This document shows positions 1 through 48,925 of a stretch of DNA of 48,925 nucleotides, one piece after another (positions within the stretch are counted from its first letter, which is position 1; each line of letters begins with the position of its first letter). Source of the stretch: a virus. Its lineage: Duplodnaviria > Heunggongvirae > Uroviricota > Caudoviricetes. The translations under genes and the position numbers were made by a program. The stretch lies in IMG/VR virus record IMGVR_UViG_3300045988_151382; one strand, given 5' to 3'. The notes beneath the pieces are model-generated. The model had not been told where the DNA came from, did no database searches, and saw only the letters and a program-made list of their open reading frames with translations.

Positions 1-836
1 AAAGCTGATTTATCCTGGATATCTGCACCGTTCTGATTTTTCGCCAGACGTGAATTTGCGTTGTCATTTGCTGCCTTGACCGCTTTTGGCGTTGCCGCCT
101 GCGTTTCAGACGTACTGTTAGTGGCACTACTGAGCTGAACTATCCCTTTTTGTGCCGTGGTGGCATTCTGGGCGGTATATTTTCCGTCAGCCAGGTCATA
201 TGCAGCCTTAACAGCCTTAGGCGTCGCTGCGAGCTTTTCAGACGTGCTATTGGTGGCATTACTGAGTTGAACAATGCCTTTTGATGTTAAAGTTGCATCA
301 GGATGATTACGTGATTGCTCATGTTTTACAATAGCTTGCTTAAGCCGCTTTGCTGAAACAGCCAGGGAATCATCTGTACCTGCATCAATTTCTTGTTCAT
401 TAGCAAATCTTGCTACTCCAACAACAGTTTCGGTTGCGGGAGGGTTAATAAACTCAACATCACCAAATGTAATGTTTTTAGTATCAAGATTTTTAATTGC
501 TATATCACTTGATATTAAAGCAATTGTAGAAGATGCTTTATTTATTATTACTTGTTCTTGCGAGTATACAGCAAACAATGTTCCTTTATTTGTATACAAA
601 CCTATTGTATGGACAACATACTCATCTTTACTATCATCCTTCGCAGTTACATGAATGGTATCAGGAGAAACGACTTTGCCTCCTATTGTGGTAAGTCGCT
701 TTATTTCATCTGTTATTTTTGTTTGTGTGGTTGATGTGGCATAATATCTACTACCTAAACCAACAGAAACGATCTCAACTTTATTTGTTCCAGTCTTGTT
801 GGCATTAACCAGCGCCTTACGCCCGGCGTCAGTCAT
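1..836 (-). CDS. Tail fiber protein, N-terminal portion; ORF starts at ATG 836 and continues across the circular junction into 46847..48836
   Basis: Hand translation from ATG at 836 gives MTDAGRKALVNANKTG... with two diverged copies of the tail-fiber repeat GIVQLS-ATNSTSE-AATPKAVKAA; no stop before position 1; frame matches the ORF ending at 46847. Confidence 0.75.
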   Translation of the reverse strand, partial: MTDAGRKALVNANKTGTNKVEIVSVGLGSRYYATSTTQTKITDEIKRLTTIGGKVVSPDTIHVTAKDDSKDEYVVHTIGLYTNKGTLFAVYSQEQVIINKASSTIALISSDIAIKNLDTKNITFGDVEFINPPATETVVGVARFANEQEIDAGTDDSLAVSAKRLKQAIVKHEQSRNHPDATLTSKGIVQLSNATNSTSEKLAATPKAVKAAYDLADGKYTAQNATTAQKGIVQLSSATNSTSETQAATPKAVKAANDNANSRLAKNQNGADIQDKSA

Positions 837-887
837 CGTAAATAATAATTTACTCACGCTTAATTCCTTGGATTAACAAATCGCAAA

Positions 888-1469
888 TTAGCACTCACCA
901 ATTAATCGTACATAAGACACAGGCTGGAAAGCACCGACAATACCAACACCACCTGAAACATTGGTTGCTTGCGAAAATGTAAATAGTGTTCTTGCCGACT
1001 TTGCACTCTTGATACTTCTTAACGTATCCTCCAACATCTCTTTCGAAGGAACAGCACCATCAAAAGAGTTAATCGAAGCAACAATTGAGGCTGTATATGG
1101 TTCGCCAGGTGGTGATGTTTCAAACCATTCTGTTATGTTTACCTCTCCACCCAAGCTATTTACTACATCTTCAACCGCTGCCCTTGTACCCTTTATTCGC
1201 TTTGTTCGTATTATTGATTTAAAAACAGAACGCTTTAACAATACAGGCCAACTATCCCTCCATGTATCAGCATTCCATTGCCAAGCTAAATGATCGAGAA
1301 CAACTGAGTCCAGGTTATCAACAACGCTATATATTTCTGTCTTATATATTAAATTGTTAATTGCTTGTAGTTCATCATCAATAGCTTTCGACATAGCTAT
1401 CACGTTGGGATCGCTAGCTAAGTTAGGAGGTAAAACATCCAACAAGCTAACATTAAAGATATCAGCCAT
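888..1469 (-). CDS. Tail/baseplate protein, P2 gpI-like
   Basis: 193 aa ORF; position between baseplate J-like and tail fiber genes; N-terminal LLDVLPPN motif typical of gpI family. Confidence 0.6.
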   Translation of the reverse strand: MADIFNVSLLDVLPPNLASDPNVIAMSKAIDDELQAINNLIYKTEIYSVVDNLDSVVLDHLAWQWNADTWRDSWPVLLKRSVFKSIIRTKRIKGTRAAVEDVVNSLGGEVNITEWFETSPPGEPYTASIVASINSFDGAVPSKEMLEDTLRSIKSAKSARTLFTFSQATNVSGGVGIVGAFQPVSYVRLIGEC

Positions 1470-2586
1470 CCTCTAACCCCGCATACTGGCAATTTATATT
1501 TCTCTCTCTGGCGACCTGTGTCTCTCCAATCACAGTAAAAACAGGACTTGATATTTCTAATCTTTTAGCCCCAGCATTTTTTAAACGTTGAATAATTTCA
1601 TCTGGATTTATATCTCTTCCCATAACCGAACGTTGCCATTGTTTATACTCATCAATAGCTTTCTCAACCTCACTTTGAATTAAAGTTGTTCTGTTTTTGT
1701 CCGATGAGTTAATCCAGTATTTAATTATTATATCGTATTCAATGCTCTCTGGTTTCTTAACAAGAACTTTATCTGTGAATGGTCGAATATTAGTTGCAGA
1801 GAGAACGCTATTTATCTGCTCTAATAGTTCATTAGAAGGTATATCTCCGTTCTCTAACAAAGAACGGATTTCTACAATTCCGGGCGATGGTGTATATACA
1901 TTCACATCTTTTATATTCTGATTGGCTGTTCTTGTCCAATATTTATAAGAATCCTCCGGCCCTGCTGTAGACAGTTTTTCCGGCGACAGTTTTATTCTTT
2001 CAGCATAATTATCATCTGACTCCGTATCAGCACCAGAATTAGATGTTGTTACATTCCTTACGCTGGAAACATACGGCAACGGAGTCACCAACTCATTTAT
2101 TTGCCCTGGTAAAAAGCCATTCCCAGATAAACCAGGTATAACAGCATATCCTGAGACTGTACCAACTGTTTTCCCAGCAGGTATTTCCAACAAAATATCT
2201 GTTTGGAAAATAACACCATTTCCAGTTGAAACTTGAGTGCCAGCAGGTATTGTATATATCCCCGATAATTTTGTTGACAGATTAAACTCAAATGTAGTCA
2301 AGGCAGATTGAGCTTCCAGCCTAGGCGTATCCGTCAGATAGCCTATATGGTCGAGATATTCACCTTCACCATATGTAAGAAGGTTTTGTTTTGCAGAAAA
2401 ATCGATAGCTTTTCTTTGCTGTATAATAATCTCACACAATGATAAGATGAATAATCTACGTGGATCAGCAGGTGCTAATGTTTCACCTGTTATACTCTCA
2501 AAAGCCCTGATTGAACGAGTTGTTATATCAGTCGGGTTAGAATCTGCGAAAGTAATATCTGGCAAACCACCACGCGGCAACGTCAT
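1462..2586 (-). CDS. Baseplate protein J-like
   Basis: 374 aa ORF; size and gene order W-J-I-fiber as in P2/Mu baseplate modules. Confidence 0.65.
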   Translation of the reverse strand: MTLPRGGLPDITFADSNPTDITTRSIRAFESITGETLAPADPRRLFILSLCEIIIQQRKAIDFSAKQNLLTYGEGEYLDHIGYLTDTPRLEAQSALTTFEFNLSTKLSGIYTIPAGTQVSTGNGVIFQTDILLEIPAGKTVGTVSGYAVIPGLSGNGFLPGQINELVTPLPYVSSVRNVTTSNSGADTESDDNYAERIKLSPEKLSTAGPEDSYKYWTRTANQNIKDVNVYTPSPGIVEIRSLLENGDIPSNELLEQINSVLSATNIRPFTDKVLVKKPESIEYDIIIKYWINSSDKNRTTLIQSEVEKAIDEYKQWQRSVMGRDINPDEIIQRLKNAGAKRLEISSPVFTVIGETQVARERNINCQYAGLEDG

Positions 2587-2903
2587 TCTCTAACTCCTAT
2601 CACAAGTTTTGGCCTAATAAAACCATCAGAAACGTCCGTTCTTTCAAAAGTAACAGAATGGATAATCGCTCTAGGCTCAAACTCACTAATTTTTTGAATT
2701 ATTTCTCGTGTTGCTGTAGCAATAAAAATTGGACTAGGGCTATCAACAAGACTTGAATTAATTCCTAATTTTCTGGCATATGGTACAGTGCCAATTTGAG
2801 TATTAATAATAGTAGAGACATTTTGCAAAACTTCTTCTACAACTGTTTTGGGCGACCAATCAATCGAGTAAGAAGGTGATGATATGGTAAACGTATTATT
2901 CAT
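2583..2903 (-). CDS. Baseplate protein W (gp25-like)
   Basis: 106 aa ORF immediately upstream of J-like gene with 4-nt overlap; size and position typical. Confidence 0.6.
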   Translation of the reverse strand: MNNTFTISSPSYSIDWSPKTVVEEVLQNVSTIINTQIGTVPYARKLGINSSLVDSPSPIFIATATREIIQKISEFEPRAIIHSVTFERTDVSDGFIRPKLVIGVRE

Positions 2904-3367
2904 AATAATTTACCTAACGCACTTCTAGTTTTTGACTCTATATTGCCAGCAATATCAACTAATGCTTCTTTCAGAGAGGTCTGTCCGACTTCCTGTAATT
3001 TAATGCCGACGATAATCACTCGTGGATTCCCAGTTGGACCGAAATAAGTCCATGATTCCTCTATATCTGTAATTATAAAATTACCAAAATACTGAATACC
3101 AATTACAACAGGATTTACTTCCTGAATTGATTGCATTGTCCTAAGTAATGAAAGCGCAGCCAATGGAACAATGCCAAGTGTTGTATCCAACCGCATATTA
3201 AAACTAACTTCATCCAGATCTGGACCTATATCCTCCAGAACAGGTTTAAGCCCAATAACATCATGGCGCGCTACACGACGCTTTGACGTCCTTTTAAAAT
3301 TGTTGAACGTATTCACCACTATTGATGAGGCAACAAAAGGCATTGTACCAAGCATACCCACAATCAT
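2900..3367 (-). CDS. Baseplate-associated protein, unassigned
   Basis: 155 aa ORF translationally coupled between V-like and W-like genes. Confidence 0.4.
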   Translation of the reverse strand: MIVGMLGTMPFVASSIVVNTFNNFKRTSKRRVARHDVIGLKPVLEDIGPDLDEVSFNMRLDTTLGIVPLAALSLLRTMQSIQEVNPVVIGIQYFGNFIITDIEESWTYFGPTGNPRVIIVGIKLQEVGQTSLKEALVDIAGNIESKTRSALGKLL

Positions 3368-3984
3368 GCCTGAGCCTCCGTTGTCGGAGCGTATTCCCCC
3401 TGAGCTGTGTGATGGTGGCCTTTAGATTTAATCCCATCAACATCTATATCACCACCAACAACCTTAACATTCCCAGAAATTGTAGCTGCAACACCTCCAG
3501 CAGAAGATCCTTTCATTCCACCTTTGAAGGTTAGTAATCCTTCAACTGTAGCATTTCCGGTAATGATGGTTTCTGGAGCATCAATAGTTACGGTTCCTGT
3601 AGCCTTAATGGTTACATCTCCGACAGCATCAACAAGGAGTAAATTAGATTCTCTGTCTATCTCAATACGAGTTCCGTTATTAAATCTAATGACGCGTTTA
3701 TTAACAGTATTAGATGGCGGCTTCTGTGTTTCATCATAAAAACTACCAAGAATAAAACCTTGTTGCGGCCCCGCGGGATGAAAGATACACAAAACTTGCT
3801 CACCAATATCTGGCATCCAGTAATCAGCATTCTTATCTGTATTTTTCACAATAACTGATAACTTTGCCGAAGTGACGTTATCCTGATCATCGAAAGTAAC
3901 TCTTGCTGTAACATCACCATCATCAATATCAGAAACAACGCCAACTCTTATAGTCTGACGTAATAATGTTTCTAAATCATTCAT
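3364..3984 (-). CDS. Baseplate spike/hub protein V-like
   Basis: 206 aa ORF; OB-fold-like N-terminus and beta-rich C-terminus with GG-repeats; position typical of gpV. Confidence 0.55.
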   Translation of the reverse strand: MNDLETLLRQTIRVGVVSDIDDGDVTARVTFDDQDNVTSAKLSVIVKNTDKNADYWMPDIGEQVLCIFHPAGPQQGFILGSFYDETQKPPSNTVNKRVIRFNNGTRIEIDRESNLLLVDAVGDVTIKATGTVTIDAPETIITGNATVEGLLTFKGGMKGSSAGGVAATISGNVKVVGGDIDVDGIKSKGHHHTAQGEYAPTTEAQA

Positions 3985-3986
3985 AA

Positions 3987-4988
3987 TTAATACCCATTAA
4001 TTACTCTTCGGACATCAATCGAGGTGGTATAACCACTAGTCCCAATTGAATGCACAGCTTTCGATATAAGATATTTTCCAGAAAATGAACCGAATCCCTC
4101 CAGATTTATAGTTACACCAGCTACCAATCTGGTGTCTCCAACCAATACTAAAGATCCGGTATTTTGATATCTATTTTTAAGCCGCAAAGCAGCCTTTGCC
4201 TTACGTTTTGCTTCATCTAAATTAGCTACCAGTTTTCTTATCTTAAGATTCGACCCTTCTTCTACGGATGGATCTACCCAAGTATACGAAAGCGACTTTC
4301 TTTTTTTAGGTACGCGATATTTGCACGTGCAACTTTTATACAAATCTGTAGATTGTGTGCTAAAGCTATATCTGATTATCTCATCAATACCTAACGTAAG
4401 CGTAGCGATAGGATCTTTTTGCTCAAACATCTCTTGAGCAAATATTATTAATTGGCTATCAGTGACCTTTAACGACAACCCTTCATCCTGGCAAAGTCGA
4501 TGGAGAAATTTTAAATCGCTTTCCTCCATTTGATCTTCACGCGCATAATATGGATTACTATCACCATCAATAAGAAACAACAGTTCAAGGTTAGCTAATT
4601 TAGCTATAGAAGTTGCTATATCTTTAAGAGTTGTTTTTTCCCATGCATTACTTTTTAAATCACGTCTAATGCCTGATGAAACAGGAACAGAAACAGCAGT
4701 TACCTCAACCACAGAAGGTGGTCCAGAGCAAGTTATGCCATCTACCTGGAATTTCCCGCACTCAAGGACGATTTGATTTATAGGCTTAAAGCTCAAATCA
4801 ATAAAATCACCCTTTTTAGGTGTCCAGTCTCCAGACCATTTCCCATCATCATTTTTTAATATAATAGAAATATCATCGACCTGACCATCTTCATTATCTG
4901 TATAAGACATTGACAAAACATCAGGTGACATATGAGCGGTAATATTTACATTCTGATATATAACATCAAAAAGCGTTTTACGTAACAC
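3987..4988 (-). CDS. Tail protein D-like (late control D family)
   Basis: 333 aa ORF directly downstream of tape measure and X-like gene, as in P2 T-U/X-D order. Confidence 0.55.
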   Translation of the reverse strand: MLRKTLFDVIYQNVNITAHMSPDVLSMSYTDNEDGQVDDISIILKNDDGKWSGDWTPKKGDFIDLSFKPINQIVLECGKFQVDGITCSGPPSVVEVTAVSVPVSSGIRRDLKSNAWEKTTLKDIATSIAKLANLELLFLIDGDSNPYYAREDQMEESDLKFLHRLCQDEGLSLKVTDSQLIIFAQEMFEQKDPIATLTLGIDEIIRYSFSTQSTDLYKSCTCKYRVPKKRKSLSYTWVDPSVEEGSNLKIRKLVANLDEAKRKAKAALRLKNRYQNTGSLVLVGDTRLVAGVTINLEGFGSFSGKYLISKAVHSIGTSGYTTSIDVRRVINGY

Positions 4989-5196
4989 TATTGCGTCTCC
5001 ACGGAGGAAAATTGTTTACTGATATTGGCATAACCGGAGCATCAGGAACTTTAAGAATAATCCCCGCAGAAAAAAGCACCGTAAAGCGGTGCTCAGTATT
5101 AGCATCAATAAGAAGATAAGACAGGTACTCATTACCATACAACTTTAAAGCGATACTATCCCATGAGTCCCCTTGAACCGTTCTATAATCATCCAA
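4978..5196 (-). CDS. Tail protein X-like with LysM-like motif
   Basis: 72 aa ORF, motif DSWDSIALKLYG resembles LysM; located just after tape measure gene. Confidence 0.5.
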   Translation of the reverse strand: MDDYRTVQGDSWDSIALKLYGNEYLSYLLIDANTEHRFTVLFSAGIILKVPDAPVMPISVNNFPPWRRNSVT

Positions 5197-7981
5197 AACT
5201 TAATCTCCGTTGTTGGAACATATGAGCACTCAATTTCTTCTCAAAATCAGAATATCCCGCATCTAATGCTCTTTTAGCTGCCGCCTCAGTTTCCTTTGGT
5301 GAACCAGCCGGAAGATTGATTACAGGTGAATAGGTTATTCCACCAGTCACAGCGTTAACGTTCTGGCGAGGTCCAGAAGTCCCGGCGGCAGATATCCCGT
5401 GAGGTGATAAATTTGATTGCCCGAACTTGCTTGCTATTGCATTCTGTAAGCTGTTATTCCTGCTAACACCTGATGCCAGAGTAGTCATTATTGCACCACC
5501 TGACTTTGTTAGCTGTGAGAATGGACCTTTTTTCGCGTCAGAGAACGGTAAATACTCACGTACAGAAGAAAAAACGCCTTTCACTTCATTAATTAAAGCA
5601 TTTGCTTTTGATTTTATCCCAGTGATTAACGTCTCAATTATTTTTGCGCCTGACTCACTCCAGTTTATTCCAGATAAATAAGTCGTTACAGATTGGAATG
5701 CTCTTATAAAGAGTCCAACTGGTGAAAAACGCATAAAAACAGATACCAGTGTATCTATGATTTTCTTTCCTGTTTCGCTCCAGTTAATGCCAGAAAGGTA
5801 ATTTGTTGTAATTTTAAATGCTTTAATTAAGAACGGAAGCGGAGACATCCATTTAAAAGCACTAATTAATGTACTGTAAATTCTTACACCTGCCGAACTC
5901 CAGTTTATGTTGGAAAGATAATCCCATGCTTTACCAAACATAGATATAATCCATCCATTGAGGTCAAAGTTTAAGATAAAGTTTTTTATAGCCTCAAATG
6001 ATTTAACTGTATATTCCTTAACAGAAGGCCAAACTCTGACAGCATAATCTCTGATCTTATCCCAATTCTGATAGAGCAATATTCCTGCGGCAACCAGCGC
6101 AGATATAGCCATCTGAATCCACCCGAAGGGTGTTAGCTTTGTCGCTACAGATAAAGCCAGCATAGCTACCCTACACGCTATAACCACACTTTTCATGGTT
6201 AGAAACGCACCTGCCGCCATCACTATCTGAGACACAAAATTGGGGTTGTTAGCTACAAATTCACTAATTTTTGTAATCAGCGGAACCAAAACACTAAGCG
6301 CGGCATTCAAAGCAGGTTGCAAGGCCTGACCAAAACTTAATGATGCATTGCTAGCCTGAATACGTAATTGTTTCAATCGCTCCGCATTATCTTTCGTTAT
6401 GTTGGCAAAATCGCGGTCAATAACAGCACTTCCAGCTCCAAGAGATGTTGCTTTGATTCTCTGGTATTCCTTCCAGTTTTGAATCATCGGACGAACAAAG
6501 TTCTGAACCTGCATATCGCCAAATAGTTCACCAAGTAACTTCTGATCTCCGTTCTTAGTCATTTTCATGACAGAATGCATTGCAGCTTCGAATGGATTCT
6601 TCCCTTTTTTCTGCGCTGTTGTAACAATTTTATATAAATCTACACCGAAATTTTTCTTTGCTTTTTTTAGTGTTTCAGGGGAAAGTATTTTTGCCAAAAA
6701 GTTGTTCATATTATTAGCAGCCTCATCCGAAGTTGCAGCCCCCTTGCGAGCTATCTGCAAAGCTGCACCCATCGTCGCGGCTGCTTCTTTACCTCCCATT
6801 TTTAATGCCTGGAACTGAGCACCAAGCACAGGAAGATTTTTGGCCATATCTTTAAATTCAAAGTTCCCCTCTTTCCCTGCCTGAACCAGAATCCCCATTG
6901 CAGACTTCATTTGAGATGGATCAATCTTCAATGAGTCACTTAATGTAAATGATGCTTTCGAGACATCGAGGATATCAGAGCCAGTAGCTGTAGCTGTTCG
7001 CCCAATAGTTAGTAGATTCGCCTGAGCCTCTTTATAATCCTGCCCAGCAGCGACGAGAAAACCCTGAGCGGCCTGAATATCAGATGCAAACTGGTTGGTA
7101 GCCGTTCCGGTAACAAGCATCGCCTGCCCCATCGCCTGAACTTCTTCCGGCTTCATATCTGCCGTAAGACCAATCATTTTGTTTTCACGATTGAAATTTG
7201 CTGCATTGTTAGCAGCAGCAAATGCACCAGCCGCTACAGCACCAGTTTGTAATCCTGACCTTACAAGTTGACTCTTTGCCTCACCAAGATGCTCTCGCTT
7301 CAATTCACGCTGCCTTTCCAACGCGCGGTTTAACTCCTCCTGAGCACGTTTTACTGCAAGAACATTTTTCCGTGCTTCAGCCAACGCATTTTTATAGCTG
7401 TTAATTTTATCAATACGTTGTTTTTCTAATGCCCGGTTAAGTTCCTCCTGCTGTTTTTTCACTTGCTGAACATTTGCTCTGGCTAAAGCCAAAGCCGTTC
7501 TGTAGCGGTTAACCTGCTCAACGCTACGGGCCTGAGCCTCACGATTACGATCAATGCTGGCTTTAAGCTCTTTCTCTCTTGAGGCCAAAGCTCTGGCAGA
7601 TGTATCAGCTCCCTGATAGGCAGACTTTAAAGCGGCCAGTTCTTCACGCTGAGAACGTAGTGATGCTCGTAAATTCGATGAATGTGTTTTTGCCTTCTCA
7701 AAGTCACGAAGCATCGCTCTGGTTGGATTGGCCGTGTTTTTTATTTGCTTCTGTAACTCTTCAACGCGAGCGGCAGCTTTATGATATTCGAGGGCAGTCT
7801 GTCCAACCTTTACTTTTACAGATTGTAGCTTTTGAATTTCCCCATGTTCTTTCGTTAATCCAGCAAGCTCGGCATTTAATTTAGCAACAGCCTGATTAGC
7901 TGTAGTAAAACTTTTGGGGAGAGAGGCGGCAACTTTGCCGCCAATTTCAAAAGCCAGCTTAAAGTTCTTATTGCTGGCCAT
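5189..7981 (-). CDS. Tail tape measure protein
   Basis: 930 aa ORF, N-terminal coiled-coil rich in A/K/E/Q, multiple hydrophobic segments, C-terminal region; position after chaperone pair. Confidence 0.8.
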   Translation of the reverse strand: MASNKNFKLAFEIGGKVAASLPKSFTTANQAVAKLNAELAGLTKEHGEIQKLQSVKVKVGQTALEYHKAAARVEELQKQIKNTANPTRAMLRDFEKAKTHSSNLRASLRSQREELAALKSAYQGADTSARALASREKELKASIDRNREAQARSVEQVNRYRTALALARANVQQVKKQQEELNRALEKQRIDKINSYKNALAEARKNVLAVKRAQEELNRALERQRELKREHLGEAKSQLVRSGLQTGAVAAGAFAAANNAANFNRENKMIGLTADMKPEEVQAMGQAMLVTGTATNQFASDIQAAQGFLVAAGQDYKEAQANLLTIGRTATATGSDILDVSKASFTLSDSLKIDPSQMKSAMGILVQAGKEGNFEFKDMAKNLPVLGAQFQALKMGGKEAAATMGAALQIARKGAATSDEAANNMNNFLAKILSPETLKKAKKNFGVDLYKIVTTAQKKGKNPFEAAMHSVMKMTKNGDQKLLGELFGDMQVQNFVRPMIQNWKEYQRIKATSLGAGSAVIDRDFANITKDNAERLKQLRIQASNASLSFGQALQPALNAALSVLVPLITKISEFVANNPNFVSQIVMAAGAFLTMKSVVIACRVAMLALSVATKLTPFGWIQMAISALVAAGILLYQNWDKIRDYAVRVWPSVKEYTVKSFEAIKNFILNFDLNGWIISMFGKAWDYLSNINWSSAGVRIYSTLISAFKWMSPLPFLIKAFKITTNYLSGINWSETGKKIIDTLVSVFMRFSPVGLFIRAFQSVTTYLSGINWSESGAKIIETLITGIKSKANALINEVKGVFSSVREYLPFSDAKKGPFSQLTKSGGAIMTTLASGVSRNNSLQNAIASKFGQSNLSPHGISAAGTSGPRQNVNAVTGGITYSPVINLPAGSPKETEAAAKRALDAGYSDFEKKLSAHMFQQRRLSFG

Positions 7982-7986
7982 TAGTA

Positions 7987-8169
7987 TTAATCCTCATTAA
8001 ACACGTCAATCCATGCGACGATTCGCCTCAACCGAAGCGAAAGCCAGTAGGATATAGGTGTTGATTGAGATGATTGAGATAGAGAACTCGCGGCCCTCAT
8101 TATTTGCTTATCAATAGGTTTTTGCTCATCAAAACCTACGAGAGCAAAAAATTCTGTACCTTTTGACAA
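7987..8169 (-). CDS. Tail assembly chaperone frameshift extension (E-prime-like)
   Basis: 60 aa ORF overlapping the 3-prime end of 8136..8417 in the -1 frame; slippery heptamer present in the overlap. Confidence 0.5.
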   Translation of the reverse strand: MSKGTEFFALVGFDEQKPIDKQIMRAASSLSQSSQSTPISYWLSLRLRRIVAWIDVFNED

Positions 8170-8417
8170 ACTTTAACAAAGTCTTTCGCTGGTAATCCAT
8201 TCAGATACTCTATTGGACGACCAATACAGCGAGCAGCCAAGGCTGCATGGACTTTATTATCAAGTGATGTTTGAACTGAAACATGCCCTTGAGATTGCAG
8301 TAAGTCCGATACCTCTAAAATATCACTGCCTTTTAGGTTGTCTAAATCAAGGTTGAGTTCAGTCACTGGCTCAAAGTCTTCAAAACGATATTCTTTACTT
8401 AATTTAACGGTTTCCAT
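8136..8417 (-). CDS. Tail assembly chaperone (gpE-like)
   Basis: 93 aa acidic ORF between tube and tape measure genes; ends with codons AAT TTT TTG CTC TCG TAG. Confidence 0.6.
   Translation of the reverse strand: METVKLSKEYRFEDFEPVTELNLDLDNLKGSDILEVSDLLQSQGHVSVQTSLDNKVHAALAARCIGRPIEYLNGLPAKDFVKVCQKVQNFLLS
8143..8151 (-). other. Candidate programmed -1 ribosomal frameshift site (TTTTTTG slippery heptamer)
   Basis: Minus-strand sequence GAATTTTTTGCTC at the end of the chaperone ORF, same heptamer class as P2 E/E-prime. Confidence 0.5.
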
Positions 8418-8426
8418 TTTTTCACC

Positions 8427-8948
8427 TTATAAACCTAAATCATCACGAACAGTTTTTAATATATCTTCGCCATCAAAGATACAAATAAAGTTCAACTTAT
8501 CAATTTCTAAGACTTCTTTCCCATCAATAAATAATTTGATATAGAGAACTTCGAATTCATTTTCTGAATCAGTGGCCTTTGCTACCTGTAGCGAACCTAA
8601 ATCCAGTTTTTTAGGGTTTAGCTTCATTGAAGCCCGAATAGGAACCGTTTTATATTTTCCTGTTCCTGCATCATAAACCTGCTGGCTACCGCGAAAATCT
8701 ACCTGATGCGATGAGGATAGAAATAATTTTGTACCAGCAGAGGTCAGAGTTCGCCATTTAAGAGAGACAGTCATTGGTTTGAAATGCCCCAGCGTTCCGC
8801 TCTCAAGCTCTCCAGCGATACCTGCACCACTAACAGTTTCTGTCATCATCTCAATTGATGGCAGCTTTGCGTCAGCAACACCGATAATACGGTTTCCTTC
8901 ACCGTATACTGTAAAGTTAATAAGTCTCTCAGGAATTTGATTGCTCAA
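8427..8948 (-). CDS. Tail tube protein
   Basis: 173 aa ORF directly downstream of sheath gene; size matches contractile-tail tube proteins. Confidence 0.6.
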   Translation of the reverse strand: MSNQIPERLINFTVYGEGNRIIGVADAKLPSIEMMTETVSGAGIAGELESGTLGHFKPMTVSLKWRTLTSAGTKLFLSSSHQVDFRGSQQVYDAGTGKYKTVPIRASMKLNPKKLDLGSLQVAKATDSENEFEVLYIKLFIDGKEVLEIDKLNFICIFDGEDILKTVRDDLGL

Positions 8949-8964
8949 AGCAACCTCCTATTAT

Positions 8965-10428
8965 TTATTCAGAAAACAAGTTCAGCAGATAATCAGGATT
9001 ATATTCCATGACGAACTCTATATCTCTGGCAGGTGAGAATGGTGTCATTTTCACATGGAATTTAACAATCCCGTCCATCAATGACGTAATCGTGTTTTCA
9101 GACTGATCAAAGGTAACAACACCACCTGCAATATCCTGATTACCAGTGAGGCCGTTAAGCCAAATATTCGCACTAGTAACAATCGATTCAATTAATCGAC
9201 GGTTTGCAGGATTGTCTATTTTTGACCAATGCGAAAGAATTAACGTATTACCCACCCAGTTAAACATACGTCGGCAAACACGAAATGCGTCTTTGGGGTC
9301 TGTAGATGTTGGATAAATAGCATTACGGTTTCCCCATGATTTCCAACCATCAAAATTAAGGCTTGTTACAATCCCCTGTCCATTTAAGTAGTTTGCCTGG
9401 CTAATGTTAAGCCATACCTCACTGCCATCTTTACGTACAGCACCGTCCATCTGTAGTTTTATATTTGACGGAGAACGTGATGGAATATCACCATACTGAC
9501 TATCCAGCAAGCATGTTGCTGCCGCTAAATGGGTTGAGTGATGGTAAATATTGTCACCAAGTTTCACCATCGGCCAGCACACTGTCTGGTTAGCTGCCAT
9601 ATGATTATTGTTCTGCTTCCATTCAGGAACAGCAGAATAATCACTGATAGTAGATTTATCAGTCGGCGCATCGGTGATAGCTTCTGCTTTGAACAATTCA
9701 CTAATCAGCGCAGCTTTAGCCGCCATTAGCTGGCCAACTTCACTATCAGAACTAAATCCAGGCGCAATCACTTGTCCTGGAACTAGTTTGAAGCGGGGAT
9801 AAACATCCGACAGTAACTCAAGCCCCGTATTCGCTTTAGTGTTGGAATCCACGCCACCAATAATATCGTTTTTAGTTACAGCCCCGGGATCAAGATACGT
9901 ATAACTAACCTTAAGAGTGGCGTCTTTTTCAGTAACTTTTCCTCCGCTAATAGCGGTAATGACCGTATAGCCATTATCATCCAGCGCCAGTACATAATCT
10001 GTATCAACCGTTAACCCTGGAGAATCACCATCTGCTTTTTTCACAACAACAGATTTATATAAGACACCATCGTTAGAGAGCGTACCTTTCCCGCCAGAAA
10101 GTTTTACTACCTCATCAGTTACGTCTTTCTTATGCTTTGCTGGATCAAGCACATTGATAAATACAACTGGCGCAACACCATATATTCCAAATGCGACTTT
10201 AATTACTTCGCTTAAAGTATATTTCTCGAAGTTTGTGCTATATCCTATTTTAGATACGGCCTCTGCGTATGTATAAGCAATGATAGGTTTATTTACCGCT
10301 GAGGCTGGATCTTCTAACTGATTAACAGGAGCTGTACCAAATGCGACAATCAACCCAGCACTAACTTGTACTGGAGGAGTTATAGATGTAGCCAGCTCAG
10401 ATATATAAATACCGTGGCGATATCCCAT
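8965..10428 (-). CDS. Tail sheath protein
   Basis: 487 aa ORF upstream of tube; size and order typical of contractile tails. Confidence 0.65.
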   Translation of the reverse strand: MGYRHGIYISELATSITPPVQVSAGLIVAFGTAPVNQLEDPASAVNKPIIAYTYAEAVSKIGYSTNFEKYTLSEVIKVAFGIYGVAPVVFINVLDPAKHKKDVTDEVVKLSGGKGTLSNDGVLYKSVVVKKADGDSPGLTVDTDYVLALDDNGYTVITAISGGKVTEKDATLKVSYTYLDPGAVTKNDIIGGVDSNTKANTGLELLSDVYPRFKLVPGQVIAPGFSSDSEVGQLMAAKAALISELFKAEAITDAPTDKSTISDYSAVPEWKQNNNHMAANQTVCWPMVKLGDNIYHHSTHLAAATCLLDSQYGDIPSRSPSNIKLQMDGAVRKDGSEVWLNISQANYLNGQGIVTSLNFDGWKSWGNRNAIYPTSTDPKDAFRVCRRMFNWVGNTLILSHWSKIDNPANRRLIESIVTSANIWLNGLTGNQDIAGGVVTFDQSENTITSLMDGIVKFHVKMTPFSPARDIEFVMEYNPDYLLNLFSE

Positions 10429-10718
10429 TATTTAATCTCCATGATAGAAGAAGAAACTCTAGAGTACATTACATACTCGACACTGGTTTTATCAGAAAGT
10501 CTTTTTTCTGCATCTGAAAAATCACTGGTTGCCACAAACAAACACTTTGCACCAGGAATATGTGATATTAATTTTTCACACTCTGGAGATAAGCCATTCT
10601 TAAATAGTTTATGCTTCAAAATTGAGAGTTGAGGGATTGTTGGCCCTATATATACAAATGTTTGAGCAACATCTTCCTTCTTTTCTATATCTTCTTTACT
10701 ACTTTTCTTATTAGCCAT
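10428..10718 (-). CDS. Hypothetical protein (head-tail region)
   Basis: 96 aa ORF, AT-rich codon usage. Confidence 0.35.
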   Translation of the reverse strand: MANKKSSKEDIEKKEDVAQTFVYIGPTIPQLSILKHKLFKNGLSPECEKLISHIPGAKCLFVATSDFSDAEKRLSDKTSVEYVMYSRVSSSIMEIK

Positions 10719-11204
10719 TTAGATAAACTCCTGAGACTGAATATTCTGAGGCTTTAATACTAGCCACGTTCCAGTTGCTTCCGTTATCCAATATGGATAT
10801 GGTTGATCATCAAACATTCGCCATCTGATATCACCCTGAAAGAGAAATTTCTCTTCAAGTAAAGGCTTCTCCTGAAAATGAAACATCATCCTTTCAAGAA
10901 GAGCCATTACCCATTCATATCCAGTATGGTCCTCACAAAAACCACCTAGAAGAAACTTAACCTTAACTTCATCCGTTTCAGGCTGCATTCCTCCTTCCGT
11001 GGGCCTGATAATCACATGAGGAAATTCTGGCGGTTTATCTGGAGATGGTTGTGATTTAGGAGGCAAGTACCCTTTAAATATTGTTGGAACAAACAATTTA
11101 ATATCGCTGTCTGTTTCATCATAAGGAGGCCCCTGCACTAATAAATCATGGAAAACCTCATGTTCCAACCGATTTTTTATTGCATCTATCAAAAGATTAA
11201 TCAA
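10719..11204 (-). CDS. Putative head-tail joining/tail completion protein
   Basis: 161 aa ORF between head and sheath genes. Confidence 0.35.
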   Translation of the reverse strand: MINLLIDAIKNRLEHEVFHDLLVQGPPYDETDSDIKLFVPTIFKGYLPPKSQPSPDKPPEFPHVIIRPTEGGMQPETDEVKVKFLLGGFCEDHTGYEWVMALLERMMFHFQEKPLLEEKFLFQGDIRWRMFDDQPYPYWITEATGTWLVLKPQNIQSQEFI

Positions 11205-11545
11205 ATCGGCATTCCTCTGTTAGTATTAACAGTGAGAGTTATTTCCAATACACCAACATTATCTGATACTTCATCAACAATATAATTTTTACCGTTGATT
11301 TTCATTGACTGGTCTTTGACAGGGAGAACAGGAAAATCTTTTCTTGAAACAAATAATATTATTTGCCCCTGATTTATTCCCTCTGCAAACTCAGCATATG
11401 AGCGTTTATTCCGCTCATGAATAAGGTCTGTATCAATAACGGCAAGGATATCCTTGCCGTCTATGTTATATGTATCGGCAAACTCTTTTTCATTGAGGAA
11501 TATTGCAGAAATATCTTGCGCTATAACCTCTTTGAAGGAGTTCAT
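11201..11545 (-). CDS. Putative head completion protein
   Basis: 114 aa ORF translationally coupled in the head-to-tail connector block. Confidence 0.35.
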   Translation of the reverse strand: MNSFKEVIAQDISAIFLNEKEFADTYNIDGKDILAVIDTDLIHERNKRSYAEFAEGINQGQIILFVSRKDFPVLPVKDQSMKINGKNYIVDEVSDNVGVLEITLTVNTNRGMPI

Positions 11546-11937
11546 TACTTCTTATTACCTTTTTTTTGCGTTGATTTTTTCGAATTACTGGTATCAGAAG
11601 TAGCTACAGATTCAGATGAATCATCAGCAACCATTTCCTCATTGCCGCCATCATCCTCAAACTCAACCTCGAATACACAGCTACCCGCCTCCGTTCGCGT
11701 AATCAACCCCGCGTCCACAGCATCATTAACAGCAGATGCGTATCCATGCTCAAAAGCTAACTTAGCAGCATCATAGCCCCCAGCCGATGCCAAATCACCA
11801 TCCTCTTCGGTGGCAATAGCATGTCCTGACGCAATCAGTTCGGCAATTCTGGAGTTATCCATTAGCCCATTAAGCAAACGGCCCGCTTTTAGCGAGCCGT
11901 GGCTTATCGTATCAATGTTTTTAATCAGTCTGGCCAT
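11545..11937 (-). CDS. Putative head-associated protein with basic C-terminal tail
   Basis: 130 aa acidic ORF ending in KKSTQKKGNKK, immediately after major capsid gene. Confidence 0.35.
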   Translation of the reverse strand: MARLIKNIDTISHGSLKAGRLLNGLMDNSRIAELIASGHAIATEEDGDLASAGGYDAAKLAFEHGYASAVNDAVDAGLITRTEAGSCVFEVEFEDDGGNEEMVADDSSESVATSDTSNSKKSTQKKGNKK

Positions 11938-12981
11938 TTAAACCACCTTAGCCACCAGATAGGCATCAGCCACACCAGGATTAGGCAGTGGAGATGACTT
12001 CATGGCAACATAACGGCCAGCCGGCTTACGAGTTACCCAGGTGTCTGGAACTCGTGGTGACTCAACAATCGTTAGAGTCTTTTCGGCGTCATCTACAAGC
12101 TCTACAGCACCATACAGCATCGTTCCTCGACCAGGAGAGCCAAAGAGGATCTTATCTTCCGGTACTAATGATTCAGGTTTTCCTGTTTTATCATTGCGAA
12201 TAAGTTCGTCGTAACCATAAAAATCGACACCTTCAAGATTGCCATAATGAGTTACGCCTTCTTCTAACTCTTTAGGCTCAATATACCCAAGCTCTTTTCG
12301 GCGATTATCAAGATATTTAGTTACTGCTTCATTTTTAACGAAGGCATCAACAACTTTTGCGCCCATTACGGCAACACGAGGTGTAAAACCTGAAGTTAGT
12401 GATACCCGACGTTTCCAGTTGCGAACATTGACTAACGGATCTGATTTTGCTGCACTCCATAAATCATCACCTGTCAGTTCAAGATATGGTTTATCTCCTT
12501 CCTCTTCAGGCCAAAAATAAACTGTGTCATCCACTCCTTCACCAACAATATCAACCTGCCCCGTAAACAAGACTTGTGCACACATCCATTCTTCACGGCG
12601 GTTAACCATTTCATCAAGCTCAAGCAAATCTTTACCTAATTGCTCGGCGGCTCGTTCTGCTGGCGATTTTGCGTTGTAAATATTCTCACCCGGAAGCCTG
12701 TTTAAAAGCAGCTCGGCTGTTGTTACCAAATCAGGTGCAACAAGTGGTGGCTCCAGAGTTCTCGTTACAAAGCCGCGTCGCTCAACGGTTTTTGAGCCAA
12801 AACCTTTACCAACAAACGGAGCCATAGTACGGCCACCGCGAACAAAATCCAGATCAACTTTCTTTGTATTAAAGGTCTGAACACCAGGAAAAAAGGTACG
12901 AAGAAGAAAACGACGAGCCTTGAAATTCTGAATAACAGGCTCAAGCATCGTACGTCGTTCAAAAATATCAATATTCGGCAT
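11938..12981 (-). CDS. Major capsid protein, lambda gpE-like
   Basis: 347 aa; size and position after decoration protein gene; recalled resemblance to Phage_cap_E family. Confidence 0.7.
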   Translation of the reverse strand: MPNIDIFERRTMLEPVIQNFKARRFLLRTFFPGVQTFNTKKVDLDFVRGGRTMAPFVGKGFGSKTVERRGFVTRTLEPPLVAPDLVTTAELLLNRLPGENIYNAKSPAERAAEQLGKDLLELDEMVNRREEWMCAQVLFTGQVDIVGEGVDDTVYFWPEEEGDKPYLELTGDDLWSAAKSDPLVNVRNWKRRVSLTSGFTPRVAVMGAKVVDAFVKNEAVTKYLDNRRKELGYIEPKELEEGVTHYGNLEGVDFYGYDELIRNDKTGKPESLVPEDKILFGSPGRGTMLYGAVELVDDAEKTLTIVESPRVPDTWVTRKPAGRYVAMKSSPLPNPGVADAYLVAKVV

Positions 12982-13001
12982 AAAAATACGACCTCTTTAT
13001 A

Positions 13002-13385
13002 TTATGCAGATGGATTTTGTTGTGCGGTATTAAGGAATATTCCAACCTTCCGGCAAGCCAGATATACATCGGCAACTTTTGCTGATTCAGGAAGGATAAC
13101 CGCATGTGCATTGAACATTCCGGTCAGCCATGCTGTTCCGACTTGCGCTGAATCAGTCGCATCAATATTGTGTTGAGCGATACAATACGGTTCTTTTGCC
13201 TCCCCTTCACCAGAGAGATTTATTGGCGCCACAGTGACAACATTTGTTGTCTGATCAATACTGACAAAAGCAAGTAACTCACCCCGTTTTACTTTACCGC
13301 TGGCAAGTTTAATACTTGTTGGAATTGCTGGCATACCACCAGAAATAATCAGATTATCTGGTTCAAATGAAAAAGACTCTCGCAT
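13002..13385 (-). CDS. Head decoration protein, lambda gpD-like
   Basis: 127 aa ORF between protease/scaffold and capsid genes. Confidence 0.6.
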   Translation of the reverse strand: MRESFSFEPDNLIISGGMPAIPTSIKLASGKVKRGELLAFVSIDQTTNVVTVAPINLSGEGEAKEPYCIAQHNIDATDSAQVGTAWLTGMFNAHAVILPESAKVADVYLACRKVGIFLNTAQQNPSA

Positions 13386-13394
13386 AAACTCACC

Positions 13395-14483
13395 TTAATT
13401 TTTATCGCGGTTTTTAAATACTGACCCAATAACATTTTTTACTGCTTCAGCCTGTTTGTTGCCGTTGTTTTCTGGTTGATTAACATCAACTGAATCATTC
13501 ACCTCACTTGCGTCTTCTTGCCGTTGATTAAGAAAGTTTTTGTTACGCGCTCGCTCTGCATTCATAATTTCCAAAGCAAGTTCAGCCGCAGAAACTCCTG
13601 TTTTGAATTTTGCATTCTTAACCAGGTCGTCATGACCAGGAATCACGCTATTCTCGATTGTTTCAATGCGCTCGCGTTCTGATTTAACGCCCTCGTCTTT
13701 ACCAGCATTAAAAACCTGATTGTATAATTCTGGATATTTATTTTTTAATTCATCAAGAGTCACAATATCGTCCTCATTTTGTTCATTTGATTCAGTAGAT
13801 AACTCATTTTTATTTTGCGGCAACTTTGCGAGTGAATCAGGTAATTTTGAAAACCTTGATGCTTCAAAAGTTATTCCATTAAGCGAAAGCATCCCTTCCT
13901 TTATAGAAGCGGATAAGCGTATTGGTTTTTCAACTTCGTCAGCAAATCCAAGCTCTACAGCCTCTTCTGCATTTAGCCATGTTTCCTGATCCATTAGTTC
14001 AATTAATTTATCCTCAGAAAGCCCTGTTTTCTCCTTATATGCAGATAAAATACTATTGCGTATCTTATCCATCATCTCAGCAATATCACGCAATTCATCC
14101 GCATCGCCAGAAGCAAATGTCCACGGATTATGGATCATCATCATAGCATTAGATGGGATAATAATTTTATCACCCGCCATTGCAATAATAGTTGCAGCCG
14201 ATGCAGCAATCCCGTCGATATAAACCGTAATATTCGCTTTATGACGCTTTAATGATGAAAGAATAGCTTGAGCAGTAAAAACAGAACCACCATAACTATT
14301 AATTTTTACGTTGATAGTATTTGATGAAATATCCTTTAATTTATTAACTATGTCAGAAGAAGAAACCTCATCAAATTCACCAATATACCCGTAAATTAAA
14401 AGTTCAGCCGGAGAGTCATCTTCACCCGTGCTATTTTTTATTTCCCACCAATTAGGCATCATCAGTCTCCATATTTTGTTCAT
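13395..14483 (-). CDS. Prohead protease (ClpP/S49-like) fused to scaffold domain
   Basis: 362 aa; N-terminal half with SYGGSV...GIAASAATIIAMAGD serine-protease-like motifs, C-terminal half coiled-coil acidic region. Confidence 0.7.
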   Translation of the reverse strand: MNKIWRLMMPNWWEIKNSTGEDDSPAELLIYGYIGEFDEVSSSDIVNKLKDISSNTINVKINSYGGSVFTAQAILSSLKRHKANITVYIDGIAASAATIIAMAGDKIIIPSNAMMMIHNPWTFASGDADELRDIAEMMDKIRNSILSAYKEKTGLSEDKLIELMDQETWLNAEEAVELGFADEVEKPIRLSASIKEGMLSLNGITFEASRFSKLPDSLAKLPQNKNELSTESNEQNEDDIVTLDELKNKYPELYNQVFNAGKDEGVKSERERIETIENSVIPGHDDLVKNAKFKTGVSAAELALEIMNAERARNKNFLNQRQEDASEVNDSVDVNQPENNGNKQAEAVKNVIGSVFKNRDKN

Positions 14484-16026
14484 TTACCTCAGAAACAGGA
14501 GGTGTAATAAGCCCCAACTCACGGCGAGCATTCTCTTCTCTGCCACAGATTTGTGCGGTTTCTTCCCAGTTAAGACCTGACATTTCAGCCGCTTCTTTTT
14601 CACGGGTAGAGAATGTTTCCTCAACACGCAGTTTTGCAGCTTTGACTTCTTTAAGGGGATCTAATTGGCCTTGTGATGGGCCATACCATTGAGCGCCACT
14701 CCATGCAGCGCGATATTCAGGCCCATAAAAAAAACCAGGGGCAATAACACGACCTTTAGCAACGGCTTCGGCCAACCATTCCTCATAGATCGGTTGGCAA
14801 AATGACTGAACCATCCAGTCACGTCGCATACGGAACATTTTCCAGGCTTCAAGTAATGCGGCCCTGCTTGCGCTATAACTTGCTGTAAAATGCTTTACCA
14901 AGAGTTCGTAAGGGAGTTCTAAAGCAGCCCCAATTTGACGGCATATGGCGACAACAAAACCATCAAATGCCGTATTTGGTCGCCCGGGATTTGCTGTATC
15001 TATCGACTCACCTTCACCCAAACTTACTATGGAGCCATTCCCCATTTCTTGGGTGTTATCATCATGGTTATCGATCTGCTCGTACTGAGGGATACCCGAT
15101 TCACCGACTGGCCCATCAGGAGCGTCTGTTTTAATAAAGACAGTAAACATCCCTGACACAACCGCAGCAACCAATTCAGCATCGGTGTATCGTCCTAACT
15201 GCTTCAATGCTTCAATTACAGGAGCAAGGACAGGAACGCCACGGCGTTGCCCAGGCCTTTCAAAATCCTGCATGACATGCAGAATATTTCTTCTTCCTGT
15301 TTTACTCCCATATGCGGGAATACGTTCCCACTTGCGGGTTACAAAACCAGAAGTCCCGGCTGGGTGATGTTTTGCAACCCAGTACGCCACAGGCTCGCTA
15401 AATTCACCAACCTCTACGCCACCGTAAAGATTTGGTATAAAACGATCCTCTGGATTGCAAACACGATCACCTTCAATTAAATAGACGCACAAATCATATA
15501 TAACACCCTTACGCTTAATAACTGGTAGCGCAGCAAATATATCGCCAGATGTTAACGCAGATATTTGGACCAATGATTGCAATTGTCCAAAAGTACACAT
15601 TCTTGATGCATCACAATTTGGAGAATCAGCCCATAATCTAAACTCACGCTCAACATGCTTTTCCCATGCTCGCGCTTCTTCCTGCGTCATCCCCAAGAAA
15701 TCGGCATCAATGTTCGCATTTAGTTTTAAACCGGAACCAACAACGTTTGTCCTGATAGTTTTTATTGCGCCAACAGATAGCGGGTTTCCCATGAAGAGAT
15801 CACGAGAACGCTCACGCAATTTATCTATATTTTTAACAATATCATCATCAGGAGAACCAGCTTTACTAAACCAACCCCTTAATGATTTTTTATGAGTGCT
15901 TGCACCATGACGTGAATATCCAAGGTTATTAATACCTTCAAGTGCTTCTAACCGTTTTCTTGCCAAAGCTCGATTTAATGCCCTCTGAGGTGAAAACGGC
16001 GCAATAACTCGATCAAGAATATTCAT
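14452..16026 (-). CDS. Portal protein, lambda gpB-like
   Basis: 524 aa ORF between gpW-like and protease genes; size and order as lambda A-W-B-C. Confidence 0.7.
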   Translation of the reverse strand: MNILDRVIAPFSPQRALNRALARKRLEALEGINNLGYSRHGASTHKKSLRGWFSKAGSPDDDIVKNIDKLRERSRDLFMGNPLSVGAIKTIRTNVVGSGLKLNANIDADFLGMTQEEARAWEKHVEREFRLWADSPNCDASRMCTFGQLQSLVQISALTSGDIFAALPVIKRKGVIYDLCVYLIEGDRVCNPEDRFIPNLYGGVEVGEFSEPVAYWVAKHHPAGTSGFVTRKWERIPAYGSKTGRRNILHVMQDFERPGQRRGVPVLAPVIEALKQLGRYTDAELVAAVVSGMFTVFIKTDAPDGPVGESGIPQYEQIDNHDDNTQEMGNGSIVSLGEGESIDTANPGRPNTAFDGFVVAICRQIGAALELPYELLVKHFTASYSASRAALLEAWKMFRMRRDWMVQSFCQPIYEEWLAEAVAKGRVIAPGFFYGPEYRAAWSGAQWYGPSQGQLDPLKEVKAAKLRVEETFSTREKEAAEMSGLNWEETAQICGREENARRELGLITPPVSEVNEQNMETDDA

Positions 16027-16262
16027 AAATCTCTTATCACCACTCGTTTAATTCGTGGGCCTCGGCGTACACCTGCTGATAATCTTTCTACTTCATTACG
16101 CCAGTAATCCATCTCTTTTCTGACTTCTGATAAATCCGCACGAGTTAACTGCCGCGTACCAAATTTATATGACTGACCGCCAATAGCAATAGCGCGATAT
16201 GCTTCCCGCCAGACAGATAACATCTCTCTGGCTTCAGTCAGAGAAAATGCTTCATTGTTCAT
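16023..16262 (-). CDS. Head-tail joining protein gpW-like
   Basis: 79 aa ORF between terminase large subunit and portal, as in lambda. Confidence 0.55.
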   Translation of the reverse strand: MNNEAFSLTEAREMLSVWREAYRAIAIGGQSYKFGTRQLTRADLSEVRKEMDYWRNEVERLSAGVRRGPRIKRVVIRDL

Positions 16263-16273
16263 TTATATTTCCT

Positions 16274-18130
16274 CTATATGGTTACGCCTTTACTTATAAC
16301 TCTACGGCGTCTTCTACGTATACCTGACGAGTTCTGCACATACACATTACCTCGCATTTCCTGTTCGGCAAGCCAGTTAAAATTAGGGTTCAGAATTTCC
16401 ATCGCGGCAGTTGCATAGTTACGGCAATCAAGAGGCTCGTTACGCTCGTAGACTTTCACCCACTTTTCTTTTGTCTGCCCATTTTTATATTCAAATATTT
16501 TTTTCTCTGATAATAATCCTTTAAAGTATTCGGTATCATATCCTCTGTCAGAATCTAATGGGAAATGCATATAACCAGGACCAGGATCATGTAGTTTAAT
16601 TCTTGCCATGATGGTCCCTTTACCATCATCAACCCCCAAATTAAACAACATAGCACCCACACGGTTATTATTACTTGGCTTTCCTATAAATGGTAAACCT
16701 ACCCCACCACGCCCCCTGATAGAGTATATTCGCCTTGATTCTCTCAGCTTAGTGAAGCGATATACCTCTGTCGTAAAATGCCCACCAGAGTCAATACAAA
16801 CAGAAGAAATCTGTAATTTTCGACCGTCACGGAATGACCAGCTACGGAGTAAGTATTCATCAAGTTGTTTCCAGACAACATCTTGTGCGGGATCACCTGG
16901 GAATATTTTATATTCTATCCCCCATGACTCCTTACCTTTTCCCCAACCGACCAATTCACAAACTAAATACGTGTCCTGTACGTCAACACCAGCACTTAAC
17001 AATAAAACATCATCTGGTAAAAACTCTTCAAACCTTATTCTGCGTTGCAACAAGTATTCAGGATCGATATCGTCTTTAGCATCCTCTTTCCATGGCTCAC
17101 CCAGCTTAAGGTTAATAAACTCCATTAATCCATTTTTATCGCGGTTTCTGGTTGCTTCCGTAAATTCTTCAACCAGCTCTGACAATGCAACCCACGGGGA
17201 GTAAAGACTGTTAATATGAAAACCAACAATACCTTTAACTCCAGTATGTTCAGCTATCCATACCCCCTTTGCCAACCAATCAACGTCTGGTTTACCAGAT
17301 CCGCGCATAATCCCGCCGCACTCACAGCACTCATATCTGGCCGTTTCCGGTAACGCCTCACCTGAATCGCTCTTATCCCATCTGACTTGCGACCATTTCA
17401 TCACCTGCATGGTGCCACAACATGGGCAAGGAACATGGTAGTAACGCTGATCGGAGAGCTTAAACCACTTGTGGATTTTGCTCGTTTCCTCCAAAACAGG
17501 AGTAGAAACAAAAACTTTCTTACGATTATGAAAGTTGGTAGTACGCTGAATACCTAGTTTTAGTGGGTCGCCCTCCTGCGTCACACCGTAACGATCAATC
17601 TCATCACCTAACAGTATTCGAATTGGCCTGGATGCAAGACCTGCTGGGGAATTAGCACCAACAAGTGCTATATATCCACCAGCGTAATGCTTCATACGTA
17701 TAGTCGTGCTGGACTTTTTGGCTGCACCGCGCCCCTCTTTCCCTTCATGCAGCTTGTGTTTCAAACCAGGGGAATATTTGAACGTCGGATCAATACGCTC
17801 CTTTGAAAAAGCCTCAGCCGCCTCTACCGTTGGATAAATCATCAACTGAGGAGATGGCTCCTGATCTGCAAAGTAACCCATAACATTTAGCTGTAATTCG
17901 GATTTACCAATTTGCGAGCTACATTGCATCACTACTGTTTCTGTATCAGCGTCACCAATAACATCCATTGGTTCACGCAAATATGGCACTCGGCTTGTAC
18001 GCCACGGCCCTGGCTCTGGAGACGTTCCCGGCGCTACATGACGATACTTATCAGCCCATTCGGAAACAGTTAGCCGTGATTTAGGGCGAAGCGCACGGAA
18101 AAAAGCGGTGCTCCATACTGTTTCGCCCAT
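16274..18130 (-). CDS. Terminase large subunit, lambda gpA-like
   Basis: 618 aa; cysteine cluster CPCCG...CCECGG and ATPase-like N-terminus; followed by gpW and portal. Confidence 0.8.
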   Translation of the reverse strand: MGETVWSTAFFRALRPKSRLTVSEWADKYRHVAPGTSPEPGPWRTSRVPYLREPMDVIGDADTETVVMQCSSQIGKSELQLNVMGYFADQEPSPQLMIYPTVEAAEAFSKERIDPTFKYSPGLKHKLHEGKEGRGAAKKSSTTIRMKHYAGGYIALVGANSPAGLASRPIRILLGDEIDRYGVTQEGDPLKLGIQRTTNFHNRKKVFVSTPVLEETSKIHKWFKLSDQRYYHVPCPCCGTMQVMKWSQVRWDKSDSGEALPETARYECCECGGIMRGSGKPDVDWLAKGVWIAEHTGVKGIVGFHINSLYSPWVALSELVEEFTEATRNRDKNGLMEFINLKLGEPWKEDAKDDIDPEYLLQRRIRFEEFLPDDVLLLSAGVDVQDTYLVCELVGWGKGKESWGIEYKIFPGDPAQDVVWKQLDEYLLRSWSFRDGRKLQISSVCIDSGGHFTTEVYRFTKLRESRRIYSIRGRGGVGLPFIGKPSNNNRVGAMLFNLGVDDGKGTIMARIKLHDPGPGYMHFPLDSDRGYDTEYFKGLLSEKKIFEYKNGQTKEKWVKVYERNEPLDCRNYATAAMEILNPNFNWLAEQEMRGNVYVQNSSGIRRRRRRVISKGVTI

Positions 18131-18135
18131 GAGGT

Positions 18136-18696
18136 TTATTCTTCCTGCTTAATAAATCGGGATTCCTGGAGCGCCTGAAGCGCAAAATTAATTTCGTCTT
18201 CAATAATGCGTTCGATCTCCCTGGCTGTTTTGCCTTCACAACGGGGAGCTGCTCTTGGAGCAATACTAAATAAGCGGCTACGCAATTCATTAGCTGCCAG
18301 AAATGCATCATCCCTGACCGCATCTTTAGCGATGAGAGAGCCTTCCTTTTCTTCAAATTCAAGGCGTTTCAGCTTTGCCTGATAAATTTTTTCTGCGGTC
18401 TTAGCCTTGTTGAATTGCACCGCAACACCGGAAGTACCACCAGCTAATCCGGCATCATCAGCGGGTAACTCTGGTTGTTCCGAAGATATCCCATGCCCTC
18501 TTTTTCCATTTTCAGCAGATACCTCACGACCAACCTGTCGGCTCGCTTCATAAGCCGCACTGGCTTTATCAAAATCCAGCTTGCCGCTTTTCAGCACTGG
18601 AATGCGACCGGAACGACAGAGCTTCGTAACCATTGCCGGAGAAATACCTTTCCGGCGGGCAAACTCTGACTTACTGACGATGGCCATTACTTGCAA
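18136..18696 (-). CDS. Terminase small subunit, Nu1-like HTH
   Basis: 186 aa ORF directly upstream of the large subunit; N-terminal HTH-like segment KSEFARRKGISPAMVTKL. Confidence 0.55.
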   Translation of the reverse strand: MQVMAIVSKSEFARRKGISPAMVTKLCRSGRIPVLKSGKLDFDKASAAYEASRQVGREVSAENGKRGHGISSEQPELPADDAGLAGGTSGVAVQFNKAKTAEKIYQAKLKRLEFEEKEGSLIAKDAVRDDAFLAANELRSRLFSIAPRAAPRCEGKTAREIERIIEDEINFALQALQESRFIKQEE

Positions 18697-19277
18697 CCAT
18701 TAGCAAGATACTGAACAAATCCCTCATGCGTTTCATGCGCGTCGTGGTACTGACGATAAACATCCAGCAACAATGCAATTTCCATATCCGTCGCGGGAAT
18801 ACGTTCTTTATCAATAGCCAGGTACTTAATTTGAACAACAGGGGAAGAATTATCGTCTTCTTCCTGCGGCTGTTCATCGCTTAACATTTCGTCAAGCTCT
18901 GCATCATTAAACCCAAGCAGATCAATATCAAAATCATCATCCATTAACTCTTTGACTTCTTCGGCCAGAAGCTGCATATCCCAGCCAGCATTTAAGGCCA
19001 GCTTGTTATCTGCAATCCTGTACGCCTTCTTCTGTTTTTCAGAAAGGTTACTCAACCGAATCGCCGGAACTTTATCCATTTCCAGAATTTCGGCTGCTGC
19101 AAGCCGACCATGCCCCGCAATCAGTTCATTCTTTTCATCGATCAGCACAGGATTAGTGAAACCGAACTCACGGATACTGTTCACCAACTGTTCAACCTGC
19201 TCATCTGAATGAGTCCGTGAATTTTTGGCGTATCTGAGCAGCTTACCGACTGGTAAATATTCGATTTTTAGAGCCAT
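18687..19277 (-). CDS. ParB-like nuclease domain protein
   Basis: 196 aa; motif NPVLIDEKNELIAGHGRLAAA characteristic of ParB/Srx N-terminal domain; paralog of 21944..22567. Confidence 0.7.
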   Translation of the reverse strand: MALKIEYLPVGKLLRYAKNSRTHSDEQVEQLVNSIREFGFTNPVLIDEKNELIAGHGRLAAAEILEMDKVPAIRLSNLSEKQKKAYRIADNKLALNAGWDMQLLAEEVKELMDDDFDIDLLGFNDAELDEMLSDEQPQEEDDNSSPVVQIKYLAIDKERIPATDMEIALLLDVYRQYHDAHETHEGFVQYLANGCK

Positions 19278-19834
19278 TTTTTAACCGCCATAACACAACA
19301 GGTTAAAGAAAACTGTTTAACTTATTGATACTAAAAGAGAAAAATGACGATCTTTTTACTCATAAAAAATCACACAAACCAGCATAATTATCTGATTTTA
19401 TTAAGTTTTTATAAGTAAAAAGGATCTTGCGATGGTGTTTTGGTTAAAAGATTGGATGTATTTACATGATTTATAACGATTTTTATCAGAACAACATCAC
19501 ATTGGTTAAAGATCTGCACGTATCTTGATGATCTAAAAGAAAATTTTCTACTTTCTTTTTACCAGCACAAATACAGCAAAAAATCACGTTTTCCCGATAT
19601 TTTTCAATGAGATGAGTAAATTTCTTTTACCGCAACTTTTAACCTAACTTTTTTCACGTTTAGCTAGCCGAACATCGGGGTTCGAATGACCCGCATCCAA
19701 CGCTTTTGGCCAGAAGGACCCAATTCTGCCGGACGATGAAACGATGCTCGTGCTCCCCCACAGACAGCCAGCGAGCGACGCTACAGAACACAGTGAATAC
19801 CCCCTGCATAACAACACCATCAACCACACGATGA

Positions 19835-20554
19835 TTAACGAGAGAACGTCTTAGAAAGGATGTCATCAATAGCCTTTGTGACTTCATCAGCAAACGCATC
19901 CTCACCAGCACGCAGCGCCACGCCATGCCAATCAAGACGCTGCGAATAGTTAGGTTGCTGGATGAACGTAAGGATCAACGTAGGACGCCGCCCAACGCGC
20001 TGCCAGACGCCTGGTTGAAGCGGGTTACTTGTACCAGGTCGAACAACAAAAAACTCCGTAGGCTTGCCCTGACGGCGATTTTGATGCGCATCTCGCTGAA
20101 CTCTTAGGCCAGATAAGACCTGCTGTAATTGCCCCCGCGAAATATTCCCGTATTTGTCCAGCTTTGCGCCGGGACCAGGAGCAAGCTGCCAGCCGTTAGG
20201 CAAATATCCACCAGCCCTTAGCGCCCCTTCTGAGCGTTTGTACTGTCGTTGGCCGCCTTCGATTTGCGGAGTCAACGTTACAGGGGCTGGCGTTCCACCC
20301 CATTCACGAGCATACACAATGGCTGTAGGATCACTCTTCTTTGCGGCTAAAACGTAAGTAGAGTTCTGAATCCACGGCGTGGGCCTGTCAAATACCCGAT
20401 TAATTTCATCCTTAATCGCAGCCTGAGAAGCCTTTGCCGTTCTGGTTGCTGTAAGCGCCATTGCGAACGGCAATTCGCGTTCTTCAATGCGCTGGAGTTG
20501 CCGTTGAATATCCTGAGAAGAAAAATCCATCTTTATCTCAATTCTGTCAGCCAC
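19835..20554 (-). CDS. Hypothetical protein
   Basis: 239 aa ORF between ParB-MTase fusion and a 550-bp non-coding region; no motif recognised. Confidence 0.4.
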   Translation of the reverse strand: MADRIEIKMDFSSQDIQRQLQRIEERELPFAMALTATRTAKASQAAIKDEINRVFDRPTPWIQNSTYVLAAKKSDPTAIVYAREWGGTPAPVTLTPQIEGGQRQYKRSEGALRAGGYLPNGWQLAPGPGAKLDKYGNISRGQLQQVLSGLRVQRDAHQNRRQGKPTEFFVVRPGTSNPLQPGVWQRVGRRPTLILTFIQQPNYSQRLDWHGVALRAGEDAFADEVTKAIDDILSKTFSR

Positions 20555-20570
20555 CAGCGCCTCCTACACA

Positions 20571-21950
20571 CTACTTAATCAGCGGCCGGAAAGCCGCCAG
20601 CACATCATCAGATCGTCCGATTGTTGAACCACCAGGCAACGGCAACTCAAACTCAAAACGAACAGCTTTCTCCAGACTCGCCCAACTAAGGGAATCATCG
20701 TTAATGACGTGCAAATACCAGCTCTTACAGTTGAATATTGACCGCTTAATCCTGAAACCATGTACACGACACAACTGCTTCACTTCATCATCAGAGTGAA
20801 ACTTCTGGTAAAACCAGTGCCCCTTCCGGTACAACGCGGTAAAACCGTTATGATCAATAAAATAAAGCCGGCTTTTGGAACTCGCCGCTTGTGTTTGCTT
20901 CAGGACTGTTTCCAGCTCTCCACGGCTACGACCAGAAAAGAATATTGACCCACCAGCTTTACACAGGCCTTTCAGAACCGTCAGAACAGACCATTCAGCC
21001 TCGACACTATCGACCGAGTTCAAAACGCTATCGCAAATCACGTAGTCGTAACGCCCTCGCGTTTTTAAGTCGTCCACCAGCGTATCAATCATCCGGTTTG
21101 TTGCGGTCCTATCCAGAGTGTTTCCAGCGCCCTTACGGCGGAAAAGCTCGAGATCATGCAGGTTATATCCCTTTGCCCTGAGCATTCGCGCGTAGTCTCC
21201 CTGCCCCGAACCAAAATCAATTCCTCTTGGCGTCTTGGCAATGATCGGGAGGATCAACGACTCATACAGGTTTGATTTCAGGCTGCCACCATTACGCAAC
21301 CGCATAAGCTGCGCATACGTCTGGATGTATGTTGTTTTCTCCAGATGAGAATACTCAAATACACCATAAGTTTTATTCAGATAACTTTGGTATTTTTCCT
21401 TCTCAACATCAGGGATCACAAACACCGTTAGCGGTGTGCGCGTCATTTTCGCTGCTAATGCATACTGAGCACAGTGAATAACCTCACCAGACTGAGTAGC
21501 AACACAACCACCCCACGGACCATACTTGATAACCAGTTCCGCTATGTTCTTTCGAACATATGCCATTTTCGCGCGCATATTGCCTGAGATCTGGCTTGCC
21601 GATACCTGAACAAAACCATGCTTATCTTCCAGACCGGACACCCTGCAACGCTCATCTCCGCTATCAAAATCCGTTCCGTTATGCAGTTGGTTAAACCGTA
21701 CTTCGTCGTATACCGTCGTTTCACAGGGCAACACATACACCGCAGCACGCGTTATTCCCAACTTACGTAGCGCCTTCGTCCTTTGGTGTCCCGCCACCAG
21801 CAAATCGCCGCGCACTATCAATGGCTTCACAAGCCCCAGCTCCCTGACGCTTTCCGCCAGCCTCGCAAGATCATCCTCACCGATAAAACGCGGGTTATAT
21901 TCCGCGCCGCGTAGGTGCGTTATGTCGTAATTCAGGTGAAGCATCAGCAC
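20571..21950 (-). CDS. ParB-like N-terminal domain fused to class I SAM-dependent methyltransferase domain
   Basis: 459 aa; N-terminal KPLIVRGDLLVAGHQR (ParB-like); C-terminal IDFGSGQGDYARML (GxGxG SAM motif), later acidic and DSV motifs; no DPPY/NPPY motif seen. Confidence 0.6.
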   Translation of the reverse strand: MLMLHLNYDITHLRGAEYNPRFIGEDDLARLAESVRELGLVKPLIVRGDLLVAGHQRTKALRKLGITRAAVYVLPCETTVYDEVRFNQLHNGTDFDSGDERCRVSGLEDKHGFVQVSASQISGNMRAKMAYVRKNIAELVIKYGPWGGCVATQSGEVIHCAQYALAAKMTRTPLTVFVIPDVEKEKYQSYLNKTYGVFEYSHLEKTTYIQTYAQLMRLRNGGSLKSNLYESLILPIIAKTPRGIDFGSGQGDYARMLRAKGYNLHDLELFRRKGAGNTLDRTATNRMIDTLVDDLKTRGRYDYVICDSVLNSVDSVEAEWSVLTVLKGLCKAGGSIFFSGRSRGELETVLKQTQAASSKSRLYFIDHNGFTALYRKGHWFYQKFHSDDEVKQLCRVHGFRIKRSIFNCKSWYLHVINDDSLSWASLEKAVRFEFELPLPGGSTIGRSDDVLAAFRPLIK

Positions 21951-22567
21951 ACCTCCCCAGCCAGCAATGCGGATACAAATCCGATATAGCTGCCATTATC
22001 ATCAACATAACGAGACACCGCGCAGTCAAAACGATCCGCTTCCTCATCCGTTGCCGGGATTTTATGACCTCCAAATGACAGGTACTGAACTTTTACGCCT
22101 GATTTGGCCTCATCCTTCTCAAATGGGATATCCATACCCTCTGTGTCATCGTAGACCGCCGCACTCAATAAGTTATCCAGTTCGCGCTGAGTAAAACCAA
22201 TTGAGTCCAGAGCAAAATCATCGGCCGCAAGATCTGCAAGCTCCGCGCTTAACAACTCTTCATCCCAACCAGCATTCAGCGGAATACGGTTGTCGGCCAG
22301 ACGATATGCCTTCTTCTGATTCTCCGTTAGCCCAGCCAGAACAATGCAGGGAACATCATCCATCCCCAACTGAGTGGCCGCAGCAATTCGACCATGACCA
22401 GCAATTATAACGTTGTTCTCGTCTATCAGGATCGGATTAGTCCATCCGTACTCCTGTATGCTGGCAACAATCTGATCTACCTGCTCCACGGAGTGTGTGC
22501 GAGCGTTCTTTTCATAACCAATCAACACAGAAAGTGGTAAAGAAACCACATTAAGATGTTTTGTCAT
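21944..22567 (-). CDS. ParB-like nuclease domain protein
   Basis: 207 aa; motif NPILIDENNVIIAGHGRIAAA; clear paralog of 18687..19277. Confidence 0.7.
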   Translation of the reverse strand: MTKHLNVVSLPLSVLIGYEKNARTHSVEQVDQIVASIQEYGWTNPILIDENNVIIAGHGRIAAATQLGMDDVPCIVLAGLTENQKKAYRLADNRIPLNAGWDEELLSAELADLAADDFALDSIGFTQRELDNLLSAAVYDDTEGMDIPFEKDEAKSGVKVQYLSFGGHKIPATDEEADRFDCAVSRYVDDNGSYIGFVSALLAGEVC

Positions 22568-22689
22568 GCCGTTTATCCGCTAAAATCCCCTCGCTTGTGC
22601 AAGCAAGTGGGCCTCGGTTTGTATCCACGGCACCCTGTGGGTATGAATGACTGTCGTCAGGTCGCAACTGACGGCGGTCGCCCACCTTC

Positions 22690-22745
22690 CAGTAATAAAA
22701 AAGCCACCAGCATTAACTCCACAGCGAGCTGGAGTTAATGAGGCA
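22690..22745 (-). terminator. Stem-loop with downstream T-run on the minus strand (weak intrinsic terminator candidate)
   Basis: 11-bp perfect stem CATTAACTCCA/TGGAGTTAATG with 8-nt loop, then an 8-nt spacer before TTTTTTATT on the minus strand. Confidence 0.3.
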
Positions 22746-22801
22746 GCTTTGGTTTGCGCATTATCGCAGCCCCTGATTAGCACAAGAGCTGCTGTAATGC
22801 G

Positions 22802-23212
22802 TTACGCAGGGATCAAACAGATGTGGCCGTTATTTACCTCAATACGGGAATATTCCGGCTTACCATCCACGATTCCGGTAATGACAAGTTCGCCATCAGG
22901 CGACCATTCTTCTTTGTCGTCTTCAAGTACCGCGCCTTCTGGCAAATCAATACAGGCAAAAACAGGGCAGCCAGGATGACGTTTATCCTCCATCGCAATC
23001 AGCATCGACTCACCGAACCACTCTGTGGTAGCACGGCCATCAGCCGCCTGATAGTGAATCAGATACTGGTTTTCGCCATTTGCATACTGAGCACGGGCTT
23101 GAACTTCTCCCCACTCTTCACTGATACGCATTGTTACCAGTTGGGATAATTCAAACTTAAACGGAACAGACTCTGCACCAATGGCAATCGGTTTATCTTC
23201 TTTCTTTTCCAT
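22802..23212 (-). CDS. Hypothetical protein (start taken at internal Met with SD)
   Basis: ORF track 22802..23281; internal ATG at about 23212 preceded by AGGTGA; upstream part overlaps a terminator. Confidence 0.4.
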   Translation of the reverse strand: MEKKEDKPIAIGAESVPFKFELSQLVTMRISEEWGEVQARAQYANGENQYLIHYQAADGRATTEWFGESMLIAMEDKRHPGCPVFACIDLPEGAVLEDDKEEWSPDGELVITGIVDGKPEYSRIEVNNGHICLIPA

Positions 23213-23222
23213 AACATCACCT

Positions 23223-23253
23223 GAAAATAAAAAGCCCCGCGACACCGCGAGGC
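23223..23253 (-). terminator. Rho-independent terminator (minus strand)
   Basis: GC-rich stem GCCTCGCG/CGCGGGGC with 4-nt loop followed by TTTTTATTTT on the minus strand. Confidence 0.5.
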
Positions 23254-23261
23254 TGTAAGAG

Positions 23262-23414
23262 TTACTTTCGATATAAATCAAGGCGCATTTGCTCCCGCTT
23301 AAGCCGAAAAGCCCTCTGCGCCACTAAGATGCGCCACAGGACACCAGCGATAACCACCAGCGAGATACAAAAACACACGGCCACAACCATCAGAAAAATG
23401 CCAACACCATTCAT
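23262..23414 (-). CDS. Small membrane protein (about 50 aa), not in ORF track
   Basis: Hand translation MNGVGIFLMVVAVCFCISLVVIAGVLWRILVAQRAFRLKREQMRLDLYRK; ATG overlaps stop of upstream gene (ATGA). Confidence 0.35.
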   Translation of the reverse strand: MNGVGIFLMVVAVCFCISLVVIAGVLWRILVAQRAFRLKREQMRLDLYRK

Positions 23415-23623
23415 GAAACTATCCATTCTTCAATGAATATCTCCAGTAATGTCAAGAGATACGCCGTCCCCAGCGCGGTTCCTACCGATATAGCTAAGAC
23501 AAACCTCAAAGATAACGAGGTGTCTTTCGCTTTTCTCCAGACGTAAGCGCCAGCTAGAAATACCAACAAATCTCTTATTGGAAGCGGAAACCAGAACAAA
23601 TCACTCGGCATAAGCACGATCAT
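23411..23623 (-). CDS. Small membrane protein
   Basis: 70 aa ORF with two hydrophobic segments. Confidence 0.4.
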   Translation of the reverse strand: MIVLMPSDLFWFPLPIRDLLVFLAGAYVWRKAKDTSLSLRFVLAISVGTALGTAYLLTLLEIFIEEWIVS

Positions 23624-23900
23624 CTTCCGCTGCTGATTTACATGCCGCAGTTACTGATATATTGATAACCGGTGCGCTAATCGTGATGGACGACGCTGTC
23701 GGTTGACGCGATATAACTGAACGATGGCTATCAATGAAGTCCACAATCTCATTCAGGCACTCTTTAGCTGCCTCATCGTGACTTTTTCCGTATGCTTCAT
23801 GGAGGACTTTCATCCTCATCATTGCTCCGTCACATATAGTCGAAAGCGCGTAAAGCACATCACTAACCGCCATTTCTTTTTTGGTGCTTGTCGAAGGCAT
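23601..23900 (-). CDS. Hypothetical protein
   Basis: 99 aa ORF preceded by terminator and SD. Confidence 0.4.
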   Translation of the reverse strand: MPSTSTKKEMAVSDVLYALSTICDGAMMRMKVLHEAYGKSHDEAAKECLNEIVDFIDSHRSVISRQPTASSITISAPVINISVTAACKSAAEDDRAYAE

Positions 23901-23925
23901 CCCATGTTCTCCTTTGTCTGGATGT

Positions 23926-23951
23926 AAAAAAGCCCCGGCAATTGCCGAGGC
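23926..23951 (-). terminator. Rho-independent terminator (minus strand)
   Basis: Stem GCCTCGGC/GCCGGGGC with AATT loop followed by TTTTTT on the minus strand. Confidence 0.55.
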
Positions 23952-23974
23952 TCGTTGTTCGTTATCGTTACGGT

Positions 23975-24175
23975 TTAATGCTCGCGTCGTCCGGCGACAA
24001 CTTCGGATTTGTATTTCAGGTCGCCCAGCAAGAATTGCAGTTTAAGCATCTTTGCCGCCGTGTAGTTTCCTGATTCCACAACCTCTTTCATGAGGTCATA
24101 AACGGCCGCAACATCATCAGCCAGGAACTCTTTGCGTTGCTGCTCAGTCGCACGTTTGAAGGAAATACGCATCAC
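23975..24175 (-). CDS. Hypothetical protein
   Basis: 66 aa ORF overlapping upstream gene by 4 nt. Confidence 0.35.
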   Translation of the reverse strand: MMRISFKRATEQQRKEFLADDVAAVYDLMKEVVESGNYTAAKMLKLQFLLGDLKYKSEVVAGRREH

Positions 24176-24441
24176 TCATCATCTCCTGCCGCACATACAA
24201 CCTCACAAAAAACATCAGCGGAATGTTTCTTTTTGAATGAATGGCGCTCAAAACCGCACTCAATATCAGGCGCAAAAACATCCACCACATACGGTCTTTC
24301 AGAATGTTTGTTTTCCCAACGATAAACCGTAGTGACGTTGAAATGTTTTAACGCTTCACGGTACTCAACGCTGCCCGTCAGGTTTTTTGAGGTCAGGTAT
24401 TGCAGGAGGTTTTTTACTACTTCACGGTCTTGTACTTTCAT
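24172..24441 (-). CDS. Hypothetical protein, first gene after promoter cassette copy 1
   Basis: 89 aa ORF; ATG preceded by GGAG within conserved leader. Confidence 0.45.
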   Translation of the reverse strand: MKVQDREVVKNLLQYLTSKNLTGSVEYREALKHFNVTTVYRWENKHSERPYVVDVFAPDIECGFERHSFKKKHSADVFCEVVCAAGDDE

Positions 24442-24553
24442 CGGGTTATCTCCGGTTTAACCAGGGCGGGTATCGCTCGGTTTCGGGTATAACCATAGGA
24501 AATTTTTTCCCACCTGTAAAGCACTTTTTATATAAATATATAATTATATAATT
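24442..24553 (-). promoter_or_regulatory. Conserved promoter-plus-leader cassette, copy 1
   Basis: In gene orientation: AT-rich motif, TTTACA, 17-nt spacer, TATGGT, then a conserved ~50-nt leader ending GGAGATAACCCGATG; near-identical copies at 32944..33060 and 41984..42096. Confidence 0.55.
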
Positions 24554-25141
24554 CTATGCCACTTGCCAGAGAGCATCATGCAACTGGATACCTCCATTGC
24601 ACTGGTTGCCCCAGCCATGCCAACCATCAGGTAAATCACCGCGAGCAAACAGCTCAATACGAGGAACATCACCTAACAGCCTTACCAGCTTGTCACGAAC
24701 CACATCAGGCTTCCGAGAATGCTCCAGACGAGGCGATGTAAACGACTGAATGATCCCCGCATCAAGGCGGGTCGGCAATTTGCCTTTTACCGCAAACAAG
24801 CAATCTTCACTGTTTGCACGAGTCATATGCCCCATCCCCATCACCAGCTTATCTGGTTGTCGGCTACCACATTTGTTCCATGTGAAGCCCTTCATGGTCA
24901 TAAGCCTGAATCCCCATGCTTTCACCACCAGCAACGCTTCTTCTGGCTGAGTCGGAACCCACCACATGGCCAACAAACACGATTCAGGATTAGCAAGCTG
25001 CCAGACAGGAATACGAGCAATATCCTCAGCTTTCATCGTTGGATACTTAAAACCAGCTCCACGATTCCCATCCTTACACTTATCTTTGTATTCCCAGGGG
25101 GGATCTGCATAAATCAGATTAAACAATGCAATTGCCTCCAT
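24554..25141 (-). CDS. MT-A70 family DNA N6-adenine methyltransferase
   Basis: 195 aa; N-terminal YADPPWEY motif (DPPW catalytic motif of the MT-A70 family). Confidence 0.7.
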   Translation of the reverse strand: MEAIALFNLIYADPPWEYKDKCKDGNRGAGFKYPTMKAEDIARIPVWQLANPESCLLAMWWVPTQPEEALLVVKAWGFRLMTMKGFTWNKCGSRQPDKLVMGMGHMTRANSEDCLFAVKGKLPTRLDAGIIQSFTSPRLEHSRKPDVVRDKLVRLLGDVPRIELFARGDLPDGWHGWGNQCNGGIQLHDALWQVA

Positions 25142-25449
25142 GTTAGTTGTGCCTCCGGCGCTGATCTCCGGCAGTCATAACGCTGGCCAGCTCTACAGCA
25201 GACACAACGAAAAGGGCACTAACCAGACTGATTAATGCCCTTGCCTGTTGTGTGCCGGATATCGCCCGACAACGCTGTTTTGGTAACACGGCTACAGTTC
25301 CGTGCCGCTCCAGCTTTTACCCCTTTGCGGATAACAGGCCCTGCCTGTAACTTAGCCCCACGTTCGCCCGAAATGCGCACCAGGCACGCATAAAGATGAG
25401 CACGAAGGAAGTAACTCCACCGCGCTTATCTTTATGTGTGAGAGTGAAT

Positions 25450-25525
25450 TGGTGGCCCCTACCGGATTTGAACCGATGACCGTGCGATTATGAGTCGCCT
25501 GCTCTAACCACTGAGCTAAGGGGCC
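25450..25525 (-). tRNA. tRNA with CAU anticodon (Met or Ile2/lysidine type), CCA encoded
   Basis: Minus-strand sequence GGCCCCTTAGCTCAGTGGTTAGAGCAGGCGACTCATAATCGC...GGTTCAAATCC...AGGGGCCACCA; 7-bp acceptor stem, D-loop AGCTCAGTGGTTAGAGC, T-loop TTCAAAT. Confidence 0.8.
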
Positions 25526-25663
25526 ATATTTGATCTGTTTGTCTGGTGTGGCGCCGCGCACGAAAATCCCAGCCAATAAATTCAGGATTTTTGGGCGCGG
25601 CGGCATATCAGACAAACATGGTTGATGCGTGCGCCCATGAGAAAAGCGCATAGAATGTTGTAA

Positions 25664-25698
25664 CTATATATTTATATAATTATAGAAATATATATTAC
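25664..25698 (-). promoter_or_regulatory. AT-rich 17-bp-class motif upstream of the tRNA
   Basis: TATATATTTATATAATTATAGAAATATATAT; member of the dispersed ATTATAGATTTATATAA-like motif family. Confidence 0.4.
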
Positions 25699-25904
25699 TT
25701 TGGGCAGTTGATTTCCCATGCCCTGTTATGAGCCAGAATATCTTTCTTTGTCTGGCGGTCCATAACATTGATGTCGTGATCAGTCAGGTAGATGGGCTTT
25801 ACCCAATCACAGGCGGTATCAACCACCACCGGGACGCTTCCACGACTCCCGCAGCTCGCGATCAACATCGTCATCAGCCATATGGTTAACACTCTGCTGT
25901 ACAT
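25695..25904 (-). CDS. Outer-membrane spanin lipoprotein (Rz1-like)
   Basis: 69 aa; signal peptide ending in lipobox LIASC; overlaps the 3-prime end of the Rz-like gene. Confidence 0.6.
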   Translation of the reverse strand: MYSRVLTIWLMTMLIASCGSRGSVPVVVDTACDWVKPIYLTDHDINVMDRQTKKDILAHNRAWEINCPK

Positions 25905-26097
25905 TCCCCACCTCTTTTGTCACTTCTATACGCCGCTCCGCAGTGGCTTTTACAGCGGCTGCATTCTCATTAATGCGCTGCTTTTCAGCTTCATCTTCGG
26001 CCTTTTCTCGCCCCTTCATACGACCAAAACCAAACGCACCGAATGCAACCAATATAACGGTGCCGATAAATGACAAAACGGCTTTCAAACCAGTCAT
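25819..26097 (-). CDS. Inner-membrane spanin (Rz-like)
   Basis: 92 aa; N-terminal TM helix then charged coiled-coil region; directly downstream of endolysin. Confidence 0.6.
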   Translation of the reverse strand: MTGLKAVLSFIGTVILVAFGAFGFGRMKGREKAEDEAEKQRINENAAAVKATAERRIEVTKEVGNVQQSVNHMADDDVDRELRESWKRPGGG

Positions 26098-26636
26098 ACC
26101 ACCACTCGCTCTTTCATCCAGCCGTAGACAAACGACTCATTAGCCTCGCGCTTCTCCGCCAGCTCCAGATAGCGTTCGCCCTGCGTACAGTTCAGCGACG
26201 TCAGCATCACCCGTTCGCCGTCTTTTCCCCGATTCCCAAGATAAGCACGTAGCGCATTAATGGTACGTGGACCGATTCGTCCGTCTGCATCCAAATCGGG
26301 ATACAGCTTCCCGCGCAGGTTGAACACATTCAGCCAGCGTTGAAGCATTTTTGACGCCACTGTTGGCCCCATGTTCACCCCCGTGTCACACAGCTCTGCG
26401 GCAATATCAGAGGATAATGCGGCCACCTGATCAAAGCGTGGTCCGTACCAGTAATCAGCCTCAAGGATTTCCAGTGCCTGTTCGCGGGTTAAATCGCGCA
26501 TATCGCCACGGTATCCATGAGCACGGGCAGTGTTCTGAGTAATGCCCCACTTTGTTGGGCCTCCCTTGTCGTCAGGGTGATCCACATAGCCGCCCTCTTT
26601 TCCAAGAACGCTGTTAAAAATCTCATCTTTGGTCAT
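26094..26636 (-). CDS. Endolysin, GH108-like lysozyme with peptidoglycan-binding domain
   Basis: 180 aa; N-terminal LGKEGGYVDHPDDKGGPTKWGIT motif; lies between holin-like and spanin genes. Confidence 0.65.
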   Translation of the reverse strand: MTKDEIFNSVLGKEGGYVDHPDDKGGPTKWGITQNTARAHGYRGDMRDLTREQALEILEADYWYGPRFDQVAALSSDIAAELCDTGVNMGPTVASKMLQRWLNVFNLRGKLYPDLDADGRIGPRTINALRAYLGNRGKDGERVMLTSLNCTQGERYLELAEKREANESFVYGWMKERVVV

Positions 26637-26919
26637 GATTAAACCCTAATGCGTCAACTATCCGCGCCAGATTGCCCCTGAAATACAGAACAACGATGCA
26701 GATAATCAGATTTCCAATAACCACCAGCCAGTGGGATTCTTGATAAAGACCGAACACATAACGGAAGGGAACATTGGCGTATACAATGACGTAGATATAA
26801 GCCAGAAAGGAAACAAATGGACGATGCCTGGAGTCTTTCCGTCGATAAAGCATCAGCGCCATTACTATTACTGTGCAAAGCACCGCATTAATCAGTGCTG
26901 ACGGGTCACTGCTTACCAT
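26623..26919 (-). CDS. Small membrane protein of the lysis cassette (holin/antiholin candidate)
   Basis: ORF track 26623..26955; internal Met start; three hydrophobic segments. Confidence 0.4.
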   Translation of the reverse strand: MVSSDPSALINAVLCTVIVMALMLYRRKDSRHRPFVSFLAYIYVIVYANVPFRYVFGLYQESHWLVVIGNLIICIVVLYFRGNLARIVDALGFNHDQR

Positions 26920-27301
26920 TTGAACCCCCTCCACGTAAGCGGGAAAGCATTCCAAAGATGCTACCGAGATCCTGGCTGTTTACGAACGTGAGGATTTTAA
27001 TTGTCAATGCAGCCACAATAACCGCACCAAGTGCATCAAGAGGACGATCGTTGTAGCTGGTCCATTTGGCAAGAAATGAGCCAACTAACGGCGCTCCAAT
27101 CACTCCAACAATGAACGATGTAAAGAAATAGCCAATCAGCTTGAGACGGCTAATATTCACCGCTGTAGCAACATAGAAAACAGCGCCAGCAAATGCCCCG
27201 AATACAACGCCGTAATCAATACCAGTTGCAATACCAAAAACGCTGGCCCCCATCAGGCCACCAGCAGCAACGGCCGTACCGGAAATTGGTTCTGCTGACA
27301 T
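26906..27301 (-). CDS. Holin-like membrane protein
   Basis: 131 aa, glycine-rich multi-TM protein at head of lysis cassette, preceded by SD and terminator. Confidence 0.5.
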   Translation of the reverse strand: MSAEPISGTAVAAGGLMGASVFGIATGIDYGVVFGAFAGAVFYVATAVNISRLKLIGYFFTSFIVGVIGAPLVGSFLAKWTSYNDRPLDALGAVIVAALTIKILTFVNSQDLGSIFGMLSRLRGGGSNGKQ

Positions 27302-27314
27302 TGAAATCCTCGTT

Positions 27315-27345
27315 AAAAAAAAAGCCCCGCCGAAAAAGGCAGGGC
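27315..27345 (-). terminator. Rho-independent terminator immediately upstream of the lysis cassette (minus strand)
   Basis: 8-bp stem GCCCTGCC/GGCGGGGC followed by nine T on the minus strand, then SD GAGGA and holin ATG. Confidence 0.6.
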
Positions 27346-27491
27346 TTCATAAAGCAACAAATTACGCGGTAATCGCTTAACGCAGTTTTACTACGTTAAA
27401 TGAAACACTACACCCAGTTACCACCTAAAACAAGGTTTCTTCATAAAAAAACCTTCAAAATGTGGTTGATCGATCAATAAAAAAACAATAC

Positions 27492-27767
27492 TCACAGTAG
27501 TGCAGAAAAGAATAGCGGCTTAACTGCTTTCCTCACCTCACTAGCGTACATCCCCGCAGCTATCTCAGTTGTGAACAAACGCCCTCCAACTAGCCATGCA
27601 ACAGGTGCAGATGCCAGGGATGCCAGTGCAATTTCATCTGTAGCAAGCTCTCTTTCAAGATATTCACGAAATCCGGGGTTAATAGTTACCGTATCCAACA
27701 TTCTCTGGCGCGCTTCCTTACGTTCACGAATATGGGCAATCAATTGCTCTTTGGTAAAAGTAGCCAT
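27492..27767 (-). CDS. Small protein, member of 3-paralog family
   Basis: Starts MATFTKEQLIAHIRERKE at internal Met; paralogs at 27769..28182 and 28193..28456 share N-terminal motif and upstream leader. Confidence 0.45.
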   Translation of the reverse strand: MATFTKEQLIAHIRERKEARQRMLDTVTINPGFREYLERELATDEIALASLASAPVAWLVGGRLFTTEIAAGMYASEVRKAVKPLFFSALL

Positions 27768-27768
27768 A

Positions 27769-28182
27769 TCACTTCCCTTTCCCCTGAAGCATAGCGGCGC
27801 GGCAGGCGTTCCAGCCTGTAGCGTATGCAGCCGCTTTGCTGCTGCCTTCAACTGGCGCATCCTGCCAATACATTTCATCCGGCACTACCGGCGCTGGCAA
27901 GGCAGCGTGATAGTAGAGTGGCATAGTTTTGTACAGTGGTTCGCCAGGACTTCCGTCAACCTGATTCCATTCTTCAACCCAGGCATCAACAACCGCTTTG
28001 CTGGTTGATACATGTTCTTCTGAATCTACATTTTGTCCTGATATACAGAACATAACTGCCTCTGCTTCCAGCGATGCCAGAGCAATTTCATAAGCCCGAC
28101 GCTCAATATTGTCTCGGACGTCCAGGCTGCCTATGCGCTCTTTGATTTCTTTAATCAGTTCTTTGTCGGTAAAAGTAGTCAT
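27769..28182 (-). CDS. Small protein, member of 3-paralog family
   Basis: Starts MTTFTDKELIKEIKERIG. Confidence 0.45.
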   Translation of the reverse strand: MTTFTDKELIKEIKERIGSLDVRDNIERRAYEIALASLEAEAVMFCISGQNVDSEEHVSTSKAVVDAWVEEWNQVDGSPGEPLYKTMPLYYHAALPAPVVPDEMYWQDAPVEGSSKAAAYATGWNACRAAMLQGKGK

Positions 28183-28192
28183 GTGTTAGTCC

Positions 28193-28456
28193 TTATCCTG
28201 CTGTGCTTTCAACTGATGAGGGGAACAAAATCTTTTCATCAAACCCTGCATTCATATCATGGACAGCAACACACCAATCCATTGACGAACGATTATCAAG
28301 AGCCTCCATGATTTCATCCATGCGGCGCAGGTCATACAGGTAAATGCTTTTATCGCCAATGGTGTAAAAACCAATTTTTTTCGGTGATGGGCAGCGATCA
28401 AGAACGTCCTGTAATTCGTTCAACCATGCCCGTTCTTTTTTTGTTAAAGTTGCCAT
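28193..28456 (-). CDS. Small protein, member of 3-paralog family
   Basis: Starts MATLTKKERAWLNELQD at internal Met. Confidence 0.4.
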   Translation of the reverse strand: MATLTKKERAWLNELQDVLDRCPSPKKIGFYTIGDKSIYLYDLRRMDEIMEALDNRSSMDWCVAVHDMNAGFDEKILFPSSVESTAG

Positions 28457-28457
28457 A

Positions 28458-28952
28458 TCACTCTCCTTTGATGCGAATGCCAGCGGCGCGTGGCACATTA
28501 ACTTCCACGATGCGCACTGTTGGTTTGTACATCTCAATCTCTGTCAGCCAGTCAGCTCCTGTCATGCGCTTTTCCGCATCGCCATTAGTCCACTGAACCG
28601 GTACACCAATAGCCTTCATCGCGATTTCTATTTCCCCGGCAATGGCGCTTTTTCCGCAACCAGTAAAACCAGAAACAACGACAAGAACTTCACCTTTGGC
28701 TGGTTTTATTTCCCGTGCTTCCAGTTCTGCAATGCGCTTTTTGTCTGCTTCCCGTTCATCCAGTAGTGCCAGCACGGTTTCTGGTCCGGCCAGAAATTTG
28801 AAGGCGTTGAGCGCATCAATATCCACACCGTAATCTTTAAGTTCCTGTTCACTTAACAAATCATCATCAGCTGGCAACATTAACAGGCGTTCCATTGCTG
28901 GAATTGCACGTTCCGCCGCCTCACGCAGTGCCTGGTAATTAATTTCGCTCAT
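28458..28952 (-). CDS. Ea22-like lambdoid accessory protein
   Basis: N-terminal MSEINYQALREAAE motif recalled from lambdoid Ea22-like family; shares terminal blocks with the next two genes. Confidence 0.45.
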   Translation of the reverse strand: MSEINYQALREAAERAIPAMERLLMLPADDDLLSEQELKDYGVDIDALNAFKFLAGPETVLALLDEREADKKRIAELEAREIKPAKGEVLVVVSGFTGCGKSAIAGEIEIAMKAIGVPVQWTNGDAEKRMTGADWLTEIEMYKPTVRIVEVNVPRAAGIRIKGE

Positions 28953-29590
28953 TGGTTGCCTCCTTTGCGAAGCTGGGCAGCGAACCTATCAGCTGCATCC
29001 GCGCAAGCAGAAGCAACGGAATCAAAAAATGGATCATCTCCTGTATCGCGCATCGTCAAAGCGAATGCCTCCACCCCTTGTGCCTGTATTTCTACAAGGG
29101 ATGCCTTAGATGTACTGCTTTTCGCCTCGCCTAATTCGTTATGAGCGATGTTCGCTATACATGCGATGTCTATATCTGGATGATTAATTGGGCAATGGCT
29201 AAGAATTGCCTCAAGTGCTGCTTTTTTGCTTTGGCATTCCGCCACCAGCGCCCCGCAATTGCTTTCATATTCGGCAATACGCTGTTTAGCAGCCTCCAGC
29301 TCAACACGCAGCTTCTCAAGCGTTAGAGCCATCTCCATGTTCTCGTCCAGCAGTTCAATCACATCAGGATCGCTATCATCAACTACTGTTATGCGCGATT
29401 TTTTGTAATGCTCGTCAGCATAAGTTCGTCCAGTTTTGAAGCATCCGTCGTCCTCCATGCCGGAACAGGCATAAACGACATGTGATCCAGATATGCGCTG
29501 CATTGACATTTCCTCGCCACAAACAGAGCATTTAGGCGCTGGTTTCGGTGAAAAACGTTCACGTAACGTATGATAGTAAAGCTCGCTCAC
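28949..29590 (-). CDS. Ea22-like protein with Cys-rich zinc-ribbon-like segment
   Basis: 213 aa; CSVCGEE...YACSG..GC cysteines; C-terminal AAQLRKGGNQ shared with 29587..30396. Confidence 0.4.
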   Translation of the reverse strand: MSELYYHTLRERFSPKPAPKCSVCGEEMSMQRISGSHVVYACSGMEDDGCFKTGRTYADEHYKKSRITVVDDSDPDVIELLDENMEMALTLEKLRVELEAAKQRIAEYESNCGALVAECQSKKAALEAILSHCPINHPDIDIACIANIAHNELGEAKSSTSKASLVEIQAQGVEAFALTMRDTGDDPFFDSVASACADAADRFAAQLRKGGNQ

Positions 29591-30396
29591 TGGCTGCCTC
29601 CTTTGCGAAGCTGTTCAGCGATATCTTCGAGAACGCCATCAGAGAATGAGCGGTCAAAATCGCCTTCCGGCGCATTAGCCATAAACTCAGTAGAGGTAAG
29701 AATCATCCGGGCAATATCCGCGGCGTTCTTCGCAGTATCATCAATAAAACCAGCTTCCCAGGCAGCCAGCATTCTGTTCGCCACAAAGTAAGCTCCCTCC
29801 TTGCGTGCTTCAGTCTTCACTTCATCCAGGAAAGCATCGGTGGCTGGGGTTTCGACATTAGGTCGAAGCTCATAATCACAAACTCTTTCAATCCATGGTG
29901 ATACTCTGTCGCATTTCCTCTTCTTGCGTTCACCGACCTTGGTTGCCTGCTGAATAATTACCCCCCAGCAAATGCTTTCGACCTCTTCGCTCCATCCATC
30001 GCAAGCATCGCCTCTATAGTCGTCAATTGCAGCCTCAGCAGCAGCGATAGCCTCCTCAGCAGTTTTGTGACACTCGAAACTAAATTCAGAGCCATATGAG
30101 AAATACATAGCCCCGGCCTTAAGCCCCGCATTCTCCGCCACCAGCGCCGCGAGATTAGTCTCAAGCTCTGCAATTCGACACATAGCATCAATATTTGTGT
30201 CCTCCAGCCGCTTAATTTCATCCAGAAGCGCCAGCACAATATGTGGCGTTATCAAGGACTCAAATTCGGCAACAGCTTGCTCGCCTCGCTTGTAATTCTT
30301 AATCCCACCTAAATTTTTCGCGTTCTGTGCCGCCTCACGCAGTGCCTGGTAATTAATTTCGCTCACTGGTTGCCTCCTGAATACGCTTAAACTCAA
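29587..30396 (-). CDS. Ea22-like protein
   Basis: 269 aa; contains SEINYQALREAAQ and C-terminal EQLRKGGSQ. Confidence 0.45.
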   Translation of the reverse strand: MSLSVFRRQPVSEINYQALREAAQNAKNLGGIKNYKRGEQAVAEFESLITPHIVLALLDEIKRLEDTNIDAMCRIAELETNLAALVAENAGLKAGAMYFSYGSEFSFECHKTAEEAIAAAEAAIDDYRGDACDGWSEEVESICWGVIIQQATKVGERKKRKCDRVSPWIERVCDYELRPNVETPATDAFLDEVKTEARKEGAYFVANRMLAAWEAGFIDDTAKNAADIARMILTSTEFMANAPEGDFDRSFSDGVLEDIAEQLRKGGSQ

Positions 30397-30979
30397 TTAC
30401 CCATACCCACGGGTTAGATAGCCAGTTCTCTTGCCCGTAAATACCGCGCCAGATATCACCAAAGCCAACGCGATAAACCGCTTCCGGCGGTGTAATCTTG
30501 TACGTCGCCGGAGATGCACCTTCCGCTTTAGCATCTGCCTCGCTCATGTCATGTAGCCGTTCCACACGCACGTCGGTTATTTCCAACAGAATACGGCTGG
30601 CCCAACGTGGCATGTGAATTGATGGGGTCCAACCCTCAGCTGGCTTGCTACTATCTGAGTAATCAGCCTTGTAATCACACAGTTCAGAAGCCAGAGAGAC
30701 ACCATCTTTGATTTCCTGAATGACATCGTTATCCAGCCAAAAAGCGTTGAATGTTTCACGTACCCATATGCGATCACCAACGTTACCGAACGGGCATAAA
30801 CCATGTTCAGGTGCATCCATAACGTGGGTATAGACACCATTGCGTTTCTTTGTCGGTTTACGGATAACCAGGCAGTTATCGGCCCTGACATTTTTTACAG
30901 GTCGGCGAGTCTGCGTCTTCCTTCCTTCGAGGATGGCCCTAACCATATCGTCATTAAAAACAACACCACGTTCTTTCAT
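30353..30979 (-). CDS. Conserved prophage protein (possible ASCH/PUA-like fold)
   Basis: 208 aa; N-terminal DDMVRAILEGRKTQTRR motif recalled from prophage hypothetical proteins; assignment uncertain. Confidence 0.3.
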   Translation of the reverse strand: MKERGVVFNDDMVRAILEGRKTQTRRPVKNVRADNCLVIRKPTKKRNGVYTHVMDAPEHGLCPFGNVGDRIWVRETFNAFWLDNDVIQEIKDGVSLASELCDYKADYSDSSKPAEGWTPSIHMPRWASRILLEITDVRVERLHDMSEADAKAEGASPATYKITPPEAVYRVGFGDIWRGIYGQENWLSNPWVWVIEFKRIQEATSERN

Positions 30980-31230
30980 TTAGAAGCCACCTTGTTCAAT
31001 TTCCGGCGACAAGACACGCAATCATCAGGACTCTCAAAAGTGTCTGGCTCACGGTAATCACCAAAATACATCCAACGGCCGCAAATGCTGGTTACTTCAC
31101 CTTCATTAAAATAATGATGTTTATTCGCCTTCATTGGCCTGACCCATCCGGCATTTTTCTTGCTCACTTCAACTCCTCCCGACGACGTTCCTGAAGCTCT
31201 AGCATTGCGGCTCGGAAATCCTGCCACCAT
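30976..31230 (-). CDS. Small cysteine-containing protein
   Basis: 84 aa ORF, probable internal start MKANKHH; cysteines in CGRW and CVSCRR. Confidence 0.3.
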   Translation of the reverse strand: MVAGFPSRNARASGTSSGGVEVSKKNAGWVRPMKANKHHYFNEGEVTSICGRWMYFGDYREPDTFESPDDCVSCRRKLNKVASK

Positions 31231-31529
31231 TCCTCATCTGCAACGGGGGTGTTCCGCTCCAGCACCTTGTCCGCATCGGCGATCAGGTTTGACAGACTCT
31301 TGTCTGAAATCTTCGTTACCGGAGTCGTTGGTTGCTCAACCTGCCCGATAGGTTTTATCGTGCTCAAAAGGAGGCGACGGCGGGAAAGTGGTGCCCCACA
31401 ACGACGGCCATCTTCCTTGCGATATGTTTCTTTCGGACCAACACACCAGGTTGTCGGCGTTTCGCGCAACTTCACTCTTTTCTCACCATCATTGGTAATG
31501 ATTATTCCGGTATGGGTTTTGATGCTCAT
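31164..31529 (-). CDS. Hypothetical protein
   Basis: 121 aa ORF overlapping neighbours by 4 nt. Confidence 0.35.
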   Translation of the reverse strand: MSIKTHTGIIITNDGEKRVKLRETPTTWCVGPKETYRKEDGRRCGAPLSRRRLLLSTIKPIGQVEQPTTPVTKISDKSLSNLIADADKVLERNTPVADEEWWQDFRAAMLELQERRREELK

Positions 31530-31828
31530 GCCACAGCCCCTCTCAACGGCTTAACTTTGGCTAATAAGGTGTTAAACAACATGGAGTTAGGATTCATGCC
31601 AAATGGCAATTCCGGTTTAGCGGAGTAGTACAGGCAACCATTTATTTTCCTGGTTGTTATCTGTCCTTCGGCAACCATGCTTCTCAGTCTGCAACGCATA
31701 GAGTTCTGCGACACACCAATGTGTTCCGCGATTACGTCCACTTTTGAACATGGGTGATCGGTCAGGAAATTAATCACATCTTGGGGGTTAATAATTTTGC
31801 GTTTCATTGTCGAGGCCTCCTTATACAT
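31526..31828 (-). CDS. Putative DNA-binding protein (winged-helix-like)
   Basis: 100 aa; segment VIAEHIGVSQNSMRCRLRSMVAEGQI resembles an HTH; preceded by AT-rich motif and AAGGAGG SD. Confidence 0.4.
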   Translation of the reverse strand: MYKEASTMKRKIINPQDVINFLTDHPCSKVDVIAEHIGVSQNSMRCRLRSMVAEGQITTRKINGCLYYSAKPELPFGMNPNSMLFNTLLAKVKPLRGAVA

Positions 31829-31884
31829 TTATATAAATATATAATTCTATATACAGCGGGAGACATCCCGCCGTAGACTTACTG

Positions 31885-32943
31885 TCAGGCTTTCAATAGC
31901 GATTCTTTCAGATATCGGGCATCAGCCAGGGCGTTTGGAGTAATCTTGCGAACCCATGCATTACGGGTTGGACTCCACTTAAAGGCGCGTGATTTAAGCA
32001 GCGAACGAATGTTTGCCTCTGGTTTGCCAGGGAAATAAAACAGGATACGGTTATCCTCTGGATCTATCTCCATAGAAAAGCCGTCGTATTCTTCGCGCTG
32101 TGCTCCTGTTACAGACTTGACCGATTCAAGCTCCTTAATACGGCTCTGTAGTCGTTTGATTTCGGCATTATTGTTACTCAGTGAGTATGAAGGGAAGCCA
32201 ATGTGCCCACAGAAATCTCCGGCGAGTAACCCTTTGGCTTCGCTTTCAGTAAACTCAAGGTCAATTAATGCGGAAAGCTGCTGTAATTGGTCTTTTTTGT
32301 ATTTGCGAATAGCCTTATTTGCGGCCTTCATTTTGATGTGTGACTTCATGCAGCCTTGCAGCTTACGAAGCAACTTAAATAGCGCATCAGGATCATCAGA
32401 CGAAACTCCATTACGGCCGACACCTGCGGCTTTGCTTTCGTAGTACGATGCTCTGCTTTCACACTCAACAAACGATTTTCTGAATAACGCATCAGCTTTA
32501 GACAAACGGCGGCGATGGCCTTTCGCGCTATAATGGTCAACTAAAATCGGCTGGCCTAACGGGATCACATCCAACAGTTCATGCGCTCGCTTATGCGCCA
32601 CCGCACCTTCTTTTCTGGCTTTTTCTGCACGAGCAATATATCGGGCAAGACGCGCGTTCTGGCGTTCCTGATAGGTATTTACGTAATCATCTCCGCGCTG
32701 CTGCTGTTCAAGCCATGCTTTGCGCAGCTTTTCTGTTACGTCTACCAACTCTGCAGGGATACAACCTGTTTGGGATTCATAAGAGTGACCATCCTCATAA
32801 AGACGTCCATCGTCTTCAACAACGAAAAAGGTTTCGTGCTCATCGCTTTTGACCATACGGCCATTAACATGACGTAATCTATAGCCAGTATCAGTGCTCA
32901 ACAGGCTGTTAGGGTTGTTGATCCAGTCAGAAATAATTACTTG
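31885..32943 (-). CDS. DUF3560-like protein
   Basis: Start at internal ATG 32943 (MNKQVIISD) directly after leader cassette; motifs PLGQPILVDH, SSDDPDAL, MKAANKAIRK, GFPSYSLSN recalled from DUF3560. Confidence 0.5.
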   Translation of the reverse strand, partial: QVIISDWINNPNSLLSTDTGYRLRHVNGRMVKSDEHETFFVVEDDGRLYEDGHSYESQTGCIPAELVDVTEKLRKAWLEQQQRGDDYVNTYQERQNARLARYIARAEKARKEGAVAHKRAHELLDVIPLGQPILVDHYSAKGHRRRLSKADALFRKSFVECESRASYYESKAAGVGRNGVSSDDPDALFKLLRKLQGCMKSHIKMKAANKAIRKYKKDQLQQLSALIDLEFTESEAKGLLAGDFCGHIGFPSYSLSNNNAEIKRLQSRIKELESVKSVTGAQREEYDGFSMEIDPEDNRILFYFPGKPEANIRSLLKSRAFKWSPTRNAWVRKITPNALADARYLKESLLKA

Positions 32944-33060
32944 TTTATTCATCAGATTTCTCCGGTTTAACCAGGGCGGGTATCGCTCGGTTTTGGGTAT
33001 AACCTTAGGAAATTTTTTCCCACCTGTAAAGCACTTTTTATATAAATCTATAATTATATA
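32944..33060 (-). promoter_or_regulatory. Conserved promoter-plus-leader cassette, copy 2 (immediately downstream of Q-like gene)
   Basis: Same architecture and about 90 percent identity to copies at 24442..24553 and 41984..42096. Confidence 0.55.
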
Positions 33061-33122
33061 TTTATAGATTTTCCGATATTCCCGGTGCCTACAAATCACC
33101 AAAACAGCTCAAAATGACACTT

Positions 33123-33500
33123 TCATTCTCTTCTCTTTTTCAAGTAGTCGACAACATACGCCCTGGCTTTTGCCAGCTTCCGGCGATACTGTCTGAGACT
33201 AAGAGAAAGGGCGTGGGCTTTATCAATATGCGGTGCATTTATGTCGAGGCCCCGAATCTCCCACGCCCCGTATTCAATTCGGACAACCAGCGCCGCAGTC
33301 TCATCAACTACCGTGAGGGCCGTCACCGCTCCCTCGATACTGGTTTCCAGTGAGTCATTTGGTGCGCCGCCCCCTCCGGTAAACTGGCAACGCGTAACCA
33401 TCATCATTTCTAACATCGACGCGAAACCGCTACGGGCGTTGCAGCCATTGCGCACCCACAGCGCCCATAGCTCAAACAAGCTATCCAGATCGCGTCTCAC
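33123..33500 (-). CDS. Putative antitermination protein Q (82/QuuD-like family)
   Basis: 125 aa; N-terminal RRDLDSLFELWALW resembles the RD..LE.WGAW start recalled for 82-type Q; lies directly upstream of a promoter cassette. Confidence 0.4.
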   Translation of the reverse strand: MRRDLDSLFELWALWVRNGCNARSGFASMLEMMMVTRCQFTGGGGAPNDSLETSIEGAVTALTVVDETAALVVRIEYGAWEIRGLDINAPHIDKAHALSLSLRQYRRKLAKARAYVVDYLKKRRE

Positions 33501-33503
33501 TGT

Positions 33504-33836
33504 TCAGATCTCCCGTATCGTGACGGGATAAAGCGCCTCTACCTGCTTTTTCTTCATGATGTAGACGTCTGTTCGCACACCTTTAGTGTCGACACAACCA
33601 ATAGTCCCATCGTCATAAAACACCATGAAATCAAGTTTATAAACGACACCACCTGGCAGATGAAAAGGCACCTGCATAAGAAACGTCACAACGCGGCCAG
33701 CTTTTCTCAGTAGCTTCAGTTCGCAGTAGTAATCAGCCTCTTTTTTGCTATCAAAAGCGATATCATCGACAACCGTTTTTTTATTGCCATATTTGCTTTT
33801 TCTGGTCGCTGGTTTGCGAAAGCCGGTATATCTCAT
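33504..33836 (-). CDS. DUF1064-like phage protein
   Basis: 110 aa; KYGNKKT...FDS..EA motif recalled from DUF1064. Confidence 0.35.
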   Translation of the reverse strand: MRYTGFRKPATRKSKYGNKKTVVDDIAFDSKKEADYYCELKLLRKAGRVVTFLMQVPFHLPGGVVYKLDFMVFYDDGTIGCVDTKGVRTDVYIMKKKQVEALYPVTIREI

Positions 33837-34237
33837 TTGGTATCCCCTGGTACTTCACCAAGACTAAGATCAAACCCAATTTCGTCTTTAACTGACTGCG
33901 GCAACAGCTCCCACGTCTGCGCACACAAAAATTCATCGGAGCCATAACGCTCAACAAAGCGAGCACAATTACTCAGGGGAGGGTGACGAACGGCAATATG
34001 CGGAGGCACACGCCCACCACTAGGCACAACACCGCGATGATGTGGTGCGCACAACCCAAAGCTATGGAAGTGGCAATTCTCATCAACGCTGCCGTAATCA
34101 GGATCGTGATGCAGCTCCGTCCACAGCTCTGGATTATCAATTTCACGGCCATCAATAATGCAAGCTATGCAACCCACGTGAGTGAGCACCGCTTGTATAT
34201 AAAGTTTCTCTTTCTTCGTTGGTGTACGTCCGTTCAT
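33833..34237 (-). CDS. HNH-type protein resembling P1 Ref
   Basis: 134 aa; GCIACIIDG...HH...CHFHSFGLCAPHH pattern matches the Cys/His arrangement recalled for P1 Ref. Confidence 0.5.
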   Translation of the reverse strand: MNGRTPTKKEKLYIQAVLTHVGCIACIIDGREIDNPELWTELHHDPDYGSVDENCHFHSFGLCAPHHRGVVPSGGRVPPHIAVRHPPLSNCARFVERYGSDEFLCAQTWELLPQSVKDEIGFDLSLGEVPGDTK

Positions 34238-34470
34238 CAGCGCCCCTTACCATTGATAAAGAGGTTGAACTCGTTAATTAACTGGACATACATGCTTCTG
34301 GCCGCGTAGTTCTTTGCCAGCTCTTTACGGGATGAGATCCCGCAAAACTCACGCAGAATCACAGAGGCCTCAGAACTGTTTGAAATGTTCTTCCCTGTTT
34401 TACTGGTCAGAAAGCGCCAGAATTGGGGATTCTGGCAATGCATCGCAGCACCGCGAACATAACCACTCAT
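34237..34470 (-). CDS. Hypothetical protein
   Basis: 77 aa ORF in the early operon. Confidence 0.3.
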   Translation of the reverse strand: MSGYVRGAAMHCQNPQFWRFLTSKTGKNISNSSEASVILREFCGISSRKELAKNYAARSMYVQLINEFNLFINGKGR

Positions 34471-34982
34471 TGATGCCCCCCGTCATTCCTGGTGCTTTTC
34501 ACCGTGCGGCTGCTTAAAAACCTGCCATCACGAGAAACAGACACATCTCGTTTACCCAACCTCATTTCACGGCGGTAACATTCAGAAAATGCCTCGTCCG
34601 GCAGCATATAAATGCGACGCTTCGCCTCCGAATCCAGAAGGGAACGGCTTGGAGTTACATATAAAAACGACTCATCAATAGGGACAAAACCACGAGCAAG
34701 AATTGCTGGCAGAATGCCAGGAAGAACGCAGAAAACAGCTCCACGATGCAGCAACATCTGGTACTCCATGACCTCCGTTATCCCCGTGACGACTGTTACG
34801 GTGTCACGTCTGTTACGGCTGGCAACCAGTCGCTGCACACGTCCAATTTTCTGCTCTACAGATAGACGTTTACTATCGTTATCAATATGATCGATAACAA
34901 ATCCTTTAATCGTTTGATCAAGGTAGTGCACCACCTGCGATTGAATCTGGTGATTATCACCAAAGAAGGCCAGAATCATCAT
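34467..34982 (-). CDS. Hypothetical protein
   Basis: 171 aa ORF in the early operon. Confidence 0.35.
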   Translation of the reverse strand: MMILAFFGDNHQIQSQVVHYLDQTIKGFVIDHIDNDSKRLSVEQKIGRVQRLVASRNRRDTVTVVTGITEVMEYQMLLHRGAVFCVLPGILPAILARGFVPIDESFLYVTPSRSLLDSEAKRRIYMLPDEAFSECYRREMRLGKRDVSVSRDGRFLSSRTVKSTRNDGGHQ

Positions 34983-35473
34983 TCCTCAAGCCTCCCAAGT
35001 GCTGAACGCCGGGCGTTGCTAATCTCCTTATGAATCAGCTCGATATCGCTGGAATCTTTATTCTTAAACTCCAGCACGGCAATCGCATCACGAACCTCTG
35101 AAACGGTTACGTGTGAGTGTTTCCAGCGAGCAATGAATCGCGGACCGCGTAGATTGCAACGCTCCGCAGGTATCCCCAGCTCAGAGAAAACCGCTTTCAG
35201 CCTTGATAAGCAGTTAACAGGGAGATTCCCTTTGATCTTGTTCTGCCGAACCGATGTGCCATCGCTACGCTGGCGCTGACGTTCGGCAAAATCTGCCGCC
35301 CATTGCTGGACATTAATCCGGCCTTCCGAATACGCCACCAGCAGCGTCAGGTTATCCGCACGAGGGAATCTCTCGAAGCGATACCAGGCACCAATCAGTG
35401 ATGACGTAAAGCCAAACTTTCTGGCAACACCAATTTGGCCTCCATTTTCATCAACCCACTCCTGAAAGGTCAT
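34979..35473 (-). CDS. Early regulator, Cro/YdaS-like HTH N-terminal domain
   Basis: 164 aa; divergent from the CI-like repressor across an operator-containing intergenic region. Confidence 0.45.
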   Translation of the reverse strand: MTFQEWVDENGGQIGVARKFGFTSSLIGAWYRFERFPRADNLTLLVAYSEGRINVQQWAADFAERQRQRSDGTSVRQNKIKGNLPVNCLSRLKAVFSELGIPAERCNLRGPRFIARWKHSHVTVSEVRDAIAVLEFKNKDSSDIELIHKEISNARRSALGRLEE

Positions 35474-35489
35474 TTAACTAACTCCAGTT

Positions 35490-35612
35490 AAACCACGATT
35501 TGTGGTATTAAAACCACAAATCGTGAGTTTTTCAATGGAAAAACAAAAAATAACCTTCTATTTGTGGTCTACCTCTCGTCTTGCCGTGTGAAAACCACTA
35601 AATGTGGTAATG
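35490..35612. promoter_or_regulatory. Immunity operator/promoter region with three ACCAC-N5-GTGGT operators plus a half-site
   Basis: ACCACGATTTGTGGT, ACCACAAATCGTGAG and ACCACTAAATGTGGT between divergent repressor and cro-like genes; TATAAAT -10-like element near 35612. Confidence 0.65.
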
Positions 35613-35645
35613 TATAAATAACCCCCCATTCACGATTGATGAGAA

Positions 35646-36308
35646 ATGAAAAGCAACGACGAGAACATCAAGAAAGAAATAGGTCTGCGCATTCAGACTC
35701 TACGGAAACAATCCGGCATGACTGCCGGAGATCTCCAGCAAGTCACTGGAATAGGCTTAAGCACCTTGCAGAACTATGAGGCCGGATTAAGACAACCATC
35801 TATACCTGCCATCAAGAAAATCGCGCACGCCCTGAAAGCATCAGCGCCTTATATCGCGTGCTTAACAGATAACCCGTTCCCACCCCAGAATACTAACGCT
35901 CCTGTTATTCCTGGGCTTGTAGCTATAAAAAATGACATAGCATCGCACGCCGGAGAAAAGCCAGTGCTGGCGATAGAACAGGAGATTCTACGAAGCAAGA
36001 ACATCAACCCATCGTCTCTGTCTGTTCTCCAGAGCAACGATGAGCTAAAGCTAATGTCACCAACAATATCCCCTGGCTCCCAAGTCCTGATTAATACAGA
36101 CGATACAGAGGTTCATGAGGGGATCTATGCCCTTGAAGACAGAAATGGCCTGGTTGTTTTGAGGCACTGTAGAGTCATACCGGGTGACAATGCTGTTATG
36201 CTGTCAACCGAAAGGGATGCTGAAATAAACACTAAGCATCTGAATAACGAGGAATTTAAGCGTTATAAAGTTCTTGGCCGCGTAGTTAGTGTTGTCAACT
36301 GGTTATGA
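35646..36308 (+). CDS. CI-like repressor (HTH_XRE N-terminus, LexA/S24-like C-terminal domain)
   Basis: 220 aa; N-terminal IGLRIQTLRKQSGMTAGDLQQVTGIGLSTLQNYEAG HTH; C-terminal beta-rich domain. Confidence 0.7.
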   Translation: MKSNDENIKKEIGLRIQTLRKQSGMTAGDLQQVTGIGLSTLQNYEAGLRQPSIPAIKKIAHALKASAPYIACLTDNPFPPQNTNAPVIPGLVAIKNDIASHAGEKPVLAIEQEILRSKNINPSSLSVLQSNDELKLMSPTISPGSQVLINTDDTEVHEGIYALEDRNGLVVLRHCRVIPGDNAVMLSTERDAEINTKHLNNEEFKRYKVLGRVVSVVNWL

Positions 36309-36400
36309 TACACAGCACGGCGAAAGCCGTGCATTTCTACGCTCAAAAAAACCACGCTTTGTGGTTTTGACAACATGAAAAAGTATAAAAGAGGCTACGC

Positions 36401-36775
36401 ATGGAATTACATACAGCCAATAAAAACGAAACTCTGATCACTGCTGGAATCGAAATCCAAGCGTTGAACATAGCGATTGAGTGTATGTTATGCCAACTCA
36501 TTGATAATGAGAAAGATATCGACTGGATAGAATCTATCCTTCATCTGGCATCAGAACAAAAAGTCTGCCTCAAAACGGCCTTACAATACGATGTGCCAGC
36601 GATATCGAAGCTGTGCCAGCCATTGATGGCATATAACAGGGCTATTATTTCTGTATGCCTCATGATTCTCGATGAAAACACCCCTCTTAGCGACCGCTCA
36701 GAAGCTGCTCTAACCCTCTCACGTAAACAGCGACAGCTAGCAAATCAACTGATATCAACGATAGCTGACCTCTGA
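36401..36775 (+). CDS. Hypothetical protein co-transcribed with repressor
   Basis: 124 aa ORF downstream of the CI-like gene. Confidence 0.4.
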   Translation: MELHTANKNETLITAGIEIQALNIAIECMLCQLIDNEKDIDWIESILHLASEQKVCLKTALQYDVPAISKLCQPLMAYNRAIISVCLMILDENTPLSDRSEAALTLSRKQRQLANQLISTIADL

Positions 36776-36784
36776 CTGCAAGCG

Positions 36785-36905
36785 GGCTAACGCCCGCTTA
36801 TATGATTATAGATTTATATAATTATATAAAACACTTTTCATCCGCCAAAAAGTTGGTTATGCTTACCTCATTCTATAAATATAGATTTATAGAATTATAT
36901 AATCA
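36785..36905 (+). promoter_or_regulatory. AT-rich repeat block upstream of the partition genes
   Basis: Two copies of the TATAGATTTATA(T/G)AATTATATAA-class motif. Confidence 0.5.
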
Positions 36906-36925
36906 AACACATGGAGTCTCGACAA

Positions 36926-37579
36926 ATGACTATATCTGTAGGTATTTTCAACGGAAAAGGCGGCGTAACCAAATCAACCATTGCTCGTGCTTTAGCAGTT
37001 GCTTATGCAAAGGCTGGCTGGAATGTATGCCTGATCGATATGGATGTGCTTAACGGAACGGTAACGCGTTGGGTACAACGCAGAATGGCCAACAATATCG
37101 AACCTGCAATCGCGGCGCAGCCGTGCGGCACGCCATCACAAGTCCAGAAAATCATCGAATCAGAAGTATACGACCTGGTTATCGTTGATGGCGGTGCCTA
37201 CGCATCTGAATCAGTACCGAAGCTCTCTGAATTTCTGGATATGGTTATTTTGCCAACCAGATTCTCTACCGATGACCTGGAAACCACCGTTAACACAGCT
37301 CACGGCATCGTTAAAAAGGGTGTACCAATCAAGAAAATTTGCATGGTGTTTTCCGGCGCGGCTGAAAACGAAGCTGACTATATTGAAGCCCAAGAGTACC
37401 TGGCTAATACGCCATACTTTGTTGTCGATAAGTACATTCCCCACAAGCCAGCTCTGAGCAAAGCTCAGGATAAAGGCTTAAGCCTCATTGAGTGCTCATA
37501 CGTTGCGCCACGCAAAAAAGCAGACGACGTTATTCAGGGGATTATCAACCAGCTTGAGGCTCTGACTACTGCCGCGTAA
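36926..37579 (+). CDS. ParA-like partition ATPase (short type)
   Basis: Deviant Walker A GKGGVTKST near the N-terminus when started at 36926 (ORF track starts 36911). Confidence 0.7.
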   Translation: MTISVGIFNGKGGVTKSTIARALAVAYAKAGWNVCLIDMDVLNGTVTRWVQRRMANNIEPAIAAQPCGTPSQVQKIIESEVYDLVIVDGGAYASESVPKLSEFLDMVILPTRFSTDDLETTVNTAHGIVKKGVPIKKICMVFSGAAENEADYIEAQEYLANTPYFVVDKYIPHKPALSKAQDKGLSLIECSYVAPRKKADDVIQGIINQLEALTTAA

Positions 37580-37622
37580 TATATAATTATAGTTTTATAG
37601 ATTTATATAAGAGAGGATACAC

Positions 37623-37871
37623 ATGGCCGCACCATCAAAACCACCAAAGAAGAACAGCAAAGGCGTACCGCCATCGATCGAACAACCGCAGGTTTTCGAC
37701 CCGACTGAAACGCCAGCCAGAACCAAATCAGGTGGGGCACAAATGGCGTTTAACGTCGACCCTGAATTTAAACGCGAGTACAAAACGTTCGCCAGCTCAA
37801 TGGATATGTCATTGAAAGAAGTGCTAACAAAATCTTTTGAGTTACTCAAGGCTCAATACAACCAGAAGTAA
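37623..37871 (+). CDS. ParG-like ribbon-helix-helix partition protein
   Basis: 82 aa; disordered basic N-terminus and C-terminal RHH-like segment; follows the ParA-like gene. Confidence 0.55.
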   Translation: MAAPSKPPKKNSKGVPPSIEQPQVFDPTETPARTKSGGAQMAFNVDPEFKREYKTFASSMDMSLKEVLTKSFELLKAQYNQK

Positions 37872-37900
37872 GAGAAGGTGACGGCCTCCAGCGCCAACTG

Positions 37901-38083
37901 TTGGCCGTAGCGACACAACAAGGGGAATTTGTTATGTCCGAGCAACAATATACACGGTTACTGAAAACTCGTCTAACCGACCTCAAACGGCTGCAAGCTG
38001 GTCGCTTATTTGCCCTGCTATCCACCAGGCCAGCATGGGTACGTGAAGCAGTTCTGAAAGGCTTAATGCGCTCCAGCGTTTAA
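37901..38083 (+). CDS. Hypothetical small protein
   Basis: 60 aa ORF after the par genes. Confidence 0.3.
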   Translation: MAVATQQGEFVMSEQQYTRLLKTRLTDLKRLQAGRLFALLSTRPAWVREAVLKGLMRSSV

Positions 38084-38093
38084 ATTCAACCAT

Positions 38094-38115
38094 AAAAAAG
38101 GCCCCCGAAGGGGCC
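38094..38115 (-). terminator. Rho-independent terminator (minus strand)
   Basis: Stem GGCCCC/GGGGCC with 4-nt loop followed by TTTTTT on the minus strand, just downstream of small ORF 38122..38244. Confidence 0.55.
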
Positions 38116-38121
38116 TAATCG

Positions 38122-38244
38122 CTACTTGCTGCTAATGTTTATCGTCACATTCAGAGCGTTATCAGTAATCTTCCAACCCTCTCCATGTGGCGTAAACAAA
38201 GCTCCAGTAACAACGATAAAAATACACATACAGTATTTTTTCAT
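38122..38244 (-). CDS. Small hydrophobic peptide (about 40 aa)
   Basis: MKKYCMCIFIVVTGALFTPHGEGWKITDNALNVTINISSK from internal Met of ORF 38122..38304; own terminator. Confidence 0.3.
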   Translation of the reverse strand: MKKYCMCIFIVVTGALFTPHGEGWKITDNALNVTINISSK

Positions 38245-38559
38245 TGTATGGCCCTTACAGGCCGTTTCACGGCATCCCCACCGACGAAAACAACGCGAGA
38301 GCAAGCACGGCTGCTTGTGCTTGCATGTACGGCAACGGAGAATCCTCCCCTAAAGTCGGTGCCCGGGTGCGAATCGGCGGGAAGGTCCACAGGTATTTTA
38401 CGATTATTTTAAGATTAGTAATAGGAAAGAAATTAAACGAAAAAACTCGTTTATTTTCACAAAATCAGTAACCTACCCACAATCTGTGAGTTTGCAGGCA
38501 CAACAAGAACCACAATTTTTTGAAGCATAATAGTGGACTATTATTACCTTTTGGGTAAA

Positions 38560-38840
38560 ATTAACTTGCTGCTTGTGCTTGCGTGGTTGTTTATACAACA
38601 ACGTAATGCTGAAAGGACCGCGAATCCGATCAGCACGAAAGAACCGTCCTCAATAGGGCGGTTTTTTTGTTTCTGCCTACCAATAAACCCACGCTATGTG
38701 GTTGTCTCTGTTAAAATCCCGCCGTATTGACATGAATGCGCCATTGGTGGACACTTTCCGAGCCGTAGCAAAATCTACGGTCGGGATTGGAACCCCGTAG
38801 ACACAATGGCGCATACCGCGTTAGCGGTTTTTTTATGCGT
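38560..38840 (+). ncRNA. Candidate regulatory RNA region upstream of the antirepressor operon; two intrinsic terminators
   Basis: Terminators at about 38644..38668 (ACCGTCCT/AGGGCGGT stem then T7) and 38815..38834 (ACCGC/GCGGT stem then T7); no ORF; repeated GATTGGAACC element. Confidence 0.45.
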
Positions 38841-39000
38841 AAAGCACTGCTACACCCAAATTATGGTGGGGCGTGCGGGGGAGTCGTAAGACTCGCCGGT
38901 TCGTCATTGTGTCCGGTAGTTCCAACCCTGCACGTCTCACCACCCAATGATTGGAACCTGACGGTGGTGAGTATCCTTAACCTTTAAGGGAATCATCACA

Positions 39001-39192
39001 ATGACAAACCTACCCCATGACTATTACGTCAACCTCGTAAAGATCCTTCTCAAGAAAGCCTCATACGCCGATAAATTCCGCCTGGCTGAAATCATCGAGC
39101 GCGAAGCTATGCGCATCGCCAGCAACGATAACGCTGTTTCTGTCGCAAAAATCTCCCTCGTAACCAAAGTAGTTATGGGAGGTGCAAAATGA
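39001..39192 (+). CDS. Small protein translationally coupled to antirepressor
   Basis: 63 aa ORF whose stop overlaps the ant ATG (ATGA). Confidence 0.4.
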   Translation: MTNLPHDYYVNLVKILLKKASYADKFRLAEIIEREAMRIASNDNAVSVAKISLVTKVVMGGAK

Positions 39193-40457
39193 AAACGCTT
39201 CCGACCGTTAACACCCTACAGCCTATCCTGCATAACCAAATCCCTGTCATTACTACCGAGTTACTGGCACAGCTTTACGGCGTATCTCCTGTACGCATTC
39301 GACAAAATCATCATGAGAATAAGGAACGCTTCATTGAAGGTAAGCACTACTTCAAAATTGAAGGTAACGAACTTCGAGAGTTAAAGCACAAAGTGACTCA
39401 AGATAATGATGTGAAGAACAAAAACTCTTTAAGAGATTCAGTTAATGACGCCCCCTCTAAAAGAGAGAGCGACGAGCACAGAGTAGTTTTAAACTACTCT
39501 GTTAACCACAAGGTAACTAAAAGTCACTCTGTGAAAATCGCCCGTAACGTTCGCTCCCTCATTCTCTGGACAGAACGCGGGGCTGCACGTCACGCTAAAA
39601 TGCTCGAAACCGATCAGGCATGGGATGTATTCGAACGGCTGGAAGACTGCTACTTCAACCAGAACGCGCAAACGGCCGCGACCGTAACCGTCTCACCAAA
39701 CAATGCTCGTGAGGTTGTCGATACGCTCAACGCTAAACCAATGTATTACGTTAAGGTGTGCAACAACGAGCCACTCACAACCTCAGCCGATGTTGCCCAA
39801 GCATTCAGCACCACAAACAATTCCATCGTTATGGCCATCGATGCGTTACGCATTCCTCGCACGGCTGCGGCGCGTCACTTCTTTAAAGAACAACGACCGC
39901 TGGAAGGAAGCGACCGCGAAATAACAATCTATCGCATGACAAAAGACGGATTTACCTTGCTCATGGAAAGTATCGACGGTCCAGGCGTGAAGGATATCAA
40001 GCTGGCCTACATTGAAGCCTTTAACGCTATCAGCAGCGTGTTAAAGGCAGAATACGAGCGAATGCTATACAACCGACTGTATCAGGAAACAAAGATTATC
40101 CGAACGGCAACAGAACATCATCGGCTATTAACGGAACCAAACTACCGCAAGACACTAATCAAAGAGTTTGACAAGGCGACGGAGAAAACTAAAGCGGCAC
40201 TAAATCTACCAACAATGACTAAAGATGATGTGATATCAGCCTTACTTCTTGATCTGCTCAGAAACGCCAGAGCACTTATCAGTTTTGACGAAAACCTGAA
40301 TCCTCAGCTCAAGCTACTACCACCGACAGGCAAAGTAGTCGACCAAGCAGATCACAACAGCATACTCAGCGTACTGGATGCAAACCTGCCAGCCAGGACA
40401 CTACAGGATCTGATAAAAACATGTGCTGATAAGCTGGCACAGAAAAGCAGACCATAA
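39189..40457 (+). CDS. Antirepressor (ORF6N/KilA-N-type N-terminal domain plus Ant-like C-terminal domain)
   Basis: 422 aa; N-terminal IPVITTELLAQLYGVSPVRIRQNHHENKERFIEGKHYFKIEG resembles ORF6N/Bro-N-type domains. Confidence 0.6.
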   Translation: MKTLPTVNTLQPILHNQIPVITTELLAQLYGVSPVRIRQNHHENKERFIEGKHYFKIEGNELRELKHKVTQDNDVKNKNSLRDSVNDAPSKRESDEHRVVLNYSVNHKVTKSHSVKIARNVRSLILWTERGAARHAKMLETDQAWDVFERLEDCYFNQNAQTAATVTVSPNNAREVVDTLNAKPMYYVKVCNNEPLTTSADVAQAFSTTNNSIVMAIDALRIPRTAAARHFFKEQRPLEGSDREITIYRMTKDGFTLLMESIDGPGVKDIKLAYIEAFNAISSVLKAEYERMLYNRLYQETKIIRTATEHHRLLTEPNYRKTLIKEFDKATEKTKAALNLPTMTKDDVISALLLDLLRNARALISFDENLNPQLKLLPPTGKVVDQADHNSILSVLDANLPARTLQDLIKTCADKLAQKSRP

Positions 40458-40465
40458 CTACAAGG

Positions 40466-40495
40466 GGCTACGGCCCCTTACTCTTTTCTCTCTTA
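40466..40495 (+). terminator. Rho-independent terminator after the antirepressor gene
   Basis: Stem AAGGGGC/GCCCCTT with 4-nt loop followed by a T-rich tract. Confidence 0.5.
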
Positions 40496-41197
40496 TCAAC
40501 ACCAGAGACTTTCTGAAAATCCTTTCGAATAGCGTCAGCATCACGCGCCAAGCCCATACTGGAACGTGTCGCCATATGACGAAAATGATCAACTGCCGGA
40601 AACAAAGAAATAATGGACCCAATAGCTTGCAGCAAACTTGCTTTTCTACGCATCATAATTCCACCATAACCGATAGCCACCCTTCAGACACAACCCCCCC
40701 CTCCCCCCATACAGGGTGCCCTTTACCGGAGTTCCGGCCCCTTCTCAAAAGCATCAAAAAAGCTCGAGATCGAGTACCGGAACTCATGCCACCAGATAGC
40801 TCCACATCGTTTCCAATGCTTCGCCGCCGTGTGCGCCCTGTGGCCCACAATCATGCCATTGGTCGTCTGATATACCTTCTTCTGCTCATTGAGCACAGGC
40901 GAGTTGTCGCACTCCTGCCTTTCTCAGACTCGACTTAGTTTAGATCGCTGTTCCTGGCTTGCGTCAGCACACTTTCCCCTTGTACGCATACCCGCGCGCC
41001 ACTCCGTCCAAAAACACCGAACCCAACGAAGTGGCAAAGACAACGACGCGAGCGTGAGTCTGAAACAGGCACCAGTAAAAAAGGGGTTGCAGGCGCAAAA
41101 AGATTTGATTATCTTTAGACGCAAGAAAGCCGCCCCAATCAAGAGGTGTCTTTTTAAATCCAGCCTACCAAGCAAGATTTAAATTTCAGACTGAAAA

Positions 41198-41222
41198 CCG
41201 CCCGGCAAGGCGGTTTTTGTCT
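41198..41222 (+). terminator. Rho-independent terminator (plus strand)
   Basis: Stem AACCGCC/GGCGGTT with loop CGGCAA followed by TTTTTG. Confidence 0.5.
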
Positions 41223-41266
41223 TTCTGGCGCTTACATTACACCACCATAAAACGATCCGTAAAGGA

Positions 41267-41539
41267 TCATTTGATCTCTTGTTCCAATTCTGACGACACT
41301 TTAACCTTTTCCCATACAAGGGTTTGCAGCCTTAACAGAATCGCATCTTTATCAAGGTGTGAAAGATCCTTAACCATATCGTCAAATGACAGAACGCGAA
41401 TGGCCATCTCAATGACCCTCGGCGGCTCCCCCTTCTCATATCGCTTATATGTAGCCAACGATATCCCAAATTCTTCGGCGGCTCGCTCCTGCGTCCAGTT
41501 CATCCCACGACGCCATAATTTCAATTCATAACCCGTCAT
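41267..41539 (-). CDS. XRE-family HTH regulator
   Basis: Start at internal ATG 41539 preceded by GAGGAGGA; sequence LKLWRRGMNWTQERAAEEFGISLATYKRYE is a typical HTH. Confidence 0.6.
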   Translation of the reverse strand: MTGYELKLWRRGMNWTQERAAEEFGISLATYKRYEKGEPPRVIEMAIRVLSFDDMVKDLSHLDKDAILLRLQTLVWEKVKVSSELEQEIK

Positions 41540-41567
41540 AGCATCCTCCTCGCACAATATTAACACT

Positions 41568-41594
41568 CGCAAAGTGTCAAAATGACACTTTGCG
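41568..41594. promoter_or_regulatory. 27-bp perfect palindrome, probable operator
   Basis: CGCAAAGTGTCA-AAA-TGACACTTTGCG, about 30 nt upstream of the HTH gene start. Confidence 0.55.
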
Positions 41595-41602
41595 TATTGT
41601 GT

Positions 41603-41983
41603 TTACTTAACGAGGAATAAAAATGGTTTATTGTTCGGCGGTGTAATCGGAGCTGGCTCGCTTTTGCTCATGCGATCAGTGTACCAGGCCAGCTCCTTGT
41701 CAAAGTAAGCCTGATTAAAATAGGCAATGAATGTAGTTTCAAATCCATAACGACCGCTAATACGCAGCATCTGATTGCCGTTCTCTGTTTCCAGGTATAC
41801 CTGGGCACGTTCCTGATTCTCCTTCAGCCAGGTTAAAGCCTCATCGCACGAGGACACACGATACTCATCATCGTAGCCGTCATCGATGCGGCTTGAAGAA
41901 GAACGGCAAATCACGCCAACAGAACCAGCCAGGATAGTTTGAATTTTAAGGAAAGCGTTTTTGCGGATTTTAATCATGCTCAT
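41603..41983 (-). CDS. Hypothetical protein, first gene after promoter cassette copy 3
   Basis: 126 aa ORF. Confidence 0.4.
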   Translation of the reverse strand: MSMIKIRKNAFLKIQTILAGSVGVICRSSSSRIDDGYDDEYRVSSCDEALTWLKENQERAQVYLETENGNQMLRISGRYGFETTFIAYFNQAYFDKELAWYTDRMSKSEPAPITPPNNKPFLFLVK

Positions 41984-42096
41984 CGGGTTATCTCCGGTTT
42001 AACCAGGGCGGGTATCGCTCGGTTTCGGGCATAACACTAGGAAATATTTTCCCACCTGTAAAGCGCTTTTTATATAAATCTATAATTATATAATTC
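41984..42096 (-). promoter_or_regulatory. Conserved promoter-plus-leader cassette, copy 3
   Basis: Same architecture as the copies at 24442..24553 and 32944..33060. Confidence 0.55.
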
Positions 42097-42104
42097 CATG
42101 AGCA

Positions 42105-42130
42105 CAAAAAAGCCCCTTTGCAACAGGGGC
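42105..42130 (-). terminator. Rho-independent terminator after the toxin-antitoxin pair (minus strand)
   Basis: Stem GCCCCT/AGGGGC followed by TTTTTTGT on the minus strand, 17 nt after the antitoxin stop. Confidence 0.55.
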
Positions 42131-42146
42131 TTATCATTCGTTCTGA

Positions 42147-42446
42147 TCAGATGTTAAACGCTATTCGTTTTCCTGTGGGAAGCTCAACATCCAGGCTTAA
42201 TTTGCCTCCCATAGCTTCAACGTAACGCTTTAATGTCGCCAGCTTTAAATCATTTCCGCGCTGCTCCAGCTTTGTTACTGCTGGCTGGCTTATACCCATC
42301 GCCTCAGCAACCTGCTTTTGTGATAACTGGAGTTCTTCACGCATCATCTGCAAGCCGACCTCAAGAATCATCTCATCTGCCATTTCTTTAATTCGCGCCT
42401 GGCTTTCCGGTGAACGGCTGGCAATCACCTCATCTAATGTTCTCAT
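42147..42446 (-). CDS. HigA-like XRE-family antitoxin
   Basis: 99 aa; HTH LSQKQVAEAMGISQPAVTKLE; directly downstream of toxin-like gene with ATG/stop overlap. Confidence 0.6.
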   Translation of the reverse strand: MRTLDEVIASRSPESQARIKEMADEMILEVGLQMMREELQLSQKQVAEAMGISQPAVTKLEQRGNDLKLATLKRYVEAMGGKLSLDVELPTGKRIAFNI

Positions 42447-42799
42447 TACTTGCTCTCCAGTGTGTTCAGATGTGCTGCAAACTCATCCTCAGCTATACGC
42501 ACCAGTTTTTTATAAAACCGCTTATCGTTACTTTTGTCTCCTGCACAAAGAACGATAGCCCGGCGAATCGGATCGAACGCATAAAAGGCTCTTATCGGAC
42601 GGCCAGAAAACTGAACGCGAAGCTCTTTCATATTTTTGTACCGAGAACCTTTTACGGTATCGGCATATGGCCTGGGTAACTCAGGTCCGTAAACCTGTAG
42701 CTTTTTCAAATCAGCCAAAACCTTTTCCTGAAGAGCGTCTTCTTGCTCATTTAGCCAGTCGTCAAATCGCTGGCTAAAAAGTACCGTCCACATGCTCAA
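42446..42799 (-). CDS. HigB-like (RelE-fold) toxin
   Basis: 117 aa; toxin-first arrangement characteristic of HigBA modules. Confidence 0.5.
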   Translation of the reverse strand: MSMWTVLFSQRFDDWLNEQEDALQEKVLADLKKLQVYGPELPRPYADTVKGSRYKNMKELRVQFSGRPIRAFYAFDPIRRAIVLCAGDKSNDKRFYKKLVRIAEDEFAAHLNTLESK

Positions 42800-43037
42800 T
42801 CCTATAACCTGTAGTTTATATCACTAACTATATAACCTGTGGGTTATAATTTCAAGAAAAACGGGGCCATTTAACATAATGGACGTTATCGGCACCACCG
42901 GATCACCGTTCATTGTCGGATCTAAAAAATCCGCTCAAAAGATCATGTTTTCCTGGGCGTTTTCCACCGTTTTTTATGTTGCTTATTTGTTAATGAAATC
43001 TCGTTTTCAGTTTCGCCTCATTTTCGACACGAAAGCC

Positions 43038-43328
43038 CTATTTTTGTGACTTTACTCCTGGCATATGGACTTCCCAGCGACGAATCCCCATAGCTGCGCA
43101 AAAATCAGCCACATAATTCAATCCCGCCCATTCGCGGATACCACCACGGGCTTTTTCAATGAAAACGGCAATCCCTTTTTTATTGAGAGCAAAAAGCCGC
43201 CAGCTTTTTGTCACTTCGTCCTGGGTAGCCACAACACAAGTGAAAGCTCCCATGCGATACAGGTCCAAGAACTCTTTGCGTGTTTTGCGTACAAGTTCCA
43301 TAACAAGCCTCATATTTGCATGTTTCAA
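43038..43328 (-). CDS. Hypothetical protein
   Basis: 96 aa ORF, coupled to upstream gene. Confidence 0.35.
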   Translation of the reverse strand: MKHANMRLVMELVRKTRKEFLDLYRMGAFTCVVATQDEVTKSWRLFALNKKGIAVFIEKARGGIREWAGLNYVADFCAAMGIRRWEVHMPGVKSQK

Positions 43329-43624
43329 ACATCTGTTTTGTTATCAATGAAGATTAACCCTAACCCAGCGAAGTAACACAGCAGCGCCCAGGCTGCATAC
43401 GGAATGCTGGATCTGGATGTGGACTCCTTTAACATCTGCCAGTTGCGAACATTGCGACTATCTTTTAAGCCTAGTTTTTTGGCCAACTGCGAGCCGCTCA
43501 TTCCGGTCAGGCCAATGACTGCCCGAACTTCTCCACATGTAGGAGATTCCCATTCATCCGCTTTTTTTAAACAAGCCGGATTCAACATTTTTAAAACAGT
43601 ATCTTTATCCATAACCATCTCCAT
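43325..43624 (-). CDS. Putative HTH protein with C-terminal transmembrane helix
   Basis: 99 aa; HTH-like GMSGSQLAKKLG and hydrophobic AAWALLCYFAGLGLIF. Confidence 0.4.
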   Translation of the reverse strand: MEMVMDKDTVLKMLNPACLKKADEWESPTCGEVRAVIGLTGMSGSQLAKKLGLKDSRNVRNWQMLKESTSRSSIPYAAWALLCYFAGLGLIFIDNKTDV

Positions 43625-43979
43625 TTATTATATCTACGATGGTAGGAAATCTTTTCCTATGTGGCAATAGAAATTTACTACATTGCGTATAAGACAAGTT
43701 TTCTATGTCTAATAGAAAATGATGTTTCTTACGTTTTGTCGCGTTCTGATTGCTACTGTGTGCGTATTTATCGACGTTTATTGATAAGGTCCGTCCCTTC
43801 CTCCTGCAAAGCCCGGCCGTAGGCCTTATTTCGGCCTTATATAAATTGATTTTGTATAGTTCGAAACGTGCCGTTTCGAAAAGGATGATCAGGCTGCTCC
43901 ATGCCTCCGGCAAGTGCCGGAGGAGGTATATTTGAGCGTAGCGACTCGAACCGGCGCGAGCTTTAGCTCGCTGCAAGGG

Positions 43980-44255
43980 CGAACATATTCACAGGCAAAG
44001 CCTGCGTAAGTTAAATAAAGAAAGTCTTAATAAAAGAAAGTGATTTTGCATTTATTTGTTTAGTGCATCTATTATAAAAAACCATTTGCATATACATATC
44101 AAAACTGTGGATAACTTTATTAGCCGATGCCTGTAAAGGCGATATTTTTGCTGTGTCCAGGTTTAGAGAAAATTAATTTAGACTATTTTTTGAACAGATA
44201 TTTTATTGCGACGTAGATAATCCTCCGGTAAAACCGGATTCATCATTCAGGTGGG
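43980..44255. other. Candidate plasmid replication origin region with consensus DnaA box
   Basis: AT-rich region immediately downstream of repA; TGTGGATAA (reverse complement TTATCCACA) at about 44106..44114. Confidence 0.5.
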
Positions 44256-45104
44256 TTAATGTTGGAGTGATTTCCAGGTCTTTCTTAGCCTGTTATAACG
44301 CTGCTCAACGAGGGATCGTAAATATGCAAGGTCAGCACCTGGATACATGCCATCAGCAAATTCCTGGCTAACCTCTCTAGTGATTTGATGACGAAGTTCG
44401 GCCTCTCCCTTTTCCCGGACAAGACGCGCAGCTCTCTCCGCTGCTTTCTGTTTTGCCTTTATCTCTCTGGCCGTCTTCCTCTGGCGCCATACATTCTCCA
44501 TCTGCTCCTGAATAACAATACGCTTATAATCAGCCTCCGTTATCGCTTTTTTAAGCCGTTCGCTATTCTTCGCATTGAAGTAATTAAGTTTCTGGCTAAC
44601 CGCACGTCTCCATGCTTGTTCAGTAATACCAACGGTTTCCAGCAGTTGATCACGAATCTCTATTTTCGCTGGCCAATACTGTTTATTCACCCGATCCCAG
44701 CGACGTTCATAATCAATAAAACCTAACGCTTTCAGTTGCGACAACGCCCTTGTACAGCGCGTTATAGACTTGTTCCCAGCTTCGGATACGGTAGACAGGC
44801 CGCAAAAATCAGCCAACGCCTCAGCACTAGCCAGAACCCGCTTAGAAATGATGTTTACATGGTGCAAAATCGCAGCGATCACAGCATTAATCGCCCGACG
44901 ACGATGCTCGTTTATCCGGCGCTTCCGCCCTGACGGTTGATTAACGTAGAACGCAACCTCACACGTAAGATCACGACCATTAATGCGCTGTAAAGCATCA
45001 GATAACACCAGCGGCAGCTTGTGCGTATGGTGCTTTGGAGGCTGGAACTCCGGCGACAAATTACAAACGTAAGCGGAACGTAGAGACGGCATTGGTCTAT
45101 CCAT
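44256..45104 (-). CDS. repA: Replication initiator RepA, IncFII RepA1-like
   Basis: Segment CGLSTVSEAGNKSITRCTRALSQLKALGFIDYE resembles recalled IncFII RepA1 block; start uncertain (ORF open to 45236, internal ATG at 45104). Confidence 0.65.
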   Translation of the reverse strand: MDRPMPSLRSAYVCNLSPEFQPPKHHTHKLPLVLSDALQRINGRDLTCEVAFYVNQPSGRKRRINEHRRRAINAVIAAILHHVNIISKRVLASAEALADFCGLSTVSEAGNKSITRCTRALSQLKALGFIDYERRWDRVNKQYWPAKIEIRDQLLETVGITEQAWRRAVSQKLNYFNAKNSERLKKAITEADYKRIVIQEQMENVWRQRKTAREIKAKQKAAERAARLVREKGEAELRHQITREVSQEFADGMYPGADLAYLRSLVEQRYNRLRKTWKSLQH

Positions 45105-45136
45105 ATGTTCGCTCTTGCGTCCACGGAAAACCAACG

Positions 45137-45229
45137 TATAATGGGAGTTGTCGAGGCGCCCATGGATTGTTGTTGTTGGTTTTCCGTGGATGTCGCAAGA
45201 AGCCCGCAGATTTATCTGCGGGCTTTTTG
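45137..45229 (+). ncRNA. CopA-like antisense RNA candidate opposite the repA leader
   Basis: TTGCGT-N16-TATAAT promoter, 15-bp inverted repeat CCACGGAAAACCAAC/GTTGGTTTTCCGTGG, then terminator GCCCGCAGA-TTTA-TCTGCGGGC-TTTTT. Confidence 0.5.
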
Positions 45230-45702
45230 TTTCCATATCTGGTCAGTTTCCAACCAGACACCCACAATCATAACCACGTTACGTGGTTTTAAGAGAACTC
45301 TACCACAACACTTTCGGTCATGCACGAAGTCTCTCACTGATCGAACGATAATCCACCAGTAAAAGGATCTAAATTGGATCTCGTTTTGCGAGCATCATAC
45401 TACTGGCCTAACTCCAGTCAATGATTCCCAGCCAGAAACCTGCGGTAAACTCATCGTTCAGCAATATGCTGTCCGGCTTCAAAGATAAGGTGACATCATC
45501 CCTTAACAGCGCGGCCAGTTCAGTTAAAGGGCTGTTCTGATTTAATGCTGGCCACTCATACCTGGTAATAAGTGGTCAGTCTTAACACTCACCATTTGAT
45601 TGCACCCGTGTTGACGATTTGTTACTGGATATCAGACACGCTGGATAGCCAGTAGAAACATACCATTAAAATTATTACAATAATTGGTCACATGATTATC
45701 TT

Positions 45703-46266
45703 ATGCTGAATAATAAAGATATGAATATTAATGAACTTAAAGACTGTATTCACTATGAAGTAATCGGTAGCGAGCGTCCTTTCTCCTGGCGAAAGGCAAT
45801 TGTTCGCGCAATAAAACATAGAAGGGTTCGTTATTTATTTTGGTGGCGCATAGCCAAATACCTTTTTGATAAAGGCGGATACTGTCGGAAGATTGCGGGA
45901 AAAATAGAACGTTTCATTCTTGATAAATATAATGTAACAGTCCCTTTAACTGTAAATATAGGGAAAGGCTTTGATATTTCTTATCTCAACAGTGTTGTTA
46001 TCGGTCACAAAGTAACAATCGGTGAAAATTGTTCAATTAAGCCCGGAGTAACTATTGGACTTCGCGGGGAATTTAATGATATGGATATTGTTATAGGGCA
46101 TAATGTGACCATTGGTTGTAATGCCACCATTCTTGGTGGCAAAGTGCGTATAGGAAACAATGTCACAATAGGTGCTCATGCATTGGTATTGCATGATATT
46201 CCTGATGATTCAACATTCATCACTAAATTTCAGTCTGAAGTTATCTGCTCGTCCTCCCGAACATAA
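45703..46266 (+). CDS. Hexapeptide-repeat (left-handed beta-helix) acyltransferase
   Basis: 187 aa; tandem hexapeptide repeats [21 protein letters not shown]...[34 protein letters not shown]; AT-rich codon usage. Confidence 0.7.
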
Positions 46267-46847
46267 CCCTGATTCATCAGCTCTGGCCATACGATATCCG
46301 GAGCTGTACTGGTGTCAATTCTACTCACTAATACTCTGTATTTTCTCCAGGAATCCAGTTGTGAATTTTCCTCGTTTGTTGCTATTTCAAGATTAACTGC
46401 ATCCTGCAGAATTGCGATGTTATCTGTTGCTTCCTGGATCAACCTTGCCTTTTTCTCTTCCGCTTCCCGTATCCGAAACAGTTTTTCTGCTTCCTCATCA
46501 TTCACCCAGGATACGCCGTCCCACTTCTGATACTCCCCTGCTGGCGACAACCAGGTGACATTCTCTGGTAGCGGTCCGAGTTCAGAAATAAACAATGCGT
46601 CCCCCGACGCCACGTCATAGACCGTTTTACCACGATGGTCTTCAACAATATTCCACGATTCATTTTCACTGTTAAAAACTGCCACAAAGCCAGCAGGAAT
46701 TTCCGGTGGGGCGATATCTGTAGAATTAGCTGGCAGCCCTGTATGAGGTGGAATATATGCGTCACCTTCACCAATAAACTCATTAGTTCCGGCCAGCAGG
46801 TTATAAATTTTTACGGTACGTGATTGTTCACTCATTCTGAATGCCAT
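46230..46847 (-). CDS. Tail fiber assembly protein (Tfa)
   Basis: 205 aa; C-terminal [15 protein letters not shown]...WPE motif matches recalled Tfa consensus; immediately downstream of tail fiber gene. Confidence 0.8.
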
Positions 46848-48836
46848 TATGCAAGCCTCACAATATAATTAAATGCGATGTTTTTAACGGTGTTTTCCGC
46901 GTTACCAGCAGCGTTAACGGTGATGGTGTGTCCATGTGAACCAATCTTAACAGAGTGCGTATGAGCGCCAATACCAACAGTGTGTGCATGTGCCCCAGCA
47001 CTTGTAGCGGTACCTGATACTGAGTGGGTATGTGCGCCAGAAGAAGGCACAGTTCCATTCCCCACCACCGTGCCACTTGATGAACCATCCAGCCAGTCGA
47101 AATTCATACCGCCACTGTTTGGTCTCCTTAATGGAACGGTATGAGTATGTGCGCCAGCACTATTTGCAGTACCAGATACATTGTGGGTATGTGCACCTGT
47201 GTTATTCGTTGATTTAGTACCGTAATCAAACGACGATGTGGTTTTCGTACCCAAATCCGTACTGGATGCGCTGGCACTGTGGGTGTGCGATTTAATGCCA
47301 TCCTGTTCCTGAGACAATACGGCCCGACCACTGGCGGGTTTGCCCTTGATTGTCCAGCCGCGCATATCTGGAATAACACCAGAAGGATAGGCAATAGCCA
47401 GTTTCGGATATGCTGCCTTATCAAACGTCTGCCCCTGCATGATTGCATAACCTGCAGGTGGCGTATCTGATGGCCACGGCAGCGGAACACCTGGCGGAAA
47501 CGCTTCAATATTTGCCGAGCCGTCAAATTTTACGCCGTTAATTGTCCTTGCCGTTTTCAGCTTTGTTGCTGTAGCAGCATTGCCGGATAGTTCGCCTGAA
47601 AGACCACCGCTGAATGTCTGTTTCGCCATCCATGTCTGAGCTTCGTCGATAATTGGCACACGTCTTGTCGTGATCGTGCGGCTTCCCGGATTTCCTGAAA
47701 TGCGAACCATAAAAAAGCGGTAGTTGGCTTTACTTACAGTGCTGCGCCATACATGCATTGAGCGTCCCGAACCAGAATCATCACTCGGACCGACTGAGAT
47801 GTTTATCAGGTTGCCATCAATGACGCCCCAGTCCATACCGTCGGGAATATTGGTCATGTTATCAAGCCGAACGGTTATCAGACTGCCCGGCACAAAATCG
47901 TAGGTCTGCCAGTCCAGGCTGGTGAGCTTTGCCACAGCACCGCCGATACCCAGATTCAGGGGAAGTGAATACGAGGTGTAGACTTCCCGCCATTCGCTCC
48001 ATGAGCTGCCGGTAAAGACGCGCTCAAAGGTGCGGCCTTTAAGGGTTGTACCTGTTCCGGCAGTTGTATAACGCTGCCATACATTAACACCATCAAACCG
48101 CCTCAACACTTCCAGAATGCCGAGTACAGTCACGCCGTTTCCGTCCAGTACTGGACCGTTGGTCGCTTTACCTGTAACGCTGTAAATACCTGGTGAGGTT
48201 ACATCATTCAAATCACCTTCGTAATAACGACTCTCTGACTGATGACCGACTCTTAACCACGGTTCCCACTGCGGATTTGATGCATCCCAGCTTGCCGCAA
48301 GACAGCGGACATACATATTTCCACGGCGAGTGGTATAACGTTGCGTTCTTCCATAATTTCCGCCTTCGAGGATCTCAAGCATCCCCTGAGCAAAGCCGCC
48401 TTCCTCTGGATAATTGCGTTCATATGAAGCTATAGCTGAGCTACTGTTACGCCATAAACCAAGATGCTCAGCGGCTCCAAGCGTATTCAGGTCTATAGTC
48501 GTACTCAAAGGGCGGGTAGCAGATTGAGTGTGACGCCATACGCCCCACGGACCATCAGTGCCATTCCACTTATTGGCGAGTTTACGCATGTATACATTGC
48601 CGTCTCTCGTGGTAAAGCGTTGCGTACCTGCAAAATGGCCGGCAGCAAAAACCTCAAGCACACCGACAGCATTATCTTCCGGGAAATTTTTCTCCAGTGT
48701 TGCGTTGGTGGATGTTGCTTTAGACCAGATACCTGAATAAGCCTTAACAGGACCAAACGTATTCAGATCAGCATCAAGCGGCATTTCGCCATTGTTTTTC
48801 ATAAACGTCAGGCTGGTAACGCCAACATTGTCCAGA
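46847..48836 (-). CDS. Tail fiber protein, C-terminal portion (continuation of 1..836 across the circular junction)
   Basis: ORF track 46847..48802 is the internal-Met part; frame stays open upstream through 48836 and joins position 1; C-terminus has repeated GAHTH(N/S/T)V His-rich motifs. Confidence 0.75.
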
Positions 48837-48925
48837 AAAGCTGATTTATCCTGGATATCTGCACCGTTCTGATTTTTCGCCAGACGTGAATTTGCGTTGT
48901 CATTTGCTGCCTTGACCGCTTTTGG
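48837..48925. repeat. Terminal overlap: exact copy of window positions 1..89
   Basis: 89 identical bases at both window ends, coding frame preserved across the join. Confidence 0.85.

Follow-up and report, generated by a model that had tools for sequence, protein, structure and literature searches.

Judged by the large terminase, the nearest characterized relatives of this phage are the Vibrio phages X29, phi 2, and XM1 (62 to 65% identity), which carry integrase genes, in contrast to the stretch of DNA analyzed here (48,925 nucleotides, hereafter the window), where none was detected. In the left half of the window, 79% is covered at 98% DNA identity by three Yersinia phages (vB_YpM_39, 41, and 44; deposited host, Y. 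pestis EV76), whose RepA is 98% identical to the one found here. Judging from its sequence, the window is very probably a complete circular assembly of a temperate myovirus that persists unintegrated in Escherichia coli, as a plasmid of low copy number. It contains an uninterrupted virion set (terminases, portal, ClpP-type protease, capsid E, P2-type tail, tape measure, and fiber with its chaperone) and a maintenance block made up of RepA, a ParA/small-protein pair, HigB/HigA, a ryfA/TimP-type locus, and a dif-like Xer site.

Self-comparison showed that positions 1 to 89 are exactly identical to 48837 to 48925, 89 being the length of the longest prefix equal to a suffix. Assemblers leave overlaps such as these 89 bases on circular or circularly closed templates; by itself, the overlap is also compatible with a circular replicative form or a concatemer. 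Because 20-, 30-, 40-, and 89-mers from the window start were present at 1 and 48837 only, with no further copy anywhere in the window, a third tail-fiber repeat unit was ruled out as the source of the identity. Once the redundant second copy is dropped, the circle ends at 48836 and measures 48,836 bp, cut within the tail-fiber gene (where the first copy lies) as the first-pass annotation had proposed. The minus strand has an open frame of 953 codons that begins at 872, crosses position 1 to 48836, and ends with the stop at 46847, joining the 5' part of the gene (1 to 836) to its 3' part (46847 to 48836), the latter assigned by frame, Pfam domains, and alignment to a finished plasmid. Counted from the first ATG at 836, the product has 941 amino acids, against the roughly 940 codons predicted, with two Phage_fiber_2 domains, a Collar domain, and Phage_fiber repeats in Pfam, and a tail-fiber assembly protein is encoded at 46230 to 46847 (minus strand; Caudo_TAP, E = 9e-39).

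Independent of the window, the closed E. coli plasmid pMS21199B (NZ_CP082049.1; 49,445 bp) was matched to the circle over 99.7% at 99.1% identity. The alignment covered window positions 43302 to 48836 and then 1 to 38102, and the plasmid coordinates at the switch (43912, then 43911) are adjacent; therefore, the junction is contiguous in a finished circular molecule. Both pMS21199B and pSCU-204-5 have a single uninterrupted tail-fiber CDS of 2,847 nt annotated there, exceeding the reading from ATG 836 by 7 codons, which we attribute to an upstream start within the same open frame. A linear virion chromosome with genuine direct terminal repeats, as known in some phages, would look no different in a contig, but the repeat would fall in the middle of the tail-fiber coding sequence, the terminase belongs to the cos-cutting lambda gpA type, finished circular plasmids are single-copy and contiguous at this point, and the Yersinia phage records begin near window position 19691 instead. 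We give this explanation practically no credence.

The absence of a recognizable integrase, claimed earlier from the letters alone, held in a profile search, with no integrase, resolvase, or transposase family found among the 85 ORFs scanned (all six-frame ORFs of at least 150 aa included). The PGAP annotations of pSCU-204-5 and pMS21199B list no recombinase, and the sole recombinase-type annotation in pEC488-4 is the transposase of an inserted IS5. The structural module was found in 72 of 5,426 complete E. coli genomes. All but one of its 83 places (82) were on plasmids of about 47 to 57 kb, most of the listed records measuring 46 to 57 kb and the exceptions being a few shorter ones plus one 94-kb record with two copies; the remaining place was on a record labeled chromosome in the RefSeq E. 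coli set. The exact portal protein appeared in 7,927 collection blocks, with a longest contig of 20 to 50 kb in 5,770 and of >200 kb in 5. Public genomes already hold many nearly identical elements, which makes this one ordinary, though poorly described.

These results bear on whether the contig is circular because an ordinary integrating prophage had been induced and was sampled in its excised or replicating form. The terminal overlap shows only a circular or concatemeric template, and the integrase genes of the related Vibrio phages fit such a history; against it stand the lack of any integrase, excisionase-type recombinase, or transposase in the ORFs scanned, the joint presence of RepA, ParA, two toxin loci, and an Xer site, and the occurrence of relatives in finished genomes as separate circular replicons in 82 of 83 places. 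Integration of this kind is thus very unlikely, and the extrachromosomal state suggested by the first-pass annotation is supported.

The RepA initiator (44256 to 45236, minus strand) belongs to the IncFII Pfam superfamily (PF02387, 2e-42) and scored 233 bits with NF040977 versus a cutoff of 70. The true start may, from the sequence, be an internal Met, giving the 278 to 282 aa of some gene calls. Opposite repA codons 1 to 40 lies a candidate antisense control RNA (45117 to 45236, plus strand), predicted by folding to form a long hairpin followed by a terminator hairpin and T-run (-68.1 kcal/mol, z = -8.1; none of 200 shuffles was equally stable). A candidate origin (44020 to 44114, minus strand), some 145 nt past the repA stop, combines the only perfect DnaA box (44106 to 44114) with an AT-rich stretch, and the best promoter match upstream of repA, TTGACT-16-TATGAT (45394 to 45421, minus strand), agrees with the consensus at 10 of 12 positions. 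The RepA family, the hairpin-terminator, and the DnaA box proposed before thus stood, whereas the narrower IncFII and CopA labels did not: RepA reached 78 bits with the canonical IncFII equivalog TIGR03474 (cutoff 447), its identity to R100 RepA is 40% over 97 residues only, and the antisense RNA had no Rfam CopA match. In the proposed cycle, RepA would initiate replication in the DnaA-box/AT-rich region that lies shortly past the end of its gene, and the antisense RNA over the first ca. 40 codons would limit RepA synthesis.

Partition would depend on a small ParA ATPase of 217 aa (36926 to 37579, plus strand; Pfam CbiA/ParA/MipZ), classed as type Ib by its size, which matched NCBIfam ParA_partition at 5e-22, under that model's cutoff. 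The 82-aa protein encoded downstream (37623 to 37871, plus strand) was modeled by AlphaFold2 with a disordered N-terminal tail and helices at 47 to 59 and 62 to 81 (pLDDT >90). It gave no Pfam, PDB, or fold match and no ParG profile match, so that of the ParA/ParG-like pair described earlier, ParA and a small downstream protein are confirmed and the ParG relationship is limited to likeness. Arrays of an 8-bp AT-rich unit upstream of parA (36798 to 36910) form a candidate centromere or operator, through which ParA and the ParG-like protein could segregate the copies. Such arrays are dispersed, and three sit in a ca. 115-bp promoter-leader cassette, whose copies on the minus strand end at the ATG of an 89-aa gene (copy A, 24436 to 24570), of the DUF3560 gene (copy D, 32947 to 33085), and of a 126-aa gene (copy G, 41978 to 42115).

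The HigBA-like addiction module was borne out by Pfam, with a HigB-like toxin (42446 to 42793; Gp49, 9e-22) followed by a HigA-like HTH antitoxin (42147 to 42446; HTH_3 and HTH_37) in toxin-first order on the minus strand (42147 to 42793). Features that add to the first-pass annotation are a second toxin locus of ryfA/TimP type, the dif-like XerCD site, a palindrome in the repA leader, and the 8-bp arrays. The ryfA/timP homologue (38094 to 38390, minus strand; Rfam ryfA, 143 bits, gathering 80) holds a hydrophobic 40-codon ORF at 38122 to 38244 that begins MKKYCMCIFIVVTGALFTPHGEGW... (for TimP biology, see PMC7667032). A candidate TimR-like antitoxin sRNA (38568 to 38668, plus strand) has a promoter-like site at 38534 to 38561 and a hairpin with T-run at 38644 to 38668; its 18-mer at 38568 to 38585 is identical at 17 of 18 positions to 38310 to 38327, and the candidate is therefore complementary to the ryfA RNA. 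The two toxin systems would kill plasmid-free cells.

The dif/cer-like XerC-XerD site, GGTGCCGATAA-CGTCCA-TTATGTTAAAT (42869 to 42896, minus strand), is 28 bp long with a 6-bp spacer and has two mismatches to the E. coli dif sequence, the XerD arm being perfect. On plasmids, such a site is normally read as serving dimer resolution, the role that host XerCD would have here. A near-consensus site might instead allow XerCD integration at chromosomal dif, with switching between plasmid and integrated states, and one of the 83 places is on a record labeled chromosome. However, element genes flank the site on both sides in all eight contigs retrieved with higB, including those of 5.17 Mb, 324 kb, and 143 kb; of two long contigs inspected at the partition region, that of 265 kb is a tandem multi-copy assembly and the 6.65-Mb record a scrambled mosaic; and the portal lies on a contig of >200 kb in only 5 of 7,927 blocks. 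We regard such switching as unlikely and dimer resolution as the preferred reading. The site is identical in four relatives, and so is the repA-leader palindrome, but this conservation of operator and Xer site adds little, because the relatives compared are 98 to 99% identical anyway.

Immunity appears to center on a CI-like prophage repressor (35646 to 36308, plus strand) with an N-terminal HTH (Pfam HTH_3, 5e-11) and a divergent CI-like C-terminal domain, where structure prediction gave pLDDT <50. It matched phrog_4 over its full length (4e-23) and phrog_6201, "CI-like repressor," over residues 112 to 216. The adjoining switch region (35474 to 35645) has AACCAC-N5-GTGGTT palindromes at 35491, 35512, and 35593, and the window has six sites at ≤1 mismatch versus 0.06 expected. 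One perfect copy lies between cI and the 124-aa gene/parA operon (36350 to 36366), one site is upstream of the promoter of the antirepressor operon (38687 to 38703; TTGACA at 38727 to 38732), and the perfect repressor-type palindrome AACCACGTTACGTGGTT occupies the repA leader (45272 to 45288), 36 nt upstream of the ATG, where from its sequence we infer repressor binding. Control of repA by the prophage repressor has precedent in N15 and phiKO2 (PMC4997575). During lysogeny, the repressor would hold the divergent switch and the sites that precede the parA and antirepressor operons, as well as that in the repA leader.

Leftward of the switch, an early operon (27492 to 35473, minus strand; Pfam RecA_dep_nuc, DUF1064, DUF3560, and Ead_Ea22) encodes a 164-aa first product, a Ref nuclease, DUF1064 and DUF3560 proteins, Ead/Ea22 paralogues, and small ORFs. 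The 164-aa protein is presumed to play the Cro role and had no family match in Pfam or PHROG profiles; the CI/Cro-type switch described before therefore holds for the divergent HTH repressor with its clustered operators and is only presumptive on the Cro side.

A P1-like isrK/C4 RNA-antirepressor module, absent from the first-pass annotation, adds an antirepressor and small-RNA arm to immunity. On the plus strand follow an isrK-family RNA (38762 to 38834; Rfam 67.7 bits, gathering 50), a C4 antisense RNA of P1/P7 immI type (38859 to 38947; 77.8 bits, gathering 45), a 63-codon leader ORF (39001 to 39192; phrog_7886), and the antirepressor (39189 to 40457; Pfam ORF6N 1e-18, Phage_pRha 1e-11, and PHROG anti-repressor families), with ORF6N and Rha domains and a start overlapping the leader stop (ATGA). 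The C4 segment aligned to the model's unpaired loop, GUCAUUGUG, is complementary to CACAAUGAC across the AUG at 39001, and C4 GUUCCAA is complementary to UUGGAAC at 38951. As in P1 immI, C4 RNA would mask the start codon of the leader, to which antirepressor translation would be coupled. The surroundings of the antirepressor operon showed no LexA box, and induction would most likely proceed via the antirepressor. Derepression would then turn on one long leftward transcription unit comprising early, lysis, terminase, head, and tail genes.

The full virion and lysis gene set claimed earlier was confirmed by Pfam matches, all on the minus strand. The contractile-tail and baseplate module (888 to 10428; Pfam matches and PGAP names in relatives) includes P2 I-like, baseplate J, gp25-like, gpU-like, baseplate V/spike, and gpD-like hub proteins, tape measure, chaperones, tube, and sheath (Tail_P2_I, Baseplate_J, Phage_P2_GpU, Phage_base_V, Phage_GPD, PhageMin_Tail, and Phage_tube), the 487-aa ORF being called "phage tail sheath family protein" by PGAP in relatives. 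The head module (10428 to 16262) has neck/connector proteins, major capsid protein E (Phage_cap_E, 3e-54), a decoration-like protein, a ClpP-type prohead protease (CLP_protease, 2e-31), a lambda-family portal (Phage_portal_2, 5e-100), and a DUF6148 protein. The lysis cassette (25695 to 27301) combines two holins (Phage_holin_8 and Phage_holin_3_7), a GH108 endolysin with a peptidoglycan-binding domain (Glyco_hydro_108 and PG_binding_3), and small ORFs that we read as spanin-like.

The large terminase (16274 to 18130, minus strand) is of lambda gpA type, with ATPase (GpA_ATPase, 7e-75) and endonuclease (GpA_nuclease, 2e-83), a family that cuts DNA at cos. Next to it on the same strand are the small terminase (18136 to 18696; phrog_57, 7e-42) and a protein with a ParB/Srx-like N-terminal domain (18687 to 19277; Pfam ParB_N), the first gene past the presumed cos region; in the linear record of Vibrio phage XM1, ParB-like, TerS, and TerL genes stand at the left end in the same order and position. 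That record begins just upstream of the homologous ParB-like gene and that of vB_YpM_39 at window position ca. 19691; from these starts and the terminase type, we infer that cos lies within the non-coding stretch 19278 to 19834, upstream of the terminase genes, where the DNA would be cut and then packaged.

It seems improbable that the element is a domesticated or defective phage-plasmid, no longer able to form infectious particles. Some relatives are disrupted, by IS5 in the tail-hub gene (pEC488-4), by IS1203 in the terminase (NZ_CP173475.1), or by shortening (31- to 39-kb records), but here the sheath, tape measure, hub, capsid, portal, large terminase, and fiber assembly ORFs match the lengths of intact relatives, none being interrupted, and the half with the virion genes has, over 79% of its length, 98% identity to phages whose records name a plating host.

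Further minus-strand genes encode a homologue of a PHROG "minor tail protein," a ParB_N-methyltransferase fusion, and a second ParB/Srx-like protein (19835 to 22567), an MT-A70 family DNA methyltransferase (24554 to 25141; Pfam MT-A70, 7e-22; PADLOC MTase_II) for which no restriction partner was detected, and a tRNA with anticodon CAT (25450 to 25525; ARAGORN; Rfam tRNA, 67 bits). On the plus strand, a hexapeptide-repeat acetyltransferase (45703 to 46266; Pfam Hexapep), EpsC/CysE/WcaB-like by NCBIfam matches below their cutoffs, occupies the position taken by a Hin invertase in relatives.

Bases 1-89 of the window match the last 89 exactly, as the first-pass annotation had noted, and no longer prefix is also a suffix; words of 20 to 89 bases taken from the window start are present at positions 1 and 48837 only. 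Removal of one copy of the 89-mer leaves a circle of 48,836 bp. On the minus strand, 953 codons stay open from 872 across position 1 into 48836 and down to the end at 46847; from the first ATG (836) this frame encodes 941 residues with tail-fiber repeats and a collar domain, and a lambda gpK-type fiber assembly gene follows. Both the cut inside the fiber gene and a circular unit of about 48,836 bp, as read earlier from the sequence, are borne out by the closed plasmid pMS21199B (NZ_CP082049.1, 49,445 bp). There, window positions 43302-48836 followed by 1-38102 align at adjacent plasmid coordinates, so that a finished molecule reads straight across the junction. Because of this continuity, and because a single 2,847-nt fiber gene is annotated at the junction in pMS21199B and pSCU-204-5, the possibility that the 89-mer is a third fiber repeat with different flanks is excluded.

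The element is already known, since a family at 99% identity to it is present many times in public databases, with many deposits labeled plasmid and three labeled Yersinia phage. The match of pMS21199B is collinear and extends over 99.7% of the circle (99.1% identity), the antirepressor allele being 93% identical over 38093-39382 with a gap at 39383-39544. pSCU-204-5 (NZ_CP053252.2) covers 93% at 98.9% and lacks the Ead/Ea22 block (27490-30349), while pEC488-4 (NZ_CP109878.1) and a 48.5-kb plasmid of ATCC 25922 (NZ_CP009073.1) are the same element. All four have the gene order and content of the window and are annotated as plasmids only. The Yersinia phages vB_YpM_39, 41, and 44 (OR545053-55), deposited as phages with Y. 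pestis EV76 as host, are 98% identical to the window in DNA along 79% of the left half and share a large terminase 99.7% and a RepA 98% identical, as well as the HigB/HigA and ParA block, but have a Hin-type invertase and an alternative fiber/chaperone set where the window has an acetyltransferase. No paper on these three phages was found in the literature searched; their records, with a plating host, point indirectly to particle formation by members of the family. Two relatives carry cargo genes. In contig L027, a CTX-M-type beta-lactamase and a DDE transposase gene (8315-10708) are inserted in the antirepressor region, and in contig L033 a SMODS and S_4TM gene pair (1-1294) lies beside the lysis genes.

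Of 5,426 complete E. coli genomes, 72 carry the structural segment from sheath to terminase. All but one of its 83 places (82) lie on plasmids, the exception in the RefSeq E. coli set being a record labeled chromosome. The records listed are mostly of 46 to 57 kb, apart from a few shorter ones and one of 94 kb with two copies. The assembly collection lists the exact portal protein in 7,927 blocks; the longest contig carrying it measures 20 to 50 kb in 5,770 of these and >200 kb in five. Among the long contigs inspected, the element is present at least twice in one of 265 kb, and as scattered fragments between plasmid and chromosomal genes in one of 6.65 Mb. The reading of the element as an extrachromosomal prophage is supported by the plasmid location of its relatives, by the distribution of portal-bearing contigs, and by the lack of a recombinase (see below); the first two show the extrachromosomal state for the relatives. 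The tandem copies, at least two in UGFE01000007.1 (265 kb; relatives L031 and L032) and two places in NZ_CP032086.1 (94,204 bp, a “plasmid” of ATCC 25922), may be either assembly artifacts or real multimers or concatemers.

For the gene content, 85 ORFs were translated, including every six-frame ORF of ≥150 aa, and scanned against Pfam. No match to Phage_integrase, Resolvase, Recombinase, or rve was found among them at E ≤ 0.001. Thus, the suggestion that the element has no integrase held when tyrosine and serine recombinase and DDE transposase families were searched by profile. In the NCBI annotation, pSCU-204-5 and pMS21199B have no recombinase, and the one gene of this kind in pEC488-4 is an IS5 transposase that has inserted there. 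A Hin-type small invertase beside an alternative fiber cassette does occur in some members of the family, the Yersinia phages among them. The locus concerned (45703-46266, plus strand), between the fiber chaperone and repA, is variable, as compared in the window, in L002 (23320-23874), and in L022 to L026: a hexapeptide acetyltransferase, which could modify a surface polysaccharide of the lysogen, occupies it in the window and in many plasmids, while the Yersinia phages and other relatives have the invertase and an inverted alternative fiber/chaperone set.

A dif-like XerC/XerD site, GGTGCCGATAA-CGTCCA-TTATGTTAAAT, is located just upstream of higB (42869-42896, minus strand). It has 11-bp arms and a 6-bp spacer, and against the E. 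coli dif sequence the XerD arm is perfect and the XerC arm has two mismatches. The site is identical in four relatives. Its likely role is dimer resolution by the host Xer system in an element without a recombinase of its own, and this dependence on the host would explain the missing Cre-like gene. We also considered Xer-mediated integration at this site and rejected it: element genes lie on both sides in every long contig examined, and the gene order, intact across the site, gives no sign of such integration.

Most of the genome is one long minus-strand array of co-oriented genes that starts at 35473, descends to 888, and continues across the junction to 46230. It includes early genes (Ref nuclease, DUF1064, DUF3560, and Ead/Ea22 paralogs), lysis genes (two holins, a GH108 endolysin, and spanin-like ORFs), a tRNA, an MT-A70 methyltransferase, three ParB/Srx-like proteins (one a methyltransferase fusion), packaging genes (a small terminase identified by PHROG and a lambda gpA-type large terminase), head genes (lambda-family portal, ClpP-type protease, and capsid protein E), and tail genes (sheath, tube, tape measure, P2-type baseplate proteins, fiber, and chaperone). 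The virion, packaging, and lysis set is complete by Pfam and PHROG (TerS, TerL, portal, protease, capsid, tube, baseplate, tape measure, fiber, holins, and endolysin), with the sheath identified from PGAP naming in relatives, and these matches bear out the full virion and lysis gene complement claimed before. The structural genes checked have the same lengths as those of intact relatives.

The large terminase matches the Pfam families GpA_ATPase and GpA_nuclease, as in the lambda gpA type. Since the linear record of Vibrio phage XM1 starts just upstream of the ParB-like gene, and that of vB_YpM_39 at window position ~19691, we infer that cos would lie within 19278-19834. As proof of cos the Yersinia record starts are weak, vB_YpM_44 beginning ~100 nt away from vB_YpM_39 and 41. 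The three proteins with a ParB/Srx-like N-terminal domain (18687-19277, 20571-21950, and 21944-22567) flank the presumed cos just upstream of the terminase genes; one of them is fused to a SAM methyltransferase, and a ParB-like gene holds the identical first position in the XM1 genome. Between the lysis genes and the MT-A70 gene there is a tRNA with anticodon CAT (25450-25525, minus strand), called tRNA-Met by ARAGORN versus tRNA-Ile in the annotation of pEC488-4. PADLOC, run on ten accessory proteins, returned methyltransferase matches only.

The nearest characterized relatives of the virion module are the Vibrio myophages X29, phi 2, Rostov 7, and vB_VpaM_XM1, with large terminases 62 to 65% identical. 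XM1 shares the gene order ParB-like, TerS, TerL, adaptor, portal, Clp protease, decoration, capsid E, and sheath through fiber. However, XM1, the sole Vibrio annotation compared, has two integrases and neither a RepA nor a ParA partition block, so that the same virion module is joined to integrative lysogeny there and to a plasmid module here. Among GTDB species representatives, the large terminase gave only three matches, of 57 to 58%, on metagenome-assembled contigs.

The replicon gene repA (44256-45236, minus strand) encodes a protein that matches the Pfam family IncFII_repA (PF02387; 145.7 bits against a cutoff of 22.9, E = 2e-42) and NF040977 (233 bits, cutoff 70) but fails the canonical IncFII equivalog TIGR03474 (78.3 bits, cutoff 446.9). 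By BLASTP it shares 40% identity with the RepA of R100 over 97 aa only (E = 1e-19). Given the failed equivalog and the short stretch of likeness, the label “IncFII-like” is right at the superfamily level only. As in R1 and R100, predicted structured RNA lies antisense to the 5′ part of the repA message: the plus strand opposite repA codons 1 to 40 (45117-45236) contains a long hairpin followed by a GC-rich hairpin with a T-run (−68 kcal/mol, z = −8.1), an architecture typical of antisense copy-control RNAs, and we regard it as a candidate RNA of this type. Rfam CopA (RF00042) had no match at E ≤ 1 in 43300-45800. The sole perfect DnaA box of the element comes ~145 nt after the repA stop, with AT-rich DNA beyond it, again as in R1 and R100. 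The antisense RNA and DnaA box first proposed thus stand as a structured hairpin-terminator and one perfect box, but not as a member of the CopA family.

Another difference from R1 and R100 is a leader in frame with repA. The long ORF of repA has 326 aa, while the family domain starts near residue 53, and the internal starts chosen in other gene calls give 278 to 286 aa. Neither a copB-like gene nor a separate tap-like leader ORF was seen upstream among ORFs of ≥60 aa, of which there were none, and the first ~44 codons of repA, covered by the antisense RNA, may act as an in-frame leader.

The partition block has a ParA of 217 aa (CbiA/ParA/MipZ matches) followed by an 82-aa protein whose model, two confident helices plus a disordered tail, would fit a ribbon-helix-helix protein of the ParG type. 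The likeness is to ParF/ParG of TP228, a type Ib partition system with a small Walker ATPase and a ~80-aa flexible-tailed protein: in both, the ATPase precedes a protein of about 80 aa whose N-terminal tail is flexible and whose C-terminal half is helix-helix, and arrays resembling binding sites, with 8-bp periodicity, surround the partition operon. Unlike TP228, the 82-aa protein has no match to ParG (PF09274) or to any Pfam family at E ≤ 5, no PDB sequence match, and no significant Foldseek match; the repeat unit is different, and arrays are also found at five other promoters. Of the ParA/ParG-like pair named previously, the ParA and a small two-helix partner downstream are therefore retained, without a ParG profile or fold match.

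The HigBA-like addiction module proposed at first sight is present, with a Gp49/HigB toxin gene (PF05973, 9e-22) upstream of an HTH_3/HTH_37 antitoxin gene in adjoining reading frames. A second module may lie at 38094-38390 (minus strand), a candidate toxin locus of the ryfA/TimP type with a full-length Rfam ryfA match (143 bits, gathering score 80) and a 40-codon ORF with a hydrophobic N-terminus inside. On the plus strand, an 18-mer in 38568-38668 is complementary to the RNA of ryfA, and with its promoter-like site and terminator this segment may encode a TimR-like antisense antitoxin RNA; the pair would then be an addiction module beside HigB/HigA. The full-length ryfA, the hydrophobic ORF of ~40 codons, and a divergent sRNA candidate complementary to the 5′ part of the message are all as in TimP/TimR. 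That system has been studied as chromosomal copies in Salmonella and E. coli (PMC7667032), while here the locus is on a phage-plasmid, beside partition genes, and any toxicity or part in plasmid retention is putative.

The 220-aa product of 35646-36308 (plus strand) has an N-terminal HTH (HTH_3) and matches PHROG phrog_4 over its full length and phrog_6201, “CI-like repressor,” over its C-terminal half, in agreement with the CI-type repressor of the first-pass annotation. In the 172-bp gap between cI and the divergent early operon (35474-35645) there are three AACCAC-N5-GTGGTT palindromes. The same palindrome recurs after cI, before the operon of a 124-aa gene and parA, upstream of the promoter of the antirepressor operon, and in the repA leader. 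Allowing ≤1 mismatch, six sites were counted versus 0.06 expected, a count that includes a site at 4707 inside the tail-hub gene, probably due to chance, and excludes the third switch copy (35512, two mismatches). The CI/Cro switch proposed earlier stands for its CI-like repressor and clustered putative operators but not for Cro: the 164-aa product of the first early gene has no Pfam or NCBIfam match, and its sole PHROG match is of unknown function, so that “Cro” is a positional guess only.

The perfect palindrome copy in the repA leader (45272-45288) adjoins a −10-like TATGAT. Binding of the CB repressor to operators at repA reduces both repA transcription and copy number in N15 and phiKO2 (PMC4997575), and by analogy the palindrome suggests that the prophage repressor also sets plasmid replication here. 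As a comparator for this leader palindrome, an Enterobacter plasmid (RepA 35.6% identity) was rejected, since it is a resistance plasmid with T4SS and relaxase and not a phage-plasmid. The element resembles N15 and phiKO2 in its lambda-like repressor, in predicted operators at the switch and before repA, and in an antirepressor locus as second immunity region, but it is circular without protelomerase, its RepA is of unrelated size and family, and its tail is contractile and not of the siphovirus type. The repressors have only the HTH in common (27% identity over 67 aa).

The second immunity region begins with an isrK-family RNA (38762-38834; Rfam, above the gathering score) and a C4 antisense RNA (38859-38947; Rfam, 77.8 bits, gathering score 45). 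Right after them comes an ORF of 63 codons that overlaps at its stop (ATGA) with the start codon of an ORF6N/Rha antirepressor gene. C4 is complementary to the downstream message in segments of 9 and 7 nt, one of them over the AUG of the 63-codon ORF. This is the arrangement of P1 immI, with a C4 RNA complementary to the start of a small leader ORF that is coupled to the antirepressor gene, although the leader showed no relation to P1 icd in the tests made. Following the immI logic, C4 would mask the leader, and the antirepressor would be made only upon its translation. P1 has Cre/lox, a RepA with iterons, headful packaging, and a C1 repressor, while the element lacks Cre/lox, has an IncFII-superfamily RepA, predicted lambda-type cos packaging, and a CI-like repressor, and is half the size.

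Peptidase_S24 had no match in the repressor in Pfam (E ≤ 5) or the PDB, a single-sequence AlphaFold model of its C-terminal half has pLDDT <50, and a hand alignment, itself unreliable, puts other residues at both Ser/Lys self-cleavage positions. The CB repressor of N15 and phiKO2 is without self-cleavage residues (PMC4997575). The search for LexA boxes found one site, in a coding region far from the immunity genes. With no LexA box nearby, induction driven by the antirepressor is the preferred, if unproven, route.

A further regulatory layer may be formed by AT-rich arrays of 8-bp units. Their motif, TATAKAWTTATAKAA, has 13 exact occurrences versus 0.00 expected, always intergenic, and relatives carry 12 to 14 copies. 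The sites flank parA, upstream and in the gap before the ParG-like gene, and five other promoter regions have them too; the arrays are at 24528-24551, 25665-25687, 31829-31843, 33038-33052, 36807-36902, 37596-37610, and 42070-42084. Three of them belong to copies of a ~115-bp cassette (24436-24570, 32947-33085, and 41978-42115, all minus strand) in which the array is joined to a promoter-like TTTACA-17-TAnGGT, then to a conserved leader and the ATG. Mean column identity among the copies is 89%, and the three genes that they precede (one of 89 aa, the DUF3560 gene, and one of 126 aa) are unrelated. Rfam had no match to the cassette, and in the phage collection it was found in the three Yersinia phages only. 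Omega of pSM19035 and KorB of RK2 act both as centromere binders and as global regulators. As the 8-bp periodicity suits ribbon-helix-helix arrays, we hypothesize that the ParG-like protein may do the same.

Only P1, D6, N15, and SSU5 are named as phage-plasmid groups of Enterobacteriaceae in the published work examined (10.1101/2025.09.12.675607; PMC12977533), and the ten phage-plasmid types tabulated differ from the element in size, replicon, and tail type (PMC12977533). No record of these four groups was present among the whole-length DNA matches or the closest large-terminase relatives. We rejected pSLy3 as a family name, since it belongs to the SSU5 supergroup, whose types span ~100 kb. 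No description of the family was found in the literature searched, and the supplementary tables examined list none of its accessions; it is common but under-described. The window thus offers a clean, complete reference copy of a family present in ~1.3% of finished E. coli genomes, one that typing and surveillance tools built on P1/D6/N15/SSU5 lists would probably miss or mislabel. The cargo of relatives (CTX-M-type beta-lactamase, SMODS/S_4TM) implies that the backbone can move cargo by infection.

The element is also a compact system in which to study how phage and plasmid programs are coupled, with predicted repressor sites at the switch, the partition and antirepressor operons, and repA, a C4-gated antirepressor, and the AT-rich arrays. 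A joint reading, which we put forward tentatively and would not expect to hold in full, is that lysogeny and plasmid maintenance form one circuit. In it, the repA-leader palindrome would put the IncFII-type replicon under direct control of the CI-like repressor, the replicon serving low-copy upkeep and, when derepressed, lytic replication, and the ParG-like protein would be global regulator as well as centromere binder through 8-bp arrays at at least seven promoter regions, three of them in the ~115-bp cassette. The family would then be a fifth widespread enterobacterial phage-plasmid group outside current typing schemes.

A further observation concerns the fiber gene, in which window positions 1-138 have 90 to 92% DNA identity to fiber gene H of P2-like phages (L-413C, P24B2, and others). 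This stretch is a mosaic joint, the remainder of the element being unrelated to P2-like phages.

Follow-up and report, generated by a model that had tools for sequence, protein, structure and literature searches.

The tail fibre gene that is split between the two ends of the window (the whole stretch of 48,925 nt analysed here) in all likelihood encodes the receptor-binding fibre of a myovirus-type E. coli phage-plasmid, a protein that is presumably a homotrimer, as its solved relatives are, and that appears to be built from exchangeable modules. Residues 1 to about 180 would form the lineage's own baseplate-attachment domain, and two Phage_fiber_2 units (aa 186-212 and 230-256) would form the first segment of the shaft. 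Residues 228-712 would make up a P2-like shaft with three pyocin-knob domains, and past a second conserved motif the chain would end in a tip of the T4 gp37 / lambda Stf type, with a collar, a needle and a hypervariable head. Seven HxH motifs per chain would give seven six-histidine iron sites in the trimer, the head would contact the receptor, and the Tfa protein encoded downstream would fold the tip. The unit sequence is conserved across otherwise unrelated fibres (those of P2, lambda, Mu and P1-like plasmids), and this conservation suggests that the units mark the site at which distal parts are swapped. The features of the locus are listed in Table 1.

Table 1. Features of the fibre locus, and parts of the fibre gene with their closest relatives
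Feature	Position (nt of the window unless stated)	Strand	Residues (aa)	Details
Tail fibre gene, 5' part	1-857	-	1-278	Start at ATG 836 or GTG 857; PHROG 295 'tail fiber protein', E 5e-221; continues at 48836
Tail fibre gene, 3' part	46847-48836	-	279-941 + stop	Contiguous in pEC488-4 and phage vB_EcoM-613R2
Predicted baseplate-attachment domain, N-terminal	447-836	-	1-130	Specific to the phage-plasmid family; 90-100% DNA identity in 59 family plasmids
Possible third, strongly diverged unit	333-440	-	133-168	PATETVVGVARFANEQEIDAGTDDSLAVSAKRLKQA; z = 5.8 against unit 1
Phage_fiber_2 unit 1	201-281	-	186-212	KGIVQLSNATNSTSEKLAATPKAVKAA; DNA repeat arm 195-282
Phage_fiber_2 unit 2	69-149	-	230-256	KGIVQLSSATNSTSETQAATPKAVKAA; DNA repeat arm 63-150
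Three tandem pyocin-knob-like domains	47948-48787	-	296-575	Each about 90 aa; inside the segment resembling P2-like gpH
Second junction motif (…FDGS)	47516-47584	-	697-719	P2-like homology ends here; gp37-type tip starts just after it
Collar domain (gp37 domain D10)	47348-47491	-	728-775	PF07484, E 3e-10; alignment to 2XGF; PMC6957217
Needle region, seven HxH motifs	46922-47293	-	794-917	
Hypervariable head (putative receptor contact)	47039-47137	-	846-878	
Tail fibre assembly chaperone Tfa	46230-46847	-	205 aa in full	Pfam Caudo_TAP, E 1e-39; directly downstream of the fibre gene
Mosaic part, N-terminal	1-773 of the gene		1-258	Closest: fibre of Yersinia phage vB_YpM_41 and of other family plasmids, 91% DNA identity
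Mosaic part, middle	683-2135 of the gene		228-712	Closest: P2-like Peduovirus gpH, NC_070906.1, 93% DNA identity
Mosaic part, C-terminal	2194-2826 of the gene		732-941	Closest: Stf of lambdoid phage Turner, 79% DNA identity

Replicon layout and the fibre locus

Bases 1-89 of the window are an exact copy of bases 48837-48925. This 89-nt match of the ends indicates that the window represents a circularly permuted replicon of 48,836 bp that was cut within the tail fibre gene, and because the cut lies inside the gene, the full-length fibre never appears among the window's own ORFs. When positions 836 to 1 of the minus strand are joined to positions 48836 to 46847, a single open frame of 941 aa runs from the ATG at 836. 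The original prediction had assigned an N-terminal and a C-terminal set of repeats to the same protein, which is true only by way of this circular permutation. Translation from the alternative GTG at 857 would yield 948 aa. The GTG is preceded by an AAGGA sequence at a distance of 7 nt, and both RefSeq (PGAP) and the record for vB_YpM_41 begin the gene there; the ATG at 836 lies without an obvious ribosome-binding site.

The E. coli plasmid pEC488-4 (49,150 bp) carries the joined gene uninterrupted and with 100% identity, and two partial phage genomes, vB_EcoM-613R2 and vB_EcoM-473R2, have an identical gene. Besides the fibre, pEC488-4 has a full structural module of a myovirus together with repA, genes of the parA/parB type and a RelE/ParE toxin. 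Plasmid genes and a myovirus module on one element, together with the identical fibre in phage genomes, argue that this element is a phage-plasmid. Judged by comparison with pEC488-4, the window replicon is a myovirus-type E. coli phage-plasmid as well, with RepA (a repA-like ORF at 44256-45236, minus strand), ParA/ParB-type genes and a RelE/ParE toxin adjoining a complete myovirus module. The family comprises at least 59 related plasmids in PLSDB, many of them from clinical isolates; these 59 plasmids measure 32-94 kb (nearly all 46-52 kb) and share the gpI gene and the fibre N-terminus with the window. The pSLy3 group of phage-plasmids was considered as a home for the replicon and rejected, as pSLy3 falls in the SSU5 supergroup and relatives of SSU5 are placed among the Siphoviridae.

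Around the fibre gene, Pfam searches identified Baseplate_J and Tail_P2_I genes (gpJ- and gpI-like) upstream and a Caudo_TAP chaperone gene downstream, and PHROGs agreed with these family calls. An NCBIfam scan of the fibre protein matched zero families. At 1421-2401 in pEC488-4, which is otherwise near-identical to the window plasmid, an IS5 element adjoins a shortened tail gene of the late-control-D family (gpD-like), and as a phage pEC488-4 is therefore probably defective. The equivalent region of the window holds an ORF at 3987-4988.

The Phage_fiber_2 units and the first junction

The N-terminal attachment domain is AT-rich, like the adjacent baseplate genes. The GC content of the part encoding aa 1-183 is 37%, near that of the gpI and gpJ genes (38-39%), and its GC3 is 21%, compared with 47% in the units and 41-46% in the segments that follow. 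Within positions 1-900 there is one direct repeat, an 88-nt sequence at 63-150 that recurs at 195-282 with 80% identity and a spacing of 132 nt. The two repeated units that had been predicted in the fibre N-terminus were thus recovered essentially where they had been placed, at 69-149 and 201-281. As proteins the units are identical at 24 of 27 residues, and the best 27-aa self-match in 200 protein shuffles was 14. In a 32-aa comparison of the units, different codons encode 13 of the 25 identical residues, which suggests that the units are old and have been held by selection on the protein and that they did not arise by duplication during assembly.

Both units belong to Pfam family PF03406, Phage_fiber_2 (138.7 bits against a cut-off of 22, E 4.3e-41), which is matched in two stretches, the second of which (aa 226-267) covers the full 42-position profile. 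That they sit in a tail fibre is indicated by the match to PHROG 295, by the baseplate J/I and Tfa genes on either side, and by the tail fibre annotation of identical records. As conserved motifs, these repeats are well known from the tail fibres of enterobacterial phages. Little is known of the structure of the Phage_fiber_2 unit (PMC3368898), for which conflicting models exist (PMC8078820), and the Mu cryo-EM paper modelled the fibre at its N-terminus only.

Residues 133-168 may be a third unit, which we offer only as a lead. Their similarity to unit 1 is listed in Table 1; the similarity to unit 2 is not significant. The same residues resemble a repeat, ATE..G.A..A...E...GT....AV.P..L, that T4 gp34 shares with other short-tail-fibre chains (PDB 9X3R, 9F4B, 9ZD7).

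In its homologies the fibre is a three-part mosaic of a family N-terminus, a P2-like middle and a lambdoid tip with its Tfa (Table 1). The family and P2-like homologies overlap only across unit 2, with the latter beginning at about position 138-154 of the window. Because unit 2 is common to both parental lineages, we place the crossover within it, and because the two lineages are 84-90% identical across the unit, the crossover is resolved only to an interval of about 90 nt. The exact donor was not found; the best donors match the DNA of the middle at 93% identity and that of the tip at 79%.

To map breakpoints, the first 900 bases of the locus were compared with all plasmids by megablast and the 59 family members were tallied. 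Twenty of the 59 carry the same fibre as the window and show no break. Homology stops at window positions 63-74, the distal edge of unit 2, in 32 plasmids and at positions 207-220, the last codons of unit 1, in the other seven. In each of the 39 family plasmids whose fibre is of another type, the break therefore lies at the 3' edge of a unit, within intervals of 12-14 nt. Another 163 plasmids gave matches of lower identity; the single one listed (H210) matches across the units only.

The original prediction regarded repeats of this kind as recombination substrates for the exchange of host range, and comparison with related fibres supports the units as such substrates at which distal modules would be swapped. 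This would fit the mosaic, the 39 breaks at units, the variation from one to four units and the position of the hypervariable head between histidine boxes, from which we infer recombination. Alignment to related fibres, which had been suggested as a check, supports an exchange of the C-terminal module: other E. coli proteins combine the head variant of the window, at 91-96% identity over the tip, with four or more different shafts, and in the window a lambdoid tip sits on a P2-like shaft.

It is possible, if doubtful, that the units are purely structural repeats of the shaft, and that junctions cluster at them because chimeras joined at domain boundaries fold, with the DNA similarity of the units playing no part. 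Exact in-register DNA matches between units are short, as this account would expect: 10 nt between the two units of the window and 8-27 nt overall, with the maximum of 27 nt to units of other fibres, so that classical RecA recombination would be inefficient there. Conservation of the units at the protein level, with different codons at about half of the shared residues, points the same way, as does the second junction, which likewise lies at a conserved protein motif and an apparent domain boundary. What speaks for a role of the unit DNA is the confinement of every breakpoint to such narrow intervals at the 3' edges, the overlap of the parental homologies across unit 2, a hallmark of exchange inside sequence common to both parents, and published T-even crosses, in which exchanges were placed at or near conserved fibre motifs (PMC3157838). 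The T4 g37 tip was reported to be of lambda origin in the same work (PMC3157838). With matches this short, the data do not separate homology-initiated exchange from selection for domain-border chimeras, and the structural account is partly compatible with the exchange of modules at conserved motifs, which we prefer.

A local origin of the two units within the gene, by slippage or unequal crossing-over and with no exchange between phages, is unlikely. The tandem arrangement and constant 132-nt period would suit it, as would the unit number, which is 1, 2, 3 or 4 among fibres that share the same N-terminal domain, and the near-identity of adjacent units in the fibre of pGMI14-004_3. However, unit 2 is closer in DNA to units of other fibres (87% identity to that of pMB9880_3 and 85% to that of phage Turner) than to unit 1 of the window (79%), and the whole gene beyond unit 2 derives from another lineage. 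Both observations favour modular exchange between phages.

Beyond the units, at the same locus, several sister elements (YpM_41, pO145_122715_2, K. aerogenes pC161661-2 and pGMI14-004_3) carry an invertible Sv/U versus Sv'/U' segment and a DNA invertase. In vB_YpM_41 this is a fibre segment of the Mu G / P1 C type at 6044-11140, with an invertase of the hin/pin type. The fibre of pMB9880_3 is encoded by two genes, namely a 792-aa fibre, a small ORF and a second tail protein of 346 aa, followed by Tfa. In a tblastn search with the invertase, Sv' and U' of YpM_41, the window was matched only in the C-terminal part of its one Tfa, and remnants of an invertible segment were not found in the window. 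One could speculate, with no great confidence, that the Phage_fiber_2 array is a universal splice site at which one baseplate adaptor is switched among invertase-switched dual ends, a two-gene fibre and a fixed iron-needle tip of the lambda/T4 type on P2-type knobs. The number of units (1-4) would then record crossovers, and the knobs and the tip would be two receptor-binding regions.

Shaft, tip and chaperone

Beyond the units, the middle segment contains the three knob-like domains, which make up another, third group of repeats inside the protein and were not part of the original prediction. An AlphaFold2 model of aa 285-575 (pLDDT 76) contained three beta-rich domains, and its top Foldseek match was the R1 pyocin fibre (6CL5_A, E 9.8e-7, probability 1.00, 22% identity). 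TM-scores against 6CL5 were low (0.25-0.31), which can be attributed to the arbitrary relative orientation of domains in a single-chain model. Homologues of the segment are named 'pyocin knob domain-containing protein' by NCBI. The motif of the second junction (aa 697-719) recurs in donor-type fibres, sometimes twice; a duplicated form is seen in some Stf proteins of lambdoid phages (P0009).

The last 233 residues of the fibre (aa 709-941) matched residues 16-242 of the T4 gp37 tip chain 2XGF in a phmmer search of the PDB (E 2.8e-82). Identity over the tip was 62.1% to T4 gp37 (tblastn) and 73-79% to lambdoid Stf proteins. All seven HxH motifs align with HxH motifs of T4 gp37 in 2XGF, which bears out the earlier assignment of the tip to the T4 gp37 class; this direct homology supports placing it in a T4 gp37 / lambda Stf class. 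The 14-aa Phage_fiber repeat of Pfam (PF03335) is also present in the fibre. The C-terminal repeats, of which at least five GAHTH-like motifs had been reported, are real; the number of HxH motifs is however seven, and the first of them lies just outside the range that had been quoted. Shuffled versions of the protein contained 0.53 HxH motifs on average and four at most.

In the T4 needle, histidines of three chains coordinate seven iron atoms (PMC6957217). By extrapolation from that structure, the window fibre would form a trimer whose tip would bind iron at octahedral six-histidine sites. A single-chain AlphaFold2 model of aa 709-941, built with an alignment of 34 sequences, was uninformative (mean pLDDT 46, pTM 0.17), as would be expected for one chain of an intertwined, metal-bound trimer. 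In place of this structure prediction, which had been proposed as a check, we rely on the sequence homology to 2XGF.

Histidine clusters can bind Ni or Zn on protein surfaces, and the histidine-rich C-terminus might in principle be a metal-scavenging or adhesive surface tract and not a buried structural site. We consider this very improbable: nothing specific favours it, every HxH motif aligns with one that coordinates needle iron in the crystal structure of T4 gp37, and the 14 histidines are all invariant or at least 90% conserved among 34 homologues while the head that they flank varies. That the repeats are an assembly artefact tied to the duplicated window ends is next to impossible: the ends do overlap by 89 nt and the gene does span them, but only a portion of unit 2 falls within the overlap, 20% of bases differ between the units, and independent assemblies refute it, since phage vB_EcoM-613R2 and no fewer than 20 finished plasmids have this gene in one piece, with 99.5-100% identity.

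A direct repeat of 63 nt in the needle (46976-47038 and 47135-47197, 78% identical) encodes paired histidine boxes, GAHTH.VSGTA.SAGAH.HTV, and the two copies bracket the hypervariable head. Among 33 homologues, conservation of the head is 22-34%, compared with 85-100% in its flanks, and its length is variable. Residues 933-953 at the tip of T4 gp37 contact LPS and OmpC (PMC6957217). The segment of the window fibre aligned to these residues falls within the head and is without similarity to T4, so that its receptor probably differs from that of T4.

Tfa co-varies with the tip. Over its whole length, the Tfa of the window has 80.5% identity to the one encoded after Stf in lambdoid phage Turner, and its similarity to P2 G and to the Mu-type U of YpM_41 is restricted to the last 65 aa. 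This difference suggests that tip and chaperone arrived as one cassette.

Likeness to known systems and practical value

No part of this fibre lies outside families that have long been known, and deposited records of identical genes, with annotation, exist already. No new mechanism is proposed, as motif-mediated fibre mosaicism and an iron-binding HxH needle were previously described for P2, lambda, Mu, P1 and T4. Our analysis adds the exact anatomy of the fibre, the count of seven histidine motifs, the homology to the T4 tip and quantitative breakpoints within one phage-plasmid family. The value of these data is practical rather than conceptual, in that they provide a natural example of sites at which a fibre can be cut and rejoined, namely the 3' edge of a Phage_fiber_2 unit and the position just after the …FDGS motif. 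Such sites would be useful for engineering particles based on P2, pyocins or phage-plasmids with new host ranges. The family itself is widespread, many members coming from clinical E. coli, and combines at least three alternative fibre loci with one backbone.

The tip is homologous to that of T4 gp37 over the entire crystallised fragment, and the C-terminal strand is identical. The stretch aligned to gp37 residues 933-953 is unrelated and 2 aa longer. The T4 protein is a distal half-fibre of 1026 aa that is served by the chaperones gp38 and gp57A, whereas the window fibre has 941 aa, sits on a P2-type baseplate and has a lambda-type Tfa.

Lambda and lambdoid phages, with their Stf and Tfa, are the closest source of both the tip and the chaperone of the window, and lambdoid Stf proteins also carry a Phage_fiber_2 unit. 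In vB_EcoM-613R2 the gene identical to the window fibre is annotated as 'side tail fiber protein'. Lambdoid Stf proteins, however, have their own N-terminal domain, regions rich in Ala and Ser, and a gp37_C-type domain before the collar. In the window fibre, by contrast, the tip is joined, right after the …FDGS motif, to a shaft of the P2 type, and the tail is contractile.

The P2-like (Peduovirus) gpH locus has the same gene order as the window, gpJ-gpI-fibre-chaperone, but the N-terminal attachment domain of the window fibre is unrelated in DNA to gpH, and the C-terminal receptor-binding part and the chaperone have been replaced in the window. The R-type pyocin fibre (6CL5) has two knobs, compared with three in the window fibre. 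Mu gpS (5YVQ, 8JU3) matches the window fibre at aa 206-286, the Phage_fiber_2 units being common to both. The invertase and alternative fibre end of the Mu S/U, P1 S/U and Min-type loci are absent from the window and present in sister phage-plasmids.

Downstream of the fibre locus, a gene for a hexapeptide-repeat (LbH) acetyltransferase lies on the plus strand at 45703-46266, convergent with tfa and overlapping it by 37 nt. It holds the position that the inverted fibre end and the DNA invertase occupy in sister plasmids, and may be a putative lysogenic-conversion gene that modifies the cell surface.

Follow-up and report, generated by a model that had tools for sequence, protein, structure and literature searches.

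Loci in which ParB-like genes accompany the gene for the terminase large subunit were defined as ParB–Tls loci by Iyer, Zhang, Burroughs & Aravind (NAR 2013), as cited in PMC6536676 and PMC4738411. They were predicted, by computation only, to modify phage DNA around packaging (PMC6536676, PMC4738411), and the concept was used by Decewicz et al. 2019 (PMC6536676) and Iyer et al. 2016 (PMC4738411). Fusions of ParB to Methyltransf_23 (PF13489) are listed as enriched in phages and prophages in the available part of Kaljevic et al., PNAS 2025 (PMC12704722), which describes the cloning of bacterial and gut-phage fusion representatives for nucleotide-binding assays and ATP binding for the SAM-methyltransferase fusions; the ParB–methyltransferase architecture is already catalogued and is not new. 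A further precedent is the phage thymine dioxygenase 5mYOX176, which needs a small ParB, ParB176, for its action on dsDNA (PMC13229309, PNAS 2026). Here we analyzed a 48,925-nucleotide stretch of viral DNA (the window), the element being a ~48 kb E. coli phage-plasmid in which ParB-like genes adjoin terS and terL. The region is best explained as a phage ParB–Tls locus made up of two units.

All genes of the locus lie on the minus strand. The four open reading frames named in an earlier note on this DNA were found at the coordinates it gave: ParB1 (18687-19277), a small acidic stand-alone ParB and the first gene after the candidate cohesive end (cos); p239, a protein of 239 aa (19835-20554); a fusion of ParB to a class I SAM methyltransferase (20571-21950); and ParB2 (21944-22567), the second small acidic stand-alone ParB. 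The neighbours that it named were all recovered by profile or motif, namely the terminase small subunit gene terS (18136-18696; phrog_57, E 7e-42), a terL of the gpA (lambda) type (16274-18130; GpA_ATPase, E 2e-75; GpA_nuclease, E 5e-84) and a stand-alone MT-A70 DNA methyltransferase gene (24554-25141; Pfam MT-A70, E 3e-23) with DPPW at residue 13. Translation of terS probably begins at the ATG at 18687, and that of the fusion probably at the ATG at 21944, yielding the 457 aa given in RefSeq. The MT-A70 gene lies ~2 kb upstream, set off by terminator-like hairpins at 23953-23930 and 23254-23233; it was not detected in the relatives L090-L092, and it is outside the conserved module.

The assignment of a ParB/Srx domain to three of these genes was borne out, the decisive evidence being the PHROG profiles: phrog_620 ('ParB-like') matched ParB1 and ParB2 at E 5e-75 and 1e-74, and phrog_5475 spanned the full length of the fusion (E 2e-265). 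All three proteins contain AGH(G/Q)R preceded by NxR, and the fusion-family profile matched the B. subtilis ParB structure 6sdk (E 1e-8). With Pfam ParB_N (cut-off 26.3), ParB1 scored 33.7 bits, while ParB2 (25.0) and the fusion (24.3) fell slightly below. The longer ParB motif proposed earlier holds for ParB1 and ParB2 but is only loosely followed by the fusion (PLIV-RGDLLVAGHQR, one residue shorter). ParB1 and ParB2 are paralogs, as had been suggested, with 48% identity across their full length (E 4e-62). The database label 'partitioning protein ParB', and the plasmid maintenance of the element, plasmids carrying 80 of its 83 E. coli matches, would fit centromere-binding partition proteins of the phage-plasmid. 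Such a role is nevertheless highly improbable: only the nucleotide-binding domain matches, with TIGR00180 scores of 40, 31 and 16 bits against a cut-off of 58.45; the proteins have neither an HTH domain nor the ParA-binding LG[KR]GL motif; the ParA of the element lies ~14 kb away (36911-37579) with its own separate small adjacent ORF; and the same genes are found beside terminases in chromosomal prophages and non-plasmid phages.

The fusion consists of a ParB nucleotide-binding domain (residues 1-95), a conserved middle domain (~100-215), a class I SAM methyltransferase domain (~233-400) and C-terminal helices. Its C-terminal enzyme domain, described as SAM-binding in the earlier note, passed the Pfam cut-off for Methyltransf_23 (E 8e-8) and contains IDFGSGQGDY, and structure prediction with AF2 (pLDDT 94, pTM 0.90) gave a class I Rossmann methyltransferase. 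No Pfam family matched the middle domain, nor the C-terminal domain of the small ParBs. The fusion family comprises 238 representative clusters at E<=1e-30; among the 150 clusters listed, nearly all proteins were 450-490 aa long and matched in one full-length stretch. Across 49 members (45-89% identity), the ParB pocket (NxR and GxxR), AGHQR, motif I (DFGxG), the acidic residue of motif II, E268 and D307/N311/S312 are invariant. The lack of a DPPY motif was also confirmed, and extends to the whole set: the fusion and all 49 members were free of [DNS]PP[YFW], PCQ and ENV.

This raises the alternative of a ParB-regulated methyltransferase with a non-DNA substrate and ParB2 as its regulator; candidate substrates would be packaging or virion proteins (terminase, portal, capsid), RNA in the form of tRNA or rRNA, and nucleotides or small molecules, with anti-defence as one conceivable purpose. 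Consistent with it, Foldseek on the fusion model returned only generic class I methyltransferases, the nearest structures and sequences to the methyltransferase domain are UbiG, Trm9, METTL6 and GNMT (10-17% identity), and its neighbours act on small molecules, tRNA or protein lysines. ParB/Srx folds also double as ATP-binding modules in enzymes such as SerK and Srx, and the ParB–SAM-methyltransferase fusions described in the available part of PMC12704722 bound ATP, not CTP. On the other hand, the ParB module of the partner is that of bona fide DNA amino-methyltransferases, and the other occupants of this type of locus are DNA-modifying enzymes. Going downstream from the fusion, the first large ORF encodes TerL in about 32 of 44 loci, and the tie of the fusion family to four TerL families across phyla makes it unlikely that the target is a protein or tRNA confined to one lineage. 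On balance, we consider a non-DNA substrate rather unlikely.

The fusion has a constant partner. A small ParB gene was found upstream of it, within 1.5 kb, in 41/41 non-redundant loci, directly adjacent and on the same strand in 35 of them, and Bacteroides phage BS-TP3 has the same order of ParB, fusion, terS and terL. In the window, the ParB2 stop overlaps the start of the fusion (TGATG), indicating translational coupling. The distance matrices of the small ParBs and the fusions were correlated (r=0.67, a value that none of 2000 permutations reached), as strongly as those of the two domains of the fusion itself; such co-divergence of neighbouring genes is no proof of physical interaction. These findings mark ParB2 as an obligate partner encoded upstream of the fusion, and the two form a translationally coupled accessory cassette. 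The earlier picture of a single cluster of ParB paralogs did not hold up: ParB2 and the fusion are separable, with a homology breakpoint at ~20565, and L090-L092 retain p239, cos, ParB1, terS and terL but have neither of them.

The partners differ in charge. In ParB2 (pI 4.3), a helical linker joins the nucleotide-binding domain to an acidic C-terminal domain, and the C-terminal half has a net charge of -18; the small ParBs have pI values of 4.3-4.5 (family median 4.6) and a net charge of -19 to -20, mostly packed into ~100 C-terminal residues. The fusion is basic (pI 9.2), with a net charge of +9 in the methyltransferase domain, and the combination agrees with an enzyme that binds nucleic acid and is regulated by an acidic partner. 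The acidity would also suit anti-defence decoys, proteins that mimic DNA, or regulators of host factors, encoded in the late region by chance, as would the cassette's behaviour as an accessory, mobile unit that takes one of the two small ParBs with it; the available part of Kaljevic et al. (PMC12704722) suggests that phage ParB fusions may act in anti-defence. The conserved nucleotide-pocket residues, the strict pairing and co-divergence with the fusion, and a position beside the terminase that is kept across phyla, not in variable early regions, make this very unlikely.

ParB1 belongs to a different unit, the packaging backbone formed with p239, cos, terS and terL. Its stop overlaps the terS start (TAATG), again indicating translational coupling, and in relatives that have no fusion it stays with terS and terL. 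The 557-bp gap upstream of it (19278-19834) contains a likely 12-base cos at 19680-19691 (minus strand, 5'-GGTCATTCGAAC-3'). The Yersinia phage records vB_YpM_39 and vB_YpM_41 begin with this 12-mer and vB_YpM_44 ends with it, and it is identical in relatives whose fusion protein is ~90% identical; the gpA (lambda) type of the terminase is in keeping with a cos. The cluster would thereby be split in virion DNA, since with a cos in this gap its genes adjoin only where the DNA is circular or concatemeric. Next to the cos is an AT-rich, cosB-like stretch of 367 bp (19278-19644) in which GGTTAAAR repeats cluster in both orientations, 5 of the 6 matches of the whole window falling there; TerS or a ParB protein may bind at these repeats. 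The 239-aa protein had been placed inside the cluster, which is correct as to position but not as to membership. This basic protein (phrog_1924) adopts a neck/tail fold like that of HK97 gp10, and its gene keeps company with gpA-type terminases instead of the ParB genes; it belongs to the packaging/virion backbone outside the cassette. It resembles the neck/tail proteins of the HK97 gp10 family (SaPI1/80alpha neck, PDB 9mu2 chain P), a likeness that concerns p239 only, but it is twice as long, has no Pfam HK97-gp10 match and is encoded just upstream of cos and terS, not among head-tail joining genes.

The coupling of ParB1 to terS, its retention when the cassette is missing, and the presence of TerL as the nearest large ORF in about 48 of 53 ParB1-like loci would also suit NTP-regulated nucleases or nickases, with the methyltransferase domain secondary. 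These could help the terminase to mature DNA at cos or pac (compare the HK97 HNH protein gp74) or degrade host or competitor DNA, and certain ParB/Srx proteins do nick or cut DNA (Osa and a B. cereus ParB-methylase, summarized in PMC5512222). However, a nuclease domain is already present in the gpA-type TerL, the small ParBs combine strong acidity with the lack of a DNA-binding domain, and the literature searched assigns no packaging role to ParB-like proteins. Because the module accompanies cos-type and headful-type terminase families alike, it is unlikely to serve cos cleavage specifically. We regard the nuclease explanation as unlikely.

The reading that we favour, at a probability of roughly 0.45, is that phage DNA is methylated before it is packaged, in an NTP-gated reaction assisted by ParB. 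It is supported by the pairing and co-divergence of the small ParB with the fusion, the invariant residues of the nucleotide and SAM pockets, the opposite charges of the partners, the ParB module shared with DPPY-bearing DNA methyltransferases, the terminase synteny, the separability of the cassette and the published precedents. ParB2 and the fusion would form a two-component, nucleotide-gated SAM-dependent methyltransferase, in which the small acidic ParB2 and the ParB domain of the fusion bind an NTP (ATP or CTP) and make contact with one another through their ParB domains. Late in infection, this contact would free the basic methyltransferase domain or bring it into place on replicated phage DNA, so that the methyl mark is set before or during packaging by the adjacent terminase, and the marking might serve as self-marking or as protection from restriction. 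ParB1, made in step with TerS, may act as an adaptor for the packaging complex at or near cos. Several observations argue against DNA as the substrate: as judged from sequence, the catalytic motifs of DNA methyltransferases (DPPY/NPPY, PCQ/ENV) are missing in 49/49 members; the closest relatives of the enzyme domain are small-molecule and tRNA enzymes; no DNA-binding domain is recognizable in ParB1, ParB2 or the fusion; and the phage already encodes a canonical MT-A70 DNA methylase. Nor is NTP gating assured, because mutations of the ParB nucleotide pocket failed to abolish activation of the T-dioxygenase (PMC13229309). The DNA-modification or packaging module envisaged in the earlier note fits the published computational ParB–Tls concept and the terminase census, but nothing here shows the nuclease or anti-restriction activity that it also proposed.

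Compared with the systems described above, the locus is an instance of a known phage type in which ParB genes and DNA-modifying enzymes lie beside the terminase. As in ParB–Tls loci, a late cluster of genes in one direction holds ParB-like genes and terS/terL together with a methyltransferase, which in this case is fused to ParB. The DNA methyltransferases usually found in such loci, those of ParB–N6_N4 type (phrog_498; Paracoccus phage enzymes; B. cereus Bce_0392), have an N-terminal ParB module and helical linker (GWD..LL..EL) like those of ParB1 and ParB2, with 55-64% identity over residues 1-145 and phrog_498 profile matches of E 4e-52 and 1e-50, respectively, and their genes likewise adjoin terS/terL or the portal gene. 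However, they carry a beta-class amino-methyltransferase domain with DPPY, whereas ParB1 and ParB2 have no enzyme domain and the fusion combines a more divergent ParB domain with another class of methyltransferase (class I, Methyltransf_23/UbiG-like, with no DPPY). The fusions of Kaljevic et al. have the same Pfam pair, their identity with phrog_5475 being suggested by architecture only; the available part of PMC12704722 contains no report of an obligate small-ParB partner, of the fusion's terminase synteny or of its substrate. ParB176, likened here by description and pocket residues, resembles the small ParBs in having nucleotide-binding and C-terminal domains, no DNA-binding domain and a position beside a DNA-modifying enzyme, and the N-x-R / S / R pocket pattern is common to ParB176 (N14, R16, S29, R56) and ParB2 (N21, R23, S36, R60); its partner 5mYOX176 is an Fe/2OG dioxygenase that, unlike the fusion, has no ParB domain of its own. 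Unlike typical ParB–Tls loci, the present one contains three ParB domains and is interrupted by cos and a neck-type protein, and besides the ParB domain within the fusion there is always a separate small ParB. The unusual aspect of this locus is an uncharacterized ParB–methyltransferase that is always paired with a small acidic ParB.

The 5.4 kb around the ParB and fusion genes is 99% identical to circular E. coli plasmids of 47-48 kb and has matches in 74 of the 5,426 complete genomes of E. coli, with 80 of the 83 matching places being plasmids; the region is also matched by Escherichia phage vB_EcoM-613R2 and three Yersinia pestis phages. Since the RefSeq annotation of a near-identical plasmid contains a complete myovirus with a gpA-type terminase, together with a ParA gene and toxin-antitoxin genes, we regard the element as a phage-plasmid. 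All the genes of the region lie on the minus strand and are transcribed in the order MT-A70 (24554-25141, a stand-alone protein of 195 aa), small ORFs, a phrog_1935 gene (22802-23281), the small ParB-like gene ParB2 (21944-22567), the ParB–methyltransferase fusion (20571-21950, 460 aa), the gene for the 239-aa protein p239 (19835-20554), a 557-bp gap, the other small ParB-like gene, ParB1 (18687-19277), terS and terL. A tRNA gene with the anticodon CAT (25450-25525, minus strand), the sole Rfam match, lies between the lysis genes and MT-A70; ARAGORN assigns it to tRNA-Met, and PGAP to tRNA-Ile in the near-identical plasmid. Strong terminator-like hairpins were seen upstream of phrog_1935 (23953-23930 and 23254-23233, minus strand), and a further hairpin followed by a T-run (about 22740-22690, minus strand) in the 234-bp gap 5′ of ParB2. 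The cassette of ParB2 and the fusion may therefore have its own transcription start; a promoter scan found no convincing sigma-70 promoter for it.

The earlier note had read a ParB motif in three of these genes, and profile searches bear this out. ParB1 scored above the Pfam ParB_N cut-off and ParB2 and the fusion 1-2 bits under it, ParB1 and ParB2 both matched phrog_620 at an E-value of about 1e-75, and the fusion-family profile matched B. subtilis ParB (6sdk) at 1e-8. The pocket residues, NxR of Box I and AGHGR/AGHQR of Box II (GxxR, with the P-motif arginine), are kept in all three proteins, and sequence comparison places them in the ParB-CTPase fold, with NTP binding predicted. It is nevertheless very improbable that they are plasmid partition proteins, because the small ParBs have no HTH domain, the TIGR00180 scores of 40.1, 31.2 and 16.4 bits fall below the cut-off of 58.45 with only residues of about 10-98 aligned, the ParA-binding motif [LFI]G[KR]G[LFI] was not found, and the plasmid's ParA (36911-37579) lies about 14 kb from the ParB genes. 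A canonical ParABS ParB was accordingly rejected, as neither an HTH or full-length TIGR00180 match nor a ParA motif or adjacent parA was present.

Over their entire length ParB1 and ParB2 share 48% identity, and their residues 1-145 correspond, in stand-alone form, to the N-terminal module of phage ParB–N6_N4 DNA methyltransferases (phrog_498, E-values of 4e-52 and 1e-50), a kinship with DNA methyltransferases that was observed directly. The homolog search with ParB1 was saturated by variants at least 99% identical, and its relatives were therefore taken from an IMG/VR scan; the best 80 comprised about 35 stand-alone proteins of 165-270 aa and about 45 fusions of 380-540 aa, the consensus of which carries HRLMCGD, FTDPPY and FGGSG. 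The small ParBs share a layout of nucleotide-binding domain, ADN...GWD..LL..EL linker, acidic spacer and short C-terminal domain, and their C-terminal parts matched no Pfam family. In a neighbour-joining tree without support values, ParB1 and ParB2 fell into different clades of fusion-partner ParBs, which argues against a recent tandem duplication; an additional small ParB downstream of the fusion was present in only 3 of 47 loci. The 415-aa phrog_21315 was matched at its N-terminus by ParB1 and ParB2 and at its C-terminus by the MT-A70 protein of the window, indicating that ParB–MT-A70 fusions exist in phages. The stand-alone MT-A70 and a small ParB could, judged from this likeness, be a split version of such a fusion.

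The fusion matched phrog_5475 over its whole length (E-value of 2e-265), and a class I SAM methyltransferase makes up its C-terminal half, with Pfam Methyltransf_23 above the cut-off. The structure prediction that the earlier note had proposed as a check gave a confident AlphaFold model (pLDDT 94, pTM 0.90), for which Foldseek returned 521 matches at E-values of at most 0.001, class I methyltransferases accounting for 50 of 50 among the matches listed; the refuting outcome, a non-methyltransferase family, was not seen. The Rossmann fold, the motif I IDFGSGQG and the acidic motif II residue E268, both invariant, are those of a class I enzyme with an intact cofactor site. As the note had also observed, DPPY or NPPY is lacking: the motif IV (D/N/S)PP(Y/F/W) was absent from the fusion and from 49 of 49 family members, and a regex search for PCQ and ENV found neither in the fusion or in family members. 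By these motifs the fusion fits neither the DNA amino-methyltransferases (N6-A/N4-C) nor the DNA cytosine-C5 methyltransferases; the separate MT-A70 protein of the window does carry DPPW. Because the methyltransferase domain resembles small-molecule or tRNA enzymes and no DNA-methyltransferase motif is found, action of the fusion on a non-DNA substrate is a serious rival to a DNA mark and, in our view, quite possible. Attempts to read the substrate from known structures were uninformative, since Foldseek against the PDB returned only generic class I methyltransferases at 10-17% identity and a PDB profile search returned UbiG and similar enzymes.

A HMMER search of 1.84 billion representatives (50% identity clusters) placed 238 clusters in the family at E-values of at most 1e-30, and among the 150 listed nearly all were 450-490 aa long with a single full-length match. 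The family, in which PF02195 and PF13489 lie on one polypeptide in a phage or prophage setting (precomputed Pfam assignments on homologs included), keeps this fixed architecture from Proteobacteria to Bacteroidota. Across 49 members of 45-89% identity, the invariant positions include AGHQR of the ParB domain, GxWGG and HxxQY of the middle domain, and, in the methyltransferase domain, DFGxG, E268 and, after strand 4, DxVxNS, and the stretch E-x-x-F-N-Q-x-H-N-G-T-D after the ParB domain is strongly conserved. The middle domain had no Pfam match even at an E-value of 10. A second, degenerate ParB domain at residues 112-190, suggested by the secondary-structure pattern, was unsupported, as hhalign of the first against the middle domain aligned 11 columns only, at a probability of 0.5%.

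The 77 IMG/VR fusion loci, which collapse to 47 clusters at 90% identity, revealed a small ParB ORF within 1.5 kb upstream of the fusion in all 41 loci with enough room, directly adjacent and on the same strand in 35 of them; in the window the stop codon of ParB2 and the start codon of the fusion share bases (TGATG). The pairwise distances of the two proteins are correlated (r=0.67, a value reached by 0 of 2000 permutations), as tightly as those of the two domains, ParB and methyltransferase, within the fusion itself. The small ParB is thus an obligate partner that co-diverges with the fusion in a compact, rigid family. The two are also complementary in charge, the small ParBs having a pI of 4.3-4.5 and a net charge of -18 to -21 in the C-terminal half, and the fusion being basic (pI 9.2); that the small ParBs are acidic decoys seems improbable to us.

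In 24 of the 47 loci the fusion is followed by a third conserved protein, which is basic, rich in cysteine and about 145 aa long (for example L006:2210-2644, L004:9419-9883 and L032:2037-2471); in 22 of them the two genes are immediate neighbours, and in some loci (L025-L028) the protein is encoded on the opposite strand. It carries the motifs YFWxK, HCARCL, YxCGV and TCRNFQF, had no Pfam or PHROG match, and is not present in the window or its close relatives. A distant family member of 27% identity was found in a Firmicutes phage, the Brochothrix phage BtpYZU02 (4911-6245), where it has no adjacent small ParB and lies in a replication/recombination module beside an HNH nuclease, about 4 kb upstream of terS.

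Synteny with the terminase was likewise observed. The first ORF of at least 400 aa downstream of the fusion is the terminase large subunit (TerL) in about 32 of 44 loci (16 gpA, about 11 Terminase_6, 3 TerL_ATPase and 2 Terminase_3), Bacteroides phage BS-TP3 has the identical order ParB, fusion, terS, terL, and for ParB1-like genes the nearest large ORF is TerL in about 48 of 53 loci (about 91%). Cultured phages rarely encode the fusion (7 of 50,697 records). In the window a 6.3-kb stretch of the minus strand holds ParB2, the fusion, ParB1, terS and terL, which form the co-directional cluster of ParB-like and TerL genes that defines a ParB–Tls locus; its enzyme is a SAM methyltransferase fused to ParB, but the DNA-methyltransferase motifs are absent. 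The earlier suggestion of a DNA modification or packaging module agrees with a known locus type. ParB1, ParB2, the fusion and p239 had no match to an HNH nuclease family and so do not resemble HNH terminase accessory proteins of the HK97 gp74 type. We consider it doubtful that the ParB-like proteins serve as a nuclease or packaging helper, and a role specific to cos cleavage is unlikely in view of the four TerL families with which the module occurs. In another group of loci (L107, L112-L114, L123-L125, L130, L131 and L138), most of them contigs from one metagenome (3300045988), the ParB1-like gene is not upstream of terS but has terL on one side and the portal gene on the other; it occurs either alone (195 aa) or as a fusion with an N6_N4 methyltransferase (about 412 aa).

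The records of the Yersinia phages vB_YpM_39 and vB_YpM_41 start with GGTCATTCGAAC-CCCGATG, whereas that of vB_YpM_44 starts with CCCGATG and has GGTCATTCGAAC at its end. A 12-nt offset of this kind is the pattern that a 12-base cohesive end yields in assemblies, and we therefore place a probable 12-base cos, GGTCATTCGAAC, at 19680-19691 (minus strand), inside the 557-bp gap, in agreement with the lambda-type gpA terminase. Relatives with a fusion protein about 90% identical carry the 12-mer unchanged. Five of the six GGTTAAAR motifs of the 48.9-kb window fall, in both orientations, within the AT-rich interval between cos and ParB1 (19278-19644); they resemble a cosB-like array and may be sites for TerS or a ParB. 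The array is partly conserved in one relative (L012) and absent in another (L015).

In three IMG/VR relatives (L090-L092) the DNA shares about 74% identity with the window from position 20565 through p239, the gap, ParB1, terS and terL, and the homology breakpoint lies 6 bp past the fusion stop. They have no ParB2, fusion or MT-A70, and their order runs from the lysis genes to phrog_1935 and p239, indicating that ParB2 and the fusion behave as a discrete accessory cassette and that ParB1, whose stop codon shares bases with the start codon of terS (TAATG), is part of the packaging backbone. The single cluster of the earlier note, real as its genes are, is thus two units split by the probable cos, as these relatives and the Yersinia record ends reveal. 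The 239-aa protein, which the note had left unassigned inside the cluster, has an HK97 gp10-like neck/tail fold and belongs with the backbone block kept in these relatives. In distant phages the gene of this family (phrog_1924) is always followed by a gap of about 150 bp and then by terS and a gpA-type TerL (L087:7001-7729, L088:7001-7747 and L089:7001-7747). This puts an HK97 gp10-fold protein before terS and away from the head-tail genes; in HK97 the position is occupied by the HNH protein gp74.

Our preferred reading is that ParB2 and the fusion would be the two components of a nucleotide-gated methyltransferase, which would mark phage DNA beside the packaging machinery late in infection, and that ParB1 would be a TerS-coupled adaptor at cos. 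Both the complex with its NTP switch and the choice of DNA as substrate, with the biological pay-off, are what we infer from the domain content, pairing and position of these genes. In its full form, in which the fusion would be a UbiG-like class I enzyme that adds a non-canonical methyl mark to DNA (not N6-A, N4-C or C5-C), loaded and activated by NTP-dependent heterodimerisation of its ParB domain with a small acidic ParB, and ParB1 would anchor this chemistry on TerS at cos and so link modification physically to packaging, the proposal is tentative, and we give it roughly one chance in eight. The idea of coupling modification to packaging dates from 2013 and has had almost no experimental test since; the first direct evidence of a phage ParB activating a DNA-modifying enzyme came in 2026. 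The present element offers a tractable case, being an inducible E. coli/Yersinia phage-plasmid with a two-gene cassette that natural relatives lack and a second ParB coupled to TerS. Knowing the substrate of the fusion could uncover a novel DNA mark or a new way of using the ParB nucleotide switch in regulation, and would put right the common but erroneous annotation of these genes as 'partition protein' or 'nuclease'.

ParB-type genes beside phage terminases are extremely common. The ParB–Tls locus, as defined in 2013 and cited in PMC6536676 and PMC4738411, is the phage region between a ParB-like gene and TerL, with methyltransferases and other DNA-modifying genes, in which ParB is sometimes fused to the modifying enzyme; in Paracoccus phages, 36 of 36 ParB–methyltransferase genes lie upstream of the terminase (PMC6536676). 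Kaljevic et al. 2025 (PMC12704722) name Methyltransf_23 as one of the domains with the strongest enrichment in phage ParB fusions and, with bacterial and gut-phage constructs that include an R-to-A pocket mutant, report that SAM-methyltransferase fusions bind ATP; the fusion of the window has the same ParB-CTPase and Methyltransf_23 domain pair. The searchable literature assigns no substrate or role to this family, and publications on the HQ103 Yersinia phage, on Serratia and VarioGold phages and, as a preprint, on E. coli phage-like plasmids give no function for these genes. To act on dsDNA, a T-dioxygenase needs a small phage ParB that has a nucleotide-binding and a C-terminal domain and lacks a DNA-binding domain, and mutations of the ParB pocket did not abolish the effect (PMC13229309). 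ParB2 is like this 5mYOX-associated ParB in architecture and in adjacency to an enzyme, although its partner is of a different enzyme class, and by analogy it may have an activating role. Our finding therefore falls within a locus type already defined by computation, and its fusion architecture has been catalogued before; what is new beyond the literature consulted is the strict pairing of small ParB and fusion, the split between cassette and packaging backbone, the position of cos inside the apparent cluster, the assignment of p239, and a third conserved partner that the window lacks.

Follow-up and report, generated by a model that had tools for sequence, protein, structure and literature searches.

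The window, by which we mean the whole 48,925-bp stretch of viral DNA analysed here, is a ~49-kb E. coli phage-plasmid, a temperate myovirus whose head genes are lambda-like and whose RepA is of the IncFII type, and 71 of the 72 E. coli matches to the element are plasmids. The locus under study is a 557-bp interval next to the terminase genes, and it and its neighbours are as follows:

19835-20554, minus strand: 239-aa ORF, the last gene of the genome
19278-19834: the interval, 557 bp, non-coding, between the ParB/Srx-like gene and the 239-aa ORF
18687-19277, minus strand: ParB/Srx N-domain protein, 196 aa, the first gene past the proposed cos
18136-18687, minus strand: terS, 183 aa, PHROG 57 terminase small subunit (E = 1.4e-41)
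16274-18130, minus strand: TerL of the lambda gpA family (Pfam GpA_ATPase 1.6e-75, GpA_nuclease 5.2e-84)

The position of the ParB-like, terS and terL genes downstream of the interval and the presence of an MT-A70 gene (24554-25141) agree with an earlier note made from the sequence of this DNA. The ParB/Srx-like protein matches Pfam ParB_N (E = 3.8e-8) and PHROG 620 (E = 4.6e-75). Two more ParB_N paralogues sit just upstream of cos, and the element carries a P1-like c4/isrK-ant immunity block. TerL is 28% identical to lambda gpA by BLASTP (E = 3e-62). Residues 3-36 of terS match a Cox/excisionase-type HTH, its N-terminal domain is winged-helix-like, and residues 1-50 of its AF2 model have a pLDDT of ~88. 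In a Foldseek search with that model the N-domain resembled only Xis/BldC (TM 0.63-0.71, with non-significant E-values), a PDB sequence search with terS returned no match, and BLASTP detected no similarity between terS and Nu1.

The description of the interval as non-coding was borne out, as it holds only short ORFs and nearly all 72 E. coli RefSeq records leave it unannotated. The longest ORF wholly inside it (61 aa, 19644-19829, minus strand) has no PHROG match and occupies a stretch that is unconserved and indel-rich in relatives, and a hidden gene was rejected. The variable spacer next to the 239-aa ORF had identities of 0-0.6 to divergent relatives, with many indels, and no significant RNA structure (fold z = -1.05), and an Rfam search over 19150-19950 with E up to 1 identified no structured RNA. 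The interval had also been called AT-rich, which is correct for 19278-19650 (25-31% GC) and not for 19651-19834 (52-56% GC). In packaging order, its features are listed below, with bp counted past the first nick along the minus strand:

19725-19834, minus strand: variable spacer past the stop codon of the 239-aa ORF, neither conserved nor coding
19715-19721, minus strand: cosQ-like heptamer GGGTCCT, 30 nt 5' of the first nick
19678-19693, minus strand: candidate cosN, with nicks between 19692 and 19691 (minus strand) and between 19680 and 19679, and 2-bp flanks
19662-19667, minus strand: CTAGCT, bp 25-30 past the nick, in the cosN-cosB spacer, conserved
19636-19644, minus strand: first repeat, GGTTAAAAG, bp 48-56, candidate R3-equivalent terS site
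19623-19631, minus strand: second repeat, GGTAAAAGA, bp 61-69, conserved
19555-19563, minus strand: repeat GGTAAAAAG, bp 129-137
19530-19533, no strand assigned: fourth GATC, outside any repeat, not conserved
19504-19512, plus strand: inverted repeat GGTTAAAGA(TC), bp 180-188, its 3' flank bearing the GATC at 19511
19442-19450, plus strand: inverted repeat GGTTAAAAG, bp 242-250
19409-19426, plus strand: left arm of an inverted repeat, minus-strand GATCCTTTTTACTTAT, containing the GATC at 19423
19385-19397, minus strand: IHF consensus AATCAGATAATTA (WATCARNNNNTTR), bp 295-307, centred between the inverted-repeat arms
19349-19363, minus strand: right arm, ATGAGTAAAAAGATC, bp 329-343, containing the GATC at 19349
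19318-19330, minus strand: second IHF consensus match, TATCAATAAGTTA, weakly conserved
19301-19309, plus strand: inverted repeat GGTTAAAGA, bp 383-391, conserved as GGT[TA]AAAGAA

Evidence for the position of the genome ends came from sequence records of relatives. The same phage is represented by three Yersinia phage records that all start within the interval, with two start points that differ by exactly 12 nt: vB_YpM_39 and vB_YpM_41 have GGTCATTCGAAC at their beginning, and vB_YpM_44 begins 12 nt further on, at CCCGATG, and ends in the GGTCATTCGAAC 12-mer. This is the pattern expected of filled-in 12-nt 5' overhangs, in records that are labelled circular and whose assignment of start positions is undocumented. 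Two distant relatives with 57-58% identical TerL proteins point to the same base. Contig JBJEVY010000029.1 (L122) starts at the homologous G1, reading GGTTGCGCGAAC and then CCCAGAA...CTAGCC, and contig CAAGIL010000179.1 (L123) has at its end an Illumina adapter fused to the homologous G1 of GGTAGGCGCGGC, which is followed by CCCGAT...CTAGCT. As judged from these record and contig ends, the genome ends appear to be unique and non-permuted, with a 12-nt stagger at cosN, the cohesive end being 5'-GGTCATTCGAAC-3' (12 nt, 19691 to 19680, minus strand). The overhangs are probably 5', a polarity that fits both the contig ends and the family, and the starts at G1 together with one record ending in the 12-mer fit filled-in 5' rather than chewed-back 3' overhangs. 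Termini elsewhere, for example at about 18700, would have told against the earlier note; they map inside the interval. Among 13 metagenome contigs of the same lineage none ends at cosN, as is expected if the element is present there in plasmid form.

The conservation of the interval centres on these ends. Its best-conserved block is 19722-19630, which takes in cosQ, cosN and the first repeats, and within it the cosN block is 100% conserved in relatives and has two-fold symmetry at 8 of 16 positions, versus 10 of 16 in lambda. Between cosN and the ATG lie 400-402 nt in 22 distinct sequences, despite ~30% divergence. In the spacer past cosN, every lineage, including those with only 57% TerL identity, has CTAGCT, CTAGAT, CTAGCC or GTAGCT at the register of CTAGCT, and this element is possibly I2-like. 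On the other side of cosN stands GGGTCCT, which we take to be the lambda cosQ heptamer. At -30 to -24, GGGTCCT(T) matches lambda exactly, both in sequence and in register, the lambda right end being GGGTCCTTTCCGGTGATCCGACAGGTTACG, and the chance of finding the heptamer at this fixed offset is 6e-5. It is kept in all relatives that retain the upstream sequence, L121 excepted, with a register of -29 in L054 and L086. A cosQ is 7 bp long and highly conserved (PMC4669245). A scan for the exact pattern cosQ-N22-23-cosN in one genome per species gave no match.

From bp 44 on, the AT-rich part forms an array of ~370 bp with 8-9 GGTWAAARGA sites, which occur in both orientations at positions fixed across lineages, and which ends at the start codon of the ParB/Srx-like gene. 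In a comparison with known cosB sites, the conserved fixed-position repeats begin at bp 48, R3 lying at bp 50-65 in lambda and bp 48-60 in N15 (PMC9026076). At the first repeat every relative has TTAGGTTAA unchanged, in L123 AGGTGGTAACTA occurs twice as a direct repeat (bp 44-55 and bp 61-72), and L130 has a mosaic junction directly after the second repeat (bp 69). Deeper in the array, the window, L015, L054 and L086 share a site at bp 129-130, and L012 has AGTGAAAGG in place of the bp 129-137 repeat; the reverse-orientation site at bp 181-182 is conserved in all lineages, and the ortholog of the bp 242-250 site in the 72% group is GAGTAAAAA. In L054 and L086 the motif, including the site at bp 129-130, reads GGTTAACA, the sites at bp 48, 129 and 181 (reverse) hold their positions, and the terS recognition helix changes in step with the motif (ISPAMVTKLC versus LSRAAITKLC). 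We infer that terS, not the ParB-like protein, binds the repeats, and that the AT-rich part is an extended cosB. The ParB-like protein is an alternative candidate for the binder. Seven of the nine matches to GGTWAAARR in the window fall in 19278-19650, as do all five to GGTTAAARR, and five copies of GGTTAAA were reached in none of 5000 dinucleotide shuffles. An unbiased test of the AT-rich stretch, for any 7-mer present at least five times, was not significant (reached in 21% of shuffles), and the statistical case for the repeats therefore leans mainly on conservation.

The far part of the array contains an inverted repeat, which a repeat search placed at 19352-19382 and 19392-19422. Its arms co-vary in relatives (ACTTAT/ATGAGT versus ATCCAT/ATGGGT), and GTAAAAAGA in the right arm is invariant. 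The IHF consensus between the arms is one of only nine matches in the whole window; it is kept in relatives of 71-75% identity, which differ in it at N positions only, and is absent in L054 and L086. The second match (19318-19330) is kept among divergent relatives only in L012. IHF probably binds the array. The array is ~3-fold the length of lambda cosB and its IHF site lies ~300 bp from cosN, so that part of it may serve another purpose.

Taken as a whole, the interval is very probably a cos organised like that of lambda, in a temperate myovirus that persists as a ~49-kb plasmid. The likenesses extend to the order of cosQ, cosN, cosB and the terminase genes in the packaging direction, GGGTCCT at -30, the 12-nt stagger, a CG 5' of the first nick, the partial two-fold symmetry of cosN, a first terS-type repeat at ~bp 48-56 in the place of R3, repeats in both orientations, an IHF consensus and a gpA-family TerL. 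As for differences, the cohesive end matches lambda at only 3 of 12 positions, its 3' flank is CC rather than the conserved CG of lambda-like phages, TerL is diverged and terS unrelated in sequence to Nu1, cos and terS are separated by a ParB/Srx-like gene, and the present phage is a plasmid-borne myovirus. In addition, the array is ~370 bp with 8-9 sites, versus 120 bp with three R sites in lambda, and its conserved IHF site is at bp 295-307, versus ~bp 75-100. A narrow group of phages has been defined by a cohesive end like GGGCGGCGACCT, especially at bp 1-6 (PMC4669245), to which GGTCATTCGAAC has 3 of 12 matches. The element would work like a lambda cos but does not belong to that narrow group. 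N15 is likewise a plasmid prophage with a gpA-type terminase, and its "simple" cos has a single critical R3 terS site at bp 48-60 and no IHF site (PMC4669245, PMC9026076), a form that L122 and L123 resemble, their cos being ~120-160 bp upstream of terS. N15 itself differs in that its cohesive ends are 10/12 identical to lambda, its cosB is short, and it is a siphovirus with a linear plasmid, whereas here the array is long, with many sites, and the sequence of the cohesive end is unrelated. Our literature search found no description of a cos for this phage family or of a role for the ParB-like gene beside terS; a paper on vB_YpM_HQ103 concerns an unrelated 32-kb phage.

A mechanism can be proposed from this layout, which in the shared direction of genes and packaging (minus strand) would run from the 239-aa gene through the variable spacer, cosQ, cosN, a spacer and the array to the ParB/Srx-like, terS and terL genes. 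The gpA-type terminase would nick cosN with a 12-bp stagger, leaving the 5' cohesive ends GGTCATTCGAAC. The N-terminal winged helix of terS would bind the repeats, the first of them at the R3 position, and IHF together with the intrinsic bending of the AT tracts would help terS to place TerL on cosN and so start packaging. At the next cos of the concatemer, cosQ and cosN would end it. A further possibility, which we regard as distinctly improbable, is that the ParB-like protein, encoded beside terS, loads on the repeats in addition to terS to form a packaging-initiation or cos-protection complex. That reading is built on the 400-402-nt array with 8-9 sites, the IHF-centred inverted repeat, the ParB/Srx-fold gene between cos and terS, and the two ParB_N paralogues. 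If true, a lambda-type cos would here carry an accessory layer of a new sort, which might serve to keep cos uncut during plasmid replication or to couple plasmid segregation to packaging, and an input from the replication state (hemimethylation) could come in through the GATCs that are conserved at the inverted-repeat tips.

Other explanations of the AT-rich stretch were weighed against an extended cosB. One is that 19278-19650 serves mainly the transcriptional control of the ParB-like/terS/terL operon, as a late promoter or operator in which a regulator or the ParB-like protein occupies the repeats and the IHF-flanked inverted repeat, with cos proper being confined to bp 1 to ~70; this is compatible with cosN at 19680-19691. 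The ParB-like ATG is 70-150 bp from the IHF site and inverted repeat, which lie upstream of it, and at ~300 bp from cosN the IHF site is too far away for a lambda-type R3-I1-R2 module. The short distance at which L122 and L123 manage and the L130 junction right behind bp 69 also favour it. Against it, the scan of both strands of the interval for promoters and terminators found none, including any sigma-70-like site, and no P2/186-type late promoter dyad (TGT-N12-ACA) was found in the interval, so that the late promoter suggested earlier gained no support, and the interval may instead hold an activator-dependent one. Moreover, the motif is upstream of no other operon, the rest of the window having just two isolated copies, the repeat positions at bp 129 and 181 are conserved along with bp 48, and the genes from ~35.4 to 0.9 kb are all co-oriented, making read-through across cos possible, as in lambda. 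On balance, we consider operon control unlikely as the main purpose of the stretch. A role in plasmid maintenance, as an origin with iterons and GATC or as a centromere for the adjacent ParB-like protein, is very improbable. Its appeal lies in the combination of AT-richness, repeats, IHF and GATC in an element that is a plasmid in nearly all its E. coli matches, with a ParB/Srx-domain gene directly downstream, and P1 parS likewise has an IHF site flanked by ParB boxes. However, an IncFII-type RepA is encoded at 44256-45236, with an AT-rich DnaA-box stretch (43980-44255) directly downstream of it, and a ParA-type ATPase locus is at 36911-37579. An adjacent initiator or ParA-ParB pair and DnaA boxes or iterons would mark an origin or centromere; RepA and ParA lie elsewhere and no DnaA box was seen in the interval. 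The repeats begin, relative to cosN, where R3 lies, and their divergence follows that of terS, and ParB/Srx genes beside cos also occur in the distant relative L121, recovered as a MAG phage contig.

The GATC sites raised the remaining alternative, that the cluster renders packaging or late transcription sensitive to adenine methylation by host Dam or MT-A70, as at P1 pac. At P1 pac, seven TGATCA/G hexamers flank the cut, and PacA/PacB carry out headful packaging. The likeness is that of a site upstream of packaging genes in a plasmid prophage, with several GATC. Four such sites were indeed found, at 19349, 19423, 19511 and 19530, close to the positions first given, versus 0.73-0.94 expected locally (Poisson P ~0.007-0.016), and the element has a ParB_N-methyltransferase gene as well as MT-A70. 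Across the window their clustering is not unusual, as there are 133 GATC in 48,925 bp, at least four fall within 187 bp in 79% of random placements, and a tighter cluster occurs at 41254-41365. The expectation of a cos or pac site here was right as to a cos inside the interval, which lies in its GC-normal part, 150-340 bp from the GATC sites. TerL is a gpA-type cos enzyme rather than a P1 Pac type, the ends are defined and cohesive rather than permuted, the four sites have no common P1-like hexamer, and even the nearest is ~150 bp from the nick, each of the four being at least 150 bp from the cleavage site. Conservation was scored in 18 distinct relatives of 71-75% identity, in which GATC is kept at 19423 in 16 and at 19349 in 13, which would suit methylation control, but at 19511 in one and at 19530 in none, the last being lost in Yersinia phage vB_YpM_41 as well. 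The more distant relatives with the same gene order, such as L054 and L086, retain the architecture, their stretch having 0-1 GATC. Because three of the four sites are the ...AAAGATC tails of repeat copies, the cluster is mainly a by-product of the repeated binding motif, and we hold methylation-sensitive packaging or transcription of the P1 type to be extremely improbable.

The interval is a real but ordinary lambda-style cos, and its GATC cluster is mostly a side effect, which removes the idea of methylation control from the locus. The genome ends and the packaging mode (cos, GGTCATTCGAAC) are thereby fixed for a widespread, uncharacterised family of ~48-kb phage-plasmids, whose hosts include E. 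coli, Salmonella and Klebsiella, the reference strain ATCC 25922 being one carrier. A known cos helps the annotation and zero-point setting of the genomes of this family, as well as cosmid and transduction tools. In addition, the persistence of the lambda cosQ heptamer and its 30-nt register alongside a TerL so diverged from gpA constrains how TerL reads cosQ.

Our analyses indicate that the interval at 19278–19834, upstream of the ParB-like, terS and terL genes, very probably works like the cos site of lambda, with cosQ at 19715–19721, cosN at 19680–19691 and packaging along the minus strand. The interval had been described in an earlier note as non-coding, and this description holds, its flanks being a ParB/Srx-like gene (18687–19277, minus) and a 239-aa ORF (19835–20554, minus); almost all of 72 E. 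coli records have no RefSeq annotation inside it. The longest internal ORF (61 aa) was rejected as a gene, having no PHROG match and lying in an unconserved, indel-rich stretch. The reported AT-richness applies to 19278–19650 (25–31% GC) and not to 19651–19834 (52–56% GC). Searches of the interval found no Rfam family, significant spacer RNA fold, sigma-70-like promoter, intrinsic terminator or P2-type late dyad.

Matches to the interval at 96–100% identity were found in 72 complete E. coli genomes, 71 of them on a plasmid of ~46–58 kb. Further matches came from plasmids of E. fergusonii, E. albertii and Klebsiella, from more distant sequences on Salmonella plasmids, and from five phage records, including the Yersinia phages vB_YpM_39, vB_YpM_41 and vB_YpM_44 (~49 kb). 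The minus strand carries every gene between about 35.4 and 0.9 kb, a block whose products include a gpA-type large terminase, lambda-B-type portal, ClpP/Nu3-type protease, tail sheath and tape measure. Together, RepA, ParA and a P1-like isrK/C4/ant block show the element to be a phage-plasmid.

Features of the element
18687–19277, minus: ParB/Srx N-domain gene, one of three bracketing cos
20571–21950: ParB_N fused to a methyltransferase domain, the second of these
21944–22567: ParB/Srx N-domain gene, the third
24554–25141: MT-A70 methyltransferase gene
25450–25525: tRNA-Met (CAT) gene
36911–37579: ParA ATPase
38762–38834, plus: isrK, P1 immI-like block
38859–38947, plus: C4 antisense RNA, P1 immI-like block
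39189–40457, plus: anti-repressor ORF, with isrK and C4 directly upstream
44256–45236, minus: IncFII-type RepA
45703–46266: hexapeptide-repeat acyltransferase gene, beside tail-fibre genes

The acyltransferase could have a lysogenic-conversion function. A full-length ryfA-like RNA (38094–38390, minus; 143 bits) adjoins the immI-like block. A ParB-like gene beside cos also occurs in a distant relative (L121), but on the other side.

The genome ends were located from deposited sequences, numbered on the minus strand with bp 1 at window 19691. The vB_YpM_39 and vB_YpM_41 records start GGTCATTCGAAC CCCGATG... and end ...GTTGGATGCG, whereas that of vB_YpM_44 starts CCCGATG... and ends ...GATGCGGGTCATTCGAAC, the break points being exactly 12 nt apart. 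This offset would be expected from virion-DNA assemblies with filled-in 12-nt 5′ overhangs in which either copy of the terminal redundancy was trimmed. A search of MAG contigs identified relatives with 57–58% TerL identity, of which JBJEVY010000029.1 (L122) reads GGTTGCGCGAAC CCCAGAATGTGC CTAGCC from base 1 onward, and CAAGIL010000179.1 (L123) has an Illumina adapter (GCTCTTCCGATCT in locus orientation) joined directly to GGTAGGCGCGGC CCCGATTTCGTC CTAGCT. A junction with adapter sequence shows where a DNA molecule physically ended, and each of the two contigs terminates at the homologue of bp 1, which is independent support for ends at that position. L122 (homologous end at 1–12) was binned as Candidatus Spyradenecus and L123 (adapter at 1–13) as Rikenellaceae, assignments that are doubtful because both are phage contigs with a TerL this similar to the window's. 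The two-fold symmetry of cosN covers 8 of 16 positions, versus 10 of 16 in lambda.

For side-by-side comparison the lambda end sequences were fetched; they read ...ACGGGTCCTTTCCGGTGATCCGACAGGTTACG / GGGCGGCGACCT / CGCGGG, and those of the window ...TTGGGTCCTTCTGGCCAAAAGCGTTGGATGCG / GGTCATTCGAAC / CCCGAT. The window carries lambda's GGGTCCT(T), of which we take GGGTCCT to be the cosQ heptamer, without change and likewise at −30; a given heptamer would fall at a fixed offset by chance with a probability of 6 × 10⁻⁵. The CG 5′ of the first nick is kept, whereas CC replaces CG in the 3′ flank and just 3 of the 12 cohesive-end bases agree with lambda. Since the end sequence differs, the site does not belong to the narrow "lambda-like cohesive end" group. 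TerL is 28% identical to lambda gpA, with GpA_ATPase and GpA_nuclease domains, whereas terS (PHROG 57) is unrelated in sequence to Nu1. In previous work, cosQ was 7 bp and highly conserved, as were the cosN flanks conserved (PMC4669245).

Conservation was assessed in an alignment of 22 distinct sequences, comprising the window type, the IMG/VR group of 71–75% identity and one further relative (L012). Conservation across the intergenic region peaks in the block 19722–19630, which spans cosQ, cosN, the CTAGCT sequence and the initial two repeats of an array, and is essentially absent from 19725–19834. Despite about 30% divergence, cosN lies 400–402 nt from the ATG of the ParB-like gene in all 22 sequences, which suggests constraint on helical phasing or array architecture; in simpler relatives, cos is just about 120–160 bp upstream of terS. 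Two more distant relatives, L054 and L086 (terS 51–53% and ParB-like 61–64% identical), keep the order of 239-aa gene, cosQ (−29), identical cosN, AT-rich stretch, ParB-like gene and terS. Contig SKES01001618.1 (L130) is identical to the window between a point upstream of cosQ and bp 69 after the nick and is unrelated beyond, the junction (equivalent to window 19623/19622) directly following the second repeat, as a mosaic or insertion.

All five matches to GGTTAAARR in the 48.9-kb window, and seven of nine to GGTWAAARR, fall in 19278–19644; with GAGTAAAAAG-type variants there are 8–9 copies, starting at bp 48, 61, 129, 331 and 406 (forward) and bp 181, 243, 271 and 384 (reverse). Shuffle statistics for the repeats are mixed, as five GGTTAAA occurred in 0 of 5000 dinucleotide shuffles of the stretch in a post hoc test, but an unbiased one (any 7-mer at least five times) was satisfied in 21% of shuffles of the AT-rich stretch. 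Conservation is the stronger evidence: orthologous sites persist in relatives with T/A swaps, L054 and L086 keep three of them in place (bp 48, bp 129 and, in reverse, bp 181) although the motif there is GGTTAACA, and direct repeats AGGTGGTAACTA occur in L123 at bp 44–55 and 61–72. The first repeat (bp 48–56) coincides in position with R3 of lambda (bp 50–65) and N15 (bp 48–60), and the reported distance between a terminase cut and its R site is 47 ± 2 bp (PMC9026076). Lineages sharing the motif have one and the same predicted terS recognition helix (ISPAMVTKLC), and the helix reads LSRAAITKLC where the motif differs; modelling of terS gave a confident N-terminal beta-alpha-alpha-wing domain, whose likeness in fold to Xis and BldC winged helices is without statistical significance. 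An exact IHF consensus (AATCAGATAATTA, 19397–19385) is conserved, varying at its N positions alone, between inverted-repeat arms GATCCTTTTTACTTAT and ATGAGTAAAAAGATC that co-vary in relatives. Based on the array's conservation and fixed positions, its first site at R3, the terS helix tracking the motif and the IHF consensus, we read 19278–19648 as a putative extended cosB-like array, which terS and IHF would bind. The distal half (bp 240–414) could instead have a regulatory role, controlling the ParB-like gene.

The clustering of four GATC sites had suggested a methylation switch like that of P1 pac. The sites do exist (19349, 19423, 19511 and 19530), and their local count exceeds the 0.73–0.94 expected (P about 0.007–0.016); however, the window has 133 GATC, and at least four within 187 bp arise somewhere in 79% of random placements. 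A tighter cluster, four sites in 111 bp at 41254–41365 inside a minus-strand ORF (41267–41572), is probably due to chance. Repeat copies account for three of the four GATC in the interval, which form their tails (GGTTAAAGATC, AAGTAAAAAGGATC and GAGTAAAAAGATC). Among 18 divergent relatives, the sites at 19423, 19349, 19511 and 19530 are kept in 16, 13, 1 and 0, respectively, and L054 and L086 have 0–1 GATC. This repeat-tail origin, the variable loss, a distance of about 150 bp from the nick to the nearest site and the gpA-type enzyme therefore argue against such a switch. A role for the interval as origin or centromere is also unlikely, because the probable origin and the ParA locus (36.9 kb) sit elsewhere; the plasmid origin is most likely the AT-rich stretch just downstream of repA (43980–44255), which has a DnaA box (TGTGGATAA) at 44106–44114.

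The interval is thus best read from its sequence as, in all likelihood, the cos site of a common, uncharacterised phage-plasmid family that follows the lambda plan. It would be mildly unusual in its long array of fixed length, in a ParB/Srx gene that separates cos from terS, and in the survival of cosQ at so low a TerL identity (28%).

Follow-up and report, generated by a model that had tools for sequence, protein, structure and literature searches.

In the lambdoid phages lambda, 82 and 21, the late regulatory cassette comprises the Q gene, the promoter PR' with a Q-binding element, a sigma-dependent pause element, the terminator tR' and the lysis and structural genes. The Q-type gene closes the delayed-early operon ahead of a sigma-70 promoter, the holin gene is immediately preceded by an intrinsic terminator, and a single long co-directional late operon contains internal terminators that need read-through. 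The Q-binding elements (QBEs) of lambda Q and Q21 sit in the promoter spacer, and that of Q21 is a TGAGCA direct repeat (PMC6606751). In Q21 (6P18, 6P19, 6JNX; PF06530), a WxxLELWxxW-type helix at the N-terminus precedes a sigma-region-4-like helix-turn-helix (HTH) domain. BrrG, from the gene transfer agent (GTA) of Bartonella, was recognised as Q21-like by structure only; it works as a processive antiterminator on a remote locus (bioRxiv 10.1101/2024.11.20.624540). The window analysed here (the whole stretch of 48,925 nucleotides) is a complete circular E. coli phage-plasmid of 49 kb, a myovirus that carries repA, parA and a toxin-antitoxin pair. The lytic genes are arranged on the minus strand in a single co-directional array of ~38 kb, and the annotated genes between 22690 and 27345 are all on the same strand. 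The gene order is lambda-like, with resolvase-type genes followed by a Q-like gene and then a promoter, and the early operon is proposed to start at ~35.5 kb and to include the Ref and DUF1064 genes, with the Q-like gene as its last member. Unlike in the lambdoid cassettes, however, 5.7 kb and ~16 genes separate the Q-like gene from the pre-holin terminator, the promoter behind the Q-like gene occurs three times in the genome, five strong terminators are present as against one dominant tR', and the host element, a plasmid-prophage, has a contractile tail. With moderate confidence, we consider the terminator series and the Q-like protein to constitute a lambda-type late-gene switch, an unannotated form of the textbook system. 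The coordinates of the features are given in Table 1.

Table 1. Terminators, promoter cassettes and associated features of the phage-plasmid.
Feature	Coordinates	Strand	Properties
T1 intrinsic terminator	27312–27348	minus	11-bp GC-rich stem and U9; −20.5 kcal/mol, z −6.0
Tt intrinsic terminator	25202–25242 (hairpin 25242–25212)	minus	−19.4 kcal/mol, z −4.8
T2 intrinsic terminator	23924–23953	minus	−18.8 kcal/mol, z −5.0
T3 intrinsic terminator	23224–23254	minus	−16.6 kcal/mol, z −5.0
T4 intrinsic terminator	22691–22750 (fold 22750–22700)	minus	−27.5 kcal/mol, z −4.5
Weaker intrinsic terminator	5066–5094	minus	−12.2 kcal/mol, z −3.6
Conserved non-coding island	27380–27433	minus	TTGTTT-17-TAGTGT, weak promoter-like; invariant TAACGT; hairpin ACGUAG-N5-CUGCGU
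Q-like gene	33123–33500	minus	125 aa; last gene of early operon
Cassette A	32950–33071	minus	TTTACA-17-TAAGGT at 33030–33002; starts 52 nt after Q-like stop
Cassette B	24439–24558	minus	TTTACA-17-TATGGT at 24520–24492; promoter scan match
Cassette C	41981–42100	minus	promoter at 42062–34; third copy

The sequence-only reading of this DNA had described four minus-strand stem-loop and T-run structures, and all four (T1 to T4) were found to be canonical intrinsic terminators with ΔG between −16.6 and −27.5 kcal/mol. T1 to T4 have GC-rich hairpins with stems of 9–20 bp and a U-tract of 5–9 U at 0–1 nt from the stem; they have no upstream A-tract and are therefore unidirectional. T4, which had been taken for the weaker one, is instead the strongest because its hairpin of −27.5 kcal/mol, long and interrupted, is directly followed by a U-run, UUUUUUAUUA (U6AUUA). 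A consensus scan of the 20–36 kb region returned 28 terminator-like sites against 15.0 ± 3.9 in shuffles, and its top three (27348–27321, 23953–23930 and 23254–23233) are all on the minus strand. When a stringent criterion (compact hairpin of ΔG ≤ −14 plus T-run) was applied to the entire 49-kb minus strand, 6 matches were obtained, 5 of which fall within the 4.8 kb from 22600 to 27400, where 200 dinucleotide shuffles gave a mean of 0.155 and a maximum of 2. RNA folding placed the stability of the hairpins above chance (z −4.5 to −6.0). The series is longer than had been described, as the fifth member, Tt (25242–25212), had been missed. The only other clean terminator in the late operon is the weaker one, which follows the tape-measure gene within the tail-gene block.

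The conservation of the terminators was also monitored in relatives. In T1, 100% of the cells were paired across four lineages, with compensatory double changes in two pairs. T4 was found in four lineages with 91.6% of the cells paired and double changes in four pairs, and only 3 of 500 shuffles reached as much. T2 was retained in L028 and L029, where its position is unchanged and only the loop differs, and it is uninformative on compensatory pairing because it is invariant; the Tt sequence is identical in close relatives. T3 is not conserved, being missing from the close relatives L023 and L026, and comes and goes with a variable accessory module, which among the terminators is true for the T3 module only. 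Furthermore, a compact terminator directly 5' of the holin gene was present in at least six lineages (L011, L012, L014, L015, L018/L002 and L030), and the sequences of these pre-holin terminators are mutually unrelated. These results together confirmed T1, Tt, T2, T3 and T4 as genuine intrinsic terminators, at which transcript release is predicted.

Going downstream from the early promoter region, T1 is the first strong terminator to be met. Tt is located ahead of the MT-A70 methylase gene, ~210 nt past the tRNA(CAU) gene, T2 follows two small genes and T3 follows three small membrane-protein genes. A start codon had been described 20–60 nt after each structure, which was essentially borne out at T1 (19 nt from the stem end to the holin ATG at 27301), T2 (29 nt to the ATG at 23900) and T3 (20 nt to the ATG at 23212 of a 136-aa gene) but not at T4, where the ATG (22567) of the ParB-like gene heading the packaging and structural block is 132 nt away and, instead of the Shine-Dalgarno sequence (SD) described there, a conserved structured element of 125 nt was found. 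As the next start codons are 19–29 nt away, the genes after T1–T3 are reachable by read-through only. The terminators had been placed inside an operon of late genes; the co-directional array stood, whereas the genes 3' of T2 and T3 encode small proteins without assigned function and are not established late genes. In HK97 and HK022, the late operons reportedly carry inserted units of promoter, gene and terminator, termed morons. The present locus is like them in that its lysis and packaging modules are separated by small accessory genes, each with a terminator behind it, and in the variability of the T3 module, but between T2 or T3 and the next genes there is neither a promoter nor room for one, and therefore the downstream units cannot be expressed autonomously. 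Moron units at T2 and T3 were thus rejected, the next ATG being only 20–29 nt away.

The same spacing bears on a different account, which we regard as unlikely, namely that the terminators insulate modules by marking the 3' ends of separate units (early operon, lysis-tRNA, methylase and accessory cassettes). The late genes would then be turned on by activation, with the Q-like protein as a sigma-region-4-like HTH activator or repressor acting on either the cassette dyad or the AT arrays described below, the structural genes having their own activator-dependent promoter downstream of T4 and the lysis genes being served by partial leak through T1. The behaviour of T3 as part of a mobile module fits such insulation, and so do the conserved element after T4 and an AT-rich non-coding gap of 560 nt (19276–19835) ahead of the third ParB/terminase block. 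The gap could conceal an independent late promoter, and activator-dependent promoters invisible to the consensus scan could lie in the gap or in the post-T4 element. However, the holin gene and the genes downstream of T2 and T3 have no promoter of their own because T1–T3 are only 19–29 nt from the start codons, and the consensus scan found no sigma-70-like promoter on the minus strand from 24492 to 18931. In addition, the stretch from the lysis genes to the ParB-like gene has no cassette in the L020/L030 lineage, so that three serial terminators separate the post-Q-like cassette from the packaging genes.

The Q-like protein combines an LELWAxW motif at the N-terminus with a sigma-region-4-like HTH at the C-terminus, an organization like that of Q21, but it is 125 aa long against 162 aa and the "nozzle" residues of Q21 are not mappable onto it. 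It belongs to the family phrog_5285, for which an exhaustive search gave ~130 cluster representatives and which has no Pfam domain and is annotated as "hypothetical protein" in RefSeq. The protein was below every Pfam threshold, without a match to any Pfam Q model, and no PHROG function is assigned; PF06530 was touched weakly by 4 of the 76 family members. The family profile matched Q21 (6JNX/6P18) with an E-value of 3e-5, the next match being at 0.37, and the HHalign probability of the family against Q21 was 93.7%. The six best Foldseek matches in the PDB were all Q21, but with E-values of 0.2–0.5 and a TM-score of only 0.44–0.52; in the structure model a conserved GGGG loop and residues 21–46 are of low confidence. 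The N-terminal motif matched Q21 specifically and not sigma factors, which argues against a mere activator as required by module insulation. The Q-like gene named in the sequence-only reading is thus probably a real but distant homologue of phage 21 Q, while no Pfam Q model matches the protein itself, and its antiterminator function is predicted. BrrG is comparable in that its likeness to Q21 was found only by remote or structural similarity and in that it acts at a promoter away from its own gene, as is predicted for the Q-like protein. It differs in belonging to an alphaproteobacterial GTA and in that just one target locus, bearing a weak terminator, is described for it, and its function is experimental where that of the Q-like protein is predicted (bioRxiv 10.1101/2024.11.20.624540).

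A sigma-70 promoter cassette is present three times in the genome. Cassette A, next to the Q-like gene, consists of an 8-bp AT-repeat array, a promoter with a spacer dyad, a leader hairpin (32992–32969), an SD and the ATG of a DUF3560 gene. Cassette B is located between the methylase gene and T2–T4, 0.54 kb upstream of T2; the succession of promoter, terminator and gene resembles the lambdoid arrangement. Cassette C comes just after a terminator (42132–42110) and drives a 126-aa gene and an HTH gene in the plasmid-maintenance region. Across lineages the −35, the 17-nt spacer and the TAnnnT −10 are all kept, and the spacer dyad, an inverted repeat, co-varies, which makes it a candidate Q-binding element; it would also fit a dimeric regulator, and the 8-bp arrays are positioned upstream of the −35 at a distance that suits a class-I activator, both of which favour activation. 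Neither a Q21-type direct-repeat binding element (8-bp-spaced) nor a clear −10-like sigma-dependent pause element was found, a difference from the lambdoid cassettes; the hexamer aligned to the pause position is NANNNT in most relatives and GATACC in all three window copies. The antitermination layout proposed earlier was upheld in part, as it recurs in diverged relatives with a promoter after the Q-like gene, but the distance from the Q-like gene to T1 and the missing Q21-type direct repeat speak against it. The same 8-bp arrays flank parA, beside a ribbon-helix-helix-like protein, and for this reason the partition protein may bind the late promoters. It is conceivable, at rather low probability, that the thrice-repeated cassette is a dispersed loading platform at which one divergent Q21-like protein launches termination-resistant polymerase at three loci, and that the partition protein couples plasmid maintenance to lytic silencing.

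The cassette leader hairpin (~+3 to +26) showed compensatory changes in 4 of its 7 pairs over 10 cassette copies, with the variants AACC/GGUU, GACC/GGUC and GGCC/GGCC, and is invariant among the three copies of the window. Such conservation would be expected if this stem-loop modified RNA polymerase by itself or with another protein, as in antitermination of the nut or put type, the Q-like protein not being the effector. We hold this to be very improbable, as the hairpin is small (7 pairs, consensus −7.3 kcal/mol) and might just as well stabilise the 5' end of the mRNA or, lying beside the SD, act in translation, and no cassette lies within 5 kb upstream of the pre-holin terminator. An N/nut or put system was rejected, with no N-like protein annotated and no Rfam family matched; what was found is an unclassified leader hairpin.

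For Q-type antitermination, the DNA target of the Q-like protein, its loading, the read-through and the timing are inferred as follows. After derepression, the host sigma-70 RNA polymerase would transcribe the early operon from ~35.5 kb to the Q-like gene, and unmodified polymerase would pass the accessory genes and halt at T1, with the holin gene beginning 19 nt further on. The Q-like protein, through its sigma-region-4-like DNA-binding domain, would bind a phage promoter and load onto RNA polymerase, the candidate sites being the co-varying spacer dyad of cassettes A, B and C and the conserved island upstream of T1. Loaded polymerase would ignore the terminator hairpins, as structurally shown for Q21, reading in order through T1 (lysis), Tt (methylase), T2, T3, T4 (ParB-like, terminase, head and tail genes) and the 5.09-kb terminator. 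Remote homology, the inverted-repeat spacer, GATACC, the 5.7 kb to T1, the unconserved T3 and possible hidden promoters were counted against this scheme. If confirmed, it would give a function to the phrog_5285 family, would imply that the widespread 47–50-kb phage-plasmids of E. coli, Klebsiella and Yersinia use a lambda-type Q switch, and would define the switch controlling their lysis and particle production; the induction logic would be of practical value because these phage-plasmids are common in clinical E. coli. The system is most likely the known lambda-type switch and not a novel kind, and the conceptual gain over the textbook mechanism would be little, save for the triplicated cassette if it is truly a multi-site loading system.

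Upstream of T1, an island of ~115 nt is conserved in four lineages between non-homologous flanking genes. Its promoter-like site agrees with 6 of 12 consensus positions and is followed by TAACGT, which may be considered for the role of the −10-like pause element. The island and its stable 5' hairpin would suit a reading in which T1 mainly ends a small regulatory RNA (cf. lambda 6S RNA and StxS), the other terminators being ordinary operon ends and read-through being secondary, which we judge improbable. A full-length match to GcvB (RF00022) that includes a GU-rich seed-like stretch agrees with such an RNA, but its score of 35.4 bits (E 3e-5) is below the gathering score of 42 and no match was found in L011, L012 or L020; the identity as GcvB was rejected on these grounds. 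The promoter is also weak, and a small RNA would be compatible with Q-type antitermination and silent on T2–T4. The island may be a PR'-like start of a short RNA ending at T1. In the PR'-tR' unit of Stx phages, the precedent for such an RNA (StxS; PMC7547250), a conserved non-coding hairpin stretch likewise ends at a terminator before the late genes, whereas here the putative promoter is weak and away from the Q-like gene, and there is no sequence similarity to StxS. Because the conserved hairpin stretch ends at T1, lysogens could contain a short terminated RNA.

The window begins and ends with the same 89 nt, an exact terminal redundancy, and thus represents a closed circle of ~48.8 kb. The circle was opened within a gene of the tail-fibre region, and the late operon therefore wraps across coordinate 1. 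The E. coli plasmid pMS21199B is 99% identical to the window, and its RefSeq annotation contains repA, a ParA protein, a RelE/ParE toxin pair and an XRE-type repressor, together with a full myovirus head, sheath, tube and baseplate gene set. Similarly, the Yersinia phages vB_YpM_39/41/44 align to ~84% of the searched 22-28 kb stretch with ~98% identity. The combination of plasmid and myovirus genes in pMS21199B and the alignment to the Yersinia phages identified the element as a phage-plasmid; a literature search found no study on this phage-plasmid group. All the lytic genes lie on the minus strand and start at the divergent repressor/early-promoter region at ~35.5 kb, in the order of early genes (Ref nuclease, DUF1064 and the Q-like gene), about 16 accessory genes, lysis genes (two holins, a GH108 endolysin and spanins), a tRNA(CAU), an MT-A70 methylase, six small genes and a packaging/structural block in which three ParB-like genes lead to terminase, head and tail genes. 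The tRNA is embedded in the late operon with the spanin genes on one side and the methylase on the other, and has its own terminator ~210 nt downstream; it was assigned as tRNA-Met with anticodon CAT by ARAGORN and as tRNA-Ile in RefSeq, the latter implying lysidine modification.

The sequence-only reading had placed four minus-strand terminators (T1 to T4) directly before late genes, and a consensus scan together with RNA folding located all four stem-loops where it had put them. T1, T2 and T3 were the top three terminator-like sites within 20-36 kb in the consensus scan, and their folds had z-scores of -5 to -6 with a U-run directly after each. T4, which had been described as weaker, proved more stable than any other site; it is an interrupted hairpin of 20 pairs followed by UUUUUUAUUA, and was missed by the consensus scan only because its loop exceeds the length allowed. 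In addition, a fifth terminator (Tt) was found on the downstream side of the tRNA and a weaker sixth past the tape-measure gene. When the entire minus strand was scanned stringently (compact hairpin with dG <= -14 kcal/mol plus a T-run), six matches were obtained, five of them within 22600-27400, and 200 dinucleotide-preserving shuffles of this interval gave a mean of 0.155 and a maximum of 2. The folding z-scores and the shuffle test together ruled out a chance origin. No site has an upstream A-tract, and so the terminators act on minus-strand transcripts only. The distance to the next ATG is 19-29 nt for T1 to T3, with the SD in between, and 132 nt for T4, which corrects the spacing of 20-60 nt proposed earlier. 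Classical morons were rejected because there is no promoter space after T2 and T3 and variable presence is confined to the T3 module. A stem GCCTCG...CGGGGC with a conserved U-G pair is common to many terminators of this phage family, occurring in T2 and T3 and at differing positions in the related lineages L011, L015, L018 and L021, which suggests from sequence that terminator modules may have spread through recombination.

Positions of the features in the window
Feature	Position	Strand	Detail
Identical ends	1-89; 48837-48925
Q-like gene	33123-33500	minus	125 aa
T1	27348-27321	minus	-20.5 kcal/mol; stem end to next ATG 19 nt
T2	23953-23930	minus	-18.8 kcal/mol; 29 nt
T3	23254-23233	minus	-16.6 kcal/mol; 20 nt
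T4	22750-22700	minus	-27.5 kcal/mol
Tt	25242-25212	minus	-19.4 kcal/mol
Sixth terminator	5094-5074	minus
Shared stem	23229-23254; 23927-23952
tRNA	25450-25525	minus
Cassette A	33071-32950	minus	starts 52 nt downstream of Q-like stop codon
Cassette B	24558-24438	minus	between methylase gene and T2
Cassette C	42100-41980	minus	past toxin-antitoxin pair and terminator
Island promoter-like sequence	27433-27405		TTGTTT-17-TAGTGT
GcvB match	27473-27316	minus
Element after T4	22695-22570	minus	~125 nt, T4 to ParB-like ATG
Hairpin in this element	22679-22649		12-bp inverted repeat
AT-rich gap	19276-19835	minus	560 nt, non-coding, 37% GC
TTATAKAW arrays around parA	36806-36829; 36871-36902; 37578-37604
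Other TTATAKAW arrays	31829-31852; 25664-25695
parA	36911-37579	plus
Ribbon-helix-helix-like protein gene	37623-37871	plus	82 aa
isrK	38762-38834	plus
C4 antisense RNA	38859-38947	plus	P1/P7 immI type
ryfA	38094-38390	minus
Antirepressor-like gene	39189-40457	plus	422 aa
Accessory-gene 5' repeats	28915-28964, 29553-29602, 30329-30378; 27738-27801 vs 28153-28182 and 28439-28490

The short distance to the start codon, SD included, leaves no room for a promoter before the genes that follow T1, T2 and T3, and thus the holin and endolysin can logically be expressed only by transcription through T1. A consensus promoter scan found no minus-strand promoter between cassette B (promoter at 24520-24492), one of three copies of a promoter cassette, and position 18931. 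In the related L020/L030 lineage, the most informative case, the stretch from the lysis genes to the ParB-like gene lacks a promoter cassette, and three serial terminators (the pre-holin one, a second and the T4 homologue) stand between the packaging genes and everything upstream. For the packaging block to be expressed, T2-T4 very probably have to be transcribed through, with one main caveat: the AT-rich gap could hold a promoter invisible to the consensus scan. This gap is followed by the third ParB/Srx gene and the terminase gene, and contains several GATC sites, TTTAACC/GTTAACC repeats (at least 10 in L030), as well as a tRNA-T-arm-like hairpin (GCGGGTCATTCGAACCCCG); the GenBank records of the Yersinia phages begin close to it. 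Its sequence makes it a candidate for a pac site or an origin, and a late promoter is possibly hidden there.

The element between T4 and the ParB-like ATG is conserved far better than the flanking genes in six lineages. It contains the invariant GGTGGGCG and AACCGAGGCCCACTTGC and a hairpin that holds 5 of the 6 compensatory pairs of the predicted structure, and in two lineages it is present without the upstream terminator. Possible roles are a structured 5' UTR or a DNA site that serves the ParB-like/terminase module. Its GGGCGACC resembles a lambda-like cos site, but the AT-rich gap looks the likelier packaging site.

The claim that a Q-like gene is present was partly supported by sensitive comparisons that agreed with one another, and the protein itself had no Pfam match. 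Its PHROG family carries no known function and a single-sequence PDB search returned no match; thus the Q antiterminator of phage 21 (Q21) was reached only by profile and structure methods. An exhaustive profile search gave 130 cluster representatives of 54-181 aa, except for one weak 2,131-aa match. A profile built from 76 representatives recovered two deposited Q21 sequences at E values of 3.3e-5 and 3.6e-5, with the next at 0.37, and HHalign of this profile against the Q21 N-terminal segment gave 93.7% probability. Furthermore, the six best Foldseek PDB matches of the AlphaFold model (pLDDT 77.5) were all Q21 entries, with weak statistics (E 0.24-0.56, TM 0.42-0.52). Q21 has a sigma-region-4-like fold with the N-terminal helix packed against it (bioRxiv 10.1101/651190; PMC6606751). 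Among the 76 relatives, 4 touched PF06530 weakly and 5 touched ECF-sigma models. We conclude from sequence profiles and the model that the Q-like protein is probably a remote member of the Q21 lineage, for which an RNA-exit-channel 'nozzle' is hypothetical. A rival explanation, in which an HTH activator works together with insulating terminators, is unlikely in our view.

The relatives were retrieved through the Q-like and ParB-like proteins, with Q-like identities from 99% to 34%; their diversity was taken from IMG/VR because a genome-contig scan with the Q-like protein gave a single locus. In T1, 10/10 pairs were kept in all four alignable lineages (window, L011, L012 and L020), two of them changed on both sides (CG to UA, CG to GC), and the paired fraction fell to 26-69% in slid controls. 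In T4, 91.6% of cells were paired with double changes at four pairs, a level reached by 3 of 500 shuffles. A compact terminator lies immediately 5' of the holin gene in L011, L012, L014, L015, L018/L002 and L030 with unrelated stem sequences, and ~430 nt upstream of it in L017. The arrangement of the pre-holin terminator is conserved and its sequence is not. T2 and Tt were unchanged among close relatives, and T2 was retained in L028 and L029. T3 was absent from L023 and L026, where the surrounding small-gene module is deleted or replaced, and it is thus part of a mobile accessory module.

The promoter cassette is a ~120-nt element found in three near-identical copies preceding three unrelated genes. 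In each copy, an array of 8-bp AT-rich units (TTATAKAW) is followed by TTTACA, a 17-nt spacer, TAAGGT, TATGGT or TAGTGT, and a leader nearly identical among the three copies, and then by an SD and ATG. The three -10 variants differ solely where the hexamer tolerates change, and diverged lineages retain the -35, the 17-nt spacer and the TAnnnT geometry despite sequence change; the cassette was therefore taken as a real sigma-70 promoter. A dyad in the spacer co-varies between lineages (GGAAA-N3-TTTCC in the window, AGGTC-N5-GACCT in L020, AGGAC-N5-GTCCT in L015). Lambda Q and Q21 have their QBEs in the PR' spacer (PMC6606751), and by position the dyad is therefore a candidate site for the Q-like protein, although it is an inverted repeat whereas the Q21 QBE is an 8-bp-spaced direct repeat. 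A hexamer aligned at ~+12 to +17, the SDPE position, reads NANNNT in most relatives and GATACC in the window. The leader stem-loop at ~+3 to +26 also co-varies (AACC/GGUU, GACC/GGUC, GGCC/GGCC), with double changes at 4/7 pairs and the outer stem unbroken in 10/10 copies. Antitermination through an RNA element, for which this leader hairpin would be the candidate, appears very improbable to us. The cI-like repressor was rejected as a regulator of the cassettes, since its operator-like palindromes (ACCACAAATCGTGG type, at 35.5 and 36.4 kb) bear no relation to the cassette dyad.

Upstream of T1, a ~115-nt island is conserved in four lineages although the flanking genes are non-homologous, and similarity in other phages was found only in three Yersinia phages of the same family. 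The island contains a weak promoter-like sequence, a stable hairpin and an invariant TAACGT (a TAnnnT hexamer) at ~+1. By analogy to lambda 6S RNA or StxS (PMC7547250), a short RNA of ~85 nt ending at T1 is conceivable. That T1 serves mainly as an sRNA terminator, which is compatible with Q-like-dependent antitermination, is considered quite improbable. A full-length Rfam match to GcvB, also ending at T1, was sub-threshold (35.4 bits against a gathering score of 42; E 3e-5 in a 5.2-kb search) and includes a GU-rich stretch resembling the GcvB R1 seed; it was not recovered in the relatives sharing the island, and on both grounds a GcvB-like sRNA is no more than a side remark.

Q-like-dependent antitermination of the late genes is regarded, with moderate confidence, as the most likely mechanism. 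Early transcription from ~35.5 kb would pass the Q-like gene and halt at T1, the first strong terminator on its path. Polymerase would then be loaded with the Q-like protein at one or several phage promoters, and in this state would ignore T1, Tt, T2, T3, T4 and the 5.09-kb terminator, allowing expression of the lysis, packaging, head and tail genes. BrrG, a Q21-like protein recognisable by structure only, acts remote from its own gene (bioRxiv 10.1101/2024.11.20.624540) and is a precedent for a distant-acting Q21-like protein. By analogy, the system may work like the lambdoid Q switch, sharing with it the position of the Q-like gene, the promoter behind this gene and the pre-holin terminator. 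Departures from the textbook arrangement are the 5.7-kb gap separating the Q-like gene from the pre-holin terminator, five strong serial terminators, a late-type promoter cassette in three copies, and a plasmid-prophage setting with a contractile tail. The practical value would be that an unannotated protein family gains a function and that a common clinical E. coli phage-plasmid group gains a testable induction model.

The TTATAKAW arrays also flank parA, which is followed by the gene of a protein with a ribbon-helix-helix-like C-terminus, and occur after the spanin genes and before the MarR-like gene. Each lineage has its own array unit (GATATAAA, AAAGAWTT, AAATAATT) at equivalent places, which suggests that a lineage-specific DNA-binding protein may act at the partition and lytic loci. 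Gathering-level Rfam matches were obtained for isrK, C4 antisense RNA and ryfA. The isrK and C4 matches lie directly 5' of a 63-aa ORF and the antirepressor-like gene, and so the phage-plasmid apparently has a second, P1-like immunity region; in L020, the isrK/C4 pair is located ~1.3 kb upstream of the pre-holin terminator. Base composition gave no foreign-DNA signature in the accessory stretch. Short repeats (<=98% identical) at the 5' ends of neighbouring accessory genes (Ead/Ea22-like, phrog_5117-type) look like recombination boundaries between gene cassettes.
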